Below, one piece after another: positions 1-64,000 of a stretch of 64,000 bases of DNA (positions are counted from its first letter, which is position 1; every line of letters begins with the position of its first letter). The notes beneath the pieces were generated by a model that had not been told where the DNA came from, made no database searches, and worked only from the letters and a program-made list of their open reading frames with translations. Source of the DNA: a virus; IMG/VR virus record IMGVR_UViG_3300047369_000650, positions 32,001-96,000 of that record; one strand, 5' to 3'. Both the position numbers and the translations under genes were made by a program.

Positions 1-975
1 AATTTCGAAGGCGGTATATTAACCAATTTACTCTTATTGGGAACCGATGTTTTAAGAAATGAGCTTGTGTCGAGTACTGATGGTTTATTAAAAGACTCCG
101 TTTTAAATCAAGCTATGCAAGAAATAGTTTTAGGTAGAAAAGAAAATGCTGTTAATATTATACAAAGAGGATTAGAAAGTTTACCTAATCAGCCTTCTAA
201 TATAGATAATATTCTTAAGAGTGTTTATAGCATAAATCCTTCAATATCTAATGTTGTAGCTAGTAGAGGTTCTGAATTTACTCAATTAAAACCAGCAACT
301 ACTAAAGTAGAAAGATTAAATTCAAACGAACAGAATTTTCCAATTTCTTCTACAGTAGATAAAGGTGTTCCAAGTTCTTATAATTTTAAGTTTGTTGATA
401 GCTTAGAGGAACTTATTGCTGATTTTAGAGGAACCAATAGAGAAATTACCGAAACTGTTGTACACTGGACCGCACATTATATGGACCAAGGTCATGTTGG
501 TTCGGAAGAATTGCATAACATAGCAATAAATAGAGGATTTTCAGGATGCTCATACCATTATATTATTAAAAGAGATGGGTCACTTCAAAGAGGAAGACCG
601 TTGAACCGGATCGGGGCACACGCAAAAGCTAATGGTCATAATAAGTATAGTATAGGTGTTTCAATGGTAGGTGGATATAATTGTAATAGTGGTAATCCAC
701 GCTATAATAAATTTATTAGTGCCGAGTCTATCACATCAGAACAATGGAATACTTTAGATCAATTTCTTAAAGCTTTTTATGTTGTATGGCCTGGTGGACA
801 AGTTTGGGGTCATAACGATACTGATCCAGAGTCAAAGGTTGATCCTGGAATTGATATGCAAGAATATGTGCAAAATAAATTTAAGAAGAAAAATAAATCC
901 GCATCGGGGACTCTTCCACCCTTGTCTCCTTCCGAACTTGTAGGCGCAAGTAATACTAATGCAAAACCTTCGTAG
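1..975 (+). CDS. 5'-truncated ORF with C-terminal N-acetylmuramoyl-L-alanine amidase (Amidase_2 / AmpD / T7-lysozyme-like) domain
   Basis: The frame is open from base 1, so the TTG at 37 is probably not the true start. Motifs VVHWTAH, SYHYIIKRDG, GAH, SIGVSMVGG and WGHND...KVDPG give an AmpD-type His/His/Asp Zn site. Confidence 0.85.
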   Translation, partial: NFEGGILTNLLLLGTDVLRNELVSSTDGLLKDSVLNQAMQEIVLGRKENAVNIIQRGLESLPNQPSNIDNILKSVYSINPSISNVVASRGSEFTQLKPATTKVERLNSNEQNFPISSTVDKGVPSSYNFKFVDSLEELIADFRGTNREITETVVHWTAHYMDQGHVGSEELHNIAINRGFSGCSYHYIIKRDGSLQRGRPLNRIGAHAKANGHNKYSIGVSMVGGYNCNSGNPRYNKFISAESITSEQWNTLDQFLKAFYVVWPGGQVWGHNDTDPESKVDPGIDMQEYVQNKFKKKNKSASGTLPPLSPSELVGASNTNAKPS

Positions 976-985
976 AGGATAAATC

Positions 986-3025
986 ATGGTTACCGAAAAT
1001 GATAATATAGAAGAAAGAATTGCAACCGACGGGAAAGCTCAGGTTAATAATGAAGGTGTGCCTACAGACGGATTTGTTGACCCAGACGGAAAATATCCTA
1101 AAGATGAATATGTTGGTGAACCATCAGTTAATAAGGGATCACGTGGAACAAAAGTTCATAATTTAAAAATTAAAAATGGTTCCATAGGCTGTGAGACAAC
1201 TTTAGTAAAACAACCAAAAGCAATATACCCTTTAAATCAAGTGAACGAGTCAACATCTGGTCATATAATTGAAATTAATGATACTCCTGGCGGAGAAAGA
1301 ATACTTATTAAACATAAAGATGGTGCAGGTGTTGAAATAAAACCCGATGGTACTATTATTGTCAATAGTTTAGGTAATAGAGTTGATTTAGTATCTGAAA
1401 ATCATACTATGGCTGTAGAAGGTAATGGTTGTATCACATATTACGGCAATTTAAATCTTACTGTTCAGGGTGATTATAATTTAGATGTGAAGGGTGATTA
1501 TAATGTAAAAGTTGGCGGGAATAATATATTAAATGTTATAGGCAATTATCGTAAAAATATTGTCGGACTGTTTAATGAAGTAATACAGAAAACAAAAACA
1601 TCTACTGTACTACAAAAAGTTGCTAATACATATTTAAGTGGATTTGGTACTTACACAAAAGGCACATTTAATAATGAAGTAGATGGTACTGCAGAATATT
1701 CACATAGTGGTAATACATATATAACTTCTGAATCTGAAATCAGTATGTCTTCACCAAATGTAAATATTGCCGCTTCAGACATTTCAGTATTCGGAGATGA
1801 TGGAACTATTGGTGGCGACAATGTAACAATGTTTTCACAAAATAGTTATGTAGATAGAACTTTGCATGCAAGTGAAGTCGAAGCAAAGAAAACTATGAAA
1901 GCAAAAGTATTTCACGGTAGTTTAAACGGTACAGCAAAAGGTGCACTGAAAGCTGGTACTGCTGCCCTAGGAGCGTCACACAGTGGATCTGTAGATACTA
2001 CTGCACATATTAAAGAAGATCCTGTAGCACAAGGTAAAAAATTTAAACCAACTTCAACCATTGTCAATGCATTTCTATTCAATGAAGATAGAGGTGTAAG
2101 AGAAATCAGAATTGACAGAGATGGTGGAATATTAGATGGCATTAATCAAACTAAAAATTCTGGTGGTATAACAGATAAAAAATTAGATACTGGAGAAGTA
2201 AGATCAAAGTTGAAAGAAACTTCTAATCTAAAAAATAATAAATTTTTGGAAAGCCAGGTTGCAAATGAATCACTTAATTCTGAATTTGCTTCTGTGGCAC
2301 CAGAAAAAATTGGCAGAATAAAAGGTATAAATCAAACAGCAAGAACTGGCTATACACCAATAGGTTCAAGAAGGGAAGAAGCCCTAAGTAAAAAATATAC
2401 ACTTAGAGAGTCTTCATCTCGTGGAGTAGAAAGAACTATACCCGTTGATTCTAAGTATGATCCTAATAAACAAAGTGATATTACTATGGGAACTAATCTT
2501 GGAAGTGGTATTCCTATTTCTAAGTTTATAGCTGGAGCTAAAGACCCCATAAATTTAAATCATACAACTAGCGCAGAACAGAGAAAAAATATAGCAAGGA
2601 ATTTATATCCTCAGTCTGAGATAATTAATTTATTTTATCAGCTTGATCAATTTCAAGGGTATAATTTAGTAGTTGTTGAAGGCTTATATAAACCCGGACC
2701 TGAAGAAACTTTGACTCCCGGAGGTATTAAAGAATCCGCTAAAGATGGCAAGTTTGTTGTATATGAAGTCTATGACTCATTTACTGGTCAAATTTCTAAT
2801 AGTAAATCTTTTGATTTTGCTGTATATTTAAAAGATAATACTAATTATGAAAATTTAATTATGTACTACGATAATTATAACACTGATGGATCTTTACACT
2901 CTCAGGTAGGTGTTGGTATGCCGACCATACCAGAAAATTATACTGCATTTTTTAATAAAAATATTAAAACAGTTTATAACGGTACATTACAGACAACAAC
3001 AGACTTAATCGAAGTATTACCTTAA
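986..3025 (+). CDS. gp5: T4 gp5-like baseplate hub/spike protein; no lysozyme or N-terminal OB domain recognisable
   Basis: GFVDPDGKYP and SGHIIEINDTPGGERILIKHKDGAGVEIKPDG motifs, followed by V-x-G-N/D-Y beta-helix octapeptides. Lies directly upstream of gp25. Confidence 0.8.
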   Translation: MVTENDNIEERIATDGKAQVNNEGVPTDGFVDPDGKYPKDEYVGEPSVNKGSRGTKVHNLKIKNGSIGCETTLVKQPKAIYPLNQVNESTSGHIIEINDTPGGERILIKHKDGAGVEIKPDGTIIVNSLGNRVDLVSENHTMAVEGNGCITYYGNLNLTVQGDYNLDVKGDYNVKVGGNNILNVIGNYRKNIVGLFNEVIQKTKTSTVLQKVANTYLSGFGTYTKGTFNNEVDGTAEYSHSGNTYITSESEISMSSPNVNIAASDISVFGDDGTIGGDNVTMFSQNSYVDRTLHASEVEAKKTMKAKVFHGSLNGTAKGALKAGTAALGASHSGSVDTTAHIKEDPVAQGKKFKPTSTIVNAFLFNEDRGVREIRIDRDGGILDGINQTKNSGGITDKKLDTGEVRSKLKETSNLKNNKFLESQVANESLNSEFASVAPEKIGRIKGINQTARTGYTPIGSRREEALSKKYTLRESSSRGVERTIPVDSKYDPNKQSDITMGTNLGSGIPISKFIAGAKDPINLNHTTSAEQRKNIARNLYPQSEIINLFYQLDQFQGYNLVVVEGLYKPGPEETLTPGGIKESAKDGKFVVYEVYDSFTGQISNSKSFDFAVYLKDNTNYENLIMYYDNYNTDGSLHSQVGVGMPTIPENYTAFFNKNIKTVYNGTLQTTTDLIEVLP

Positions 3026-3031
3026 AAACAT

Positions 3032-3039
3032 TATAAATA
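3032..3039 (+). promoter_or_regulatory. T4-type late promoter TATAAATA upstream of gp25
   Basis: Exact consensus in the short gp5-gp25 intergenic gap. Confidence 0.8.
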
Positions 3040-3062
3040 ATACAATAAAATAAGAGAAAAAT

Positions 3063-3509
3063 ATGCCATCAAGATCATTATCAATTGAAGATAGAAAATT
3101 AGATGCTGGAGTAAAGATAGTTGCTTCAAGCAGTAGGATATATTCGGATATTGATTTAGCATTTAAAAAGAAAAAGAATGGTGATATATTTAAAAAGACT
3201 GACGCTAATGCGGTAAAACAAGCTGTTAAGAATTTAATTCTTACAAATCACTATGAAAAACCTTTTGTACCTTTCTTTGGTGGAAGTATTAGAGATATGC
3301 TGTTTGAACTTGGTGATCAGTTTTTAGATTTTGAAGTAGAGCAAAGAATAAAATTAGCAATAGAAAATTATGAACCAAGAGCTGAAGTAATAGACGTATC
3401 CACTTCATATAGAGACTATGCAAATTCTCTTGACGTATCAATAACTTTTGTTATATTAAGTACAAATGAAACAATTACACTAGAAACAGAAATTTCGAGG
3501 TTGAGATAA
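3063..3509 (+). CDS. gp25: Baseplate wedge subunit gp25
   Basis: YSDIDLAF, AVKQAVKNLILTNHYEKPF and IENYEPRAEV motifs; synteny with gp6. Confidence 0.93.
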   Translation: MPSRSLSIEDRKLDAGVKIVASSSRIYSDIDLAFKKKKNGDIFKKTDANAVKQAVKNLILTNHYEKPFVPFFGGSIRDMLFELGDQFLDFEVEQRIKLAIENYEPRAEVIDVSTSYRDYANSLDVSITFVILSTNETITLETEISRLR

Positions 3510-5350
3510 TGGCCACAAATATTACATCAACAGCTTTAGATTTTGATGCTATAAGAAATAGTTTAAAAACTTATTTTGCACAGCAACCAGAATTTTCTGA
3601 CTATAACTTTGAAGCATCTGGCTTATCTAATGTATTAGATGTTTTAGCTTACAATACACACTTTAATGGGCTTACCGCAAACTTTGCAACTAATGAAGCA
3701 TTTTTAAATACTGCGCAATTAAGATCATCAGTTGTATCACATGCCGAAGCTCTTGGTTATAGACCAAGATCAAGAACCCCATCATCTTCTTCACTCACGC
3801 TATATGTTAATCTTTCCGGCGTTGCAAATCGGCCATCTTCAATAACTCTAACTTCTGAGTGGGTATTTAATGCATCTAATGAGTCTGAAACTTTTCAATT
3901 TATAACAGATAAAAATTATAGTGCACAAGATGATGGAAATGGATTATATAGATTTTATGATGCAAATGGGAATTCGGATATTAAAGTTTTTCAAGGCGAG
4001 TTTAAAACAAAAACTTTTATTGTTGATGATACAGCAGAAAATCAAATATACGTTATACCAGATGAATCTCTTGATACCGGAAAAATAACAGTAAATGTTT
4101 ATGATACACCAACATCTACAAAATTTACTTCATATTATTTCTTAGATACTGCACTTACTGTGGACTCAACTACTGCATTCTTTGATATAAAAGAATCGCC
4201 AAACGGATACTATGAGATTAATTTTGGTGATGGTAAGAGTTTCGGTAAATCTCCTGCAGTTGGCAGTAAAGTTGTAGTCAGATATTTTTCTTCAAGAGGA
4301 ACTGATGCAAATGGATGTACTGGTTTTAAAAGCGCAAATAGTTTTGTTTTAAATGATGTAAACTATCCTGTTAATATTCAAATACAAAAATCTTCTACAG
4401 AAGGTTATGAAAAAGAAACAATAGAATCAATCCGTAAATTAGCACCACTTCAATTTGCAGCTCAGAAAAGATTAGTAACATCTGCAGATTACAGAGCAAT
4501 GATTTTATCTAACTTCCCTGTTATAAAAGATGTTGCAGTATGGGGCGGAGAAGATAATGTCCCTATTGATTATGGTAAGGTGTATATTAGTCTTCAATAT
4601 CAAGATGGAACATCAGATGCAGTAAAAACTGCAACACAAAATAGCATTGAAACTAACTTTACTAATCAACTTTCTGTTATGTCAATTTCAAATAAATATG
4701 TAACTCCTGAAGAAACATATTTAGAAATAACGGGTAATTTTAATTATGATCCTAGTTTAACTAATGATACAGGTTCTGCTATCCAAACAACTATTACAAA
4801 TTTTCTACAAGAATATTTTACAAATACTTTAAATAGTTTTAATTCATCTTTTAGTAGATCAGAAGTATTAACCGAAGTAAGTGATTTAAATAGAGCCATA
4901 CTTTCGGCAAAGATGGACCTTAAGGTTCAGCAAAGAGTAGATATAACTGTTGGTTCTCCTAAAAATTATAATATATATTTTCCAGTAATGTTAATTCCTG
5001 CTGAAGCGCAAGACTATAGTATTGAATCTTCAATGTTTACTTATGGTGATGATGCAGTTCGTTGTACGGTTAAAAATAAATTAAACTCAAATATATTACA
5101 GGTTGTATCAACTACGGGATCTATAATTGTAGAAGATATTGGAAGTTATAATTATCAAAAAGGTAGTGTAAATCTTAACGGTTTTGCTCCAGTCTCAATA
5201 TCGACTGGAACTACATATATCACATTTAGTTCAACTCCTCTCGATCAGAGTATGATTTCTCCTCTTAGAAATTATGTACTAAGATTGGATACTGCAAAAT
5301 TAAGAATGCAACCACTAAAGAATGAACAAGATACAAAGGTAGCGTTGTAA
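3509..5350 (+). CDS. gp6: Baseplate wedge subunit gp6
   Basis: LDFDAIRNSLK, FSDYNFEASGLSNVLDVLAYNTH, AQLRSSVVSHA, INFGDG and RLVTSADY motifs. Confidence 0.93.
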   Translation: MATNITSTALDFDAIRNSLKTYFAQQPEFSDYNFEASGLSNVLDVLAYNTHFNGLTANFATNEAFLNTAQLRSSVVSHAEALGYRPRSRTPSSSSLTLYVNLSGVANRPSSITLTSEWVFNASNESETFQFITDKNYSAQDDGNGLYRFYDANGNSDIKVFQGEFKTKTFIVDDTAENQIYVIPDESLDTGKITVNVYDTPTSTKFTSYYFLDTALTVDSTTAFFDIKESPNGYYEINFGDGKSFGKSPAVGSKVVVRYFSSRGTDANGCTGFKSANSFVLNDVNYPVNIQIQKSSTEGYEKETIESIRKLAPLQFAAQKRLVTSADYRAMILSNFPVIKDVAVWGGEDNVPIDYGKVYISLQYQDGTSDAVKTATQNSIETNFTNQLSVMSISNKYVTPEETYLEITGNFNYDPSLTNDTGSAIQTTITNFLQEYFTNTLNSFNSSFSRSEVLTEVSDLNRAILSAKMDLKVQQRVDITVGSPKNYNIYFPVMLIPAEAQDYSIESSMFTYGDDAVRCTVKNKLNSNILQVVSTTGSIIVEDIGSYNYQKGSVNLNGFAPVSISTGTTYITFSSTPLDQSMISPLRNYVLRLDTAKLRMQPLKNEQDTKVAL

Positions 5351-5354
5351 TACA

Positions 5355-6902
5355 ATGTCTGAAGATAGAAATAATTTATCACTTAGAGCAGACTATGTAA
5401 GGGATATTCTCCCGGAGTATTTTACTGCAGATTATCCTAATCTTATTCAGTTTTTAGAAACTTACTATGATGCTTTAGATAGTGATGGAAATTTCGGTAA
5501 TACTATAAAAGACTTATATGAAATAAGAGATATAGGAAAAACAGATTTAAAATATCTTGATAATTTATTTGGCGAAATAGGTCTCAGTTTATCTTCGGAG
5601 TTTGTTTCTAATCCAAGAGAAATATTAAAAAATTTAGCCAAGTTTTTTAGAGTAAAAGGTTCTCTTTATTCTGCTGAAGGTTTCTTTAGAGGATTTTTTG
5701 ATGCATCAGCAGAAGTTGAATACCCAAAAGATAAAATTTTTACTTTAGATGATCCATTATCAATACTTGGACCTAAATCATCTAAGAAGATGCAAGATGG
5801 AAGATTACATCAGGTATTATCTCATCTTATAAAGACTACAGTACCATTAAAAGACTGGGAACAATTATATAAAAAGTTTGTACATCCTGCTGGATTTTAT
5901 TTACATGCTGAAGCACAGCTTTATACTAATCCAATATATAAGCCTGTTGGTATTCTTTCAGATGCAACTCCACTAAATTTAAGAATTGAAACTGATAGTG
6001 CTTTACCGAAGTTGGCTATAGATACTCGTATTATTAGTAAAACTGATATGGGAAATAGTGACATTCTTATTATGGATGGCCATAAAGAATATGTTTGTGG
6101 ATCAAATACTAGAAGATTTCAATATGCAAATATACTAGACTATGCTGATAGTGAAGGGTGGTTTATTGAAGATAGTTATGGTAGAGCATTAGAAGGTCCG
6201 GGTCTTTCTGTTAAAAATTCTGTAGATGCTGGATTGTATAGTAATAAAGAAATACATGTTGCTGCTATTGATTTATCACCAACACTTAAAAGTGAAGATA
6301 TTAATTATCAACCAAGCCTTACGGAAGTACCAGGGGAGCCATATACTATATTTGAAGCTTCTCCGGCAACAATTAAAACATTAAATACACAAACACCAAG
6401 TACATCATCAACTTTAATTCAAATAAATATTCCTTCAGAATTAAATAAAACTCTTGCTCAAATTACAAGAGGCGATAGTAAAACATATATTTCAAGAATG
6501 TATTTAACGGGCAATTATTCGTCTACAAAGCTTGATATAGCTTTGCCTGGTTTAGGGGATTCTTTTGGTGGAGATTATTTCTGTATTGGTGGAGGCACAG
6601 ATGCTGCTAATCATTCTACTGCAGTTGTATCAGCCTCAGCTCCAGTATTAAGAGTTGATGATATTCTTGATTCATATGGTATATTAAATATAAACATTAA
6701 AAAGACCGGATCTGGTTCTATTGGTGTAAAATTTAACCTTTCGCATAAATTTAACAGTATATATGAGTGGATTAAGTATGATTCTAATGCAGTTTTTGAT
6801 ATAAATAGTTTTAATTATGGTGACAACCAAAGTATGAGAAATGTGACTATTCAAGAATTAAGAAACAAGAATATGTTATATTTAAAAGATGCAATAATTT
6901 AA
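5355..6902 (+). CDS. gp7: Baseplate wedge gp7-like protein (short form)
   Basis: LPEYF...YPNLIQFLETYY, KGSLYS...FFR and KKFVHPAGF motifs; located between gp6 and gp8. Confidence 0.7.
   Translation: MSEDRNNLSLRADYVRDILPEYFTADYPNLIQFLETYYDALDSDGNFGNTIKDLYEIRDIGKTDLKYLDNLFGEIGLSLSSEFVSNPREILKNLAKFFRVKGSLYSAEGFFRGFFDASAEVEYPKDKIFTLDDPLSILGPKSSKKMQDGRLHQVLSHLIKTTVPLKDWEQLYKKFVHPAGFYLHAEAQLYTNPIYKPVGILSDATPLNLRIETDSALPKLAIDTRIISKTDMGNSDILIMDGHKEYVCGSNTRRFQYANILDYADSEGWFIEDSYGRALEGPGLSVKNSVDAGLYSNKEIHVAAIDLSPTLKSEDINYQPSLTEVPGEPYTIFEASPATIKTLNTQTPSTSSTLIQINIPSELNKTLAQITRGDSKTYISRMYLTGNYSSTKLDIALPGLGDSFGGDYFCIGGGTDAANHSTAVVSASAPVLRVDDILDSYGILNINIKKTGSGSIGVKFNLSHKFNSIYEWIKYDSNAVFDINSFNYGDNQSMRNVTIQELRNKNMLYLKDAII
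6800..6807 (+). promoter_or_regulatory. Possible internal late promoter for gp8
   Basis: Exact TATAAATA about 105 nt upstream of the gp8 start, but inside an AT-rich CDS, so it may be chance. Confidence 0.35.
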
Positions 6903-6912
6903 TAGGTAGAGC

Positions 6913-8280
6913 ATGTCGACAATTGTAACACAAAACTTTAAAAAGGAACTCATGATTGGGACCATTCGTAGTATTAATAACACTACGGAGAACTATTATA
7001 TTGGCGTGTCTCGGTCTAATTCATGGAATGCTGCAGATTCAGCACCAGCAGCTAAAGACAATGTTAGGATTCAAAATGAATTCCGAAACGGTCTTCAATC
7101 TATTCATAGAGTTGCAGCTGCTGCATTAGTTGTTCCTCGTAAATCTTGGACTACTGGATCCACGTATGTTGCATATGATGATAAAAAAGATTTAACCGAC
7201 TATGGTTCAGACTTTTTCTATGTTGCAAATAATAATCATGATGTTTATATTTGTTTAAGACAGGGAACAGATGCAACTGGCTCAGCGGTAGCTTCGACGG
7301 TTCAACCTACAGGTTCTAATAATGATCCATTTGAAACATCTGATGGATATGTTTGGAAATTTCTTTATACTATTAGTGCATTAGATGCTACTTTATTCAT
7401 GACTAACGATCATATGCCTATTGATCGTATTTTAGCCACAGATTCAAATTCTACTGGTAATGAAATAAAACAGTATGAAGTTCAGAGTGCTGCAAAGCCC
7501 GGGATGATCACATCATTTGAAGTAACAGCAGGTGGTTCTGGTTATACCAATCCATCAGTTAATATTAATGGTGTTAATTATCCAACACTTGTTGATTTTA
7601 CTTTAGATTCTCCTTCAGGAACAATTGTAAAAGCAGAATATAATCCTGATTCCTCAGGCACTACTTTAAATTATGTTCACGGATTAAGAGGAGCACAAAT
7701 CACTCTTACTGATTCTAATGGAACAAATGGCGAAGTGAGAGCTGTTATGTCCAGTGGATTAGGTATTGGTGGAGATGCATCTTCTGATCTTAAGTGTGGT
7801 TCTATGATGATTGGTGTAAGAGTTGATGGTAATACATCTGACTGGCTACTTAATCAAGATTATAGACAAATCGGTATTATTAGAGGAATTAAAGATTCTG
7901 CTCAAGGTACTCAGTGGAATAATCTTACTGGGGGTGCTTTACAATCTATGACTCTTGCGACACAAACAGTTGCATTTACAACAGATGAAGTTATTGTTGG
8001 TGCTACAAGTGGTGCAAAAGCATACGTTGATCAAACTAATGGTAATACAATTCTATTCCATCAAAATGATTCAACTGGTTATGTTGGATTTGTAGCAAGC
8101 GAAACTTTAACAGAAATGAGTGGACCAGGACAGGGTACTGTAGGCAATCCACTTATAGCATCAGAAGTTGACCCATTTACAGGTGAAATATTGTATATAG
8201 ATAATAGGTCTGCAGTAACTAGAGTTGCTAATCAGACAGAAGATATTAAAATAGTTATTCAATTGGATGAGTGTTCATGA
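6913..8280 (+). CDS. gp8: Baseplate wedge subunit gp8
   Basis: YYIGVSRSNSW, VVPRKSWTTG, VYICLRQG, DGYVWKFLYTI, DYRQIGII and SGE-like GEILYIDNR motifs. Confidence 0.9.
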   Translation: MSTIVTQNFKKELMIGTIRSINNTTENYYIGVSRSNSWNAADSAPAAKDNVRIQNEFRNGLQSIHRVAAAALVVPRKSWTTGSTYVAYDDKKDLTDYGSDFFYVANNNHDVYICLRQGTDATGSAVASTVQPTGSNNDPFETSDGYVWKFLYTISALDATLFMTNDHMPIDRILATDSNSTGNEIKQYEVQSAAKPGMITSFEVTAGGSGYTNPSVNINGVNYPTLVDFTLDSPSGTIVKAEYNPDSSGTTLNYVHGLRGAQITLTDSNGTNGEVRAVMSSGLGIGGDASSDLKCGSMMIGVRVDGNTSDWLLNQDYRQIGIIRGIKDSAQGTQWNNLTGGALQSMTLATQTVAFTTDEVIVGATSGAKAYVDQTNGNTILFHQNDSTGYVGFVASETLTEMSGPGQGTVGNPLIASEVDPFTGEILYIDNRSAVTRVANQTEDIKIVIQLDECS

Positions 8281-11200
8281 CCGTAAACTATACTAAAAAT
8301 TTAGAAACCCAAGTTTATAAAGACGACTTTGATCCCGATAAAGGGTTCCATAAAGTATTATTTAAAAGCGGTAAAGCACTTCAAAGTAGAGAATTGAATC
8401 AACTTCAATCTATTATACAAGAAGAAATTAAAAGACTTGGTACTAATCTTTTTAAAGAAGGTGCTTCACTTGAGTCTGCTGCTCTTACCTTTAATAATCG
8501 TTATAGGTATATTAAACTTAATACTGACCCAACTGATGCTACAACTCCTGGTGTTTCTTTACCTACAAATGTTTCTAATTTTAAAGATAAAGTTTTTATT
8601 GGACAACTTTCTGGAATTTCTGTAAAAGTTATTGAAATAGTAGAAGCTGATGGATCAGATCCAGCAACAATTTATGTTCAATATCTTGATACTCTAAATG
8701 GAACATCTGGAACAGAACCTGCTTCTGTATCCCCAGGCGAAGAATTACTTGAAAAAGACGGTTCTGTGGTATTGGTTGTTCAAACAACTAACACTACTGC
8801 AGATCCAGCAACTGGTTATGGTTTTAGAATTTCTGCTGGTCCAGCTTCATTCTTTGCTGAAGGCCATTTTGTCCATGCACCAAAACAAAGTCTTATTGTT
8901 GCAAAGTATTTTTCAAATCCAACTGCTACTATCGGGTTTAAACTTACACAGGTAGTTACTACAGCAGATGATGACGAATCGTTATATGATAATCAAGGAG
9001 ATTTGCCGAACTATACGGCTCCTGGTGCGGATAGATATACAATTAATTTAGAATTAGTAAATAAGAATACTATTCAAGCTGATGAGACATTTATCTATTA
9101 CGCTAAAATTGAACACGGGTTCCTTGTTGAAGCAGTTACTGGATACGAGCAATATAATAAAATTAATGATATTATGGCCGTACGAACGAAAGAAGAGTCT
9201 GGTAATTATACTGTAAAACCATTTAGACTTTCTTGGGATGAACATTCATCAGATAACACAAAACTATCTTTAGGTGTAAGTAGCGGTACAGCGTATGTAA
9301 ATGGTTATAGAGTAAGTAAAGCATCTGCTAGTACTTTAGATATACCAAGATCAACTACTACTATAACACAAGAAAATAAAGGCATCTCTGGAACATATGG
9401 TAATTATATACTAGTTGAAGCTGGTTTCTTCGGCGTTCCTGATGTAAATATTTTTGAACGAGTAGATATCAGTGACGATACTACAGGAACTGCCCCTTTT
9501 GGTGTTAACGATAAAATTGGTTCTTTAAGAATTAGAGGTATAGATCCTGGAGAGCCAGGATCAAATACATTTAAGGTATATGTGTTTGATATTGAAATGA
9601 ACGCCGGTAAAATATTTAATAGAGATGCTAGGGCAATCGGTTTAGATAGTGGAGCTTGTAGTTGTGAAAGACAAGAAATGAGACTTGTCAGATCAAATAA
9701 TAAAGTTATAATATATGAAACTCAAGCAAATGAGCTGTTCTTTAAAATACCAGGCAATAGACCAAGCGCAGTTTCAGATGTTTCTATGACTCTTGCAAAA
9801 AGATATAGAGGTACTGCTGCAGCAAATGGCTCGATGACAATAACTGCTTCAGCAGGAGAAGTATTTACAGATACCGCTAATTGGATTATTTCAGACCCAG
9901 GCGGAGCAACAGCAGGACAATCTCCTACATATGCTGGAGTTGGTACATCAAGTGTTACTATTACGGGTTTAGTTAGTTCTAAAAATGGAGGTACAATTGC
10001 TACAGGCTTTGATCAATTTGAAGTATATGCTTATACATTTAAAGGAGCTTGTAATGTTGCCTCTAAAACAAAAGTAACAACTACAGCACTTGCTACTTTT
10101 AACCCAAGTACGGGTGTCGCACAGCTACCCTATACTGATGTAATAGGCGTAGAAGAAATTAGAATATTGGCTTCTAACGGAAATCTTGTTACAGATAAGT
10201 TTGAAGTAGATGGCGGTCAAAGAGATAATTCATACCAGAAAGGTTCTATTACCATTAAACCTGGTAGAACAGTTACTGGTAATTTCCAGAATACAACTCT
10301 TCAGCTATTTGTTAAATTCTCTTATTTTGCTCATGGTTCTGGTGACTTTTTTGGACCTAGTTCTTACTCAACAATTGATTATCAAGATATTCCTAATTAT
10401 CAATTAGCAAACGGCCGCTATGTGGATTTAAAAAATTATCTTGATTTTAGATCATCAAAAGGAAGTAGTGGTACATATTCGACCACTGATGCCGAAATAT
10501 TTATTTTACCAAGACAAGGCTCAACTATTGTAGCTGATGTTTCATATTATCAGCCAAGATATGATAAGTTAGTTTTAACACAACAGGGCGAATTTAAATA
10601 TATTAAAGGAACCCCATCTTTAAATCCTAAGTTTCCTTCAATTCCTGATGGTGCTATGGAACTTCATAGAATTAGATTAAATGCTGGAACATTTGGTCCT
10701 GATGATTTAACATTCTCAATGCTTGATAACAAACGCTATACAATGAGAGATATTGGAAAGCTAGAGAAAAAGATTGATGATCTTGCAGAAGTAACATCTC
10801 TTACACTATTAGAAATGGATACTGCAAATATTGATGTATTAGACGAAGATAATAGGAATAGAACAAAATCAGGATTTATGGCGGACAATTTTGAGAATCA
10901 ATATTTCTCAGATATTACACATCCAGGGTATTCAGCAGCTATTGATCCAAGAAATAAACTTATAAGACCAAGAGCAATTACAAATAACATTGGTCTTTAT
11001 TATGACTCAAATGCATCCACAAATACTATTATGAAAGGTGATAATGTATATACAACTTATAATACAACACCTTACATTGTTCAAGATATTGCATCATCGT
11101 CCATAAATGTCAATCCATATTTGAATTTATTTTACAATGGTGCTATGTCACTTTCCCCAGCATCTGATGACTGGTATGAAACTGATTATATCCCAGATAA

Positions 11201-13805
11201 AATTATTCCAGGTGGATCATTACTTAATACAGACTTGGCTCTTCAATGGGGTGATCATGAATGGAATTGGGGTGGCACTGATATTAATAATCTTAATGTT
11301 GGTGATGAACAATCTATTACTTCAGAGATTGCTAGAAATAATTGGAAAGAAAGAGTCGGATATCTTTGGAACAGAAAAACTACAACCGGAACAGATGTTA
11401 CAAGTGAAACCGTTGTTAATAGAGTTGTTGCTTCAGAAACAGTCAGAGAAGTTATTGATGATAGAGTTGTAGATGTTGCATTTATTCCGTTTATGAGGTC
11501 AAAGTTAGTGACTTTCCAAGCTGAAGGTCTTGCTCCTAATACTCAAGTATTTGCTTATTTTGATGGTAGGTCAGTTGCTAAATGGGTCAGACAAGAAGTA
11601 TTTAGTGGAGTTAATGTAACAAAGCAAACTGATGTAAGTAATCTTTATAAAGCTGCAACCGAATATCCTTTAACTGGTGGTAAGACAAAATTATATACTG
11701 ATGGCCAAGGTAAAATTCAAGGTGCATTCTTTATACCATCTTCTAATACAAGAACAGCAGGAACAACAAACTTTAGAACAGGTGATATTGAATTTACTTT
11801 ATTAGATATTACTGAGTTTAATAAAAAGAATGCAAGCTGTGCCGCTTCAGCAATCTTTAGTTCTACTGGTACTCTTACTACAAGACAGGAAGATGTTTTA
11901 TCTACACGTCTTCTTCACATTGTTGGAACAAGTACCACATCAACAGAAACAATTAATGTATCATCATCTGGCGGAGGCGGCGGAATAGATATTCTTGGTG
12001 CAGTTAATACTGTGGCTGGAGGTATTGCAACAGGAATCGGAGAGGTTCTTCAAGGAGATTTAATTGGCGGTGTTTCATCCGCTGTAGGTGGTGTGGCAAA
12101 TGCTGCTGGAGATTTAATTAGTGATACTGTAGATGTTGTTGGGGATGTATTTAACTTTGTAAAAGATATTTGTTTCTTTGATCCTATTGCACAGTCTTTC
12201 CTAGTCACAGAAGCAAATGGAGTATTCTTAACAGAAGTTGGTTTATTCTTCGCTAAGAAAGACACAAGTGAGCAACCGTTTCCAGTAACTATACAAATCA
12301 GACCTACCGTAAACGGACATCCATCTTCTGATCTTTCGCTTCCCGGATCTATTGTTACTATTCCAGCAAGTGATGTTGTTGTTTCAACAGATGCTTCAGC
12401 AGAAACAAAAGCAGTATTTAAAGAGCCAGTATATTTAAAACCATTTACCGAATATGCGATTGTAGTGATTTCTAATAGTGATGCATATGAAGCATATATT
12501 TCAAAAATGGGTGAGTTTAAATTAGGTTCTACAACCGAAAAAATTAATACTCAGCCATATCTTGGTTCGTTCTTTAAATCTCAAAACAATAGAACATGGG
12601 AACCAGATCAAATGTCTGATCTTAAGTTCACATTATATAAAGCTGAGTTTAATGCAAATCTTACAACTAAGGCAATATTTAAAAATGTTGCAGTTCCAAG
12701 AAAGATTCTTCAGAGTGATCCAGTAGAATTATTCTTTAAAGATAGTTCAGATTTCTCTGATGTATATATTAGAAGCCCTCTTCATGGTTTATATGCTGGA
12801 GACACTGTTAATTTAAATGGTATTATTGGAACACCAGTAGATAGTGATTTAAATAATAATCCATATACTGTTACTGAAGTTGATCCTACAGGATTTGTAA
12901 TTACAGTTCCAACTCTTACTTCGCCAGCTCCATATTATAATTCTGTAACTGGTGGTAATGCCGTAACTGTCGAACAAGCTTATAATTATAGTACAATTTG
13001 GCCATCTGTGCAATCAATCGAGCCGCCATCAACTAGATTAGATTATAATATTAAAATGGCAGCAGGTAAATCATATGCCGATAATAGTTCTAATGCTATT
13101 AATAATGCAGATATTTTAGATACCGTAGCTACAGTAGTTGCACCTAATCAAGATAATGAGCTTGGTATTATGAAAAGAGTATCACCTCCATCCAAGCTTG
13201 CAACATCTATGGTACTAGAAGCGGAAATGAAATCAAGTAATGTTTATGTAACACCAGTTATTGATCTTCAAAGAACATCAGCAACTCTTATTACAAATCT
13301 TATTGATAATCCAAGTAATGTTCAGAGTACAACACAGAATAGACCCATTGAATGGTCTCACGCTTTAGATAGTGATACCGTAAATGATATTATGGGCACG
13401 ACTAATTATACAGCTTACTACGATCCTCTATTTGGTGAAACAAGAGAGAATGGCCCTGCTTCTGCAAAACATATTACTAAGCCTGTGCGTCTAGCAGCTT
13501 CTGCTGTAGGACTAAAAATTATTATGGGTGCTAATAGACCATCTGATACATTTATTGATATGTATTATAGAGCATCAAAAGCTGATACACTTGTTGGAAC
13601 AACTTGGACAAGAATTGACTCAGAAAAACCAGTTCAAACCGATGACGATACAAGTATCTTTAGAGAGTATCGCTATTTAGTTGGCTCTGTTGATGGAACT
13701 AGTGATGAATTTACACAGTTTCAATTAAAAATTGTTCTAAGGTCTACTAACCAAATTAAAGTGCCTAAATTAAATGATTTAAGAGTGATTGCACTAGGAG
13801 ACTAG
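8277..13805 (+). CDS. Large VrlC-like (DUF4815-type) virion structural protein
   Basis: YKDDFDPDKGFHKVLF, LQSRELNQLQS, APGADRY, RYTMRDIGKLEKKI, KSGFMADNF and DPIAQSF motifs. The start is placed at the ATG overlapping the gp8 stop (ATGA). Confidence 0.8.
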   Translation: MTVNYTKNLETQVYKDDFDPDKGFHKVLFKSGKALQSRELNQLQSIIQEEIKRLGTNLFKEGASLESAALTFNNRYRYIKLNTDPTDATTPGVSLPTNVSNFKDKVFIGQLSGISVKVIEIVEADGSDPATIYVQYLDTLNGTSGTEPASVSPGEELLEKDGSVVLVVQTTNTTADPATGYGFRISAGPASFFAEGHFVHAPKQSLIVAKYFSNPTATIGFKLTQVVTTADDDESLYDNQGDLPNYTAPGADRYTINLELVNKNTIQADETFIYYAKIEHGFLVEAVTGYEQYNKINDIMAVRTKEESGNYTVKPFRLSWDEHSSDNTKLSLGVSSGTAYVNGYRVSKASASTLDIPRSTTTITQENKGISGTYGNYILVEAGFFGVPDVNIFERVDISDDTTGTAPFGVNDKIGSLRIRGIDPGEPGSNTFKVYVFDIEMNAGKIFNRDARAIGLDSGACSCERQEMRLVRSNNKVIIYETQANELFFKIPGNRPSAVSDVSMTLAKRYRGTAAANGSMTITASAGEVFTDTANWIISDPGGATAGQSPTYAGVGTSSVTITGLVSSKNGGTIATGFDQFEVYAYTFKGACNVASKTKVTTTALATFNPSTGVAQLPYTDVIGVEEIRILASNGNLVTDKFEVDGGQRDNSYQKGSITIKPGRTVTGNFQNTTLQLFVKFSYFAHGSGDFFGPSSYSTIDYQDIPNYQLANGRYVDLKNYLDFRSSKGSSGTYSTTDAEIFILPRQGSTIVADVSYYQPRYDKLVLTQQGEFKYIKGTPSLNPKFPSIPDGAMELHRIRLNAGTFGPDDLTFSMLDNKRYTMRDIGKLEKKIDDLAEVTSLTLLEMDTANIDVLDEDNRNRTKSGFMADNFENQYFSDITHPGYSAAIDPRNKLIRPRAITNNIGLYYDSNASTNTIMKGDNVYTTYNTTPYIVQDIASSSINVNPYLNLFYNGAMSLSPASDDWYETDYIPDKIIPGGSLLNTDLALQWGDHEWNWGGTDINNLNVGDEQSITSEIARNNWKERVGYLWNRKTTTGTDVTSETVVNRVVASETVREVIDDRVVDVAFIPFMRSKLVTFQAEGLAPNTQVFAYFDGRSVAKWVRQEVFSGVNVTKQTDVSNLYKAATEYPLTGGKTKLYTDGQGKIQGAFFIPSSNTRTAGTTNFRTGDIEFTLLDITEFNKKNASCAASAIFSSTGTLTTRQEDVLSTRLLHIVGTSTTSTETINVSSSGGGGGIDILGAVNTVAGGIATGIGEVLQGDLIGGVSSAVGGVANAAGDLISDTVDVVGDVFNFVKDICFFDPIAQSFLVTEANGVFLTEVGLFFAKKDTSEQPFPVTIQIRPTVNGHPSSDLSLPGSIVTIPASDVVVSTDASAETKAVFKEPVYLKPFTEYAIVVISNSDAYEAYISKMGEFKLGSTTEKINTQPYLGSFFKSQNNRTWEPDQMSDLKFTLYKAEFNANLTTKAIFKNVAVPRKILQSDPVELFFKDSSDFSDVYIRSPLHGLYAGDTVNLNGIIGTPVDSDLNNNPYTVTEVDPTGFVITVPTLTSPAPYYNSVTGGNAVTVEQAYNYSTIWPSVQSIEPPSTRLDYNIKMAAGKSYADNSSNAINNADILDTVATVVAPNQDNELGIMKRVSPPSKLATSMVLEAEMKSSNVYVTPVIDLQRTSATLITNLIDNPSNVQSTTQNRPIEWSHALDSDTVNDIMGTTNYTAYYDPLFGETRENGPASAKHITKPVRLAASAVGLKIIMGANRPSDTFIDMYYRASKADTLVGTTWTRIDSEKPVQTDDDTSIFREYRYLVGSVDGTSDEFTQFQLKIVLRSTNQIKVPKLNDLRVIALGD

Positions 13806-13806
13806 A

Positions 13807-14025
13807 TTGGAAGATTATAGATATGCTAAAGTGGAAAACTATCCCGGCTATAAAAGAGATTTAGAAACTGGAGCAATAGTAAATACAGATGAAGAAGCCT
13901 TAATTAGATCAAGGCAAATATTGAAAAAGAAAAGAAAAGAAAAACAGGAATTAGCAAAATTAAAAGATGATGTTGCAGAAATTAAAGAACTGCTTTCAAC
14001 ACTTTTAAATAAAATAGGTGATTAA
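13807..14025 (+). CDS. Small hypothetical protein typical of the position after the VrlC-like gene
   Basis: TTG start with AGGAG SD; KVENYPGYKRDLETGAIVN motif; C-terminal coiled coil. Confidence 0.7.
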   Translation: MEDYRYAKVENYPGYKRDLETGAIVNTDEEALIRSRQILKKKRKEKQELAKLKDDVAEIKELLSTLLNKIGD

Positions 14026-15173
14026 TGGCAAGGCAAATATATGTAGACCTAAGTAACTCCATTGAAGCATGGAGACAGAAGACCAACTTGATGGGAGACT
14101 ACATCGGCGATTTAGATAATCTTGCCGCACCAGCACCCTATGATTCAAGTATTGTTTCAGCATTTAATTATTTAGATGCTACTGTATTAGATTCATCTGA
14201 GACAAGAAATCTTATTTCACTTGTAACATCTGGACCTAATGCTCTTGCTTCTTTATCATATAATAATGCTAACGGAGAATTTACTTTTATTACAAACCCT
14301 CTTACACCTAGTTTAGTGCCAGCTCTTCCTGCGGGTAAAATAACATCAGGTTCTTTTAATCCAGCAAGAATTCCTAATTTATCTGCAACTAAAATTACTT
14401 CAGATAAATTGGGACTGGCTCATGTTCCGGATTTACCTGCAAGTATTATCACATCAGGAATTTTAGATTCTAATAGAATACCTAACACTCGTGGCTCAAA
14501 GATTATAAGCGAATTACCTTTAGAGCATATTCCACCACTACCTATTGATGCTATGCCTCTTGAACTTGATTCTTTAGGTTTTGGATTTCCAACTGATCTT
14601 TATGGTTCTAATCCAGATGGTCCAGTTCTTCTTACTAATTTACAAACAATAAGTGGCAATAAAACATTTACTGGTGGCATAACAATGTCATCTAATCTTA
14701 CAATTAACGACCATGTTTTATCCGCAAGTAATAATAGTTTTAACATTGGCGAAAATACTAATAGATTTGCTACCATGTATGCTACAACCTTTAATGGTGT
14801 TGCAACTTCTTCACTATATGCTGACCTTGCGGAAAAATATACAACTCGTGAAGAATTAATTCCAGGTACCGCTGTTGCTGTTTCAAACAGCGAAGAATAT
14901 GAAGTTAGAGAAGCAACTATGTCAGATTATTGTATTGGTGTAATCTCTACCGAGCCAGCACTTATGATGAATAGTGAAGCCGAAGGTCAATATGTTGGTC
15001 TAAAAGGTCGTGTTCCAGTAAGAGTAAAAGGTCCCGTTAATAAAGGTCAAGCCGTTCATGCACTAGAAGACGGTGTAAGTACAACTCTTAAAACGACTGC
15101 TTTGGTTGGTATTGCTCTTGAAACAAATTTAGCTCAAGAAGAAAAGCTAGTTGAATGTGTTCTTAAAGTGTAA
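14025..15173 (+). CDS. Tail-fibre-like protein with KITSG/RIP shaft repeats and a C-terminal G2-type intramolecular chaperone-like domain
   Basis: N-terminal WRQKTN motif; about 17-aa LxAxKITSGxxxxxRIP repeats; YADLAEKY...GVISTEPA...GRVPVRV C-terminus. Confidence 0.7.
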   Translation: MARQIYVDLSNSIEAWRQKTNLMGDYIGDLDNLAAPAPYDSSIVSAFNYLDATVLDSSETRNLISLVTSGPNALASLSYNNANGEFTFITNPLTPSLVPALPAGKITSGSFNPARIPNLSATKITSDKLGLAHVPDLPASIITSGILDSNRIPNTRGSKIISELPLEHIPPLPIDAMPLELDSLGFGFPTDLYGSNPDGPVLLTNLQTISGNKTFTGGITMSSNLTINDHVLSASNNSFNIGENTNRFATMYATTFNGVATSSLYADLAEKYTTREELIPGTAVAVSNSEEYEVREATMSDYCIGVISTEPALMMNSEAEGQYVGLKGRVPVRVKGPVNKGQAVHALEDGVSTTLKTTALVGIALETNLAQEEKLVECVLKV

Positions 15174-15182
15174 GGATGTAAT

Positions 15183-17093
15183 ATGGTTGCTGGAAATGTA
15201 ATAGGAGCTTCAGGAGATTTAGTAGATGAACTTCCTATAATTACAAAATTTAAAGAACTATTTCACGATAAAGTTGTTTCGGAAATAGTTTGGTCTGGAG
15301 AAAATGGCCCTGATGTTCAGAGTGATCCTAATGTTGCAGCCGCTTTTGGTGCACCTCTTGAACTTACAGGACCAAAAGTTCTTAATTTAGGTACTAGAAG
15401 TAATGTAGAATTTATAGCTGTGGCAGGCGGCGGCGGAGGCGGTGCAGGTAGAGATAATGGCGGCCCGCATGCCGGGCCCAATGGTGAAGTATCTGGAAAA
15501 AATGGAACCAATACTAAATTTGAATTTAGGGCTGGATCAGCTGATGGAACTCTTATATCATCATATAACTTGGCTGGTGGTGAAGGCGGCACAAGTTGTA
15601 ATATTAGTTGGAGTCGAAAACCAAGACGAAAAGATTTACAAAATGCTTTAGATATTGTATCTTCAGATACAAATTATAATATTATAGGTGAAGGTGGTTT
15701 TACTGCTGAAAGAAGACGTGGAACTGATGCTACTGGCTTTGGTGCTGGTGGCGGAGGTGGAGGCGGCGATCAGCCATCACCTGCAATCAAAATAGGTTTT
15801 ATCACTATAGGTTTTGATGAATCTGGTAATGGCGGTAGCCGCGGTGTGGGTGGTGAATTTAAAGAAAAAAAAGAAGACTTTTCTGCATATGCAGGACAAA
15901 ATATATATTTGGTGATTACTCAAGTGGGCGCGGCTGGTGTAGGAGCTGATGGACAAAATGATGGGGGTAATGGTGCCCCAGGTGTTGTAATAATAAAAGA
16001 AGCAAAACCTACTTTAATACCCGAAAGCGGGCCTGTGTTTGACGAACAAGGATTAATCCAATCTTTACGGGGCGATGATCATCTCGGTTTAGGTTATAAA
16101 ATTGACGGAAATAAAATATTTGATGTATTTTTAAATGAAGCAAATAAATATACTGCTATTAGAAAATTAAAAGTTATAACTGCACGTGATGATGGTTCTG
16201 TATACAATGAAACACAGGTGGCTTATTTAGGTTCACAATTTATAACTAATATAGATATTACAACTTCAGCTTTAGTTGCAGATGAGAATAATTTAGATCC
16301 TTCTGAACTAAACGAAGACGAAAATATTATACAATATTTTAATAATTTATATTATGGTTGGACTCTTATAAGAAATGATCCTATTATAAATGGCATATTA
16401 GGGTTAGGATCAGACCCTCTACCAACATTTGATTCCAATACTGGATTATTTTCAACATCACCTACATCAGTAAAATTATATACAACAAGCCAATCTTGGA
16501 GACCAACAACTTTACAGAATGTTGCTCTTGTTACCGTAGGCGCAGGAGGTTCAGGCGGGCTCGGATCCCAAAGCTATGGTGGCGGCGGCGGCGGTGTTGC
16601 TATAAGAATACTTCAAGTTACACCTGGAGAAATCTATAATTTCAACATAGGTTCTGGAGGTGCAGCAGTAAATGGTGGAAGTAATGGTGTAAATGGTGGA
16701 AATACATCTATATCAGGAGGTGCCTTAAGTTCCACAGTGTTTGCCGGCGGCGGCCAAAGAGGTGAAGCAACAGGCGATGCCCCTACTAATGGTGGAACAT
16801 CTTCAGGTGGAGATTATAATATAGATGGTGGTAATGCCGCAGGGGCAGCCTCTGGAGAACAAACATCCGGCGGACCGGCTGGTGGTCCAGATGCTTCGAT
16901 ATCAGAAGTAAATGTTGTTCCTTCAATATTCACATCATCTTCAGATTTAACAAAACCTAATGGTGTTGCAATATGCGGAAGCGGTAAAGGCACATCCTCT
17001 TCCGGTGGTAACTTTGGTGGTGGCGGCGGAGCTGCTGCTAGTGGCTATACTGGTGCCGGATCTCAAGGTGTTATTGCAGTATTCTTTTTCTAG
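15183..17093 (+). CDS. Virion protein with two glycine-rich domains
   Basis: VAGGGGGGAG...GAPGVVII and VGAGGSGG...GGGGG...GSQGVIAVFFF glycine-rich blocks. Confidence 0.65.
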   Translation: MVAGNVIGASGDLVDELPIITKFKELFHDKVVSEIVWSGENGPDVQSDPNVAAAFGAPLELTGPKVLNLGTRSNVEFIAVAGGGGGGAGRDNGGPHAGPNGEVSGKNGTNTKFEFRAGSADGTLISSYNLAGGEGGTSCNISWSRKPRRKDLQNALDIVSSDTNYNIIGEGGFTAERRRGTDATGFGAGGGGGGGDQPSPAIKIGFITIGFDESGNGGSRGVGGEFKEKKEDFSAYAGQNIYLVITQVGAAGVGADGQNDGGNGAPGVVIIKEAKPTLIPESGPVFDEQGLIQSLRGDDHLGLGYKIDGNKIFDVFLNEANKYTAIRKLKVITARDDGSVYNETQVAYLGSQFITNIDITTSALVADENNLDPSELNEDENIIQYFNNLYYGWTLIRNDPIINGILGLGSDPLPTFDSNTGLFSTSPTSVKLYTTSQSWRPTTLQNVALVTVGAGGSGGLGSQSYGGGGGGVAIRILQVTPGEIYNFNIGSGGAAVNGGSNGVNGGNTSISGGALSSTVFAGGGQRGEATGDAPTNGGTSSGGDYNIDGGNAAGAASGEQTSGGPAGGPDASISEVNVVPSIFTSSSDLTKPNGVAICGSGKGTSSSGGNFGGGGGAAASGYTGAGSQGVIAVFFF

Positions 17094-17107
17094 TGTCTGA
17101 TAATTTG

Positions 17108-17115
17108 TATAAATA
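17108..17115 (+). promoter_or_regulatory. T4-type late promoter
   Basis: Exact TATAAATA in an intergenic gap. Confidence 0.8.
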
Positions 17116-17147
17116 GTATTAATTAAAAATTTAGAGATGGTATAAAA

Positions 17148-18353
17148 ATGGCCAGAAAACCTACAGTTAATTTAACAGATACATTTGAGACTTGGAGACA
17201 AAAAACAAATCTCATCTCAAGTAATGTTGGAGATCCGGATAACTTGACAACTCCGGTGACTACTGATCTTGTTCAGGCTTTAAATGAAATTAATGGTAGA
17301 ACAACTCAAGCATATATTCGTAATAGCGTTTCATTAAATGCAAGTAATAATGCACTACACGCATCCATGTCATATAATGCAGCAACTGGAGTGTTTTCTT
17401 TTCAGTCTAATACAATTACAGATTCCGATATTCCTACATTAGATGCAAGTAAAACTGGTACTGGAATATTTGATGCCCAGCGTATTCCTGGATTAGATGC
17501 CTGTAAGATTATTACGGGTGTTCTTGATTCTGCTAGAATGCCAGTTGGCTATTTTGATAAAGAATTTCTAAACAATACAACAGATGATCTTCAAGAAGGT
17601 GCAACAAATCTTTATTATACAGATCAAAGAGTGCACGCTGCTGTAGGAATATATCCTAATGATAGTACACTTGATTACAATACCGGCACAGGTCAATTTA
17701 GAGTTAATGTTTCAGGATTACTTAGCCAGCTTCCCAATATACTTGATTCCGGGGAAATTGGCGCCATTGCACAAGATGAAATTGATTCTGCATACGTTGC
17801 AGCTAGGGTGCCACCTTCTGGTATAGCCTTAACTGATTTGTCTGTAACAACTGGAACTGCTTCAGGCGGAGGTTCTTTAGCATATAATAATGGAAATGGG
17901 GCATTTACATTTAGACCAGCAGATATGAGTAATGGAGGTACTAGAGTTTATAAACAGACTATTACTATAGCTGGAGGTGTTAATGGTGCATCATATCAGT
18001 GGCCAGCCAGTAGTTTTCCTAGTGGAATATCTCGTAAACCAGATGTTATTAGTACAAAATTTATTTGTGTTCAACCCGCTGGAGGGTTTTCTGTTGGAGA
18101 TGAAATATATTTACCTCCACATTTTAATGAACCTGCTGGAGATCAGCAAGGTTATAATATATCATGGGATAATAGCGCGTCTAAACTTATATCAACTTTA
18201 GGTGACGATGGATTATCTCTTATTCAAAACAGAACGGGTGGAAAATGGTTTTATGCTTATGTAACACATTGGAATGTTGTTCATAATTTAGTTTGGTATG
18301 GAACCGATGCGGATGAAGATATAGACACAATTAGTAGCATGAGCGCTCTTTAA
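17148..18353 (+). CDS. Tail-fibre-like protein; N-terminus paralogous to 14025-15173
   Basis: DTFETWRQKTN, DASKxGTGxFDAQRIP repeats and a TTDDLQEGATNLYYT motif. Confidence 0.7.
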   Translation: MARKPTVNLTDTFETWRQKTNLISSNVGDPDNLTTPVTTDLVQALNEINGRTTQAYIRNSVSLNASNNALHASMSYNAATGVFSFQSNTITDSDIPTLDASKTGTGIFDAQRIPGLDACKIITGVLDSARMPVGYFDKEFLNNTTDDLQEGATNLYYTDQRVHAAVGIYPNDSTLDYNTGTGQFRVNVSGLLSQLPNILDSGEIGAIAQDEIDSAYVAARVPPSGIALTDLSVTTGTASGGGSLAYNNGNGAFTFRPADMSNGGTRVYKQTITIAGGVNGASYQWPASSFPSGISRKPDVISTKFICVQPAGGFSVGDEIYLPPHFNEPAGDQQGYNISWDNSASKLISTLGDDGLSLIQNRTGGKWFYAYVTHWNVVHNLVWYGTDADEDIDTISSMSAL

Positions 18354-18365
18354 GGAAGAAAAGCA

Positions 18366-19394
18366 ATGGTAAGAATATTAGATTTAACCGCAATACAACA
18401 AGCTGATATAGATTCAAATGACCATCTTGTTATTTCTAATATCGGTGGGTCACCGATGGCTTCTTCAAGAGTTAGGGTAGAAGACTTTGTTCAATATACT
18501 CTTGCCGGCGGCTCTTTAGGTTTTGCTACAAAATCCGAAGTTGATAGTGCAATTGATGCTAATAATACCTTACATTTTCCTTTTACTATAAATGCTGGCT
18601 TGGGTCTTGATAGTTTATCAAATGGAATTTTAGATAGTGCCAATGATACAATTACAATTAATCATACCGCTAGTTCTGCCACATCAATTACTAGTGCTGG
18701 TACGTCAAATATTATTCGTAATATTACCTTAGATGGTGCTGGACATATTTTATCTATAGATGAATCAAATGGTGGTACTATATTCTTAGAGTCTGCTGGC
18801 GTGTTTGCAGGCACAGGTTTATCTGGTGGTGGTCAAATTACTCCAGGTAGCGGACCTGTTTATATTTCTCATCCAACTGCCGGTGGCTTATCTAATTCAA
18901 CAAATACAGGCACTAATGTTCTACAGAGTATTACATTTGATACATATGGTCACGGTGCATCAGTAACACCAGTTGATTTAACAACTGTTATTGATTCTTC
19001 TTATGTCTCAGCAAGAGTCCCTGATTTTGTAAGTGCTACTTCAGGTGATTCAATGGTTGGGGACTATTACATTACTGGCGAATTATTTGTATCTGGTAAT
19101 ATTACAGGTTTTGCAAACTTCTCGGATATAACATTAAAAGAAAATCTTGAAATTATTAATAATCCAGTAGATAAAGTAATGAATCTTAATGGCTATACTT
19201 TTAACTATATTGGTAGTGATATTCGTATGCCAGGTTTAGTTGCTCAAGAAGTTGAAGAAGTTTTACCAGAAGCGGTATATGAAACACCTCAAGGTAAAAA
19301 AGCACTACACTATGCAAACATGGTAGGACTACTCGTAGAAGCCGTAAAAGAGCTGAAAGCTGAGGTAGAAGAACTGAAAACAAAGATAGGGTAA
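18366..19394 (+). CDS. Tail fibre with C-terminal peptidase S74 autocleaving chaperone
   Basis: FSDITLKENL (Ser-Lys dyad), GLVAQEVEEVLPEAV and YANMVGLLVEAVKEL coiled coil. Confidence 0.88.
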   Translation: MVRILDLTAIQQADIDSNDHLVISNIGGSPMASSRVRVEDFVQYTLAGGSLGFATKSEVDSAIDANNTLHFPFTINAGLGLDSLSNGILDSANDTITINHTASSATSITSAGTSNIIRNITLDGAGHILSIDESNGGTIFLESAGVFAGTGLSGGGQITPGSGPVYISHPTAGGLSNSTNTGTNVLQSITFDTYGHGASVTPVDLTTVIDSSYVSARVPDFVSATSGDSMVGDYYITGELFVSGNITGFANFSDITLKENLEIINNPVDKVMNLNGYTFNYIGSDIRMPGLVAQEVEEVLPEAVYETPQGKKALHYANMVGLLVEAVKELKAEVEELKTKIG

Positions 19395-19395
19395 C

Positions 19396-20733
19396 ATGCC
19401 AGATTACAGTCTCTTCCCAGCAACAAAAGGAAATCAGTTTTCATTCGATGATTTTAGAACTGCATTAGATGTGGGTAATAATCAGCCTATTTCTTTTGCT
19501 GATTTATATCCTGGTGGAGTGTATATACCAGATGATAATAATTTCTTTACTTTTTTATTATCGGTTCCAGATACTGGTGAAGTTGCTATAAATGATTTTC
19601 AGAAAAACGGTACTTCATTAGCAGATTTTACCATTAGCACACCTGATGCTAATAATCATGTTGAAGATCAGACAACTAGAAATCTTGCAACAATATCATT
19701 AAATAATGGAACATTTACCGAAGGTCAAAGAATATATTATGAATTAGAACCGTCAACTGGAGTTGCTGATCCAGATTTTACTGGTGATGACGTGACATTC
19801 ATGACTGGAAGAATAGGAACTACTTTATCCGGCATTGCTACTCCAACTCCAGGTACTAATAGTATAACACTTTCCGCTGCATTTAAAACAGATACGACAA
19901 CGGAAGGTAATATTGTATTAAGATTAAAAATTCCTGGTTTAGATAATAGCACTCCTGTAGGAACTAATGACTGGACACCTACAGTTGTTTCGCCTCTAAC
20001 TGATACTAGTACAAATTTTATTAATCTTGATTTTGCAGACACAACAGTTCTATCTAGTAATTCTAGTATCACGGAAATAAATGGGTGGACAATTCAAAAA
20101 CAGAATTTAAGACTTGGCAATAACCAAAACGGACCATATGGGCTTTGGAGCGGTTCCGGTATTACTTTTCACAATGCTGGCGTGAATAGTACAATTGCTG
20201 CACCAGTTGATCCTACACCATTCCCCACTGGTTCATTCGGGAACAGCAACGGTGATAAATTTGGATTTACGGGAACACCAACACTCGACTATGAATTTAA
20301 AGACCCTACCGATCTTGTGCATAATGGCAATACACAATTAGGCTACTCGTGCATAAGACTATATAGCTCTGGCAGTAGTGCCGGCGGTGATGTTGCACAC
20401 GGACCTCTAATTAAAGGAAAGGTATGGCTTCCTCTTACGACAAGTGATTCAGTTAGGTTTAAGTGGAGAGCCGTTGGTGGAGGTGACGCTTATGATATAT
20501 TTGCATGGCTGCAAGAATGGTATGATCCGAATAATCCAAGTTCATTCAGGCAGCAAATTATTTTAAATCAAACTCAAGGTTCCGCAAGTGGAGACAGTGG
20601 TTGGCAAACCGTTACTGCTCAAGTTGCTTATAGTGGTTTATATACGTTTGCATTTATGTCTGGAACATTTGATTATACTGGTGGTACAGCTTTAGGGGCA
20701 AATTTATATATTACAGATATTGAAGTTATTTAA
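19396..20733 (+). CDS. Putative virion protein; C-terminal beta-sandwich/lectin-like domain
   Basis: N-terminal FSFDDFR...ISFADLY...AINDF motif, typical of genes following S74 fibres; Thr/Ser/Gly-rich. Confidence 0.5.
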   Translation: MPDYSLFPATKGNQFSFDDFRTALDVGNNQPISFADLYPGGVYIPDDNNFFTFLLSVPDTGEVAINDFQKNGTSLADFTISTPDANNHVEDQTTRNLATISLNNGTFTEGQRIYYELEPSTGVADPDFTGDDVTFMTGRIGTTLSGIATPTPGTNSITLSAAFKTDTTTEGNIVLRLKIPGLDNSTPVGTNDWTPTVVSPLTDTSTNFINLDFADTTVLSSNSSITEINGWTIQKQNLRLGNNQNGPYGLWSGSGITFHNAGVNSTIAAPVDPTPFPTGSFGNSNGDKFGFTGTPTLDYEFKDPTDLVHNGNTQLGYSCIRLYSSGSSAGGDVAHGPLIKGKVWLPLTTSDSVRFKWRAVGGGDAYDIFAWLQEWYDPNNPSSFRQQIILNQTQGSASGDSGWQTVTAQVAYSGLYTFAFMSGTFDYTGGTALGANLYITDIEVI

Positions 20734-20745
20734 TAGGAAAAGAAA

Positions 20746-21132
20746 ATGGCACAGTACGAAGATATAACAATTGATAAAGGATCCGATGTAACTATTCGTC
20801 TGGATTTATATAATACTGATGGGTCTCCTAAACAAATGAATACGCAAGACGAAAATGCTAATTTTGTACCTCTTTATAATATAAATGCAAAGATGAAAAA
20901 AACTTATAATACAAAAGATTCTGATGCTACAGCGTTCTTTGCAACAACTGTTGATCCAGATAATTTAGATTATGTAATTCATCTATCTTTAACAAATACT
21001 CAGACTGATGCACTTAAGCCTGGTAGATATGTTTATGATGTAGAAATTTCAAGATTTGATTCAGCTGAAGGTGCTACAATAGTAGAAAGAATATTGGAAG
21101 GTAATATACAAGTTACCCCATCAGTAACGTAG
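20746..21132 (+). CDS. Small Ig-like tail/baseplate accessory protein (BppU-N/LtfC-like)
   Basis: ITIDKGSD, LSLTNTQTDALKPGRYVYDVEI and RILEGNIQVTPSVT motifs. Confidence 0.7.
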   Translation: MAQYEDITIDKGSDVTIRLDLYNTDGSPKQMNTQDENANFVPLYNINAKMKKTYNTKDSDATAFFATTVDPDNLDYVIHLSLTNTQTDALKPGRYVYDVEISRFDSAEGATIVERILEGNIQVTPSVT

Positions 21133-21142
21133 AGGTGTAAAA

Positions 21143-21388
21143 ATGTCTGGTATAAAACTAGTATCAAACCGAACAATTATAAAAAAGATTACTGTAGGAA
21201 CTCCGATTTTTACAACCAAGCGTGTTCAACTTCGTGCTAGTTTAGGTGATATTACTGATGTGGATGTTTCAGAAACAGATACAGATGATCCTAATCTTTT
21301 AGGTTTAGCAAATGGGCATGTTTTAGTTTTTAATTCTATTACAGAAAAATATGAAAGTCAAGAACTAGATGGAGGGGATACCTTCTAA
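21143..21388 (+). CDS. Small tail accessory hypothetical protein
   Basis: LGDITDVD...NGHVLVFNSITEKYE...LDGGDTF pattern; GAGGTG SD. Confidence 0.6.
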   Translation: MSGIKLVSNRTIIKKITVGTPIFTTKRVQLRASLGDITDVDVSETDTDDPNLLGLANGHVLVFNSITEKYESQELDGGDTF

Positions 21389-21394
21389 AAAGTA

Positions 21395-21402
21395 TATAAA
21401 TA
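21395..21402 (+). promoter_or_regulatory. T4-type late promoter
   Basis: Exact TATAAATA in an intergenic gap. Confidence 0.8.
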
Positions 21403-21437
21403 CTATTAATTCAGAATTTATCAAGGTTTGATCTAGT

Positions 21438-24400
21438 ATGGCAACTTTCAGCACCATTAGAATAAAAAGATCTGCTACACAGGCAGCGCCAAGTACACTT
21501 AAAACCGGCGAATTAGCATATTCTTCATTAGACTCTTCAAGAGCACTTTTTATTGGTGTTGGCAATCCTATTGATTCATCAGGAACTGCTCCACGCATTG
21601 CAAAAATAGGTGGTGAGTATTTAACAGCACTTCAGCCAGATTCTACTGGTGTTAATCAATCTTTAAGATTCTTAATAGCAGGTGATAGTCGTGATCTTGA
21701 TTATCTAAGACTTAATAATGAATTTATAGTTCCTACTGGTACTACTGCTGAAAGACCAGCTGATGTAACTGGGTCAATTAGATTTAATACTCAAGATACC
21801 ACATTTGAAGGATATGATGGTAATGTATGGAGTGGTCTTGGCGGAGTAAAAGATGTTGATCAAGATACATATATTATTGCAGAACTAACTCCGGGTAGTG
21901 ATGAAGATACATTACAATTCTATACTGCTGGAGAAAAAAGATTTTCAATTACAGACTCTGGGCAATTAGTTGCTGCTTCTGGATATTCTCCAGATAGCTC
22001 TCAGTCTCTTGTTACAAAAATTTATACTGATAACGTAAAAGCTGGTACTCCATTAGATGGTGCTTGGGATGATGGTGCATACAAATTCTTTAACGATGAT
22101 GATAGAGTAACCGATGTTCTTGATGGATTAAATGAAGCAATTAACAATGTAAGAAATAATGCCTTTTGTAGAGACCTTACTTTTGTTGCTTCTCCAACTG
22201 CAGCTGGTGCAGGATTTACCGCAACAATGACAGTAACAAATGATGGTACACCAAATAGATATGATATTGATTGGGGTGACGGCACTATTGATTCAGCAGT
22301 AACTGCAACAAATCCAACTCATCAATATATAGATCCTTTATCAAGCCCTGCTACAGTTACTGTAAGAGCATGGCATACAGATGGTGTTGGAACCGGTAGT
22401 GAAGCAACAAGAACAAATACAGATTATATTACAATATACACTCCAGATCCTGATGCACAGTTTACTCTTCATAGGCAAGAACCAGCAAACTCCTTTGCAT
22501 TAACAGGAAATGATTTATATGCTATTGAGGGTCAAGATTTATGGTTAAATAATTTAACGACAAATACAAACGTATCTGATAAAAATGGACCAGCAACAGT
22601 TGCTTATACTATGGATTGGGGTGATGGATCAGCCATAGAAAATATCACTGATAATTCTGGTGCTGGTGGCGCATTAGGATCAAGATTATCACATACGTGG
22701 CCCGCGGGCAGTGCTACAGGTACCGGTAAAGATACCTTGACATTTTCCTTAGTAACTCATACTACAGCAGATCCTACTTTAATACCAGAAACCGCAACCA
22801 CTCAATTAAAAGTTTATGATCCAAATATTGCCGCACCTCAAGGCTTAAATACAAAGACTATTTCATTTACAGGTAGTGTTGGAGATAGCCCTAGACTTGC
22901 AGTAGGATTTACAGACAATAGTTCGGGTGGCGGTCCAGTAGCAGGTCAAAGTGTTGATCGTGTAACACAGTCTTCAGGCAATGTTGCAACAACTATAACA
23001 TCTTCAGGCATTGCTCACAGCGGAAATTCTGGAGTATTAACTTCTGTGATTAATAATTCTATTGATGGTTCTGTTACCTTTACTACCGATAATCAAAACG
23101 GAACATATAATAGTTTAGTTGTATCGGATAATGTTGATTATAATTTATTTAATGCCGCAGGACAACCCACATCATTTAATACTAGCATCTACCATCCAGA
23201 ACTATATCAAGGATTTAAAGCAAAAATTACTAAAAATGCCACATTGTTACCTACTGGTTTAAATAGTTATGTTATTACTCACTCTCAGACTGGTTCAACC
23301 AATGAATTATTTTTTGCTAAAGACGATAATACAAATACTCCTACATTAACAGGCGGCACTCTTACTGAAAATGCAGCTGGAACATATAAGTACATAAGTG
23401 GCATTCCGCATTATACAACTGGTTCATCTTTAAATTTATCCGGATTAAATATAGCAGACTTTATTGGTCAAACTTATCAACAAACAAATAGCCCCTTTCA
23501 GGTTTCTTCTGGAACTACAGTTTTTGGAAGTGGTAATGCTATTAGTGACCAATATTATAGATATGATCAAATAGATGGAACATCATCATTTTTATCTTCA
23601 GGAACTCCTACTATTAATGTTGGCACTTCATCACCATATGCACTGGGTAGTGTTTCCGTTTCTATAACAAGCGGAAGTTCAACTCGTTCTATGCAAAAGA
23701 TTAAAGCCAGATCAAGAAATCCAAACGGGTGGGGTTCTTATAGAGAAATGCCAGAAAATATTTTAGTTCATACTGCATCACAACAAGGGATTAGTGAAAT
23801 AGCAATTAATGTGGATAATAATTTAGGATTTGGATTTGATGACGACGGCATTCGCATTTTTGACTTCAGTTCTGAAGTTATAAATACTCCTAGTTATACA
23901 AGTTCAACTAATTTTTATACTAATAATGTTTATAGTGAATCAGCTGATCCAGGAGTCCAAGGTACACAAGAAGCCACTTTAAGTTTTGGTGTTATACAAC
24001 ACGATTTAACTGATTATAGTGGTGGTTATTTACCTGCAGGACCTAACAGATCTGGAGATACTGGAACACAATATTTTACATTTGCGTTTAGAAGAACGGT
24101 TGTGCCAAACTTTAATATTAATATAACCAGTACAACAGGAGTTGAAGGTATTTTTATAGCAGCACCAGGAACAGCAATAGATAATTATAGCACATTAAAC
24201 GGTTGGTTAGATTGTTCTATCCAAGCAAATGATGGTGGTGTGCCTGGAGCAAATTTAGGAGCTGGCGGTAACGGAAGCAACGGTTGTGCTAAAACTGGTA
24301 GTGATAGAATAATTGCAAATACCGCTTTAAGCGGATCTTACTTAATGACACTCGGTGAAGAAAATTTAACAAATGCTACAGGGAATGTAGGATTAGTTAG

Positions 24401-24449
24401 AATTGCATTATCTGCTAATCAAAAAATAACATCTTTGAGTATTTCATAA
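21438..24449 (+). CDS. Tail fibre/structural protein with Mtd-N/gp34-like N-terminus and PKD-like domains
   Basis: IRIKRS...PSTLKTGELAY; PTGTTAERP...GSIRFNT...FEGYDG; two IDWGDG/MDWGDG PKD motifs. Confidence 0.7.
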   Translation: MATFSTIRIKRSATQAAPSTLKTGELAYSSLDSSRALFIGVGNPIDSSGTAPRIAKIGGEYLTALQPDSTGVNQSLRFLIAGDSRDLDYLRLNNEFIVPTGTTAERPADVTGSIRFNTQDTTFEGYDGNVWSGLGGVKDVDQDTYIIAELTPGSDEDTLQFYTAGEKRFSITDSGQLVAASGYSPDSSQSLVTKIYTDNVKAGTPLDGAWDDGAYKFFNDDDRVTDVLDGLNEAINNVRNNAFCRDLTFVASPTAAGAGFTATMTVTNDGTPNRYDIDWGDGTIDSAVTATNPTHQYIDPLSSPATVTVRAWHTDGVGTGSEATRTNTDYITIYTPDPDAQFTLHRQEPANSFALTGNDLYAIEGQDLWLNNLTTNTNVSDKNGPATVAYTMDWGDGSAIENITDNSGAGGALGSRLSHTWPAGSATGTGKDTLTFSLVTHTTADPTLIPETATTQLKVYDPNIAAPQGLNTKTISFTGSVGDSPRLAVGFTDNSSGGGPVAGQSVDRVTQSSGNVATTITSSGIAHSGNSGVLTSVINNSIDGSVTFTTDNQNGTYNSLVVSDNVDYNLFNAAGQPTSFNTSIYHPELYQGFKAKITKNATLLPTGLNSYVITHSQTGSTNELFFAKDDNTNTPTLTGGTLTENAAGTYKYISGIPHYTTGSSLNLSGLNIADFIGQTYQQTNSPFQVSSGTTVFGSGNAISDQYYRYDQIDGTSSFLSSGTPTINVGTSSPYALGSVSVSITSGSSTRSMQKIKARSRNPNGWGSYREMPENILVHTASQQGISEIAINVDNNLGFGFDDDGIRIFDFSSEVINTPSYTSSTNFYTNNVYSESADPGVQGTQEATLSFGVIQHDLTDYSGGYLPAGPNRSGDTGTQYFTFAFRRTVVPNFNINITSTTGVEGIFIAAPGTAIDNYSTLNGWLDCSIQANDGGVPGANLGAGGNGSNGCAKTGSDRIIANTALSGSYLMTLGEENLTNATGNVGLVRIALSANQKITSLSIS

Positions 24450-24458
24450 GGATCGAAT

Positions 24459-27400
24459 ATGTCAATAAGTGACAATCAAAAGTTAGACTTTCTGTGGAAA
24501 AAGCTCGGTTACGGAGCAACTAAGACAGACGTTAATTCCGTTAAGACCGCTACAAACGAGTCTATTCCAAGCCCGCTTCTTTTAAGCGGAACAGGTCTTT
24601 GGACAGATGCATATCAAATTCCAACTCTAATACCAAGCGCAAGTAGCCATATTGTTGAAATTTATGATGATACTGGTAATGGCTCCACTACTGTAGAAAC
24701 AGTAGAAGATACAACAGCAACACCAAATAGAACATGGAAAACAGGTTTAACCAATTGGATTCCACCACAGTTTGGATCTACTTATGCAATAAAAGTTTAT
24801 ATTGCTCCTACAGGTACTGCGGATCCTCAGACTTCAGGAACAAGAATTTTTGCTGCAGGTTCTGGTAATAACGATGAATTTTTCTTTGATTATCAGTCTG
24901 GTGTTCTTAATTTTATTGGTACAAATCTTCCATCTGGTATAGACGGTAATGAAATATTTATTGTTGGTGGTAGATATATCGGTAAAACTGGTAATAGATT
25001 TACTGCTCTTTATGCAGATTCAGCTGATATTGGTCATGCATTTATTGATTCAGCCGATATTGATATGGCTGACATTATTACTGCCTATATTGATAGTGCA
25101 GATATTTTACATGCGATTATTGATTCAGCGGATATTACTCTTGCTAAAATTACAAATGCAACTATTGACTCTGCTTATATAAAATATGCCGATATAGATC
25201 ATACAGATATTGATTCTGCTGATATCACTTTAGCCGATATTATAACTGCAAATATTACAACTGCTAACATAAACTATGCAGATATTGATTCCGCTGACAT
25301 AGATTTAGCTAAGATTATAACTGCAAATATTGATTCCGCTGATATAGGGCACGCTTATATTGATAGTGCTGAAATTGGTGTTTTAAATATTACTGGACAA
25401 ATAAATGGTCCACAAGATTTTATTATTGATCCTGCTGCTGTTGGTGATAACACTGGTAGAGTTATTATTAAAGGTGATCTACAAGTAGATGGTACTGAAA
25501 CAATTGTTAATTCTACTACTGTTACTATTAATGATAAAAACATTGTTCTTGCAGATTCAGCTCAAGATTCAAGTCAAGCCGATGGGGCTGGTATTACAGT
25601 ATTTGCAGCTAATGCCAAAATAACATATGAAGCAGCTCAAGATCGTTGGGTATTTAATAAAGATATTGATGCTCCAGCAATATATGCTGATAGTGGTATT
25701 ATAACATATCTCACGTCAACGTATGGAACAATTCAATATTTAACAAGCGATAGTGCTACTATAGGCAATATTACTTCAACAAACATTGATACTGTTAATC
25801 TTGATGCTGATAGTGGTACAGTCACTAACTTATATTCATCAACAGGAGTAATAGTTAATCTTACTTCATCTAATGGCGTTATAACTGTTCTTGCCTCAAA
25901 TTATGCAGATATTGATTCAGCTGATATAGATCAAGCAAGAATTTTAAAAGCAACCATTGATTCGGCTGGAATAGAATATGCTGATGTCGACAGTGCCGAT
26001 ATTGATGTACTTCGTGTTAAAGAGTTAACAGTAGATAGATTATATGCAGGATATGCAGATATTGATTCTGCTGACATAGATGTTCTTAGATCACTACAGA
26101 TTTCTGTAGATAGTGCAGGTATTAAATATGCAGATATTGATTCTGCTGATATTGAATTGGCTAAAATTGTTGGTCTTAATGCAGATAGTGCTAATATCAC
26201 AAACCTTACAGCTTTTGATGCAGATGTAACAGATTTATTTGCTAATCAAGGTGTTATAACAACACTTATATCACATTTTGCAGATATTGATTCGGCTGAA
26301 ATTGAGATTGCTAAAATTACAGGATTAACTGCTGATAGCGCCCATGTAACAGGTAATCTAACAGTTGGTGGTGATCTTACTGTAGCAGGTAATGCCACCA
26401 TTAGATCCGATGTTGGTGGAAATATTTATCTTGGTGATAGTAATGAAGATAATATTGTATTTAGCGGCGACATTAATTCTCATCTAATACCTAATACAAC
26501 TGAAACATTTAATCTTGGTAGTTTAGATAAAAGATGGAGAGACTTATATCTCTCTGGTCAGTCGATTTATTTAGGTGGGTTAATACTAAAAGAGTCAGAC
26601 GGTAAATTTGTAATTTATGATTCCGCTGGTAATCTTACTGACATTTTAGCTAAAGATATAACTGCTCAAACTTTAAATATTTCAGACAGTGCTTTTATCC
26701 AAAGATTTAGTGCCGATAGCGCAGTTATTCAATATCTAAAAGTTGGTCAAAGCTTAACTGTTACTGGCGATGGACTACAGTCAAATCAAATTACAACAGA
26801 TAGACTAAATGCGGGATTTGCTGATATAGATTCGGCAGAGATTGATGTTTTAAGAACTGGTAATCTAACAATAAGCGGAGACGGTATTACAACTCCATAT
26901 ATTAGTGCAGACTCTGCTGATATTGGTGTTTTAAGAATTGACTCTGGTAATTTTGAACATGTTATTATTGACTCAGCCGATATTAATGGAGCTTATATTG
27001 ATTCGGCAACAATAAGAAATTTATATATTAGTGGATCACTTTCTGGCGTAGGATTATCTGGGTTCATTCCTACCGCTGTTGGTGTAATGGATGCAAACGG
27101 TAGTTTAACTTCAGATTCGGGTTTAACATATAATGTAGATACAAATGATCTTACCGTACAAAATAATGTAATTGCAAAAGATGTAAAAATAACATCACTT
27201 TATCCGGGTTATATTTTAACTTCAGGTGCTAATGATTCAGTTGGTTTTACTGAAGGTCTTAAGTATGGTAATCATACTAGTGATATTATATCAAACGATG
27301 GTTTTGCTACATCTTTCCAAAAACTATATGATTCAGGATATTATAGATTTAATATCGATGATAATACTGGTAAACTTATTAATACGGGTGATGTACAACT

Positions 27401-30400
27401 TGGAAGATTTACAGATGCCGAGTTTGGAACATATTATGCACCATCATCTTGGACACTGCCAACCAATATTTCCGCACCAAGAGATTTTTATGGTTTAGAA
27501 ATATTTACTGATTCGGCTAAACTTGTATCAACTGCTCATACTAATATTTTTAAATCATCATTAAATAAAGATGGTATTGGTGCAGATTCAAATATAATTG
27601 AAGTATTAAGTCGTGAAGATAGTACACTCTTTGAAGTAAGAAAAGACGGATCTATAAACTTTACCGGAGATATCTATAAAAATGGCGACGTGTTTACTGG
27701 TGGTGGCATCTTTATTAAAGATGAGCCAAGTGGAGATGCAGCATATAATGTAGATCCTAGCAATGTAACTGATACAGTAGCTTTAGCACTTAAACTAACC
27801 GATGGTGTTACACCGTATGCTTATGGTAGAGTTGCTATAGGCACAGACACTCCAAAATATAAACTAGATGTTGTTGGTGATATATCTGTTAGAGGTCAAA
27901 TTGATTCTAACGTAAACTGGGCCGTATTAAAAGCTGGAGCAATTGCTCCGACATTTGATGAGTTTGTGGATGAAAGTGATGGTTCCAGATTTAGTTATAT
28001 AACACCGATTGGTGCAACTAGAGGTGGTTATTTTAGAGGTGGCTTAAATGGAGACTATCATTCTAATAATATAGGTCTATTCTCTACAGCATTCGGCGAG
28101 GCAACTAGAGCTGCTGGAATTGCATCATTTGCTGTTGGTTCTTTAACAGAAGCTGGTGGTAATTATTCAATAGCATTAGGTAAAAATGCTAGAACAAATG
28201 GTGCAAATACTGGTGCTATTCTTATAGGTACTGATGCTACTGTTGATTCTTCTACTGCGGCAGGGTCTTCTAATTATTCAATTGGTATAGGTTATGATGT
28301 TACCGTATTTGGTACTAATGCATTAGCCATAGGTGCTGAAAATTCAACAAATGGTAATCAGTCAGGTACATTTGGTTATAATAATAATATAGGCACTTCT
28401 TCAAGTAGAACTGCAACTGCTGGTTCATATGCAATAGGTACAGGAAATACGGTAGAAGCTGCTGGTTCATATACAATAGGTAGTAACAATACTCTAAAAG
28501 GTAATCCATCATTTGCCTTTGGTGGAGCCAATGTTGTTGAAGGCGCCAATGCATTCTCGATAGGTATACAAAATTCAGTATATGGACCTAGTGGTATTGC
28601 TATAGGTACTGATATTAGAATCGATTCAAGTGCATCAAATGCTATCGGCATCAACTTAAATGCCTCAAACTCTATGAATGTTGCTGATCCAAGAATTTTA
28701 AGTATTCAAAATGGTAACGTAATTATTGGAGACTCCGCTCAAAAATTTAGTAATGATGATGGTAATCTTTATGTTAAAGGTGATATTATTCTTGCCGGTG
28801 AAGTTCTTCAAGAAGGAGCTCCAGGTGTTTTCCAAAGTACAACACCATTTGTTGATGGCGGCACTGAAGTAACCTATCAAGTTTTAGATCCTGAAGGAGT
28901 ACCAAAGCCATTAGGTATTAACAAAGAGCCATCTTTCTCTTTGGATGTTGCAGCACAAGATGGTTTTGCAGTGTCTGGTATTACAGATGGTGCATTTACT
29001 ATAGCAGATAGCGCTCTAATTGATTCAGCACCATTTGTTGGTGGCGCCGATCAAAACTTCTTAGTATATCTTCCAGCACTAGAAGCCTTTAGAGTTGGTA
29101 AATTTACAGACTATGAAGAACAGCTTGCAAATGATAAAATAGGTCTAGGTTCTATTGCACTAGGGAAAGATAATTCAGTATCTGGTCTCTATAGTACTGC
29201 ATTAGGTAATAATAATACAATACCTAGAGGTGGAGATGCTTCACTCACTAGCACTAAGGGTAGTTATATAACATTCTTAGGCAATAATAATATATTTGAT
29301 AGTGAAGCTATTGGATCTAATAATTATGTTTTAGGTGAAGATAATATTATAAAAGGCACTACCACAGACACAGTCTTAATCGGTAGAAATATTACGGCTA
29401 CTGATCTTACTCGCCAAATTATAATGAAAACAGCAAATGCGGGCGATAGTGCACTTGATAATACTAAAGTTGCAATCGGTAAAGATTCCGCTACATATGC
29501 ACTTGATGTTCGTGGTACAATTAGAGTTGATAGTGGTGCTACAATGTACTTCGGCTCTAAAACAATTCAAGATTATCTTGGGTTTGGTGTTCCGCAACCA
29601 GTAGGAGCAGGTTTTGGCTCGGGCACTGCGATCGCAAATGGAATTGATTCCATACAGTTTGATCATACTATTGATGCCATTAATAATGTAGCAAGAGTTA
29701 AAGTACCATATGATCATCAGTTATATATTGATCCAACTATGGCACCAGACTTAACGAAAGCCATACAACTTGATAACATTCTTCTAACTGAACTAACTAC
29801 AAAATCTGGTAACGATTTAGATACAATTTTCTATTTTGCCGATCCTATTGACTCATTCCAGTTTGCATTACGCAGGGATTCACATGAGGGCCCACCAGTT
29901 ATATCTACTGGTACAATAGATAGTAATATTTCTATTGTTGATGGATTTGATTTCGGAGATAGTGGCGACTTAATTATTGTTCCATATACTGCTCCTAGAA
30001 TTATTAGCCCAGATTTAAATGTTGCTGGTAATCTTGTTGTTGGTGGAGACGGAACAAATCTTAGAGTTGATTCGAATGGTGTCTCATTTAATAATGATCT
30101 AGCATTTACAAGTAAAAAAGGTGGTACATCATTTAGATTTGATTCTGCTGGTATTACGGTTGGCGGTAGTTTTGCTCTAGGCGGTAATAGTGTTACTATT
30201 GGAGGTTTATCTTTTGATAGCCATGTTATTAGACCTGGTAACTTACTAACCAATTTTATAGATACAGACTATGTTCAAGAAAGACTCTCCGTTGATGCAA
30301 ATTGGGTTGTTAAATCCGATGCCTTAGTTTATAATCCGTCAGGTATTAAGAAAATAATATTAGGTGGTCTTGGTGTAGGAGATTTAACATCTACTCAACT

Positions 30401-33400
30401 TCTTGAGCATAGCTTTGCAACTGATGTAAGAGGTAACGGTAAAGCACCATTAGTATTTAAAGAAACTACTGGTAAAGCTATTGATGATGCTTTAGGTCAA
30501 AGCCCGATTAATATTATTAATAGTGCGGGTGTTGCAAGAGCTTGGCCAAATGCAGATTATCTTTCAAATATTATTGATCCAACATATATCAACAGTAGAG
30601 TCGTAATTGATGGTAATACGATTGCTAACTTTATAGATGATACCTATGTTAAAAGTATTGTTGATAGTGCATATATTCTTTCTGCAGCAAATGATAGTTC
30701 AGAGTGGCAAAGAACTAGTGATACACTATTCTTCGGTACTTATCCAAATGTACAAAATGTTAAAGTCGGTATTGGAACAGATAATCCACAAACTAAATTT
30801 CATGTTACAGGTGTCGGTAGATTTGATAGTGGATTAACAGTAACTGGTGGACCAGTTAATATATCTGGAACACAAATTACTGTTGATAGTGATTATTTCT
30901 ATCAGATTACTCCATCAATTCTTACAGATAATATTGTAACAATTAATAATGGTACACTACTTACATTCTTGAATAATGATACGGATTCACAGTTTGTTAC
31001 TTATACTATGGGCGGCGAAGATGAAAGATTTATTGATGTATATAGAACAGATAGTTTAGGTGCAACTCAAGCAGTATCGCCTTTAGACTATGAAATTATA
31101 GGTTCTTCCTTTATTATTAATAGATCAGCAGTTGATTCGGCTGATAGTGATCTTAATTTAAACTTTAGAACATTACCATCAAATATAGTATTCTCTGGAG
31201 CTGATCTTAACGGCGATACTCTTAATATTAATACAACATACAGTAGTGGTGTTCTTTTAGATTCACAACAGAATCCGAAAGCTGGTTATGGCGGAACATT
31301 TACTGCAGTTAATTCTGGACAAGTAAGTTTTACTGATCATAGTTCATTACAATTAGGTGATGTATTTAGAGTTGATGATAAATCTCCTAAGATTACAACA
31401 TCACTATCTCTAACTGGTCCTACATCATTAACTGGCAATCTAACAGTTAATAATGGTTATGCAACAACTCTTGATACTTTAATTGCTAATTCTATCACAT
31501 CGTCTTTAACTACATTTACGGGTCCTGTGGTTGTAGATAGTTCTACAGTATCATTTACCTTTGACTCAAATGTCACAATGTACTATGGCCCTGGTAGTTT
31601 ATCATTTGATTCAAATATTGAAAGAATTGTTGATTCAAATTATATCGGTAATAGACTTCAGGGAATCTGGAGTTTTAATAATGATGCTTATGGTAATCAG
31701 CAGATTTATTATGATGATGGTGGTGCAGTTGTTATCGGCGAACCAGAAGATATGGTTGCTGGAGACAGTGATACTAAGCTATTTGTAAAAAGTGGCAATG
31801 TTATCTTTAGACATGGTGATTGGGATAGCGCAAATGTTGCGGTAACAACTCCTGGAGTGATTCCTGATTTTAGTACAAATACAAGATACGGCGATAATGC
31901 TGGTGCTAGACTTATGTGGATTCCACAACGTGGAGCATTTAGAGTTGGCGCAGTAGACGGTGTTGATGTAGATTGGGGCGATGAAGAAGTAGGAAGAGCA
32001 TCTGTTGGTATTGGTTATAATACTAGAGCAGCAGATTATTCTATTGCATTAGGTTATGATATTAAAGCCGGTAATCATATACTAAACAAGATAAATTCGG
32101 TATCTATAGGTCATACTGTTAATAACCAGTCAGATGGTGCTGTTGCTGTAGGTTCTAATATATCACATAGCCAACTGTATTCAGGATCTGTTTCTATTGG
32201 TGAAGGAATAGTTAATAATAATAGAGCTGATGGTACAGCAATCGGTAAAGACATTTCCACTAATAGTGGAGTGTCTATCGGTAAAACAGTATCTACTGTT
32301 AATTCTGCAACTAGTGTATCTATTGGTTATAACCAACGAGCCAATACTAATTCAACATCTATAGGTAAATCTTCAGGATCTAATAACAGTGGCGTAAGTA
32401 TTGGTTCTTCAGCAACATCAAATAATTCTACTAGTGTAGGTAACAATGTATCTTCATCAGTCGGTGGTACTACTATTGGCGTGAGCTCATCTACATCAAA
32501 CGGCGGCGTTGCAATAGGTAATAATGTTAGTGGTGGAAATCGCGGTAAAGCAATAGGTGCATCTCTTAGTGCCAACCAGGGTGCTACTGTAATTGGTACT
32601 TCATCGAATGCAGATTATAGCGCAATATCAATTGGTGTTTCTAATGATATAAGACGCGGTAGTGTTGGCATCGGTTCTTCAAATAAAGCTACACATCCAT
32701 ATGGTGGTTCTACCTTAATCGGTAAATCAAATACGGCAACATCAAATAATGTTACTATTGTAGGTCAAAATAACTCTGGTGGAGGTTTTTATGGTGGCCA
32801 AGCAATCATAGGTAGAGACAATACAGGTAACTCTAGTAAAGGTCTTATAGTAGGTAGATCAAACACGGGACATAATGCTAATTCTGCTACTAGCAATTAT
32901 ACAATATTTGGATGGGCTAATGTAAATAATAGCCCAGCGTCTAATAGGTCTACTACATCCGGCGGTCCTGTTCGGATTTTCGGTAATAGCAATAGTACTA
33001 ATGCCGGAAGTAATATATATGGTTCTTCAAATACCGATAATAAACAGGTAACCATTTATGGTAATAATAATACAGGTTCCATAGGTCCGAGCGGAACCAG
33101 TTATATCTATGGTACTAATAACGTCATTACTCGAAACGGTATGTTATTTGGTGCAAACAATACTGCAACTGATACTGGTTATGCATTCGGTGTCGGTAAT
33201 ACTACTGCTAATGGTGGCTACTCTTACGGTAAAGGTAATACAACCACATTAGGTGAAGGTTATGCATTTGGTTATAATAATACAACTGATGGAACGTCTG
33301 GCACTGACGAACCTATGGCCTTTGGTCATAATATTACAGCATCATCCGGCGGCCTTGGGTTTGGTGAAAATCTAACAGTATCCAATGGTGGTTTAGGTTT

Positions 33401-36400
33401 TGGTGCTAATAGTACAGCATCTGGATTTAGATCTGTAGCAATTGGTAGTGGAATAACAGTTAATGGTGTTAATTCTGTTGGTATTGGTTTATCATCAAGT
33501 ACTTCTGGAACAGTAAATGCCGCAAATACTCTTGCAATTATGGGCGGCAAAGTTGCTATAGGTCAAGCTTCTGCAGATCCAGCATATCAGGTTGATATAT
33601 ACGGTAATGTTCACGTTGGAGTATTTGGCGATTACTGGAGACACGGTAAGAGACTTAGTGATTATATTGAAGATGATGTTGTAACCGATACTTATGTTAA
33701 AAACATAGCAAATAGCGCATATGTTCAAGGAATTATAGATGTTCCTTATCTAAGAAGCACTATGACATCTCAGTTCTTCTTCTATAGTGATGCTATTTCA
33801 AATGATCTTTATACTACAACATCAGGTTCTGTTGGTATTGGTAGACAACCAACAAACTCAAGTAAGTATAAACTAGATGTTGATGGAAGTATTAATTATA
33901 CTGGTAAGCTATATCTCAATGGTGATTTACTTATCCCAAGTGAAGATTCTCTTGGTGATGTTTATATTGAACACCACGAAAATCAATACTTTATTGGTCC
34001 AGATAGTGCCGAAGAATATTTTGACTCAGCTTATGTTACAGCTCGTCAACAAATGTTCGGGTTTACTCAGGGACAGACATATACCACAGTAATTGATGAA
34101 GGTTATATCAATAGTAGATTAGATGATACACTATTTGTGGATTCAAATGAAGCACAAACTATGATCGACGCTTCAATACGTGATAAAGTTGCTTTCCAAT
34201 TCGATCCGGCTTTTGGAGATGTTGTTCTACTGGATGATCCACTTGGTAATGCTCCAAGAGTCGCGATAGGTGTTGCGGCTGAATTTGGAACAGCATTAAG
34301 AGTTAAGGGTCTCACTAAGATCGAGGGTGATTTAGACATTGAAGCTGGTGTTCTAAAATTCAATGGAGTAACATTCCAGCCTACTACAGTGTTTACTGAT
34401 GATATCAGTGGATATGTTTATTATAATGGTCCTAAGAATATAGGTATAGGAACAGTAGTACCAACAACAGAATTAGATGTTGCTGGAACAATTAATGCTG
34501 AAGCACTACAAGTAAATGGTGTTGATCTTGATGATATATATGACTCTGATTTTATTAGAGATAGACAAATATTAATTGATTCAGCATTAACTACAGCACT
34601 TATTGATTCCGATTATGTAAGAGCAAGAGCTGATTCAGATTATGTCCAATCTGCAATTACATCAGATTATATTAAATCGTATATAGATTCAGATTATATT
34701 AAATTTGTAGCTGATTCAGATTATATCCAATCTGCTGCCAATCAAGCTTGGATTAGAGCTAATGCAGATTCTGATTATGTTCTTTCAATAGCTGATTCAG
34801 ACTATATTAAGACTGCAGCTAATCAGACTTGGATTAGAACTAATGCAGATTCCGACTATATTAAGACTGCAGCTAATCAGACTTGGATTAGAACTAATGC
34901 GGATTCAGATTATATTCAATCTGCTGCAAATCAAGCTTGGATCAGAACTAACGCAGATTCAGCATATATTCTTTCAGCTGCAAATCCAGCTTATATACTT
35001 TCAATAGCGGATTCTGATTATGTAAAAACAGTTGTTGATTCAGCATATACACAAACTTTAACCGGTATCGGTATAAGAGATGTTGATTTTGGTATTAATA
35101 AAATCACATATAGAAATGCTTATACTGACATAGCATCTTTCCCTGCGGCAAATACTCATGGTGGTATGTTTGCATTAGAAAATGTAAATAAGAAACCATA
35201 TGTTTCCACTGGATCAGCTTGGAATCGCATTATCTTAAATGGTGATAGTGTAGAATTTTCTGATCTTATTGTAACAGGTGATCTTACTGTTCTCGGAACA
35301 CGAACAGTACTTAATACTCAAACTCTGGGTATTGACGATCCAATGATTCATCTTGGAAAAAATAATGAACTATCTGATGCCGTAGATATTGGTTTCATTG
35401 GGCATTATTCTCCAGATGGTGGTACTACAAAAGAACATACTGGTTTCTTTAGAGATGCAACAAATAGTGAATATTATATATTTAATGGATTAGATGATGC
35501 TGCTCTTGATGATAGTGATCCAACAGCTACTGTGGATAGAAGCGGCAGTGGATTTACTCTTGCTGCCTTAAATGTAGGATCTATAGCAGGTCAATATCTA
35601 GGATTTGATTCAGACTTTAGTGTTAAAACTACAACTGATCTTACCGAAGGATCTAATCTATATTATACAACTGCAAGAGCAAATACAGATTTTGATACTA
35701 GATTAGCAACTAAAACTACAACCGATCTAACAGAAGGCACAAACCTATATTATACAGATGATCGTGTAACTGCTCATGTTGATTCGGCATATGTACAACT
35801 TAGAAGCCCACAATTTGATTATCTAACAGTTATTGATTCGGCATATGTACAAGCTAGACAAGAGCCAGGTACTGACTCAGCGGCAGTAATTGCACTTATT
35901 AATGCTAATGCTACACTGGATTCTGCGGCTACAGTTTCTCTTATTGATTCGGCTTATGTTAATGCTAGAGTTTCTACAGTCGACAGTGCTCAAGTTCTTG
36001 CAATAGTTGATTCAGACTATATTTTAAGTATATCAGGATCTGGCGGAAGTGGATCAGGCGGAGTTACTGTTCTTAAGACATTTAACTATATTGCAACAGC
36101 CGGGCAAACAACTTTTGAGGATTCTGATCTTAATAGTGATATTTTAGAATACACAGTTGGTTCTCAGATTGTTACTGCAAACGGTATTACTCTTACAAGT
36201 GGTGCTGATTACACTGCAACTTCTGGTTCAAGTATAGTATTTGCGGCGGCTAGAGATAGTAATGATGAAATTTCTATTATCACAACAGTTAGTTCTGGAG
36301 ATGCCGGAGTTTCAGGATCTACTGCAACATCAGCATTTAATGTAACATCTGGATCTACTACTACATTTGATCAGACACTTCATAATAATAATTTTAAGTC

Positions 36401-36647
36401 TGTAGAATATGTAATTCATATGGATGATTCTGATAATAACCAATCTCAGATTAGCAAAGTATTACTTACATATAATAAATCAAACGTATTTACTACTGAA
36501 TACGGTCTTGTAAATTCTTATAGTAATGATAGTGATATGGGCGAAATTACTGCAGTAGCTACTGCTTCTATGATTCAACTTCAATTAACAAAATCGGCAG
36601 GTACAGGAACAGTTGCGGTAAAAACAACTAAAACAATAATCAGTTAA
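24459..36647 (+). CDS. Giant (4,062 aa) multidomain tail fibre/adhesin
   Basis: Uninterrupted ORF with AxIxx pentapeptide blocks, YadA-head-like repeats, VGIGT/VAIG connectors, DSDY helical repeats and TTDLTEGxNLYYT repeats. Confidence 0.8.
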   Translation: MSISDNQKLDFLWKKLGYGATKTDVNSVKTATNESIPSPLLLSGTGLWTDAYQIPTLIPSASSHIVEIYDDTGNGSTTVETVEDTTATPNRTWKTGLTNWIPPQFGSTYAIKVYIAPTGTADPQTSGTRIFAAGSGNNDEFFFDYQSGVLNFIGTNLPSGIDGNEIFIVGGRYIGKTGNRFTALYADSADIGHAFIDSADIDMADIITAYIDSADILHAIIDSADITLAKITNATIDSAYIKYADIDHTDIDSADITLADIITANITTANINYADIDSADIDLAKIITANIDSADIGHAYIDSAEIGVLNITGQINGPQDFIIDPAAVGDNTGRVIIKGDLQVDGTETIVNSTTVTINDKNIVLADSAQDSSQADGAGITVFAANAKITYEAAQDRWVFNKDIDAPAIYADSGIITYLTSTYGTIQYLTSDSATIGNITSTNIDTVNLDADSGTVTNLYSSTGVIVNLTSSNGVITVLASNYADIDSADIDQARILKATIDSAGIEYADVDSADIDVLRVKELTVDRLYAGYADIDSADIDVLRSLQISVDSAGIKYADIDSADIELAKIVGLNADSANITNLTAFDADVTDLFANQGVITTLISHFADIDSAEIEIAKITGLTADSAHVTGNLTVGGDLTVAGNATIRSDVGGNIYLGDSNEDNIVFSGDINSHLIPNTTETFNLGSLDKRWRDLYLSGQSIYLGGLILKESDGKFVIYDSAGNLTDILAKDITAQTLNISDSAFIQRFSADSAVIQYLKVGQSLTVTGDGLQSNQITTDRLNAGFADIDSAEIDVLRTGNLTISGDGITTPYISADSADIGVLRIDSGNFEHVIIDSADINGAYIDSATIRNLYISGSLSGVGLSGFIPTAVGVMDANGSLTSDSGLTYNVDTNDLTVQNNVIAKDVKITSLYPGYILTSGANDSVGFTEGLKYGNHTSDIISNDGFATSFQKLYDSGYYRFNIDDNTGKLINTGDVQLGRFTDAEFGTYYAPSSWTLPTNISAPRDFYGLEIFTDSAKLVSTAHTNIFKSSLNKDGIGADSNIIEVLSREDSTLFEVRKDGSINFTGDIYKNGDVFTGGGIFIKDEPSGDAAYNVDPSNVTDTVALALKLTDGVTPYAYGRVAIGTDTPKYKLDVVGDISVRGQIDSNVNWAVLKAGAIAPTFDEFVDESDGSRFSYITPIGATRGGYFRGGLNGDYHSNNIGLFSTAFGEATRAAGIASFAVGSLTEAGGNYSIALGKNARTNGANTGAILIGTDATVDSSTAAGSSNYSIGIGYDVTVFGTNALAIGAENSTNGNQSGTFGYNNNIGTSSSRTATAGSYAIGTGNTVEAAGSYTIGSNNTLKGNPSFAFGGANVVEGANAFSIGIQNSVYGPSGIAIGTDIRIDSSASNAIGINLNASNSMNVADPRILSIQNGNVIIGDSAQKFSNDDGNLYVKGDIILAGEVLQEGAPGVFQSTTPFVDGGTEVTYQVLDPEGVPKPLGINKEPSFSLDVAAQDGFAVSGITDGAFTIADSALIDSAPFVGGADQNFLVYLPALEAFRVGKFTDYEEQLANDKIGLGSIALGKDNSVSGLYSTALGNNNTIPRGGDASLTSTKGSYITFLGNNNIFDSEAIGSNNYVLGEDNIIKGTTTDTVLIGRNITATDLTRQIIMKTANAGDSALDNTKVAIGKDSATYALDVRGTIRVDSGATMYFGSKTIQDYLGFGVPQPVGAGFGSGTAIANGIDSIQFDHTIDAINNVARVKVPYDHQLYIDPTMAPDLTKAIQLDNILLTELTTKSGNDLDTIFYFADPIDSFQFALRRDSHEGPPVISTGTIDSNISIVDGFDFGDSGDLIIVPYTAPRIISPDLNVAGNLVVGGDGTNLRVDSNGVSFNNDLAFTSKKGGTSFRFDSAGITVGGSFALGGNSVTIGGLSFDSHVIRPGNLLTNFIDTDYVQERLSVDANWVVKSDALVYNPSGIKKIILGGLGVGDLTSTQLLEHSFATDVRGNGKAPLVFKETTGKAIDDALGQSPINIINSAGVARAWPNADYLSNIIDPTYINSRVVIDGNTIANFIDDTYVKSIVDSAYILSAANDSSEWQRTSDTLFFGTYPNVQNVKVGIGTDNPQTKFHVTGVGRFDSGLTVTGGPVNISGTQITVDSDYFYQITPSILTDNIVTINNGTLLTFLNNDTDSQFVTYTMGGEDERFIDVYRTDSLGATQAVSPLDYEIIGSSFIINRSAVDSADSDLNLNFRTLPSNIVFSGADLNGDTLNINTTYSSGVLLDSQQNPKAGYGGTFTAVNSGQVSFTDHSSLQLGDVFRVDDKSPKITTSLSLTGPTSLTGNLTVNNGYATTLDTLIANSITSSLTTFTGPVVVDSSTVSFTFDSNVTMYYGPGSLSFDSNIERIVDSNYIGNRLQGIWSFNNDAYGNQQIYYDDGGAVVIGEPEDMVAGDSDTKLFVKSGNVIFRHGDWDSANVAVTTPGVIPDFSTNTRYGDNAGARLMWIPQRGAFRVGAVDGVDVDWGDEEVGRASVGIGYNTRAADYSIALGYDIKAGNHILNKINSVSIGHTVNNQSDGAVAVGSNISHSQLYSGSVSIGEGIVNNNRADGTAIGKDISTNSGVSIGKTVSTVNSATSVSIGYNQRANTNSTSIGKSSGSNNSGVSIGSSATSNNSTSVGNNVSSSVGGTTIGVSSSTSNGGVAIGNNVSGGNRGKAIGASLSANQGATVIGTSSNADYSAISIGVSNDIRRGSVGIGSSNKATHPYGGSTLIGKSNTATSNNVTIVGQNNSGGGFYGGQAIIGRDNTGNSSKGLIVGRSNTGHNANSATSNYTIFGWANVNNSPASNRSTTSGGPVRIFGNSNSTNAGSNIYGSSNTDNKQVTIYGNNNTGSIGPSGTSYIYGTNNVITRNGMLFGANNTATDTGYAFGVGNTTANGGYSYGKGNTTTLGEGYAFGYNNTTDGTSGTDEPMAFGHNITASSGGLGFGENLTVSNGGLGFGANSTASGFRSVAIGSGITVNGVNSVGIGLSSSTSGTVNAANTLAIMGGKVAIGQASADPAYQVDIYGNVHVGVFGDYWRHGKRLSDYIEDDVVTDTYVKNIANSAYVQGIIDVPYLRSTMTSQFFFYSDAISNDLYTTTSGSVGIGRQPTNSSKYKLDVDGSINYTGKLYLNGDLLIPSEDSLGDVYIEHHENQYFIGPDSAEEYFDSAYVTARQQMFGFTQGQTYTTVIDEGYINSRLDDTLFVDSNEAQTMIDASIRDKVAFQFDPAFGDVVLLDDPLGNAPRVAIGVAAEFGTALRVKGLTKIEGDLDIEAGVLKFNGVTFQPTTVFTDDISGYVYYNGPKNIGIGTVVPTTELDVAGTINAEALQVNGVDLDDIYDSDFIRDRQILIDSALTTALIDSDYVRARADSDYVQSAITSDYIKSYIDSDYIKFVADSDYIQSAANQAWIRANADSDYVLSIADSDYIKTAANQTWIRTNADSDYIKTAANQTWIRTNADSDYIQSAANQAWIRTNADSAYILSAANPAYILSIADSDYVKTVVDSAYTQTLTGIGIRDVDFGINKITYRNAYTDIASFPAANTHGGMFALENVNKKPYVSTGSAWNRIILNGDSVEFSDLIVTGDLTVLGTRTVLNTQTLGIDDPMIHLGKNNELSDAVDIGFIGHYSPDGGTTKEHTGFFRDATNSEYYIFNGLDDAALDDSDPTATVDRSGSGFTLAALNVGSIAGQYLGFDSDFSVKTTTDLTEGSNLYYTTARANTDFDTRLATKTTTDLTEGTNLYYTDDRVTAHVDSAYVQLRSPQFDYLTVIDSAYVQARQEPGTDSAAVIALINANATLDSAATVSLIDSAYVNARVSTVDSAQVLAIVDSDYILSISGSGGSGSGGVTVLKTFNYIATAGQTTFEDSDLNSDILEYTVGSQIVTANGITLTSGADYTATSGSSIVFAAARDSNDEISIITTVSSGDAGVSGSTATSAFNVTSGSTTTFDQTLHNNNFKSVEYVIHMDDSDNNQSQISKVLLTYNKSNVFTTEYGLVNSYSNDSDMGEITAVATASMIQLQLTKSAGTGTVAVKTTKTIIS
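25005..27030 (+). repeat. Three blocks of in-frame A-x-I-x-x pentapeptide repeats (ADIDS consensus)
   Basis: For example ADIDM-ADIIT-AYIDS-ADILH-AIIDS-ADITL-AKITN-ATIDS. Blocks at about 25005-25385, 25900-26340 and 26690-27030. Confidence 0.85.
28068..28660 (+). repeat. YadA-head-like about 14-aa repeats, block 1
   Basis: STAFG/SFAVG/SIALG/AILIG/SIGIG/ALAIG/SYAIG periodicity. Confidence 0.7.
31995..33545 (+). repeat. YadA-head-like repeats, block 2 (about 500 aa)
   Basis: SVGIG/SIALG/SVSIG/AVAVG/GTAIG... and GYAFG/GLGFG periodicity. Confidence 0.7.
34575..35050 (+). repeat. 9/18-aa DSDY repeat array containing a near-exact 54-nt tandem duplication
   Basis: 34800-34853 versus 34854-34907 differ at 2 of 54 nt; unit DYIKTAANQTWIRTNADS. 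Confidence 0.9.
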
Positions 36648-36666
36648 GCCACGGGGAAAGTGAACT

Positions 36667-39600
36667 ATGGCAATTAAAGACTTTAAGGTCAAAAACGGTA
36701 TTATTACTGGAGGCAGTATAATACCAGACTCAGATGAAGCATATGATCTGGGTTCTGCGACAAGAAAATGGAAAGACCTATATTTAAGTGGTAGTACACT
36801 TATATTAGGCAATATACGTCTAAAAGATAGTGGTGGAATACCAAGCTTTGAAGCTGCTGGCGGCGGAAAGGTAAAGATAGACCTTTCAGCTATGACTACA
36901 GCCGACTTAGCCGAACATAATACAGCTAAATATTTCACAGAAACCAGATCAAGATCAGCTTTTAGTACACATAGTGGTTCTTCACATTATGATTCTGGAA
37001 CTGGTATTTTTACCCTACCGTCCACAACAGATCATGTAACTGAGGGAAGTAATTTATTCTATACTCAAGGCAGATTTGACACAGCATTTACTGCTAAATC
37101 GACTACTGATCTAAGTGAAGGCACAAATCTTTATTATACAACTACTCGTCATAATACTGATTTTGATACAAGACTTGGTACTAAATCAACTGATAATCTA
37201 TCCGAAGGTTCTAATCTTTATTATACAACCGCTCGTCAAAATACTGATTTTGACACAAGACTTGGTACTAAATCAACTACTAATTTAAGTGAGGGAACAA
37301 ATCTTTATTATACAGATGCTAGAGCAGATGCTAGAGCACAATTAAAAATAGATGATCTTGTGGATGCAGCCCCAGGAACTCTCGACACTTTAAATGAGTT
37401 AGCTGCTGCACTTGGGGATGATGCTAACTTTAGTACAACAGTAACTAACAGTATAGCAACAAAACTTCCGACTATTACTGTAGTAACTGTTACTGTTGCA
37501 AGTGCAACTAATCAATACGGGTCTGGTAATAAATATCATTTTAACGGTGCTGTTAGTCCAGTTCTCCATCTACAACCTGGTAGAACATATAGATTTGATC
37601 AGTCTGACTCAAGTAACTCAAGTCATCCATTAAGGTTTTCTACTAATGCTAATAATAGCCCTTCGGCAACTTATAGTACAGGTGTAACTGTAAGTGGTAC
37701 TCCGGGAAGTGCTGGGGCTTATACAGAAATTGCTGTTAATTTTGCAACACCAAGATTACATTATTATTGCACTAACCACTCTGGTATGGGCGGATCTGGA
37801 CCTGATTATTCTGTGAATTTTAATGGAGCATTCAGTTCATTAACAGGTACTCCTACAACCATTGCTGGTTATGGTATCACAGATGCTTTTGATGGAGCTT
37901 TTAGTTCATTAACAGGTACTCCTACAACCATTGCTGGTTATGGTATCACAGATGCTTTTGATGGTGCATATGGCTCGCTAACTGGCACACCATCAACATT
38001 TACTCCATCTGCTCATAACCAAGCTTGGACAACAATTACTAGCACACCTACTACAATTAGTGGTTATGGTATTACAGATGCTCAGGCTACACTTGTGTCT
38101 GGGACTAATATAAAAACAGTAAATGGTACTTCATTACTCGGTTCTGGTAACATTACAATATCAGGCGGCGGAGGTAGTAGTGGTACCGATTCTGCTACAG
38201 TTTCATCAATTATCTTGTCTGATGTTGATTCAGCTTATGTTCAAGCTAGACAATCTGGTGGTGGTTCTGGAATAAGCTTATCAGAAGCAAGGGCAGGTAT
38301 ATCAGTCACCACGGCTTCTGCATCAGGTGGAGGTTCTTTAAGCTATAATAGTTCAACAGGTGTTCTTACCTTTGCACCATCTACTAACTCAGGTGGAGGT
38401 GGAGGCTCTGGAACCGTAGACTCTGCTCAAACTATTTCTCTTATACAGTCTACTATTGATTCGGCTTATATTCAAGCAAGAGAAATTAATAATATTTCTA
38501 TAGGTAAAGCAAGTCTTGTAGATTTTAAATTTATTGCAGATAGTGCACAAACAGCATTTTCTGGAAATGATGCTGACGGGAAATCTTTAGTATTTGAAGA
38601 TAGTAATTATGAAGTATTTGTAAACGGTATTAGACTTTTAAAATCTGATTACTCAGTTAATTCAGCCACAAACGTTGTAACTCTAGGCACGCCAGCTATA
38701 GATGAAGACGAAGTTGTTATTAAAACTATTGTTGGAGTTGACACTCTGAGTCTTATAGATTCGGCTTATGTAAATGCAAGAGTAAGATCAAGTAAGGCTC
38801 TTGATGGATTAACAACTTATAAATTTTCTGTTGATAGTGGCCAAACAACATTTACGGGAAATGATGAAAATGGATCATTACTTTCTTATTCTGCAGGTGA
38901 TGTACAAGTATTTTTAAATGGCATATTATTACTTGAAACAGATGATTATACCGCAACAAACGGGACAAGTGTTGTTCTTAGTGCGGCAGCTCCAGCAACA
39001 TCAGAATTAGTTGTTCAAGCTTATAATATATCAGAAGTTTCGACATATAGAAGCTTACCTGGATTAGATGTTTATAATTATACAGCAACTTTAAATCAAA
39101 CAAACTTTAGTGGTGCAGATGTTGATGGTAATTCTCTTATATATCATCCAGGTGCTATATTAGTTTCTCTTAATGGTATTATATTAAGTTCAGTAGATTA
39201 CACTGCAACAGATGGGTTTTCTATTGTATTGACAGATGCCGCTGAATCGGCTTCTGAACTTACAATAACTTCTTTTGCTGGTAGTGCAGCAATAGACTCT
39301 GCATATATTAATTCAAGACAGACTTTATATGCAAATGAAGATGTATTATCTTTTGTAGATTCTGCTTATGTACAAGCTAGACAAGCTCCCGGTACTGATT
39401 CAGCTGCAGTTCTTGGTATTGTAAATCAAGCATATATTAGATCAAATGTAGATCAAGCATATATTAGATCACAGCAAATTACAGGTCTTGATTCAGCTTT
39501 AGCTGATGGCTTCTTAATGACATCAGCAGAAACTACAGCTCTTGTAGATTCATCATATGTACAAGCTAGACAAGCTCCCGGTACTGATTCAGCTGCAGTT

Positions 39601-40521
39601 CTTGGTATTGTAGATTCTTCTTATATTCAATCTGTGTTTAGTTCAAGTACTGGTAGTGCAATATCAACATTTAGATATACTTCGGATTCTAATCAATCTG
39701 TATTTACTGGCGCAGACGATGCAGGAAATACTTTATCATATAACTCTGGTCAAATTCAAGCATTTTTAAATGGTATCGTAATTGTAGATGGTGTTGATTA
39801 TACTGCAACAAATGGAAATTCTTTTACTCTTACAGATCCAGTTGTAAATGGAACCGAATTACTTATTACATCTCATACTAATTCATATATTAAAGAATTT
39901 ACTAATAATAATTACTTTCATAATCAATCTTATTTTAAGAATTATGTTTATTCATCAGATTCTGGACAATTAACATTTAGTGGCGCAGATAGTAATGGAG
40001 AAACTTTATCCATTGACACAAATAATCATCAGGTATTCGTTAATGGTATTAGAATATTATCAGATGACTTTACTGCTAATACTTCAACAAATACTATTAC
40101 TCTTAACGATGCAACAGAAGCTGGAGATGAAGTTGTAATTAATACACTTCAAACAGATACTTCATCTGTATTACAAATTACTGGAGCCGATTCAGATTAT
40201 GTAACAGGTATTGTGAATAGTGTTTTAAGTAATGATTATATAGAAGTAAATGCTACACCTCACGCTGCCCAGTTTAATAAAAAATTAATTGTAGATACTT
40301 CCTCATCTTCTATAACAATAAATATGCCAAGTTCTCCTACACTAGGTAATGAAGTTAAAATTATAGATGGTGCTGGAAATGCAGAAACAAATAATATCAT
40401 AGTAAGTTCTTCGGATAAAATATTGGGTTCAGATTCTAATTTGATTATTGATGTAAATGAGGCAGCATTTGGTTTAGTATATTATAATGCAACTCGTGGT
40501 TGGATATTGACCGAAAAATAA
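36667..40521 (+). CDS. Tail fibre (1,284 aa) with repeats, a cupredoxin-like domain, five about 70-aa beta domains and a gp34-repeat-like C-terminus
   Basis: TDLSEGTNLYYT repeats, PTTIAGYGITDA repeats, VFxNGI..DYTAT repeats, and the terminal VDTSSSSITINMPSSP...IIDGAGNAETNNI...LVYYNATRGW domain. Confidence 0.8.
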   Translation: MAIKDFKVKNGIITGGSIIPDSDEAYDLGSATRKWKDLYLSGSTLILGNIRLKDSGGIPSFEAAGGGKVKIDLSAMTTADLAEHNTAKYFTETRSRSAFSTHSGSSHYDSGTGIFTLPSTTDHVTEGSNLFYTQGRFDTAFTAKSTTDLSEGTNLYYTTTRHNTDFDTRLGTKSTDNLSEGSNLYYTTARQNTDFDTRLGTKSTTNLSEGTNLYYTDARADARAQLKIDDLVDAAPGTLDTLNELAAALGDDANFSTTVTNSIATKLPTITVVTVTVASATNQYGSGNKYHFNGAVSPVLHLQPGRTYRFDQSDSSNSSHPLRFSTNANNSPSATYSTGVTVSGTPGSAGAYTEIAVNFATPRLHYYCTNHSGMGGSGPDYSVNFNGAFSSLTGTPTTIAGYGITDAFDGAFSSLTGTPTTIAGYGITDAFDGAYGSLTGTPSTFTPSAHNQAWTTITSTPTTISGYGITDAQATLVSGTNIKTVNGTSLLGSGNITISGGGGSSGTDSATVSSIILSDVDSAYVQARQSGGGSGISLSEARAGISVTTASASGGGSLSYNSSTGVLTFAPSTNSGGGGGSGTVDSAQTISLIQSTIDSAYIQAREINNISIGKASLVDFKFIADSAQTAFSGNDADGKSLVFEDSNYEVFVNGIRLLKSDYSVNSATNVVTLGTPAIDEDEVVIKTIVGVDTLSLIDSAYVNARVRSSKALDGLTTYKFSVDSGQTTFTGNDENGSLLSYSAGDVQVFLNGILLLETDDYTATNGTSVVLSAAAPATSELVVQAYNISEVSTYRSLPGLDVYNYTATLNQTNFSGADVDGNSLIYHPGAILVSLNGIILSSVDYTATDGFSIVLTDAAESASELTITSFAGSAAIDSAYINSRQTLYANEDVLSFVDSAYVQARQAPGTDSAAVLGIVNQAYIRSNVDQAYIRSQQITGLDSALADGFLMTSAETTALVDSSYVQARQAPGTDSAAVLGIVDSSYIQSVFSSSTGSAISTFRYTSDSNQSVFTGADDAGNTLSYNSGQIQAFLNGIVIVDGVDYTATNGNSFTLTDPVVNGTELLITSHTNSYIKEFTNNNYFHNQSYFKNYVYSSDSGQLTFSGADSNGETLSIDTNNHQVFVNGIRILSDDFTANTSTNTITLNDATEAGDEVVINTLQTDTSSVLQITGADSDYVTGIVNSVLSNDYIEVNATPHAAQFNKKLIVDTSSSSITINMPSSPTLGNEVKIIDGAGNAETNNIIVSSSDKILGSDSNLIIDVNEAAFGLVYYNATRGWILTEK
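36895..37330 (+). repeat. About 29-aa TTDLSEGxNLYYTxxRxxTDFDTRLxTK repeats (also at 35625-35765 and about 17575-17635)
   Basis: In-frame about 87-nt repeats visible in both DNA and protein. Confidence 0.85.
37823..37960 (+). repeat. 69-nt tandem repeat x2, plus a degenerate third copy (GAFSSLTGTPTTIAGYGITDAFD; phage fibre repeat)
   Basis: 37823-37891 versus 37892-37960 differ at 2 nt. Confidence 0.9.
39367..39612 (+). repeat. 57-nt exact direct repeat (YVQARQAPGTDSAAVLGIV)
   Basis: 39367-39423 is identical to 39556-39612; a related copy lies at about 35835-35890 in the neighbouring gene. Confidence 0.9.
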
Positions 40522-40522
40522 T

Positions 40523-40530
40523 AATAAATA
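40523..40530 (+). promoter_or_regulatory. Late-promoter-like AATAAATA
   Basis: One mismatch to TATAAATA, in an intergenic gap. Confidence 0.55.
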
Positions 40531-40557
40531 CTATAGACTAATTTAAGGTTATAAAAG

Positions 40558-43029
40558 ATGGCAAAATCAAAAGGTAGATTACTTTCAGAATTAGCAGAAG
40601 CCCCTAAAAATGAAGACTATTCTGATGTTAATGCATTACCAAATACAGGAAATAAAGTTGGAGATCAGGCTTTTGTAGAAGAAACAGATAGACTCTACAT
40701 ATGGAATGGCTCGGGCTGGTATAATATAGCTTTAATTAATACTACACCAACATGGGATTCTGGTGGACAACCAGCAGGTTCTTATGTATTAGATGCAGAC
40801 AGCCCACAAACATCTACAACAATTACTTTAGCCGCTTCTGATCCAGAAGGTCTTCCTATATCATATAATTATATTACCGGTGGTTCTATGGACAGTATAG
40901 CTACTATCAGTCAAGATTCTTCAGTATTTACAATTACGCCTAAAACTTCAACTCAAGTGCCTGATGGTGGTACGGGTAGTATAACCTTTAGAGCAACTGA
41001 TGGAGTTAATATATTACCTCAAGTATCCAGCTTTACGCTTAGTTTTATTACTGTTATAGAAAACAGTAAATATACAACTTTGTTGGTCACTGCTACGGGT
41101 ACATCTGATAATAATAACATAACAGATGCATCTTCAAATAATCATAGCATCACGGTAACTGGAGATACTTACGCCGGTACTTTTAGCCCGTATCGTAGTG
41201 GTGGATATAGTATGTACTTTGACGGGTCGGGTGGAGATTATGTAAGATCACCTACACATGCCGATTTTGGTTTTAGTACAGATGATTTTACAATAGAATG
41301 TTGGTATTATCCGGTATCAAAAGCTCAGAACTATCCTAGAATATGGCATTTTGGCCCATATTGGAGTAACGCAAATTCCTTATGTTTTCAAGATAGACAT
41401 AATTCTTGGTCAACTACCTTTTCTCTAGTTGCCTTTTCAGGGGGAGAAATTTTAAATTCTACCACAACAGTAGAAAATGGTAATTGGTATCATCTAACAG
41501 TTGAAAGAAGTGGCACTACTATAACTTTATATGTAAATGGCGTAGCAGAAGATACATATAATATTGGAACTTCTCAATTCATAACAAGTTCAACTAGTTA
41601 TGTTACTCTTGGTAATGTAAGTGATGGGTCAAATTTAAACGAATCACAATTAAATGGATATATTAGAGATTTTAGATATGTTAAAGGTACAGCTGTTTAT
41701 GATGGAAACTTTACACCTACAACAGAACCTTTAGAAGAAATTACTAATACAAAGCTGTTTACATCTCACCTACCATACATTACTGATGGTTCTAATAACC
41801 ATTCGCTTACGCTTTCAGGCGATGTTTACACAAAACCATTCTCACCCTATGATTACGATGAATACTCAGCAACAAATCACGGTGGGTCTATAAATTTTGA
41901 TGGTAGTGGAGATCATTTAACTATACCAGATCATTCCTCACTTAATTTTGCTTCTAATGATTGGACTATAGAATGCTGGATATATCCAAGAACAAATGTA
42001 GGTGATTGTGGTATTTGGCACCAGTCTGCATCTGGAACAGATTGGTATAGCATTTATTTAGATGGTGCATTTAATTTAAAATTTGTTTTTTACAATCTTA
42101 GTAATGGTGTTGAGTGGGCTGGAACTGCAGCATCAAATACAGCACCACAAAATACTTGGACTCATGTTGCCTTAGTAAGACAGTTTGGAACTGGTGTTTA
42201 CCTTTATGCTAACGGCAAATTAGTTGCATCAGATACTTTAGATGCAAGTGTTACAATGTTAGATAAAACATACAATCACGTTATAGGATATGAACGGTTT
42301 GTAGGCAGCGGAACATATTTTGATGGCTTTATTAGCGACTTTAAAATGGATATAGGAACTGCACATTATACAGCAGAATTTACTCCACCAACTGCTCCAC
42401 TATCTTCATCTAGTGCTGATATGCATATAAAAGGTACAGACGCTTCTATCATAGATAAGGCTCAAGGATCTAATTTAAAACTGGTTGGAAACACTACTGG
42501 CTCAACTAGTCAAGTTAAATTTGGTGGTTCTAAATCTATGTATTTTGATGGAACTACGGATTATATTGTGTCTCAAGAACCAGTTAAGCTTGGTACACAA
42601 GATTTTACGGCCGAGTGTTGGTTGTATTATCAATCTGGTCTTGAATTAATGGGAAATAGAGTTACTAACGGCTCTGGCGGATTTAGCGTTAGAATAACCT
42701 CAACTTCTCTTACTGTAGGTAATTCTTCTGGATCTGGGTTTGGTAGTGTTTTTAGTGGTACAACGTCTTCTTTAACAAATGCTTGGCATCATATTGCAGT
42801 ATCCAGATCATCTGGTGTTACTAAGATTTATGTTGATGGCACATCTATTGCCTCACATTCTTCTTCTATAGATTTTTCTTTAAGTAATCCGTTTGTAATT
42901 GGATATGCTTACACCAATGGTTCTGGAGCTGATTCAATACAAGGCTGGATCCAAGACTTCCGCATCACTAATGGATTAGCTCGCTACACCGCAAACTTTA
43001 CACCACCAACAGCTTCATTAGAAGGTTAG
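40558..43029 (+). CDS. Fibre/receptor-binding protein: cadherin-like anchor module plus three LamG/ConA-like domains
   Basis: Three SMYFDG...DFTIECW...WxHxxxxRSG...LYxNG...GYIxDFR...YxxNFTP units. Confidence 0.85.
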   Translation: MAKSKGRLLSELAEAPKNEDYSDVNALPNTGNKVGDQAFVEETDRLYIWNGSGWYNIALINTTPTWDSGGQPAGSYVLDADSPQTSTTITLAASDPEGLPISYNYITGGSMDSIATISQDSSVFTITPKTSTQVPDGGTGSITFRATDGVNILPQVSSFTLSFITVIENSKYTTLLVTATGTSDNNNITDASSNNHSITVTGDTYAGTFSPYRSGGYSMYFDGSGGDYVRSPTHADFGFSTDDFTIECWYYPVSKAQNYPRIWHFGPYWSNANSLCFQDRHNSWSTTFSLVAFSGGEILNSTTTVENGNWYHLTVERSGTTITLYVNGVAEDTYNIGTSQFITSSTSYVTLGNVSDGSNLNESQLNGYIRDFRYVKGTAVYDGNFTPTTEPLEEITNTKLFTSHLPYITDGSNNHSLTLSGDVYTKPFSPYDYDEYSATNHGGSINFDGSGDHLTIPDHSSLNFASNDWTIECWIYPRTNVGDCGIWHQSASGTDWYSIYLDGAFNLKFVFYNLSNGVEWAGTAASNTAPQNTWTHVALVRQFGTGVYLYANGKLVASDTLDASVTMLDKTYNHVIGYERFVGSGTYFDGFISDFKMDIGTAHYTAEFTPPTAPLSSSSADMHIKGTDASIIDKAQGSNLKLVGNTTGSTSQVKFGGSKSMYFDGTTDYIVSQEPVKLGTQDFTAECWLYYQSGLELMGNRVTNGSGGFSVRITSTSLTVGNSSGSGFGSVFSGTTSSLTNAWHHIAVSRSSGVTKIYVDGTSIASHSSSIDFSLSNPFVIGYAYTNGSGADSIQGWIQDFRITNGLARYTANFTPPTASLEG

Positions 43030-43040
43030 TTTAAAATATT

Positions 43041-46000
43041 ATGACCTTAGCAATATATAATAATAGTGATAGTTTACCATCTCCAGTTAATGCTAATGAG
43101 GGTGATATAGCATTTGTAAAAGAAACAGGTGAAACTAAACAGTTCTTAGATTTAAGTACACTTTCTTCTTTCTCTTATAGCTTTGATGGTAATTCATATT
43201 TAAGCGTAGACTCTCCAAATATTAATCACCTTTCTAATAATATAAATGATAATTTTAGTATATCATTTTTTAGTTATTCGGTCGACTCTCCTTTCAATGG
43301 TTCATTATTAAGTTTTTATTTAGACAGTAATGTTTCAACAATAGTTGATGGGTCAGCAGTGCCAGCGACATTAACTTTATCTGATTCAATTAGTGCTTTT
43401 ACATTTACGCCTTTAGAAACATTAAATAATCCTGAAGCTAACGCTGCTAGTATATATTTCCCTGGAGTAAATTCTTCAATAACATCTAGCGCTAATCAAT
43501 CTTTGGTTAATTTTACTCAAGAGTTTTTACCGTACACGATCGAGTCTTGGACCAAAACTTTACAGACTCCTCTAGGAAGTCAGACTGTAACAGATATTCC
43601 AGGTTGCTTAAGATGGACTAATGATGGTATTATTACAAATGATGTGAAATTTAAATTTCAGACACCAGGTAATTTTATATATGATACTTGGGAACATAAT
43701 GCTTTATCTTATGATGGTTATGATCACAAATATTTTTTAAATGGAACAGAAATTCCTATGTCAATGGATGCCAATTATGAATTTAGTAATGGTAGCCTTT
43801 ATTTAAATCAATTTGAAACAGATAAAAGTGCAACCTTTCAAGCAAAGGTATTTTTCCCTTTAACACCAGTGGATGCTACACTTTTTTCTTTAGGTAATAC
43901 TGGCAATCAGACTAGTATAACATTGTCTAATGCATCAACTACTCCTACACTTACATTAGCTAAAGACGGATTAAGTGTTTCAACTACTTCAGTTCCGGCT
44001 GATAGTGATTATCATGTTGTGTCTTGGATATACGATAATGACGCTGGTTCTATAAAGCTATTATTAGATAATTCTGTTGTAGGAACGGATACTTCGGGCT
44101 CAAGCTTTACTAATTGGGCAGATCAGGGTTCTACCGAATATATTTCAGAATATCCAATATCGGCAGGTGATATAACATATCAACCATATCACTATCATCC
44201 ATCAGCGGCAAATCATGAAGTTCTACAAGATGCTACTACTATTACATCTAGTGGTAATATTAGAATGAATACAACTCGTAATAATAGATGGTCATATTTT
44301 GTAATAACTGGAGGCGATCTTATAACAACATCTCAAAATAAAATATATTATTTTGAATCTAAGTGGATAGGAAATCCAAGACCGAGTACAAGTGCAACCG
44401 ATCCATATCCATATACAAACTCTGGTGTTTTTATTGTTGATGCTGGATGGGATGGTTTACCTACTTCACCTAATGATACTGAATATACTACCGAAAGATG
44501 GCAAGGTGAACATCTTAGAAATTCTAATCTTAGACCATCCGCTTCTAATAACGGTATATATTTAGCACCGCTTTTAAATAGTACTAATGGATATGGAAGG
44601 CACGATAATGGAAAAATATATAGCTATTTTATAGACACTCGCAATAATAAATTAATATGCTTTCGAGATGGACGGTACCTATTAAGAAATTTTGCTAATG
44701 CTTTTGGTGGCGGGTCTGCCCCTGTTGCTGGAAATGGATTTAAAATAGCCATACAAAATTGGAATAATGATAGATATAGCGCAAAACCATATGATCCAGA
44801 TGCAAATGTTGAATTTGTTTTTAATAAAAATGACTGGTCTTTTGATCCGATGGAAATATATCGGACTTATTCTTCAAACTTATCAATTACAATACCAGAA
44901 GACGGTGCTTTTCTATCTAGTTCCAATTTTCAAAATTGGCCACAAGAAACTAATAGTTGGCCATATAAACTTAGATATTATCCTAAGAAAGTAGAAAAAT
45001 TAGAAGCCAAATCCATCACATTAGGTACAGGTGAGAGGCAGCTAAATACCGAAAATGAGACTGGTACTTCATATGCAAATTCATATATTGCAAATACAGG
45101 CGGCTCTATTGTTTCACATAGTGATAGTGATTTAACATCTTTAATAAGTAGCGGTTCAATTAATAGTGGTGACGCATTATTATTAGATTCTGGAACATAT
45201 TCTTTAAATGCAATTCCAGACCCTACGTATGGTAATTCTGGCAATGGAACATTTAATCCATTTGGGGGAAAAAGTATTCTTATTTGTGGCAAGACTTCAA
45301 ACCCAAATGATGTAACAATAAATTATACACCAACAAATATCTATAGAGATAAACCTCTTTTTGGTAGAACACAATCACCAAATAGTGGAATTTCATTCGT
45401 AAGATTCAAAAGAAAATTTGTAGGTGGCGCCGTTACTAATTATACAATGGCTATAAGTAATTTCTCAAATGGATTTACTTGTCATAAAACTATTTTTGAT
45501 TTTGATAATGAGAAATTTTCTTTTAGTTATGATAATAGTTATAAACCTGGCAAAAAAATATTTAATGAGTGTGTATTTACAAACTATAATGGTGAAGTTT
45601 TTCCAGATTATAGAGGAGAGCCATCTTCTATAGTTATTAACAATTGTATTTTTACCGATGAATATGATGAAAACAGTTCTTTTAGACATACTAAAAAAGG
45701 TTTAATAGAAAAAGATGTAAAAGTAAGTAATACAAACTTTTCTTTAACTAAAAAGAATTTTGAAGGTTATATGAAAAACTTTCATGTAAGAAGTTTACAA
45801 GCATATGATTCTGATTTTACTGTAAATGATTCTACTCAAAGAAGCCCTATTTTTTCTTCTAATACTCAAGGCGTTAATACAGAATTACTAGTTAAATCCA
45901 CAGGTGAAAGCCCTACAATACTTGAAGTTACAACATCAGGAAATTTATTACATAATAACAATAGAGTATATAGTGGTTCTATAGAAAAACAAGATTGGAC

Positions 46001-46976
46001 TTATCATAGAATAAAAATTGATAATAACAATTTAGAATATTATAATGATAGTTCATTATTACATACCATAAATAATTTCTTAGTCCCAGAAAAAACAGTT
46101 TCTGATATGGAAGTATTAATCGGAAATAAAAAAGTATTTCAGTCCTCTACAGGATCTTTTATTGATAATCCAGTAGAACAAGATACAATCATAAAAGATT
46201 TTCGTTTAGCTGATAGTATAGACACATCCGTGCCTAATTCAGATCATACTAGAGTTTCAGAAGATAGAGTTTTAACTGCTGATAATTCTACAGTTCCTAG
46301 TAACACTGATGTTAATGTTGTTGGTTCAGGTATTTTTGGAATTAATTTTAGCCCAGTTGCTGGTCAAAATAGAAATTGGTTTACTATATCAAAGGAAAAT
46401 CCTTCGGTAGCTATTAATACTAATATTGTTACACACAATAATGAGATTGGTGCAAATTATGATACTATTGTTAATACATATGATTCAGATCTTATTTTAT
46501 TTGATAGTGGAAATGATTATAAAACTGTCATTACATTACAAAATGTAGATGATTCAAATCAACCCATAAAATGGACATATGAAGTTTTACAGCCAGAAAA
46601 AAGAATTAATATTGGATATGATTCAACTGAAACATCTTACTTAATTAAAAAATATAAAAATGAATATAATCCTGATGATTATGATGCAGGTGGAACACAA
46701 ATAGCTAGTCTCCTTTTCTATCCACAAAAAACAGATTTAAGTGATTCTTCAGAACCAATATTTTTTAATTCTGTAGGAACACAAGAAAAAGGTCCAATTT
46801 CTTCTATAAATGTTATATGTGATAAATTTGGGTTAAATCTTGATAATGAAAATTTATTTAATGTTAATATAGTTACATTTTCCGAATTAGATTCTACACA
46901 ATCCGAATCTTCATATGTTTTTGAAAATAAATTACCAGAAATACAAATATACGATAGTATAGGAGCTTTACCATGA
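43041..46976 (+). CDS. Large mosaic virion protein (LamG-like, SPRY-like and beta-helix-like segments)
   Basis: YHVVSWIYDN...KLLLDN; YYFESKWIG...SYFIDTRNNKLICFRDG; SGDALLLDSGTY followed by N/C-rich FxNCxF rungs. Confidence 0.55.
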   Translation: MTLAIYNNSDSLPSPVNANEGDIAFVKETGETKQFLDLSTLSSFSYSFDGNSYLSVDSPNINHLSNNINDNFSISFFSYSVDSPFNGSLLSFYLDSNVSTIVDGSAVPATLTLSDSISAFTFTPLETLNNPEANAASIYFPGVNSSITSSANQSLVNFTQEFLPYTIESWTKTLQTPLGSQTVTDIPGCLRWTNDGIITNDVKFKFQTPGNFIYDTWEHNALSYDGYDHKYFLNGTEIPMSMDANYEFSNGSLYLNQFETDKSATFQAKVFFPLTPVDATLFSLGNTGNQTSITLSNASTTPTLTLAKDGLSVSTTSVPADSDYHVVSWIYDNDAGSIKLLLDNSVVGTDTSGSSFTNWADQGSTEYISEYPISAGDITYQPYHYHPSAANHEVLQDATTITSSGNIRMNTTRNNRWSYFVITGGDLITTSQNKIYYFESKWIGNPRPSTSATDPYPYTNSGVFIVDAGWDGLPTSPNDTEYTTERWQGEHLRNSNLRPSASNNGIYLAPLLNSTNGYGRHDNGKIYSYFIDTRNNKLICFRDGRYLLRNFANAFGGGSAPVAGNGFKIAIQNWNNDRYSAKPYDPDANVEFVFNKNDWSFDPMEIYRTYSSNLSITIPEDGAFLSSSNFQNWPQETNSWPYKLRYYPKKVEKLEAKSITLGTGERQLNTENETGTSYANSYIANTGGSIVSHSDSDLTSLISSGSINSGDALLLDSGTYSLNAIPDPTYGNSGNGTFNPFGGKSILICGKTSNPNDVTINYTPTNIYRDKPLFGRTQSPNSGISFVRFKRKFVGGAVTNYTMAISNFSNGFTCHKTIFDFDNEKFSFSYDNSYKPGKKIFNECVFTNYNGEVFPDYRGEPSSIVINNCIFTDEYDENSSFRHTKKGLIEKDVKVSNTNFSLTKKNFEGYMKNFHVRSLQAYDSDFTVNDSTQRSPIFSSNTQGVNTELLVKSTGESPTILEVTTSGNLLHNNNRVYSGSIEKQDWTYHRIKIDNNNLEYYNDSSLLHTINNFLVPEKTVSDMEVLIGNKKVFQSSTGSFIDNPVEQDTIIKDFRLADSIDTSVPNSDHTRVSEDRVLTADNSTVPSNTDVNVVGSGIFGINFSPVAGQNRNWFTISKENPSVAINTNIVTHNNEIGANYDTIVNTYDSDLILFDSGNDYKTVITLQNVDDSNQPIKWTYEVLQPEKRINIGYDSTETSYLIKKYKNEYNPDDYDAGGTQIASLLFYPQKTDLSDSSEPIFFNSVGTQEKGPISSINVICDKFGLNLDNENLFNVNIVTFSELDSTQSESSYVFENKLPEIQIYDSIGALP

Positions 46977-49900
46977 GTGTATATTCAGCAGGCTCCTTAA
47001 TCCCTGATAGCAGTAATGGTGCAGTATTTGATCGCTCACTAACTGTTAATGGATTAAAGATTGTTGTAGCTGGTGCTGTAGGTGGACAGAGTACAGTACC
47101 CGATTCTTGGGCTCTAAAGATTGCAAGAGTAGTACAATTAATAATTGACCCTAATGCACCAAATATTAATATACCAGATCAAATAAAATTAATTAATACT
47201 TTAAGAGGTGCCGCTGGAACTTTTCATGCTGGTTACCCAACGGCACAAAGAATAGGTTATGGTGGTGGTTCAACTTACACACCAAATTGGTTAGAAGATA
47301 CCGGCATTCCTAGTTATTCTGGCTATCAAGGGTTTTTAAATACTCATTTATCAAATGATATGATATGGTATAGAAATATTAATGGGCCAAATCCAACGAC
47401 AAGTGATAGTGAAATTGAAGAAGTTATGGAGCATATATTCCATACTATTCATTTATTTGGCATACCGGGTGCCGTAACAGGAAGTTCAACTGCTGTAAAC
47501 TGGAGAGCAACAGATTTTGCCAATAATGATTGGAAATTAACTGAACTTCATTTAGCTATGGCTGAAGCTATTAATTCTGGAAAGTTTGATCCTAGCGACT
47601 ATGCTGCAAATTGGAATACTGTTGCCGATGCGGCAGAAGTTGCATATAAAGAATATATGTATTTGCTTAACTGGGGTATGTGGGAAATGTCTGAATTTTG
47701 GGATGGCGAAAGTTTATCTCCAGAATGGTCTGACGATATGCGAACAGTATCCGGAATACAGACTAATAACCCTTTAGGTTATGCTTTATTTAACTCATAT
47801 TTTAATAAAGTATTGAGTAAACCAAATTTCTCAACTTTAAAAAACATATTTCAAGGTAATGATATTGGCATATCAGGTTATGTTCAAGATTATATACAAG
47901 ATTCAATAGAAGATGCTTTTAGCCAAACTGCATTTATAGATGGTTCTTATTATAATAATATTGATAGTCAGTGGTTTAAAACGGGAATACAAACCCCTGG
48001 ATTTAATTCTTATGCAATAATTGGTGGTAAATTAGTTATTAACTATGATTCAGATTTTGATATATTAAGAAATGGATTAACTCCATTTTTAAATTTTAAT
48101 AATGTGGATAGCAATGGTAATAGTATTATTTGGTCTAGCTCAATTAAATATGATGATGGTGCTAATGTTCCAAATAGTAGATTTGCAACAATATCGATAG
48201 TAGGTTCAACTCCACAATTTTCTGTTGTACCATCTAAAGATCCATATGAACAATATAAAACAAATATAATAAGATTTGAAACATCTTCGTTACCTGCGTT
48301 TTCACTATATGATAGTGACAAACAAATTGAGTATAATAATCTTTCAAAATTAAGTGTTGATATTAATTTTTCATATTCTTCTGCTAATATTACTAGTAAT
48401 CACGGTAAAGGATATTCATTAGTAACAATAGGATCTCCACTCGTAAACTTTTTTAATAATTCAAGCATAAAACCGTTTGGAGACAATCAAGGATTACACT
48501 TCAACAGTAACGGCACGAGATTATTTGTCAATAATAATTCAAAGATTAATCAGTACGATTTAACTGTGCCATATGATACTCTAACCATGTCAAATGTAAA
48601 ATCATATACACCACACTTAAACGACGGTACTGGGCTTACAGATTTGACTTTTAATGATTCTGGAAATAAAATGTATCTCGTTAATAATTCGGGCAATAAG
48701 ATACATGAATATGATGTAGATACTCCTTTTGATATAACTACAGCTATTAAAAGAGACAATATTTTAACCCAAGCTAATATGGATAAAGATATTGTCATAG
48801 TTGATAATGGTTCTAAATTAATTACGAAAACTGGATCAACTGTTGTAGCTCACGATTTAGAAGAAAATTATAATATTTCTACTTGGAATAATACAGCAAC
48901 TTCAAGTAAATCTTTAACTACATTAACATATCGAGTCACCGAAAATAGGTACCCTTCTGCTTATGAAAGAAGATATAGTGGTGTTTATTATTTTAGACAA
49001 ACATATTATTCATCACCTTTTTATAGAACTCGTTGGGTAAGTCAATGGGATCATTCTTCTACCGCTAAGTCATATTGTTTTTCTAGTAATGGTCAGTATA
49101 TTTTCTGGGTCACTGGTTTAGCATCTTATTTCGGAAGAGTTTATAGACAAAGTCTTACAACGCCTTGGGATATTACATCAGCTACTTCAACTCAGACAAG
49201 AAATCATACTATAGGAAAAGCAACTAGTGATACATTTGAAAGAAATGATAAAAATAATGGTGTTCAATGCATTCGCATTTCGCCTGATGGTTTAAAATTA
49301 TTTTTATTAGATACATATACGCATTCTATATTTCAACATAATATGACAACAGCATATAGTTTATCATCAATTGGTAGTAATATAAGAGAATTAGACAAAG
49401 CTATTGAACCCAACGGTGGCTATGAAGTTAAATTCACATATAGTGAAATTCCTAATCCTACACCATCGTCATCATATACAGATACAAGTAATGTGAGAAA
49501 TTTTTCATTTAATAGTGGAGGAACTAAACTTTATATTACCAATGATAATGACGTTTATGAGTATAATCTTATAGCTCCTTTTGATTTAAGTTCTGTAACA
49601 TATGTTACATCGTACAGTATCTTTTCTTCCGATATATCAGTCGATGGTGGTATATTTATTGGAGATAGTGATCAAAGAATATATGCATATGGAAGTAATT
49701 TTATTCGTCAATATAATTTAGATTCTAATTTAAGCACAATATCGGATCCTTTTAAGTCTAAAGAATTAGTTGTAACTGCAGAAGATAATCAACCTACAGG
49801 AATTTATTTTAATAATTCTGGATCCACTTTATATATGTGTGGCACTCAAACAAATAATGTATTTAAATATACTTTAACAGATAAAGATAAAATTTACTCA

Positions 49901-50197
49901 GCATCTTTTGATTCTGCATATTCAACACCATCTTTAATTACAAATCTTAATGGTATAGTAACAAATGAAAATGAAGATAAAATGTATTTATTATCAGATA
50001 GATTGGTAGCAGAAATAAACATAAACTCACAGTTTTCTACTTCCACAGATCCAGGAGTTAGCTATACTACAGTAAAAGGTAATTCGGTTAATGGAGGAAT
50101 AAGATGGAATAATGATGGAAGTCAGTTTATAATAGCAGGAAATTCCACCTTAGAAACATATAAAACTGATAATCCATTTAGAGTTATTCCGATATAA
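46973..50197 (+). CDS. Mosaic virion protein: N-terminal EHxxH zincin-like domain plus C-terminal beta-propeller repeats
   Basis: EEVMEHIFHTIH...AYKEY motif; repeated GLxFNxxGTKLY/MY...IxQYxLxxPFD blades; ATGA overlap with the previous stop. Confidence 0.6.
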   Translation: MSVYSAGSLIPDSSNGAVFDRSLTVNGLKIVVAGAVGGQSTVPDSWALKIARVVQLIIDPNAPNINIPDQIKLINTLRGAAGTFHAGYPTAQRIGYGGGSTYTPNWLEDTGIPSYSGYQGFLNTHLSNDMIWYRNINGPNPTTSDSEIEEVMEHIFHTIHLFGIPGAVTGSSTAVNWRATDFANNDWKLTELHLAMAEAINSGKFDPSDYAANWNTVADAAEVAYKEYMYLLNWGMWEMSEFWDGESLSPEWSDDMRTVSGIQTNNPLGYALFNSYFNKVLSKPNFSTLKNIFQGNDIGISGYVQDYIQDSIEDAFSQTAFIDGSYYNNIDSQWFKTGIQTPGFNSYAIIGGKLVINYDSDFDILRNGLTPFLNFNNVDSNGNSIIWSSSIKYDDGANVPNSRFATISIVGSTPQFSVVPSKDPYEQYKTNIIRFETSSLPAFSLYDSDKQIEYNNLSKLSVDINFSYSSANITSNHGKGYSLVTIGSPLVNFFNNSSIKPFGDNQGLHFNSNGTRLFVNNNSKINQYDLTVPYDTLTMSNVKSYTPHLNDGTGLTDLTFNDSGNKMYLVNNSGNKIHEYDVDTPFDITTAIKRDNILTQANMDKDIVIVDNGSKLITKTGSTVVAHDLEENYNISTWNNTATSSKSLTTLTYRVTENRYPSAYERRYSGVYYFRQTYYSSPFYRTRWVSQWDHSSTAKSYCFSSNGQYIFWVTGLASYFGRVYRQSLTTPWDITSATSTQTRNHTIGKATSDTFERNDKNNGVQCIRISPDGLKLFLLDTYTHSIFQHNMTTAYSLSSIGSNIRELDKAIEPNGGYEVKFTYSEIPNPTPSSSYTDTSNVRNFSFNSGGTKLYITNDNDVYEYNLIAPFDLSSVTYVTSYSIFSSDISVDGGIFIGDSDQRIYAYGSNFIRQYNLDSNLSTISDPFKSKELVVTAEDNQPTGIYFNNSGSTLYMCGTQTNNVFKYTLTDKDKIYSASFDSAYSTPSLITNLNGIVTNENEDKMYLLSDRLVAEININSQFSTSTDPGVSYTTVKGNSVNGGIRWNNDGSQFIIAGNSTLETYKTDNPFRVIPI

Positions 50198-50200
50198 ATA
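50193..50200 (+). promoter_or_regulatory. T4-type late promoter
   Basis: Exact TATAAATA overlapping the upstream stop codon. Confidence 0.75.
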
Positions 50201-50229
50201 GAATTATATTTAGTTTATAGGACATTAAT

Positions 50230-51582
50230 ATGCCATCAGCAGCAAGAAATTTAGCTAATCTATTAGGCGGATCCGCTACGATACCACAGGAAAAACTTGG
50301 AGATGATATATCCACAATTGAACAAGTGGCTACAACGGCACAATTAAGTGATACAGGAAACTCTGTTGGTGACCAAAGAGTTGTAGGGAATAATCTTTAC
50401 ATCTGGAATGGATCAGGCTGGTTTAGAATTGCTTTAATAAATGAAACTCCGACATGGGATTCAGGCGGTCAACCACTATCCTCATATGATTTAAGCTCAG
50501 ATAGCCCACAAACAGCTACAACAATTACTCTTGCTGCTACAGATCCAGATGGATTCCCTATCAACTATTCTTATGTGACTGGCGGTTCTATGGATTCTAT
50601 AGCAACTATCGGTCAAGATTCGTCCGTATTTACGATTACACCTAAAACAGAAGCTCAAGCACCAGATGGTGGTACTGGAACTATTACATTCAGAGCAAGT
50701 GATGGTATTAATATTCTACCTCAAGTGTCCAGCTTTACACTCTCATTTTCTGAAAATGCTTACTATATTGATCCTAGAGATCATGGTATGACTACTGGAA
50801 ATTTTTCTGGTGTTGGTATTAATTCTAATGATGAAGACCTCTATGTTTTGGGATATAGTGGAGACCAAAGAGTCTATAAATGGGAATTAGGAACACCAAC
50901 GGAACTAGCTTCAATTCCTAGTACCTATACTCAGAGGGCAGGTATATCCAACGGCACACCTTCTGGATTTTATATAAACCATGCTGGAACTTATTATTAT
51001 TACTGTAGTTATGGTAATGTATATCAAGTTAGTTTATCAACAGCAAACGATTTAACTACTGGTTCAGAGACATATACTGGCACTACTACTAGTGGACAAG
51101 CCTTTAATAACAGTGGACTTATTTTTGGTGCTACTATGAGTCATACTGGTCATAGACTTTATATAAGTGAAACAAATACCAATAATATACATGAATATCC
51201 TCTCAATACCAATTGGGATATATCAACTGCGCAAAATCGAACAAATTCTTTTGATCCTAATAATATCACCTATGCTTATGGATTAGGATGGAGCTCAGAT
51301 GGTATGAAACTTTGGGCTGCTGAAAACAGGTATGTACGTGAATATTCTGCATCATCCGCATATTCATTATCGGGTATGAGTGCAACTCCAAGCGCATCAT
51401 TTGATATGCAAGATTTAAATGGTAATGTTGATAACGGTGTAAATAATCTTAATAATCAGGAAATTAGGGGTATAGCCGTATCATCTGATGGAAATAGATT
51501 GTATCTGAACATAAGAGGTAAAGGTGTATATAAACTTACCATGACATCTCAAAATACAATTGCAGATGGTTTTGAACTTTAA
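50230..51582 (+). CDS. Fibre/receptor-binding protein: same anchor module as 40558 plus a beta-propeller
   Basis: 95/117 aa identical to the 40558 module (hand alignment); GxxxSSDGxKLW/RLY blades. Confidence 0.75.
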   Translation: MPSAARNLANLLGGSATIPQEKLGDDISTIEQVATTAQLSDTGNSVGDQRVVGNNLYIWNGSGWFRIALINETPTWDSGGQPLSSYDLSSDSPQTATTITLAATDPDGFPINYSYVTGGSMDSIATIGQDSSVFTITPKTEAQAPDGGTGTITFRASDGINILPQVSSFTLSFSENAYYIDPRDHGMTTGNFSGVGINSNDEDLYVLGYSGDQRVYKWELGTPTELASIPSTYTQRAGISNGTPSGFYINHAGTYYYYCSYGNVYQVSLSTANDLTTGSETYTGTTTSGQAFNNSGLIFGATMSHTGHRLYISETNTNNIHEYPLNTNWDISTAQNRTNSFDPNNITYAYGLGWSSDGMKLWAAENRYVREYSASSAYSLSGMSATPSASFDMQDLNGNVDNGVNNLNNQEIRGIAVSSDGNRLYLNIRGKGVYKLTMTSQNTIADGFEL

Positions 51583-51619
51583 AAGTTAGTGTTCCCTATC
51601 CTCAAGTAATTACTCTTTT

Positions 51620-51657
51620 AGTATATACTAGATTCTCTGAATTGTAAACCCCTAAAA
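51620..51657 (-). promoter_or_regulatory. Antisense T4-early/sigma70-type promoter
   Basis: The minus strand reads TTTTAGGGGTTTACA-17 nt-TATACT; its 16-nt -35 block is identical to 62536-62551 on the + strand. Confidence 0.7.
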
Positions 51658-51664
51658 TAAGGTA

Positions 51665-51693
51665 TTTACATTGTATAGATATTAGAGTATAAT
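51665..51693 (+). promoter_or_regulatory. Sigma70/early-type promoter of the glycosylation cluster
   Basis: TTTACA-17 nt-TATAAT, 28 nt upstream of the ATG. Confidence 0.8.
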
Positions 51694-51721
51694 AGATTAT
51701 AAACAACAGGATGATTTCGTC

Positions 51722-52501
51722 ATGAAACGATTGATTTATCAAGTGTACGTTGGAAAGCGTTCAAAACTCTATGACCACTGTGTTAACTCAGTAGCAGAAT
51801 ACTGTAAAGCACACGGCATTGTACACGAAGTACAAAAAACTCCCATACTCATGATTAAACCAGATGTATTTTCTACAAATCGCAGTAGAGAATCTTATGA
51901 AAAACATGGTGGTTACTTACCAATCTATGAAAAAGAAAACGCCTTTTCATATCTTAAAACATATGATCAAGTAGCAATAGTAGATGCTGATGTATGGATT
52001 CGTCCTGGCGCTCCAAATATCTTTGACGATTTAGAACCACAGTATGATTTTGGTGGTGTCGTTGAACGTGAGATGCCTATTACAAATCAATACAAAGGTA
52101 AGATAGCAAACTATTCACGTATGCAATACCAGACTATTAAGAAAGTGGATTGGAAGTGGAATAATCTTGGTGCGGAATTTATGAATATGGGCATTATGGT
52201 TATGAACCAAAAGATCCAAAAATATTTAAGAGGAGAAACTCCAACACAATTTATTCGTCGTCCGGAGTTTAAACCATTTGTTGATGGTATGGGTGCTTGG
52301 AAATGGTCCACTGATCAGACACTATTAAATACATGGATTCGTGAAGAAAATATGAAGATTAAAAATATGGACTGGAGATGGAACGGATTATTTACTGCTA
52401 ATACTCGCATTAAAGAGTGTCACTTTGTTCATTTCTTTTTAAAGGACCATCTTCCAAACAGAGGTGAGAATGTGGAACAATTAAGGGAATTGGTGGAATG
52501 A
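51722..52501 (+). CDS. GT-A fold glycosyltransferase (GT8/GT34-like), paralog 1
   Basis: MKRLIYQ N-terminus, AIVDADVW DxD motif, MNMGIMV, TDQTLLN, WNGL and HFVHF motifs. Confidence 0.8.
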   Translation: MKRLIYQVYVGKRSKLYDHCVNSVAEYCKAHGIVHEVQKTPILMIKPDVFSTNRSRESYEKHGGYLPIYEKENAFSYLKTYDQVAIVDADVWIRPGAPNIFDDLEPQYDFGGVVEREMPITNQYKGKIANYSRMQYQTIKKVDWKWNNLGAEFMNMGIMVMNQKIQKYLRGETPTQFIRRPEFKPFVDGMGAWKWSTDQTLLNTWIREENMKIKNMDWRWNGLFTANTRIKECHFVHFFLKDHLPNRGENVEQLRELVE

Positions 52502-53202
52502 GTTTATGGGATGATTTTTTAAAGGATATAACTAAAGAATTTAAAAACAAAGAAAATTTTTTAAAAGGAAATACTATTAGACGTTGTCTTCATCCTACAA
52601 TGGATTCAATGACAGCAATAAAATATCTTAACAAAGTTAATCATTTAGATTTTTTAAAACCAGATCCACAAACTGGAAATCCTATACACTGTATAGACAA
52701 ATTTAGTTTAGTGACTTTACAATCATCACTATATCTAAAAACTATGATAAAAAAATCTAAGTTAGATACTATTAGTGAAATACATGATATTGGTGGTGGT
52801 TATGGAAATATGGCATGGACACTAAAAAACTATGGATATGATAAAAAATATATTATATATGATTTTCCAATTATGCATGATATTCAGAAGTACTGGTTAG
52901 GAAAACAAAATATTAAAGTTGAATATAAATCATTAGATGAGTTAGATCCGGGTAAAAACTCGCATCTTATAGGCACACATAGTATAAATGAAATGGACTT
53001 ATCTGATAGAGAAAAAATACCATTTAATAAATTTAAATCGTTTTTCATTGCACATAATAAAATATTCAATGGAATAGATAATGTAAAATATTTTAGAAAT
53101 TTAGCAAAAAAATTAGATCATACTACTGAACATTTATTTTTCGGAGATGATGATGGACCATTACAGGCATCGCACTATTGGTTAACAGGGGTTAAACCAT
53201 GA
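52498..53202 (+). CDS. Putative sugar O-methyltransferase (SAM-dependent)
   Basis: IHDIGGGYGNMA SAM motif I, YIIYDFP and THSINEM motifs. Confidence 0.7.
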   Translation: MSLWDDFLKDITKEFKNKENFLKGNTIRRCLHPTMDSMTAIKYLNKVNHLDFLKPDPQTGNPIHCIDKFSLVTLQSSLYLKTMIKKSKLDTISEIHDIGGGYGNMAWTLKNYGYDKKYIIYDFPIMHDIQKYWLGKQNIKVEYKSLDELDPGKNSHLIGTHSINEMDLSDREKIPFNKFKSFFIAHNKIFNGIDNVKYFRNLAKKLDHTTEHLFFGDDDGPLQASHYWLTGVKP

Positions 53203-53870
53203 AAAATTTAATTATTCAACACTTTGATGGCGAACTTCGAGACCTTGATAAACTTTCAATAAAAAATATTCAAGAGTATGCTGAGATGGTTGGTGCTGAA
53301 TATCAATTAATAAGAGGCAAGCCATTTAGAAAACATCTTACATCCCCTTGTCAAAAAGTACACATGATAAATCAAGAATTTGATGAGTATGATCAAGTTT
53401 TAATGTTAGATATAGATATGTTTGCTCCGAAGAATATGAACGTAAATATATTTAAACAAGAAGGTGTTGGTTTATATGCTGATACACAGATTAGACTTCA
53501 TAGAAGATTAACTGAGTATTATCCCATGCAATCAAGTATTGAAGCACCTTATTGGGGTGGTGCAATATATAAATTAGATAGAAAACTAAGAAAAAAACTA
53601 AGAGCTGGTCTCGGCGGAAATGAAAATTGGATGAATAACTATAATAAGTTATATCATTTTGAAGATGAAGGCATTATGCACACATTAGCTTGGAAAGCTG
53701 GAATACCAATAAAAGGTATGATATTAGATAGAAAATGGTGTCAATGCAGTTTTCTTCCGAATCCAGAAAAAGCTGGATTTATTCATATTCGCACAAAGAT
53801 TACACCATCGGGACCGAAAAGAGAAAAAATAGAAAATTACAATGAACTAGTTTCAAAAGGAATATTGTAA
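53199..53870 (+). CDS. GT-A fold glycosyltransferase, paralog 2
   Basis: MKNLIIQ N-terminus, LMLDIDMF DxD motif, WGGAIY, DEG and FIHIR motifs. Confidence 0.72.
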   Translation: MKNLIIQHFDGELRDLDKLSIKNIQEYAEMVGAEYQLIRGKPFRKHLTSPCQKVHMINQEFDEYDQVLMLDIDMFAPKNMNVNIFKQEGVGLYADTQIRLHRRLTEYYPMQSSIEAPYWGGAIYKLDRKLRKKLRAGLGGNENWMNNYNKLYHFEDEGIMHTLAWKAGIPIKGMILDRKWCQCSFLPNPEKAGFIHIRTKITPSGPKREKIENYNELVSKGIL

Positions 53871-53888
53871 AAAACAAGGACATACGTT

Positions 53889-55055
53889 TTGGAAATAAGA
53901 AACCCAATTGATTTATTGACACATAAAAGATTTGATGTTCCTATTAAATATATGTATGCATCAAATTTATCAAGTAATTTTTATAAAAATGCATATAAAG
54001 AACATTTAAGAGTTTGGAATAATTTTCGTGAAGGAACACCAAATAAAAATGGTTTTGAAGATTTTGATAATGCATTTAAATCAATAATTAATAGTGTTGT
54101 TGATGAGCCAGTTCCAGTAAATAATGAAGGACACCTTGCAAACGGCGCTCATAGATTAGCAGCAGCATTATATCATCAAAGACCTATTAATACTAGAAAT
54201 ACAAATGATAGAGAAAATTATCACATAGAATGTGATTATAGTTTTTTTATTAAAAAAGGTTTATCGCAAACAATTTTAAAAAGAACAGCATTAGAATATG
54301 CAAAACTTAAATCTAATACACACGTTATTTGTTTATTTCCTATTGCACATACTCGTATTCAAGAAGTTATGAATATAATTAGTAAATATTGTAATATATT
54401 TTATCATTCATCTACACAATTAAATTCTGAAGGGCAACTCGGATTAATGAAAGAAATATATCTCGATGATGGTTGGGCAAATGAAGAAGGCATAAGGAGA
54501 AAGGGAAATCAATGCTTTATGGGATATCCTAATGTTACATTTGTATTAGTGGATGGAAAAAATCTTGAAACTGTGAAAGAAATGAAGAAAAAAATTAGAG
54601 CATTGTTTAATGTCGGTAACCATTCTGTTCATATTAATGATTCGCATGAAGAAACTGTTAGGATAGCAAAAACTGTATTCAATGACAATAGCATACACTT
54701 TCTTAATAATAGAAAGAATATTTCTTTTCCGAAGTATAAAAAACTTATGGCTAATATGAAACCAAACGATAATGAAGTAATTACTGGTTCAACGGTATTA
54801 TCGCTATATGGTTTAAGAGATTGTAAGGATATAGATTTAATCTATTATAATAATCCGCCTGCTGACTCTCATAATCAATATTTAGAAACACACTATAAAC
54901 TAACTCTTGATGATATTATTAATAATCCACTATATCACTTGTATTATCAAGGTTTTAAATATGTGTCTTTAAATGTAATAAAGAATATGAAAAAATTAAG
55001 AAATGAACAAAAAGATATTATAGATGTAAATCTAATAGAGAAAATAAGAGCTTAA
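53889..55055 (+). CDS. Hypothetical three-domain protein: ParB/Srx-like, NDK-like and nucleotidyltransferase-like
   Basis: PVPV...NGAHRLAAALY; THVICLFP...KIRALF...HSVHINDSHEET; ITGS...DIDL. TTG start with AAGGA SD. Confidence 0.5.
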   Translation: MEIRNPIDLLTHKRFDVPIKYMYASNLSSNFYKNAYKEHLRVWNNFREGTPNKNGFEDFDNAFKSIINSVVDEPVPVNNEGHLANGAHRLAAALYHQRPINTRNTNDRENYHIECDYSFFIKKGLSQTILKRTALEYAKLKSNTHVICLFPIAHTRIQEVMNIISKYCNIFYHSSTQLNSEGQLGLMKEIYLDDGWANEEGIRRKGNQCFMGYPNVTFVLVDGKNLETVKEMKKKIRALFNVGNHSVHINDSHEETVRIAKTVFNDNSIHFLNNRKNISFPKYKKLMANMKPNDNEVITGSTVLSLYGLRDCKDIDLIYYNNPPADSHNQYLETHYKLTLDDIINNPLYHLYYQGFKYVSLNVIKNMKKLRNEQKDIIDVNLIEKIRA

Positions 55056-55056
55056 A

Positions 55057-55878
55057 ATGAAAAACTTAATTTATCAAGTGTGGGCTGGAAAGCTTTCAGA
55101 AGAAGCAAAAGTTAGTAGTAAATTGATGAAAGCCTATGCTGAAAAAATTGGTGCAGAATATATACTTGATTTAAATCCAAATATTGCTAGTAAAATATGC
55201 GATGTTCCTATGTACTTCGAATGGTTAAATCCGATAATAGATGATAGATTTCTAAAGTACGATAAAATTCTATCAGTTGACTTAGATGTATTTCCGGTAG
55301 AAAATTTAAAAGAAAATATATTTAAAGAAGACGTTGGTGACATAGGCGCATGTACTGAACCGTTTCAAGGAAAACAGAGAGCAACAGTGACTGTAGGTGG
55401 TCACATAAATAGACAAAATGATGAAAAATGGGCAGCTGTTGTAAAGAAAAATTGGGGTATTAGTCTTCCAAGAGATGAAGACGATAATCTTAAAGTATAT
55501 AACGCTGGTATGGTGGTTTTTACTAAAGAAGGAATAGAAAAAGCAAAAGAATGGATGCCTTTCCAAGAATATATTGATTTCATGAGAAATAAAGGATTTG
55601 GAAGATTCTATACGGTAGATCAAAATTATTTCCACTTAATGGTATTTGCAAACGCAAATATAGATTTTAGAGAAATGAATAACGGATGGAATTCTCAAAT
55701 ACATTATGTTAGAGGTCCATTAGCAATAACTAACAATATAAATGATGAGAGAAATGAAAATACAAAATTTGTACATGTACAAATGACCGGACATAAGTGG
55801 AATGAACAAAGCCTTTATGAAATTGTAAATCTTTCACGAAGTAAATGGAGATTTAAATATAGTGAAATTAGTAGATAA
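55057..55878 (+). CDS. GT-A fold glycosyltransferase, paralog 3
   Basis: MKNLIYQ N-terminus, SVDLDVF DxD motif, YNAGMVVF, VDQNY, WN and FVHV motifs. Confidence 0.8.
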   Translation: MKNLIYQVWAGKLSEEAKVSSKLMKAYAEKIGAEYILDLNPNIASKICDVPMYFEWLNPIIDDRFLKYDKILSVDLDVFPVENLKENIFKEDVGDIGACTEPFQGKQRATVTVGGHINRQNDEKWAAVVKKNWGISLPRDEDDNLKVYNAGMVVFTKEGIEKAKEWMPFQEYIDFMRNKGFGRFYTVDQNYFHLMVFANANIDFREMNNGWNSQIHYVRGPLAITNNINDERNENTKFVHVQMTGHKWNEQSLYEIVNLSRSKWRFKYSEISR

Positions 55879-55894
55879 TCTGTAAGGAGAGCAA

Positions 55895-56533
55895 ATGGCC
55901 AAAAAGTTAAAGGATACATTACAAAGCATAATGGTTAATTACGACCCGTTTAGAATAAAAGAAAGAGAAAGTAAAAGTGGTAAACCAGTGGGTAGATCAC
56001 TAGTGTTAGAAAATTTGATTAAAGAAAATAATCTGAAAACTGGAGCTGAATTAGGCGTAAGAGCTGGTGAAAATTATTATTATCTACTAGCGCACTGCCC
56101 TGATCTTGAATTACTCGGAGTGGATCTATTTCAAATACAACCAGAAGGTGCTGGTGAAGGCCATAGGCGCAAAACTTTTGAAAAGCCAGAGCACGGCTTT
56201 TCATATGACTTTGAATCATATTATAAATTTATTCAAGAACTACAAAAAGAATTTGGGCCTCGAGCAAAGTTTATTCGCGATTGGACTACAGAAGCAGTTA
56301 AACAAATACCAGATAATAGTTTAGATTTTATTTTTCTTGACGCTGACCACGCATATAAAACAGTAGTAAGAGATATTGAAGATTGGAATCCAAAAGTCAA
56401 AAAAGGTGGATATATTACCGGTCATGACTGGTACCAGTCTCCAGTTAAAAAGGCAGTTACGGATGTTTTAGGTAGAAAAGATATTCAAATAAAACAAGAC
56501 AACGTATGGATATATAGGAAAAAGAATGATTAA
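55895..56533 (+). CDS. Class I SAM-dependent methyltransferase (Methyltransf_24-like)
   Basis: GAELGVRAG, LLGVD, LDFIFLDADHAY and KKGGYITGHDW motifs. Confidence 0.88.
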   Translation: MAKKLKDTLQSIMVNYDPFRIKERESKSGKPVGRSLVLENLIKENNLKTGAELGVRAGENYYYLLAHCPDLELLGVDLFQIQPEGAGEGHRRKTFEKPEHGFSYDFESYYKFIQELQKEFGPRAKFIRDWTTEAVKQIPDNSLDFIFLDADHAYKTVVRDIEDWNPKVKKGGYITGHDWYQSPVKKAVTDVLGRKDIQIKQDNVWIYRKKND

Positions 56534-57098
56534 TTCTGAATTAGGACATGTAAAAACTCTTGAAGAGTTTAATAGTGAAATTCGTAGACAGCAAGAAGAA
56601 GCGCATGGTAAGGGTTATACCGATATTCATGATGCAATACAAAAATATCTAAAAAAAGAAGATGTTTATATGGAATTTGGTACACACCAGGGTGGAACCG
56701 CTTCTGCTGCTATGTTAGCTAAACCTAAAAGTGTTATTATGGTAGATATAGATCCTTCAAGATATTATAAATTTCTAAGCCCTATTGCTAATAAGTTTTG
56801 TGAAGAAAATAATATTGAACTAAAGATGAAACAGACTAGTTCAATAGGGCTAGGAGCAGTTGCAAATTGTGATATGCTTGTAATAGATTCAGTTCATACC
56901 ACTACTTTTATGAATCAAGAGTTATCTTTACATGGGGGAAATGTAAATAAGTATATTATAGCACATGATACCAGTGAACTATTCGGAAAGAAAAATGACA
57001 GTTTATTCCAAGTCTTAAATAATTTTGCAATTGCAAATAATTGGAAAATTATTGAAAGAGGGACAATAAATGTTGGATACACAGTTTTAGGAAAGTAA
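56526..57098 (+). CDS. Class I SAM-dependent methyltransferase-like protein
   Basis: YMEFGTHQGG, DMLVIDSVH and YIIAHDT motifs. Confidence 0.75.
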   Translation: MINSELGHVKTLEEFNSEIRRQQEEAHGKGYTDIHDAIQKYLKKEDVYMEFGTHQGGTASAAMLAKPKSVIMVDIDPSRYYKFLSPIANKFCEENNIELKMKQTSSIGLGAVANCDMLVIDSVHTTTFMNQELSLHGGNVNKYIIAHDTSELFGKKNDSLFQVLNNFAIANNWKIIERGTINVGYTVLGK

Positions 57099-57102
57099 TC
57101 AA

Positions 57103-57669
57103 ATGGAAGTTTATAAGTACGAAGATTATGATGACTATATCAGATGGCAAAAGAAAATTAATAAGTCAAAAAAAGGATGGGTATATGTAAAAGAAAAGAC
57201 GATTGAAAATATATCTAAAGAATGCCCGTTTGCTTCTCAGATATTATGCCATGGAACTAGAGCAGGTGCTGAACAAAAATATTTTAAAAAATATCTGCCA
57301 AATGCAGAAATAATAGGTACTGAAATAGGCGATAATGCTTTAGAATATGAAATGACCATACAACACGATTTTAATAAACAGTTACCCGAGTTTATTAATA
57401 AATTTGACATTGTTTATTCAAATTCTTTTGATCACAGTATAAACCCAAAAGAAACTTTAAAGGTATGGGGAAATCAATTAAATAATAATGGAAAATTATT
57501 TTTAGAATTTAATGAAAGAGATAGCGTTAAAAATTATGCTCCAGATCCCGTTTATGCAACTAATAAAGAAATAGAAAAATTGCTGATTCAAGAAAATCTT
57601 AACATTATTAAAAAATTAACTAAAGATAATAAAAGTGGTGGTGTAGTTTTTGTTTGTAAGAAAGGATAA
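57103..57669 (+). CDS. SAM-dependent methyltransferase-like protein
   Basis: ILCHGTRAG, IIGTEI, FDIVYSNSFDHS and GKLFLE motifs. Confidence 0.65.
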   Translation: MEVYKYEDYDDYIRWQKKINKSKKGWVYVKEKTIENISKECPFASQILCHGTRAGAEQKYFKKYLPNAEIIGTEIGDNALEYEMTIQHDFNKQLPEFINKFDIVYSNSFDHSINPKETLKVWGNQLNNNGKLFLEFNERDSVKNYAPDPVYATNKEIEKLLIQENLNIIKKLTKDNKSGGVVFVCKKG

Positions 57670-57680
57670 AAAGTTTTAAA

Positions 57681-58379
57681 ATGGAAGCTTATGCTATAGT
57701 AATTGAAGGTAATGAAATATCTGAAGCTGGATATGCAGCTTTAGCTAAAAGTTCATATGATGTAAAAAATGAATTTAAACTGAAACAGTTTAAAGCCATT
57801 ACTCCCGATGTAGTAGAAAAAGATATGTATGATCAAGATGTTCAATGGACATATCCTTGGGAAGGTTCTGTTGTTGATTTTGCTTCGGGTCTTACAAAGT
57901 CTGCTTATGTGACTGCCAACCCAAAGGCAAGAATGGCATGTGCCATGAGTCATTTTTCTTTATGGCAACTTTGCTTTGAAAGAAGACAACCTATTATTAT
58001 ATTAGAACACGATGCTATCTTTACTCAGAAAATAGATTTTATACCAGATGATACCGGATTTGATATTGTTGGTTTAAATAATCCTCTTGGTGCTACTCGT
58101 AGAGCAAAACAATATCATGATTCCATATTAAAAAATAAGCAAGCATTTCAGCTAACACCTTATGTGGATGAAGATATGAAAGCTCCTCAAGGGCTTGCTG
58201 GAAACTCAGCATACTTCATAAAACCAGAGGGTGCCGAACAAATGATTTCTTTGGTTTATAAGTATGGTATGTGGCCAAATGATGCACTTATGTGTAGACA
58301 ACTTGTAAATGGGTTAGGAGTAACTAGAAAATTCTATACTAGAATACAAGGCCTTAAATCAACTACAACAAGGAGTTAA
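57681..58379 (+). CDS. Glycosyltransferase family 25-like, copy 1
   Basis: ACAMSHFSLWQLC, IIILEHDAIF and GNSAYFIKPEGA motifs. Confidence 0.85.
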   Translation: MEAYAIVIEGNEISEAGYAALAKSSYDVKNEFKLKQFKAITPDVVEKDMYDQDVQWTYPWEGSVVDFASGLTKSAYVTANPKARMACAMSHFSLWQLCFERRQPIIILEHDAIFTQKIDFIPDDTGFDIVGLNNPLGATRRAKQYHDSILKNKQAFQLTPYVDEDMKAPQGLAGNSAYFIKPEGAEQMISLVYKYGMWPNDALMCRQLVNGLGVTRKFYTRIQGLKSTTTRS

Positions 58380-58382
58380 AAT

Positions 58383-58562
58383 ATGTGGACTGTGAAAAGA
58401 GAAAAAGATGGTGAAATTATTGCAATGTGTTCTACACTTAAAGATGCTGAAGCAATGGCATGCAAAGATTTAAATCATGGAATACACTATACAATTGAAG
58501 AAATGGAAGACGGTCCAGAAATAAGAGAAGTGTACCGTTCGGTTTATAAAACAAGGTTATAA
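58383..58562 (+). CDS. Small hypothetical protein (59 aa; not in the ORF track)
   Basis: AGGAG SD; ATG at 58383; MWTVKREKDGEIIAMCS...KTRL; fills the gap exactly. Confidence 0.65.
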   Translation: MWTVKREKDGEIIAMCSTLKDAEAMACKDLNHGIHYTIEEMEDGPEIREVYRSVYKTRL

Positions 58563-58563
58563 T

Positions 58564-58896
58564 ATGAAATATGTGATAGATATTGATGGTACTATTTGCA
58601 AAGAAGTTATTATGGAAAATGGTAAGAAAGATTATGAAAATCATATACCCCTTCCCGAAAGAATTGCAAAGGTAAATAGACTGTATGAGGCTGGTCATAC
58701 TATTAAATATATGACAGCACGTGGTATTACTAGTGGTATAGATTATGAACCACTAACTAGACGACAACTTATGGCTTGGGGTGCAAAATATCACGAATTA
58801 AGTGTTGGTAAGAAAGAACACTATGATGTATGGATAGACGATAAAGCTTTTTGGAGTGAGAACTTCTTCCGTGAAACAGGAGAGACATATGAATGA
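58564..58896 (+). CDS. Small HAD-superfamily phosphatase (capsule-biosynthesis-phosphatase-like)
   Basis: VIDIDGTIC motif I, TARG motif II and WIDDK motif IV. Confidence 0.85.
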   Translation: MKYVIDIDGTICKEVIMENGKKDYENHIPLPERIAKVNRLYEAGHTIKYMTARGITSGIDYEPLTRRQLMAWGAKYHELSVGKKEHYDVWIDDKAFWSENFFRETGETYE

Positions 58897-59734
58897 TCTA
58901 AAGTTCACATCGGCTGGTGATTTTCTAAAGAGTCAAGAACCCGTTAAACAGTTTATTGCAGCTATGGATAATAGTGGCGGTAGTGCTGGTGGTGTTCTTG
59001 ATCTATATGATAGAGAATGGGATGAGAAAAATAAAATGGAACGCATACACGAATTTCGTCTTAGAATGATGTCTGCTCCAGAATTTACAAGTGATAATAT
59101 CTTTGGTGCTATTCTCTATAAAGATAGTGTAGAACGTGGTGCTGTTAATGTTTTAGATAAAAAATGTATTCGTAGTATTATTAAGATTGATGATGGATGC
59201 GAAGCTGATGGAACATTAAAGCCCTTTGATATAGATGGTATGATACAATATACTTTAGATCATGGTTGCTACGGGACTAAAATGAGAAGTGTTGTAAAAT
59301 CTGAAAATATTATGATACCAATCGTAAAACAACAAATGATATATGCAGAAAAAATAGCTGAAGCGGGATTGGTTCCTATTATAGAACCAGAAGTACCTAT
59401 TGATCACCCATTAAAAGAAAAAATTGAAAGTAATCTTTCTGTTTATTTGGAATCTTGTCTTACTAAATTTCAAGGTGATTGTATATTAAAAGTAACACCT
59501 CCTGAAAAACCAGGCTTATATGATTATTTTACAAAATTAAAAAATGTAAAAGTAGTGTTTCTTAGTGGTGGCTATTCTACAAAAGAAGCATGTAAAAGAT
59601 TATCCAAAAATTCTGGAGTCTCGGCAAGTTTTAGTAGAGCATTAAGTGAAGGTTTAGAATATCCACAGTCGGATAAAGAGTTTAATGACGTAATAGATAG
59701 TAATATAAGAAAAATTGTATTAGCTTCTGGATAA
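58889..59734 (+). CDS. fda: Class I fructose-1,6-bisphosphate aldolase (Staphylococcus Fda-type)
   Basis: FIAAMDNSGGS, GAIL, KIDDG, GTKMRS, GLVPIIEPEV, ILKVT, LSGGYS and ASFSRAL motifs. AGGAG SD favours the ATG at 58889. Confidence 0.92.
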   Translation: MNDLKFTSAGDFLKSQEPVKQFIAAMDNSGGSAGGVLDLYDREWDEKNKMERIHEFRLRMMSAPEFTSDNIFGAILYKDSVERGAVNVLDKKCIRSIIKIDDGCEADGTLKPFDIDGMIQYTLDHGCYGTKMRSVVKSENIMIPIVKQQMIYAEKIAEAGLVPIIEPEVPIDHPLKEKIESNLSVYLESCLTKFQGDCILKVTPPEKPGLYDYFTKLKNVKVVFLSGGYSTKEACKRLSKNSGVSASFSRALSEGLEYPQSDKEFNDVIDSNIRKIVLASG

Positions 59735-59737
59735 AAT

Positions 59738-59962
59738 ATGCAACATACTATTGAAGAATTAATTAGAAGAATAGATTTAATGAAAGATAAAGCTATTCAA
59801 GTTCATAGATTAAGAAATGAATTTTCAGAGATTTCTTACAGAGAATATGATCACGAAACGTGTAAACATCTTATATCCGATATACAGTCTATAGCTATGG
59901 GTATAGCAAATGATAGACAAGGGTCTGAAATTAAAACTGAAATGGATGAATGGAAAAAATGA
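59738..59962 (+). CDS. Hypothetical protein (74 aa, helical)
   Basis: ORF fills the gap between the aldolase and GT25 and is coupled to the next gene by ATGA. Confidence 0.6.
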   Translation: MQHTIEELIRRIDLMKDKAIQVHRLRNEFSEISYREYDHETCKHLISDIQSIAMGIANDRQGSEIKTEMDEWKK

Positions 59963-60612
59963 AAGCTTTTGTTATAACAGTTGAAAATATTGAAGAGTCT
60001 GTACAGGCAGCAGAAAGATGTATTAACTCTGCAAGTCAGAATGGTTTTATAGTAAATAAACACTTTGGAATCACACCAGAAGATGATCCAGTAAAATTAT
60101 TTAAAGACAAGGGTCTTCCAACAAAGAATTTTGAGAATAATAAATATTCAAGATATGAAAGATGTTTATCTGCATTTCTATCTCATAGATCACTTTGGGA
60201 GTTATGTGCTGCAGATAAAAGAAATTACCTTATACTAGAGCATGATGCGATAATTAATAATGCACTATCAACTAGTATAATGCACGGAAACGAAATGATT
60301 GTTTCTCTTGGCGAACCATCTTACGGTAAATATAACACACCTCAGTCCATTGGTATAGGACCTTTAGTTTCTAAACAATATTTTCCGGGTGCTCATGCAT
60401 ATGTAATGTCTCCAAAAGGGGCAAAGGCTGCTCTTGAAAAATCTTTAACCGATGCAGCACCTACTGATATATTCTTTAATAATAATAATTTTCCATGGCT
60501 GAAAGAATTTTATCCTTGGCCAATATCGGTAAAAGAAAATTTCACTACAATTCAGAAGACTGAAGGATGCTTAGCCAAACATGGTTATAGTGAAGGATAT
60601 AGTTTATTATGA
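59959..60612 (+). CDS. Glycosyltransferase family 25-like, copy 2
   Basis: MKAFVI start (ATGA overlap), SAFLSHRSLWELC, YLILEHDAII and GAHAYVMSPKGA motifs. Confidence 0.85.
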   Translation: MKAFVITVENIEESVQAAERCINSASQNGFIVNKHFGITPEDDPVKLFKDKGLPTKNFENNKYSRYERCLSAFLSHRSLWELCAADKRNYLILEHDAIINNALSTSIMHGNEMIVSLGEPSYGKYNTPQSIGIGPLVSKQYFPGAHAYVMSPKGAKAALEKSLTDAAPTDIFFNNNNFPWLKEFYPWPISVKENFTTIQKTEGCLAKHGYSEGYSLL

Positions 60613-61295
60613 TTACAATAGCATGTGTATATTGGGGTGATAAATTTCCTATAGCATATCTTGAAAATCTTAGATCAATGATTAAGAGAAATACTACAGT
60701 TGAACATAAGTTTGTTGTTCTTACTGATAGACATAGAAAAGGTTTTGATTGCAGAATACTTAAACCAGGATTTACTGGTTGGTGGAATAAACTACAGCTA
60801 TTTGATACATTTCATAAACTAGGGGATAGATGTTTCTATTTTGATTTAGACACTGTAATCACTAGTGATCTTGATTGGCTATTTAAATATGATGGAGACT
60901 TTCTTGGAATTGAAGATGTTGGTTCTGTAAATTCACATCAACCGCACTTAAAAAATGTATTACAGTCGGCAGTAATGTCTTGGACTCCTATGGTTGGTGC
61001 AAGTATATGGAATGAATTTATATTAAGAAAAGATTGGGCAGTAAAATCTTTTCGTGGTGATGGAGAATATTTGCATGCATCGGTTCCAAAATATCAGAGA
61101 GAATTATTACAGAAGAAGTATCCAGGCAAATTAAAGTCATATAAGTACCAGATATATAATAAGGGTTTAGATAAAGACACATCTATTGTATGCTTTCATG
61201 GGAGACCTAGTATTATTCAAGCAATGGATGAAACAGTAGTCACGCCTATGCAAACATTTGAACCACAGGATTGGATTAAAGATTATTGGAGATAA
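60609..61295 (+). CDS. GT-A fold glycosyltransferase
   Basis: CVYWGDKF, GWWNKLQLF, FYFDLDTVI DxD motif and IVCFHGRP. Confidence 0.8.
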   Translation: MITIACVYWGDKFPIAYLENLRSMIKRNTTVEHKFVVLTDRHRKGFDCRILKPGFTGWWNKLQLFDTFHKLGDRCFYFDLDTVITSDLDWLFKYDGDFLGIEDVGSVNSHQPHLKNVLQSAVMSWTPMVGASIWNEFILRKDWAVKSFRGDGEYLHASVPKYQRELLQKKYPGKLKSYKYQIYNKGLDKDTSIVCFHGRPSIIQAMDETVVTPMQTFEPQDWIKDYWR

Positions 61296-61298
61296 TTT

Positions 61299-61973
61299 AT
61301 GGGTGATGTAGCACATCTAATAGGAAATGGTAAAAGTTCTGGTTTTTATCAGCACGCAAAAGGATTAAAGATTGCTTGTAATCTTCCGCCATTTGAAGTA
61401 CAGAATCTTTATACTACTGTTATGGTTGATTTTAAGATGATGAACGCTATTCATAAGCAGAATATAACAGTACCTGGAGATTGGGTTCTTGGTGCTAGAC
61501 CTCATAAATGGATGGAAATGAAAAATGATTTCTATGTAAAATATTCAAAACAAATCAAAGAATTTTATCTTACTCTTCCTAAGTATGCAGCAAATTATAC
61601 AGACTTTAACTGCGGCCATATGGCTACACATTGGATTGCAAATAAACTGAAACGTAAAGAGATTCATATGTATGGTTTTGACTCAATCTTTGAGTTTGAT
61701 ACTACAAGTATGTCTGATACTTTTATGGAGTCTGCCAGAGATAATTTAAATACTCAAAGATTAACGTCTAAGTGGAGACCCATCTGGCATGGAATTTTTA
61801 ATGAGTTTAAGGATACACAGTTTATACTTTATCATGATGTAGGTAAGTCCCAGGTTCCTCTTCCAAAAAATGTTGAAGTAAGAGATAATAATAAAGGTCG
61901 CAGAGCCAAGCGTACTCGTAATAAAGATTATAAGCCAGAACCTTTTGATAAAAGTAAAGTTTCTGATGCATAA
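61299..61973 (+). CDS. Maf/DUF115 or sialyltransferase-like Rossmann protein
   Basis: HLIGNGKS, IACN, NCGHMA and IHMYGFD pattern. Confidence 0.5.
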   Translation: MGDVAHLIGNGKSSGFYQHAKGLKIACNLPPFEVQNLYTTVMVDFKMMNAIHKQNITVPGDWVLGARPHKWMEMKNDFYVKYSKQIKEFYLTLPKYAANYTDFNCGHMATHWIANKLKRKEIHMYGFDSIFEFDTTSMSDTFMESARDNLNTQRLTSKWRPIWHGIFNEFKDTQFILYHDVGKSQVPLPKNVEVRDNNKGRRAKRTRNKDYKPEPFDKSKVSDA

Positions 61974-62006
61974 GGGGTTTACATTCTCTGAAAAATAGTT
62001 TATTAT
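61973..62006 (+). promoter_or_regulatory. T4-early/sigma70-type promoter
   Basis: AGGGGTTTACA-17 nt-TATTAT. Confidence 0.75.
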
Positions 62007-62025
62007 AATTACAGAGGTGCTAGAA

Positions 62026-62430
62026 ATGTATTACTATATAGACAACAGACCATCAACTCTTTCAATGGATTTCCTTGATGAAGTTCTTGACTTTGGGCAA
62101 TACTATCTCGGATTGGATAGCGATTTTATTATAAAGCTAGTTTTTCTTTCAGACTTGGGTAAACAAGTCTGGGGCTATTGTAATGGGCTGGAAGATGAAG
62201 ACTATGTAATTGAAATCAGTTCTAATATAAATACTTCTGATATGGTAGAAACCATATTTCATGAGTTAGTTCATGTGAAACAAATCATAGACGGGCGCCT
62301 AGATGAAGACGGTCGGACATGGAAAGGTAAAACGTATGACACAACAAAAACTCCCTATAAGGAGCTTCCTTGGGAAATAGAAGCTTTTAGGCTTCAAAGA
62401 CTCATGACAAAAGAATTTTTCTCAGCATAA
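62026..62430 (+). CDS. Putative HExxH metallopeptidase-like early protein
   Basis: ETIFHELVHVKQ...PWEIEA motif; GAGGTG SD favours the ATG at 62026. Confidence 0.7.
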   Translation: MYYYIDNRPSTLSMDFLDEVLDFGQYYLGLDSDFIIKLVFLSDLGKQVWGYCNGLEDEDYVIEISSNINTSDMVETIFHELVHVKQIIDGRLDEDGRTWKGKTYDTTKTPYKELPWEIEAFRLQRLMTKEFFSA

Positions 62431-62443
62431 TAGGAATACTGCA

Positions 62444-62515
62444 ATGGCAGATAGCGACGATCCTTGTGATGACGTAAGTGGGCGTGACTTAAGTAAATGG
62501 TTATATTGGAATTAA
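62444..62515 (+). CDS. Possible 23-aa microprotein MADSDDPCDDVSGRDLSKWLYWN
   Basis: AGGA SD 8 nt upstream; fills the gap before the next promoter. Confidence 0.4.
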   Translation: MADSDDPCDDVSGRDLSKWLYWN

Positions 62516-62535
62516 AAAAAAAATAAAAAAATGCA

Positions 62536-62573
62536 TTTTAGGGGTTTACAAATGGGTTAGGATATACTATATT
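62536..62573 (+). promoter_or_regulatory. T4-early/sigma70-type promoter with A-tract UP element
   Basis: A-rich tract 62514-62531, then TTTTAGGGGTTTACA-17 nt-TATATT. Confidence 0.8.
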
Positions 62574-62605
62574 AGTAGTATAAAGAGAATCGGAAGGAAC
62601 TAAAA

Positions 62606-62854
62606 ATGATTGATTATATCTCAGCTAACAACGGAAACATCCAGCTATGGAATGGAAACCAAATCGTAGCAGAAGCTTGTACTGCTAAATCAATTGTTTA
62701 TTTTCTTCAAGAGAATGGTTTTAATGAAGATGGAATTCTTGCTTCGTCTTCAATGGAATTTGCTTCAGAAGAAGGCTTTGATACAGATGACTGTGCTAAG
62801 AATCTTTGGAATGAATCACTTAATCGTTACTATGCATCAGTATGCTATTCTTAA
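62606..62854 (+). CDS. Hypothetical early protein (82 aa, acidic)
   Basis: AAGGA SD; first gene after the early promoter. Confidence 0.7.
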   Translation: MIDYISANNGNIQLWNGNQIVAEACTAKSIVYFLQENGFNEDGILASSSMEFASEEGFDTDDCAKNLWNESLNRYYASVCYS

Positions 62855-62870
62855 CTTAAAGGAAAAAATT

Positions 62871-63113
62871 ATGAATACTCCTTGGATTCAAGAAACTCGC
62901 AATGGCTTTGACATAGCCGAAGAAGAAATGAATCGACTCGAAGCTTTACCTGCTCAAGGTGAACAGTCTTCTATGGTTCAGTCTGATATGAAAGCATGGG
63001 CTGTTAAAAAAGGCATTTGGCTATCAGAACCATATAAGAACATTATTGTTCTTCATGCTATTGACCGCGGATGGCTTCAAGAGTATTCAACTGGAATGGA
63101 GATTTGTAATTAA
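62871..63113 (+). CDS. Hypothetical early protein (80 aa)
   Basis: AAGGA SD before the ATG at 62871; the ORF-track extension from 62694 overlaps the previous gene. Confidence 0.7.
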   Translation: MNTPWIQETRNGFDIAEEEMNRLEALPAQGEQSSMVQSDMKAWAVKKGIWLSEPYKNIIVLHAIDRGWLQEYSTGMEICN

Positions 63114-63334
63114 TGTTACAGGATGCAATTTATCATGGTCAAGTAGCACTTGATATTTTAGAGTTTGATTTCCACAGACCATTTAAAAATGGTAAGTGTA
63201 ATCGTGAAAATATCGAAGAAAAGATCATTGAGGGTATTCTTTCAAATGAACTTGAGCCCATGAACGATCAAGATGTTGATATTATTTGTGATTTAATTGA
63301 TAGTTTAATACTTGAACTAGGAGTGAAGAAGTGA
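63113..63334 (+). CDS. Hypothetical protein (73 aa, acidic)
   Basis: TAATG coupling with the upstream gene. Confidence 0.65.
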   Translation: MLQDAIYHGQVALDILEFDFHRPFKNGKCNRENIEEKIIEGILSNELEPMNDQDVDIICDLIDSLILELGVKK

Positions 63335-63510
63335 CTGAAGGGCCATTCAAGAGTGCATTTGATGCAGATACTGCTGGTGTAATTCGCAGAGAGATTATAA
63401 CATATCGAAGAAAAGATAATATTATGGTAAAAGAAACCGCAACAAGAGATTATTATAAAAGCGGTGATTATCATGATACAAGTTCAACAACACCGATTGT
63501 GGAAAGATAG
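63331..63510 (+). CDS. Hypothetical protein (59 aa; not in the ORF track)
   Basis: GGAG SD, GTGA overlap; MTEGPFKSAFDADTAGVIRREIITYRRKD... Confidence 0.6.
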   Translation: MTEGPFKSAFDADTAGVIRREIITYRRKDNIMVKETATRDYYKSGDYHDTSSTTPIVER

Positions 63511-63522
63511 ATAAGTTAAATA

Positions 63523-63599
63523 GGTTCCTTAGCTCAGCTGGATAGAGCAACTGCCTTCTAAGCAGTAGGTCATAGGTTCGAATCCTATAGGGACCACCA
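63523..63599 (+). tRNA. tRNA-Arg(UCU)
   Basis: Cloverleaf GGTTCCT/AGGGACC, anticodon arm ACTGC-CTTCTAA-GCAGT, TTCGAAT T-loop and encoded CCA. Confidence 0.95.
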
Positions 63600-63604
63600 A
63601 TAAT

Positions 63605-63679
63605 ATGGGTGAAGTGTTAATGGTTGCACGTCGGATTCCAAATCCGAAAGACAGAGTTCGATTCTTTGCACCCATGCCA
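63605..63679 (+). tRNA. tRNA-Trp(CCA), atypical tertiary core
   Basis: ATGGGTG/CACCCAT acceptor stem, G73, anticodon arm TCGGA-TTCCAAA-TCCGA and encoded CCA. Confidence 0.88.
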
Positions 63680-63696
63680 AACAAAAAGGATATATT

Positions 63697-63864
63697 ATGC
63701 GTAGAGGAAACAAACCTGAAGCAGAAGACTATATAAAGGTAAGGTTAGAGTTTCTTCACGAAGAAAAGAAAAAGAACGATAATCAAACTGCACATCTAGT
63801 ATTAGATAAAGCAATTTATGAATTAAGTATTGTTCTTGATCTTTTGACAAGAAACGGAGTTTAG
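63697..63864 (+). CDS. Hypothetical protein (55 aa) between tRNAs, overlapping tRNA-Pro
   Basis: AAGGA SD; MRRGNKPEAEDYIKVRLEFL...TRNGV; the stop lies inside tRNA-Pro. Confidence 0.55.
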   Translation: MRRGNKPEAEDYIKVRLEFLHEEKKKNDNQTAHLVLDKAIYELSIVLDLLTRNGV

Positions 63865-63931
63865 CGCAGTCTGGTAGCGCATCTGCTTTGGGAGCAGAGG
63901 GTCAGAGGTTCGAATCCTCTAACTCCGACCA
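63855..63931 (+). tRNA. tRNA-Pro(UGG)
   Basis: CGGAGTT/AACTCCG acceptor stem, TCTGC-TTTGGGA-GCAGA anticodon arm and encoded CCA. Confidence 0.95.
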
Positions 63932-63938
63932 AAAATAT

Positions 63939-64000
63939 TCCGGCGTAGCTCAGTGGTAGAGCAGTTGACTGTTAATCAATTGGTCGTAGGTTCGACCCCT
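63939..64000 (+). tRNA. tRNA-Asn(GUU), 3'-truncated by the window end
   Basis: TCCGGCG-TA-GCTC D-arm, GTTGA-CTGTTAA-TCAAT anticodon arm and GGTTCGACC T-loop. Confidence 0.88.

What the first reader, a model, noticed from the sequence alone, without database searches (positions are those of the whole stretch)
24459..40521. Virion proteins saturated with Asp-Ser(-Ala): a candidate O-glycosylation sequon
Seen (hand counts): about 100 DS dipeptides, about 48 of them DSA, in the 4,062-aa protein. My rough expectation is only 30-40 DS if D is about 8-9% and S about 10%. There are about 24 in the 1,284-aa protein and about 18 in the 1,311-aa protein. DS recurs in unrelated contexts (ADIDSADI, IDSAYVQARQ, ADSDYI, GTDSAA) and across genes (17148, 18366, 21438, gp7, gp8), yet I found none in the Ser-rich second YadA block. 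Known: Bacteroides O-glycosylation uses D-(S/T)-(A/I/L/V/M/T), and Elizabethkingia/Flavobacterium proteins are glycosylated at D-S with O-methylated sugars. Inference: these DS sites are acceptors for the adjacent GT/MTase cluster. Alternative: DS acts as a helix N-cap, beta-turn or Ca-binding motif.
Basis: partly seen in the sequence, partly recalled or inferred. Interest (0 to 1): 0.8.

Follow-up and report, generated by a model that had tools for sequence, protein, structure and literature searches.

The report
Asp-Ser motif saturating marine phage fibres
The tail-fibre proteins of this uncultured marine T4-like phage really do carry the pair Asp-Ser two to three times more often than chance, mostly at fixed points of repeated building blocks; whether the serines also carry phage-made sugars is still an open, testable idea.

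Summary
The 4,062-aa protein has 102 DS and 48 DSA (37 DS expected, z 12). The 1,284-aa protein has 24 DS and the 1,311-aa protein 19. SD is not enriched and DT is depleted. DS is the most over-represented dipeptide in the fibre module (obs/exp 1.96) and is not enriched in the rest of the phage (0.93). A DNA-level cause (GANTC sites) was tested and rejected.

The sites sit at defined structural points: the two variable positions of a true pentapeptide-repeat beta-helix, the starts of predicted short helices (Phi-D-S-[A/S/D]-Y-[I/V]), and the first turn of gp10-like beta-sandwich domains. All 120 listed homologues are DS-rich, and DS serines are strongly conserved.

The Bacteroidota sequon analogy fails: Thr is avoided, only 63 of 121 sites fit the third-position rule, that system is periplasmic, and the host looks alphaproteobacterial.

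A conserved cassette (two GT25 genes plus a 224-aa protein with sub-threshold MptE/Maf-type similarity) occurs in every sufficiently complete DS-rich relative and in no DS-normal phage. All of these belong to one clade, the cassette is not syntenic with the fibres, and no modification is shown.

Best reading: a structural capping motif. Glycosylation remains a live rival. The scan has flagged the same feature on other marine phage DNA.

The parts
24459..36647 (+). Giant fibre protein (4,062 aa) with 102 DS and 48 DSA. Its N-terminal anchor domain (aa 1-180) has no DS.
   Evidence: (phrog_9417 on aa 1-189)
25008..27038 (+). Pentapeptide-repeat (A-D-I-x-x) arrays, aa about 184-860, with 32 DS. 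D and S fill the two variable positions. In the first array 8 of 26 pentapeptides end in DS.
   Evidence: DNA period 15/45/90; solved pentapeptide-repeat proteins, E down to 6.5e-19, register shown
31839..33938 (+). Ser-rich block (aa 2461-3160) with no DS at all (4.2 expected).
34524..36068 (+). 9/18-residue repeat array (D-S-D-Y-I-x-x-x-A) and Phi-DS-A-Y-V-x-A-R modules, aa 3356-3870, with 23 DS.
   Evidence: (DNA period 27/54/81); no match in GenBank phages or in PDB sequences
36667..40521 (+). Fibre protein of 1,284 aa with 24 DS. It combines Phi-DS-[A/S]-Y-[I/V]-x-[A/S]-R and T-DS-A-x-Phi helix-start modules with repeated gp10-like beta-sandwich (XD) domains that begin 'A-D-S-G-Q-T'.
43041..46976 (+). 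Structural protein of 1,311 aa with 19 DS (obs/exp 1.78). Contexts are heterogeneous and there is no DSA.
18366..19394 (+). Short fibre (342 aa) with a Peptidase_S74 chaperone domain. It has 6 DS (z 2.9), including one I-D-S-S-Y-V-S-A-R module.
5355..8280 (+). Two outer baseplate wedge proteins (515 aa and the gp8-type 455 aa) with mild DS excess (z 2.2 and 2.6).
8271..13805 (+). VrlC-type protein, which marks the upstream edge of the pelagimyophage-type host recognition cluster. DS is not enriched (0.56).
   Evidence: 31% identity, E 4e-65 to HTVC008M VrlC; PMC7029224
51722..61973 (+). Variable GT/methyltransferase island inside the host recognition cluster. It holds a GT8-like gene (weak), sugar O-MT-like genes, Methyltransf_24, an aldolase-like gene, two GT25 genes and unknowns.
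   Evidence: mosaic gene content in relatives; followed by tRNAs, a laminin-G protein, then gp13-gp20
57681..61973 (+). Conserved core cassette: GT25 (57681-58379), GT25-like (59950-60612), a 228-aa unknown (60609-61295), and a 224-aa protein with sub-threshold MptE/Maf-type similarity (61299-61973).
   Evidence: GT25 and the 224-aa gene lie about 1-2 kb apart in G006-G009, G016 and G017.

Best explanation
Asp-Ser is a conserved structural punctuation mark of the modular units that build the fibres of one uncultured marine T4-like clade.

It occupies three kinds of position:
- the two variable, outward-facing positions of a pentapeptide-repeat beta-helix (A-D-I-D-S);
- the N-terminus of short helices, in the pattern Phi-D-S-[A/S/D]-x-Phi, which is the pattern of an N-cap with a hydrophobic staple;
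- the turn after the first strand of gp10-like beta-sandwich domains (A-D-S-G-Q-T).

The high count arises because these modules have been amplified in tandem and shuffled among fibre genes, while purifying selection keeps D and S.

Shown: the enrichment, the repeat registers, the homology to solved pentapeptide-repeat proteins, the conservation, and the restriction to one clade. Inferred: that the role of D and S is capping or turn formation, because the helix predictions are of low confidence and no trimer model could be made.
For: - Register against solved pentapeptide-repeat proteins (E to 6.5e-19): D and S align with the X-X of A(D/N)LXX, and the 'A' of DSA is the invariant Ala of the next repeat.
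- Tandem DNA repeats underlie both large arrays.
- Shared context: a hydrophobic residue at -1 (I, V, A or F in 70 of 102 sites) and I, V or F at +4 in 64 of 102.
- In the AlphaFold model of aa 495-820 of the 1,284-aa protein, all four Phi-DS-A modules have a helix starting at the Ser. The invariant ADSGQT pair lies in the loop after strand 1 of domains with pLDDT 77-88. Those domains match gp10-like XD domains of CBA120 TSP4 and phage baseplates.
- DS sites are positionally conserved. D585-S586-A587 and D723-S724 are invariant in 19 sequences that are 31-78% identical to the window protein. Ser is kept at 78% of DS sites against 37% for other Ser.
- All 120 listed family members are DS-rich and carry 3-25 DS[ASD]Y[IV] modules.
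Against: - A purely structural cap should tolerate Thr, Asn or Gly, yet S-to-T is three times rarer at DS sites than at other Ser (4.2% against 13.5%) and DT is depleted.
- The same folds in other phages do without DS. Fibres of S-TIM54, Melnitz, HTVC008M and P-SSM2 have obs/exp about 0.5-1.7. Among 150 diverse proteins that share the N-terminal repeat region the median is 1.11.
- Enrichment also appears in clade proteins that are not homologous to these modules, such as a 1,312-aa protein in G036 with 19 DSD. That hints at a clade-specific factor that reads DS.
- In the variable positions of a pentapeptide repeat there is little structural reason to prefer DS.
- Helix starts were predicted at pLDDT below 50.
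Confidence: 0.45

Rival explanations
1. DS is a Ser-specific acceptor tag. Soluble phage-encoded glycosyltransferases (the conserved GT25 pair plus the 224-aa MptE/Maf-like protein, with methyltransferases decorating the sugar) glycosylate exposed DS serines of fibre proteins in the cytoplasm. This would work like the OTase-independent glycosylation of flagellins and beta-helical adhesins.
For: - The enrichment is ordered (DS), Ser-specific and limited to fibres and outer baseplate. It occurs in several unrelated structural contexts.
- Every DS-rich record at least 45% complete (G000, G006, G007, G008, G009, G016) has tandem GT25 genes and the 224-aa gene.
- No DS-normal phage has the 224-aa gene. 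That includes complete G005, S-TIM54, Melnitz and HTVC008M, and also GT25-positive P-SSM2.
- PF01973 is the only Pfam family hit repeatedly by the 224-aa family (14 of 25 members).
- One island gene weakly resembles a sugar O-methyltransferase.
- Precedent for cytoplasmic glycosylation of repeat Ser in beta-helical adhesins: PMC4358343, PMC12871550.
Against: - All DS-rich, cassette-positive records form one clade (gp6 40-80% identical to the window's). All negatives are outgroups (about 30%), so there is no independent contrast.
- PF01973 hits are far below threshold (12.7 bits against a cut-off of 34.6; best E 0.0065). No solved structure matches the profile.
- No CMP-sugar synthetase or NeuB-type synthase is encoded in seven records, two of them complete.
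- The cassette lies 20-110 kb from the fibres in relatives. In G002 the DS-rich fibres run straight into gp13-gp17.
- G038 has the 224-aa gene but only mild DS excess (pooled 1.26).
- The published reading of these GTs is host O-chain modification (PMC7029224).
- No modification has been observed.
Confidence: 0.3
2. DS is read by some other factor, or binds something. Possibilities are a site for a fibre-assembly chaperone, a different modification such as phosphorylation, or a cation-binding or inter-chain hydrogen-bonding layer in the trimer.
For: The features are the same as for the tag model: clade restriction, Ser specificity and conservation. Asp plus Ser are common metal or water ligands (own knowledge). 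The fibre module contains chaperone-type genes (Peptidase_S74, tail fibre assembly PHROGs).
Against: No kinase, no specific chaperone and no metal-site signature was found. The sites lie all round the beta-helix rather than in one stripe (register). Nothing here tests this idea directly.
Confidence: 0.1
3. The host's Bacteroidota-type general O-glycosylation system uses D-(S/T)-(A/I/L/V/M/T) sites on the virion proteins.
For: 63 of 121 D[ST] sites fit the motif, against 29.7 expected.
Against: DT is depleted, and G, D, N or S fill the third position in 47 of 121 sites. That system modifies only non-cytoplasmic proteins, after the glycan is flipped to the periplasm (PMC12871550), whereas tailed-phage virions assemble in the cytoplasm (established knowledge). 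The phage carries a permuted tmRNA with an ANDNFA... tag and a pelagimyophage-type cluster, which points to an alphaproteobacterial host.
Confidence: 0.01
4. The DS excess is a by-product of selection on the DNA word GANTC (the CcrM site), which GAY-TCN creates.
For: GANTC is twice as frequent as expected in the giant gene (81 against 39), and 69 of the 81 sites are in frame 0.
Against: Ser in DS uses TCN no more often than other Ser does (0.66 against 0.69), so one third of DS sites make no GANTC. Glu-Ser (GAR-TCN), which also makes GANTC, is depleted (obs/exp 0.40). GANTC in the other two frames is rare.
Confidence: 0.02

Closest known systems
Pentapeptide-repeat (Rfr-fold) proteins, e.g. 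Nostoc Np275/Np276 (2j8k), All3740 (3du1) and designed beta1 solenoids (4yfo, 5dns)
   Same: Tandem A-(D/N)-(L/I)-X-X units. The match is significant by sequence (E to 6.5e-19), with the same register.
   Different: The central residue is Ile rather than Leu or Phe. About one third of the units have X-X = D-S. The array is embedded in a 4,062-aa phage fibre. Pfam's pentapeptide models did not score below E 0.01.
Host recognition cluster of pelagimyophages and cyanomyophages (Zaragoza-Solas et al. 2020, PMC7029224)
   Same: A hypervariable block between VrlC and gp13/gp14 that holds fibres with YadA-, concanavalin-A- and laminin-G-type domains together with glycosyltransferases. The layout here is the same.
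   Different: That paper does not mention a DS motif in the passages read. It reads the GTs as modifiers of the host O-chain. GT8 is its commonest family, whereas the conserved core here is GT25 plus a 224-aa protein. This clade's gp6 is only about 32% identical to HTVC008M's.
Bacteroidota general protein O-glycosylation, sequon D-(S/T)-(A/I/L/V/M/T) (PMC12871550, PMC8550257)
   Same: Asp directly before the Ser, Ala often after it, and methylated sugars are known in that system.
   Different: That system accepts Thr, rejects Gly at the third position, acts in the periplasm on exported proteins, and is confined to Bacteroidota. Here Thr is avoided, G/D/N/S are common at the third position, the proteins are cytoplasmic virion parts, and the host looks alphaproteobacterial.
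Cytoplasmic OTase-independent O-glycosylation of repeat adhesins and flagellins: BAHT TibC on TibA/AIDA-I (PMC4358343); Maf on flagellin; SdgA/SdgB on staphylococcal Ser-Asp repeats (the last two from my own knowledge)
   Same: Many Ser residues on a repetitive beta-helical or filamentous surface protein are modified by dedicated soluble enzymes before assembly or export.
   Different: No BAHT, GT41 or SdgB-type enzyme was found. Maf-type similarity is sub-threshold. No donor pathway is encoded. The motif is ordered D-S within structured modules, not a low-complexity (SD)n tract.
Virion glycosylation by phage- or virus-encoded GTs (mycobacteriophages: Freeman et al. 2023, seen only as reference 61 of PMC12801897; chlorovirus capsid glycans, own knowledge)
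   Same: The virus encodes its own GTs, and in chloroviruses methyltransferases too, which decorate virion proteins in the cytoplasm.
   Different: Those cases concern capsid and tail-tube proteins and have been shown experimentally. Nothing has been shown here, and the candidate targets are fibres of a T4-like marine phage.

Membership tests
Bacteroidota O-glycosylation sequon D-(S/T)-(A/I/L/V/M/T) | Ser and Thr both serve as acceptor after Asp | tested here: not met
   DT obs/exp is 0.53 in the giant protein and averages 0.49 over 120 homologues. S-to-T at DS sites is 4.2% against 13.5% for other Ser.
Bacteroidota O-glycosylation sequon D-(S/T)-(A/I/L/V/M/T) | Third residue is A/I/L/V/M/T; Gly is not tolerated | tested here: inconclusive
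   63 of 121 sites fit, and 48 of those are Ala, which the repeat structure requires. D (21), N (11), G (10) and S (5) fill 47 sites.
Bacteroidota O-glycosylation sequon D-(S/T)-(A/I/L/V/M/T) | Substrates are non-cytoplasmic proteins glycosylated in the periplasm of a Bacteroidota host | tested here: not met
   The requirement is stated in PMC12871550. The host signal here is alphaproteobacterial: a permuted tmRNA with tag ANDNFAPSGYALAA and a pelagimyophage-type cluster. Cytoplasmic assembly of virions is established knowledge and was not tested here.
Pentapeptide-repeat proteins | Tandem five-residue units A(D/N)LXX with significant similarity to solved members | tested here: met
   phmmer E 6.5e-19 to 5dns, 6.1e-11 to 2j8k and 1.1e-10 to 3du1, with the register shown. 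There are 26 consecutive units in aa 184-313.
Helix N-cap with hydrophobic staple | Cap residue (D/S/T/N) flanked by hydrophobic residues at N' and N4, with the helix starting just after the cap | tested here: inconclusive
   Hydrophobic residues are enriched at -1 and +4. Predicted helices begin at the Ser in 4 of 4 modules, but at pLDDT below 50 and in a monomer model.
Maf / MptE-like (PF01973) flagellin-type O-glycosyltransferases | Significant match to the MptE-like domain | tested here: inconclusive
   The window protein 61299-61973 scores E 0.11 and 12.7 bits against a cut-off of 34.6. 14 of 25 family members hit at E up to 1, best 0.0065. No whole-record match passes the cut-off. The profile finds no solved structure.
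Maf / MptE-like (PF01973) flagellin-type O-glycosyltransferases | A CMP-nonulosonate donor pathway is available (NeuB/PseI-type synthase, CMP-sugar synthetase) | tested here: not met
   PF03102 and PF02348 are absent from G000 and six DS-rich relatives, two of them complete. Supply by the host cannot be excluded.
Dedicated adhesin glycosylation systems (BAHT and the like) | The GT gene is conserved next to its substrate gene | tested here: not met
   The cassette lies 17-25 kb downstream of the DS-rich fibres here but 20-110 kb away in G006-G009, G016 and G017. In G002 the fibres are followed directly by gp13-gp17.
Pelagimyophage-type host recognition cluster | A hypervariable block between VrlC and gp13/gp14 that contains fibres and GTs | tested here: met
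   VrlC homologue; fibres and island; gp13, gp14, gp15, gp17, gp18 and gp20 follow; definition in PMC7029224.

The most novel reading that the evidence does not exclude
Asp-Ser is a Ser-specific sequon read by a phage-encoded cytoplasmic cassette (two GT25 enzymes plus a small MptE/Maf-like protein, with sugar methyltransferases). If so, an abundant clade of marine T4-like phages, probably infecting SAR11-type Alphaproteobacteria, coats its tail fibres and outer baseplate with its own glycans.
Probability: 0.27. Interest if true: 0.8.

Novelty: new variant of a known kind. Interest (0 to 1): 0.5.

Why it matters
Tail fibres decide which cells a phage can infect, and this clade is abundant in the ocean: each family searched here has hundreds of metagenomic relatives.

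If the motif is only structural, it defines reusable fibre modules that can be recognised from sequence: a pentapeptide beta-helix, DS-capped helices and gp10-like domains. That helps annotate the large unannotated fibre genes of marine myophages.

If the serines are glycosylated, this would be the first sequon-directed virion glycosylation in T4-like phages. It would change the reading of the glycosyltransferases in 'host recognition clusters', which are currently assumed to alter the host surface. It would also bear on receptor binding, on particle stability in sea water and on grazing or immune recognition.

The hypothesis can now be tested directly with a defined fragment and a defined four-gene cassette.

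Tried and rejected
- DNA-level cause (GANTC/CcrM sites): rejected from codon usage and from the depletion of Glu-Ser.
- Host Bacteroidota system: rejected (see membership test).
- General property of tail fibres: rejected. Fibres of S-TIM54, Melnitz, HTVC008M and P-SSM2 are DS-normal.
- Pure repeat artefact: rejected as the sole cause. Non-array segments are also enriched about 2.2- to 3.2-fold, and DS sites are conserved across 31-78% identical homologues.
- GT co-occurrence as independent evidence: not accepted, because gp6 identities show one clade against outgroups.
- Reverse test through island-bearing contigs: uninformative, because assemblies break inside the fibre genes.
- Small complete phages that share part of the 1,284-aa family (G032, G033): neither DS-rich nor GT25-positive, so uninformative.
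- GT2 and GT4 families (PF00535, PF00534): absent from all records tested.
- The 9/18-residue array: no match in GenBank phages or in PDB sequences.
The AlphaFold model is too poor to search (pLDDT 50.5). Its conserved G-x-H-R and GS...D-x-D motifs suggest ParB/Srx-like and nucleotidyltransferase-like parts, by inspection only.

Full report
**What the window is.** The window is bases 32001-96000 of a 177.5-kb IMG/VR virus record estimated 86% complete. It holds the baseplate and fibre module of a T4-like myovirus:
- a gp5-like hub, a gp6-type wedge protein (3509-5350) and a gp8-type wedge protein;
- a VrlC-type protein (8271-13805), 31% identical to HTVC008M VrlC at E 4e-65;
- a run of fibre genes, then a 10-kb island of small GT and methyltransferase genes.

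Downstream lie a tRNA cluster, another laminin-G-type protein, and then gp13, gp14, gp15, gp17, gp18, gp20 and gp23. This is the 'host recognition cluster' described for pelagimyophages, a hypervariable block between VrlC and gp14 that holds fibres plus glycosyltransferases (PMC7029224). The phage also carries a permuted tmRNA with the tag ANDNFAPSGYALAA. From my own knowledge that points to an alphaproteobacterial host. Its gp6 is only about 32% identical to that of the cultured pelagiphage HTVC008M.

The hand counts are exact: 102 DS and 48 DSA in the 4,062-aa protein (37.0 DS expected, z 12.4), 24 DS in the 1,284-aa protein (z 3.9) and 19 in the 1,311-aa protein (z 2.7). The excess is directional and residue-specific. 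In the giant protein SD is 0.97 of expectation and DT 0.53. Glu-Ser is 0.40 across the fibre module. DS is the most over-represented dipeptide in the 14 fibre-module ORFs (1.96) and is not enriched in the other 152 ORFs of the phage (0.93). The block at aa 2461-3160 has no DS at all.

**Where the sites sit.** Two large arrays are tandem repeats that are also visible in the DNA.

- *Pentapeptide array.* The first array (aa about 184-860) is a genuine pentapeptide repeat. It matches solved pentapeptide-repeat proteins at E down to 6.5e-19. In the alignments A-D-I-D-S lies on A-(D/N)-L-X-X. D and S therefore fill the two variable positions, which from my knowledge of the Rfr fold face outward. 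The 'A' of 'DSA' is the invariant Ala that starts the next unit. Eight of the first 26 units end in DS.
- *9/18-residue array and the Y-[I/V] module.* The second array (aa 3356-3870) has 9- and 18-residue units of the form D-S-D-Y-I-x-x-x-A. A related module, Phi-D-S-[A/S/D]-Y-[I/V]-x-[A/S]-R, recurs in the giant protein, the 1,284-aa protein and the 401- and 342-aa fibres.
- *Common context.* Over all 102 sites the context is a hydrophobic residue at -1 and I, V or F at +4.
- *Predicted structure.* An AlphaFold model of aa 495-820 of the 1,284-aa protein has mean pLDDT 60.6. It is poor for the linkers, as expected for a monomer model of a probable trimer. It starts a helix exactly at the Ser of all four Phi-DS-A modules. 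It places the invariant 'A-D-S-G-Q-T' pair in the loop after the first strand of two beta-sandwich domains with pLDDT 77-88. Foldseek matches those domains to gp10-like XD domains of the CBA120 TSP4 N-terminus and of phage baseplates.
- *Classification of the 102 sites.* 22 are in pentapeptide register, 12 are in the Y-[I/V] module, 17 are other DS-A-x-Phi sites, 30 are other Phi-DS sites and 21 are in none of these classes.

**A family and clade trait.** The 1,284-aa protein has at least 909 metagenomic relatives. All 120 listed are DS-rich (obs/exp 1.8-4.4; SD mean 0.85; DT mean 0.49), with 3-25 copies of DS[ASD]Y[IV]. In an alignment of 19 sequences (the others 31-78% identical to the window protein), D585-S586-A587 and D723-S724 are invariant. 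Ser is retained at 78% of DS sites against 37% for other Ser, and S-to-T is 4.2% against 13.5%.

Fibres of more distant marine myophages are DS-normal. Relatives that share only the giant protein's N-terminal anchor domain (54-65% identical) fall into DS-rich and DS-normal classes. Among 150 diverse proteins that share the N-terminal repeat region the median obs/exp is 1.11. Other clade members have DS-rich proteins that are not homologous to these modules.

**Testing the glycosylation idea.**

*The Bacteroidota analogy fails.* Thr is avoided. Only 63 of 121 sites obey the third-position rule, and most of those are the structurally required Ala. That system modifies only exported proteins in the periplasm (PMC12871550).

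*The island itself.* It contains two GT25 genes, a weak GT8-like gene, methyltransferases (one weakly like a sugar O-methyltransferase) and an aldolase-like gene. No gene reaches the threshold of a known protein O-glycosyltransferase family.

*The Maf lead.* Earlier notes of this scan on other genomes suggested a small Maf-like enzyme, so I tested that. PF01973 gave only one sub-threshold hit in a relative. Its counterpart here is the 224-aa protein at 61299-61973. In that family 14 of 25 members hit PF01973 weakly (best E 0.0065; the window's own copy E 0.11), and no other family recurs. No solved structure matches by sequence. No nonulosonate synthase or CMP-sugar synthetase is encoded.

*Co-occurrence.* Tandem GT25 genes and the 224-aa gene, lying about 1-2 kb apart, are present in every DS-rich record at least 45% complete: G000, G006, G007, G008, G009 and G016. 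They are also in G017, where the fibres lie off the contig. No DS-normal phage has the 224-aa gene, including complete G005 and the isolates S-TIM54, Melnitz and HTVC008M. P-SSM2 has GT25 but lacks the 224-aa gene, and its large baseplate and fibre proteins in the module examined are DS-normal.

This looks striking, but gp6 identities show that all positives form one clade (40-80% identical to the window's gp6) and all negatives are outgroups (about 30%). The two traits could simply share ancestry.

The cassette is also not syntenic with the fibres. In G008, G009, G016 and G017 it lies 21-42 kb upstream of gp6. In G007 it is 90 kb downstream of the fibres, or about 26 kb upstream of gp6 if the record is circularly permuted. 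Only in this phage and in G006 does it lie downstream of the fibres, by about 17 kb and 48 kb respectively. In the fragment G002 the DS-rich fibres run straight into gp13-gp17. G038 has the 224-aa gene but only mild DS excess (pooled 1.26).

**A DNA-level alternative.** GAY-TCN spells GANTC, the CcrM site. GANTC is twice as frequent as expected in the giant gene, but this is a by-product. Ser codon choice in DS equals that of other Ser (TCN 0.66 against 0.69), and Glu-Ser is depleted.

**Verdict.** It is a Ser-specific, conserved motif of the fibres and outer baseplate of a whole marine T4-like clade.

The best-supported mechanism is structural: a cap or turn element of amplified modules (confidence about 0.45). 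Ser specificity, clade restriction and the clade-wide GT25 plus 224-aa cassette keep phage-encoded O-glycosylation alive as a rival (about 0.3). Nothing available here can separate the two. The experiment that would is straightforward.

The same feature has been flagged by this scan on several other marine phage genomes. Those are unchecked AI notes, and I used them only as leads.

**Limits.** Most relatives are metagenomic fragments.

Noticed in passing
G000 genome 160143-160639 (outside the window): ARAGORN calls a permuted (two-piece) tmRNA with tag peptide ANDNFAPSGYALAA. I used it only as a clue to an alphaproteobacterial host.
   Followed up: partly
window 63523-64000 (continues to genome 96094): A cluster of five tRNA genes (Arg-TCT, Trp-CCA, Pro-TGG, Asn-GTT, Met-CAT) lies directly after the GT/MTase island.
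   Followed up: no
window 24459-36647: The giant fibre gene holds 81 GANTC (CcrM-type) sites against about 39 expected, and 69 of them are in the Asp-Ser reading frame. This is a by-product of DS, but the gene would be unusually densely methylated in a CcrM-positive host.
   Followed up: yes
window 53889-55055: A 388-aa island protein with no family assignment is very abundant and conserved in marine metagenomes (499 hits; the 120 listed are at least 75% identical). Its invariant G-x-H-R and GS...D-x-D motifs suggest ParB/Srx-like and nucleotidyltransferase-like parts. The AlphaFold model was poor (pLDDT 50.5).
   Followed up: partly
window 24459-24998 (aa 1-180 of the giant protein): The N-terminal anchor domain (phrog_9417) is 54-65% identical in phages whose gp6 is only about 30% identical (G004, G005, G010). 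There it heads DS-normal proteins. It is an exchangeable adaptor module, and in some relatives it is a separate gene of about 340 aa.
   Followed up: partly
L042/L043, G001, G003 (relatives): Independent metagenomic contigs end at the same places inside or just after the fibre genes. Assemblies evidently break in this hypervariable, repeat-rich region, which limits any comparative test.
   Followed up: no
G007:C1:133762-134356: This relative's copy of the 224-aa MptE/Maf-like gene is interrupted by one in-frame TAG. That could be a pseudogene, a sequencing error or a recoded stop.
   Followed up: no
G000 genome 113651-119671 (outside the window): A further 2,006-aa long-tail-fibre-like protein lies after the portal gene, away from the main fibre block, and is mildly DS-enriched (24 DS, z 2.7).
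   Followed up: no
window 37094-37314 and 37818-37969: Near-perfect tandem DNA repeats (87-nt unit, 82% match; 69-nt unit, 93% match) in the 1,284-aa fibre gene encode repeated 'T-P-T-T-I-x-G-Y-G-I-T-D-A' type units. This indicates recent internal duplication.
   Followed up: no
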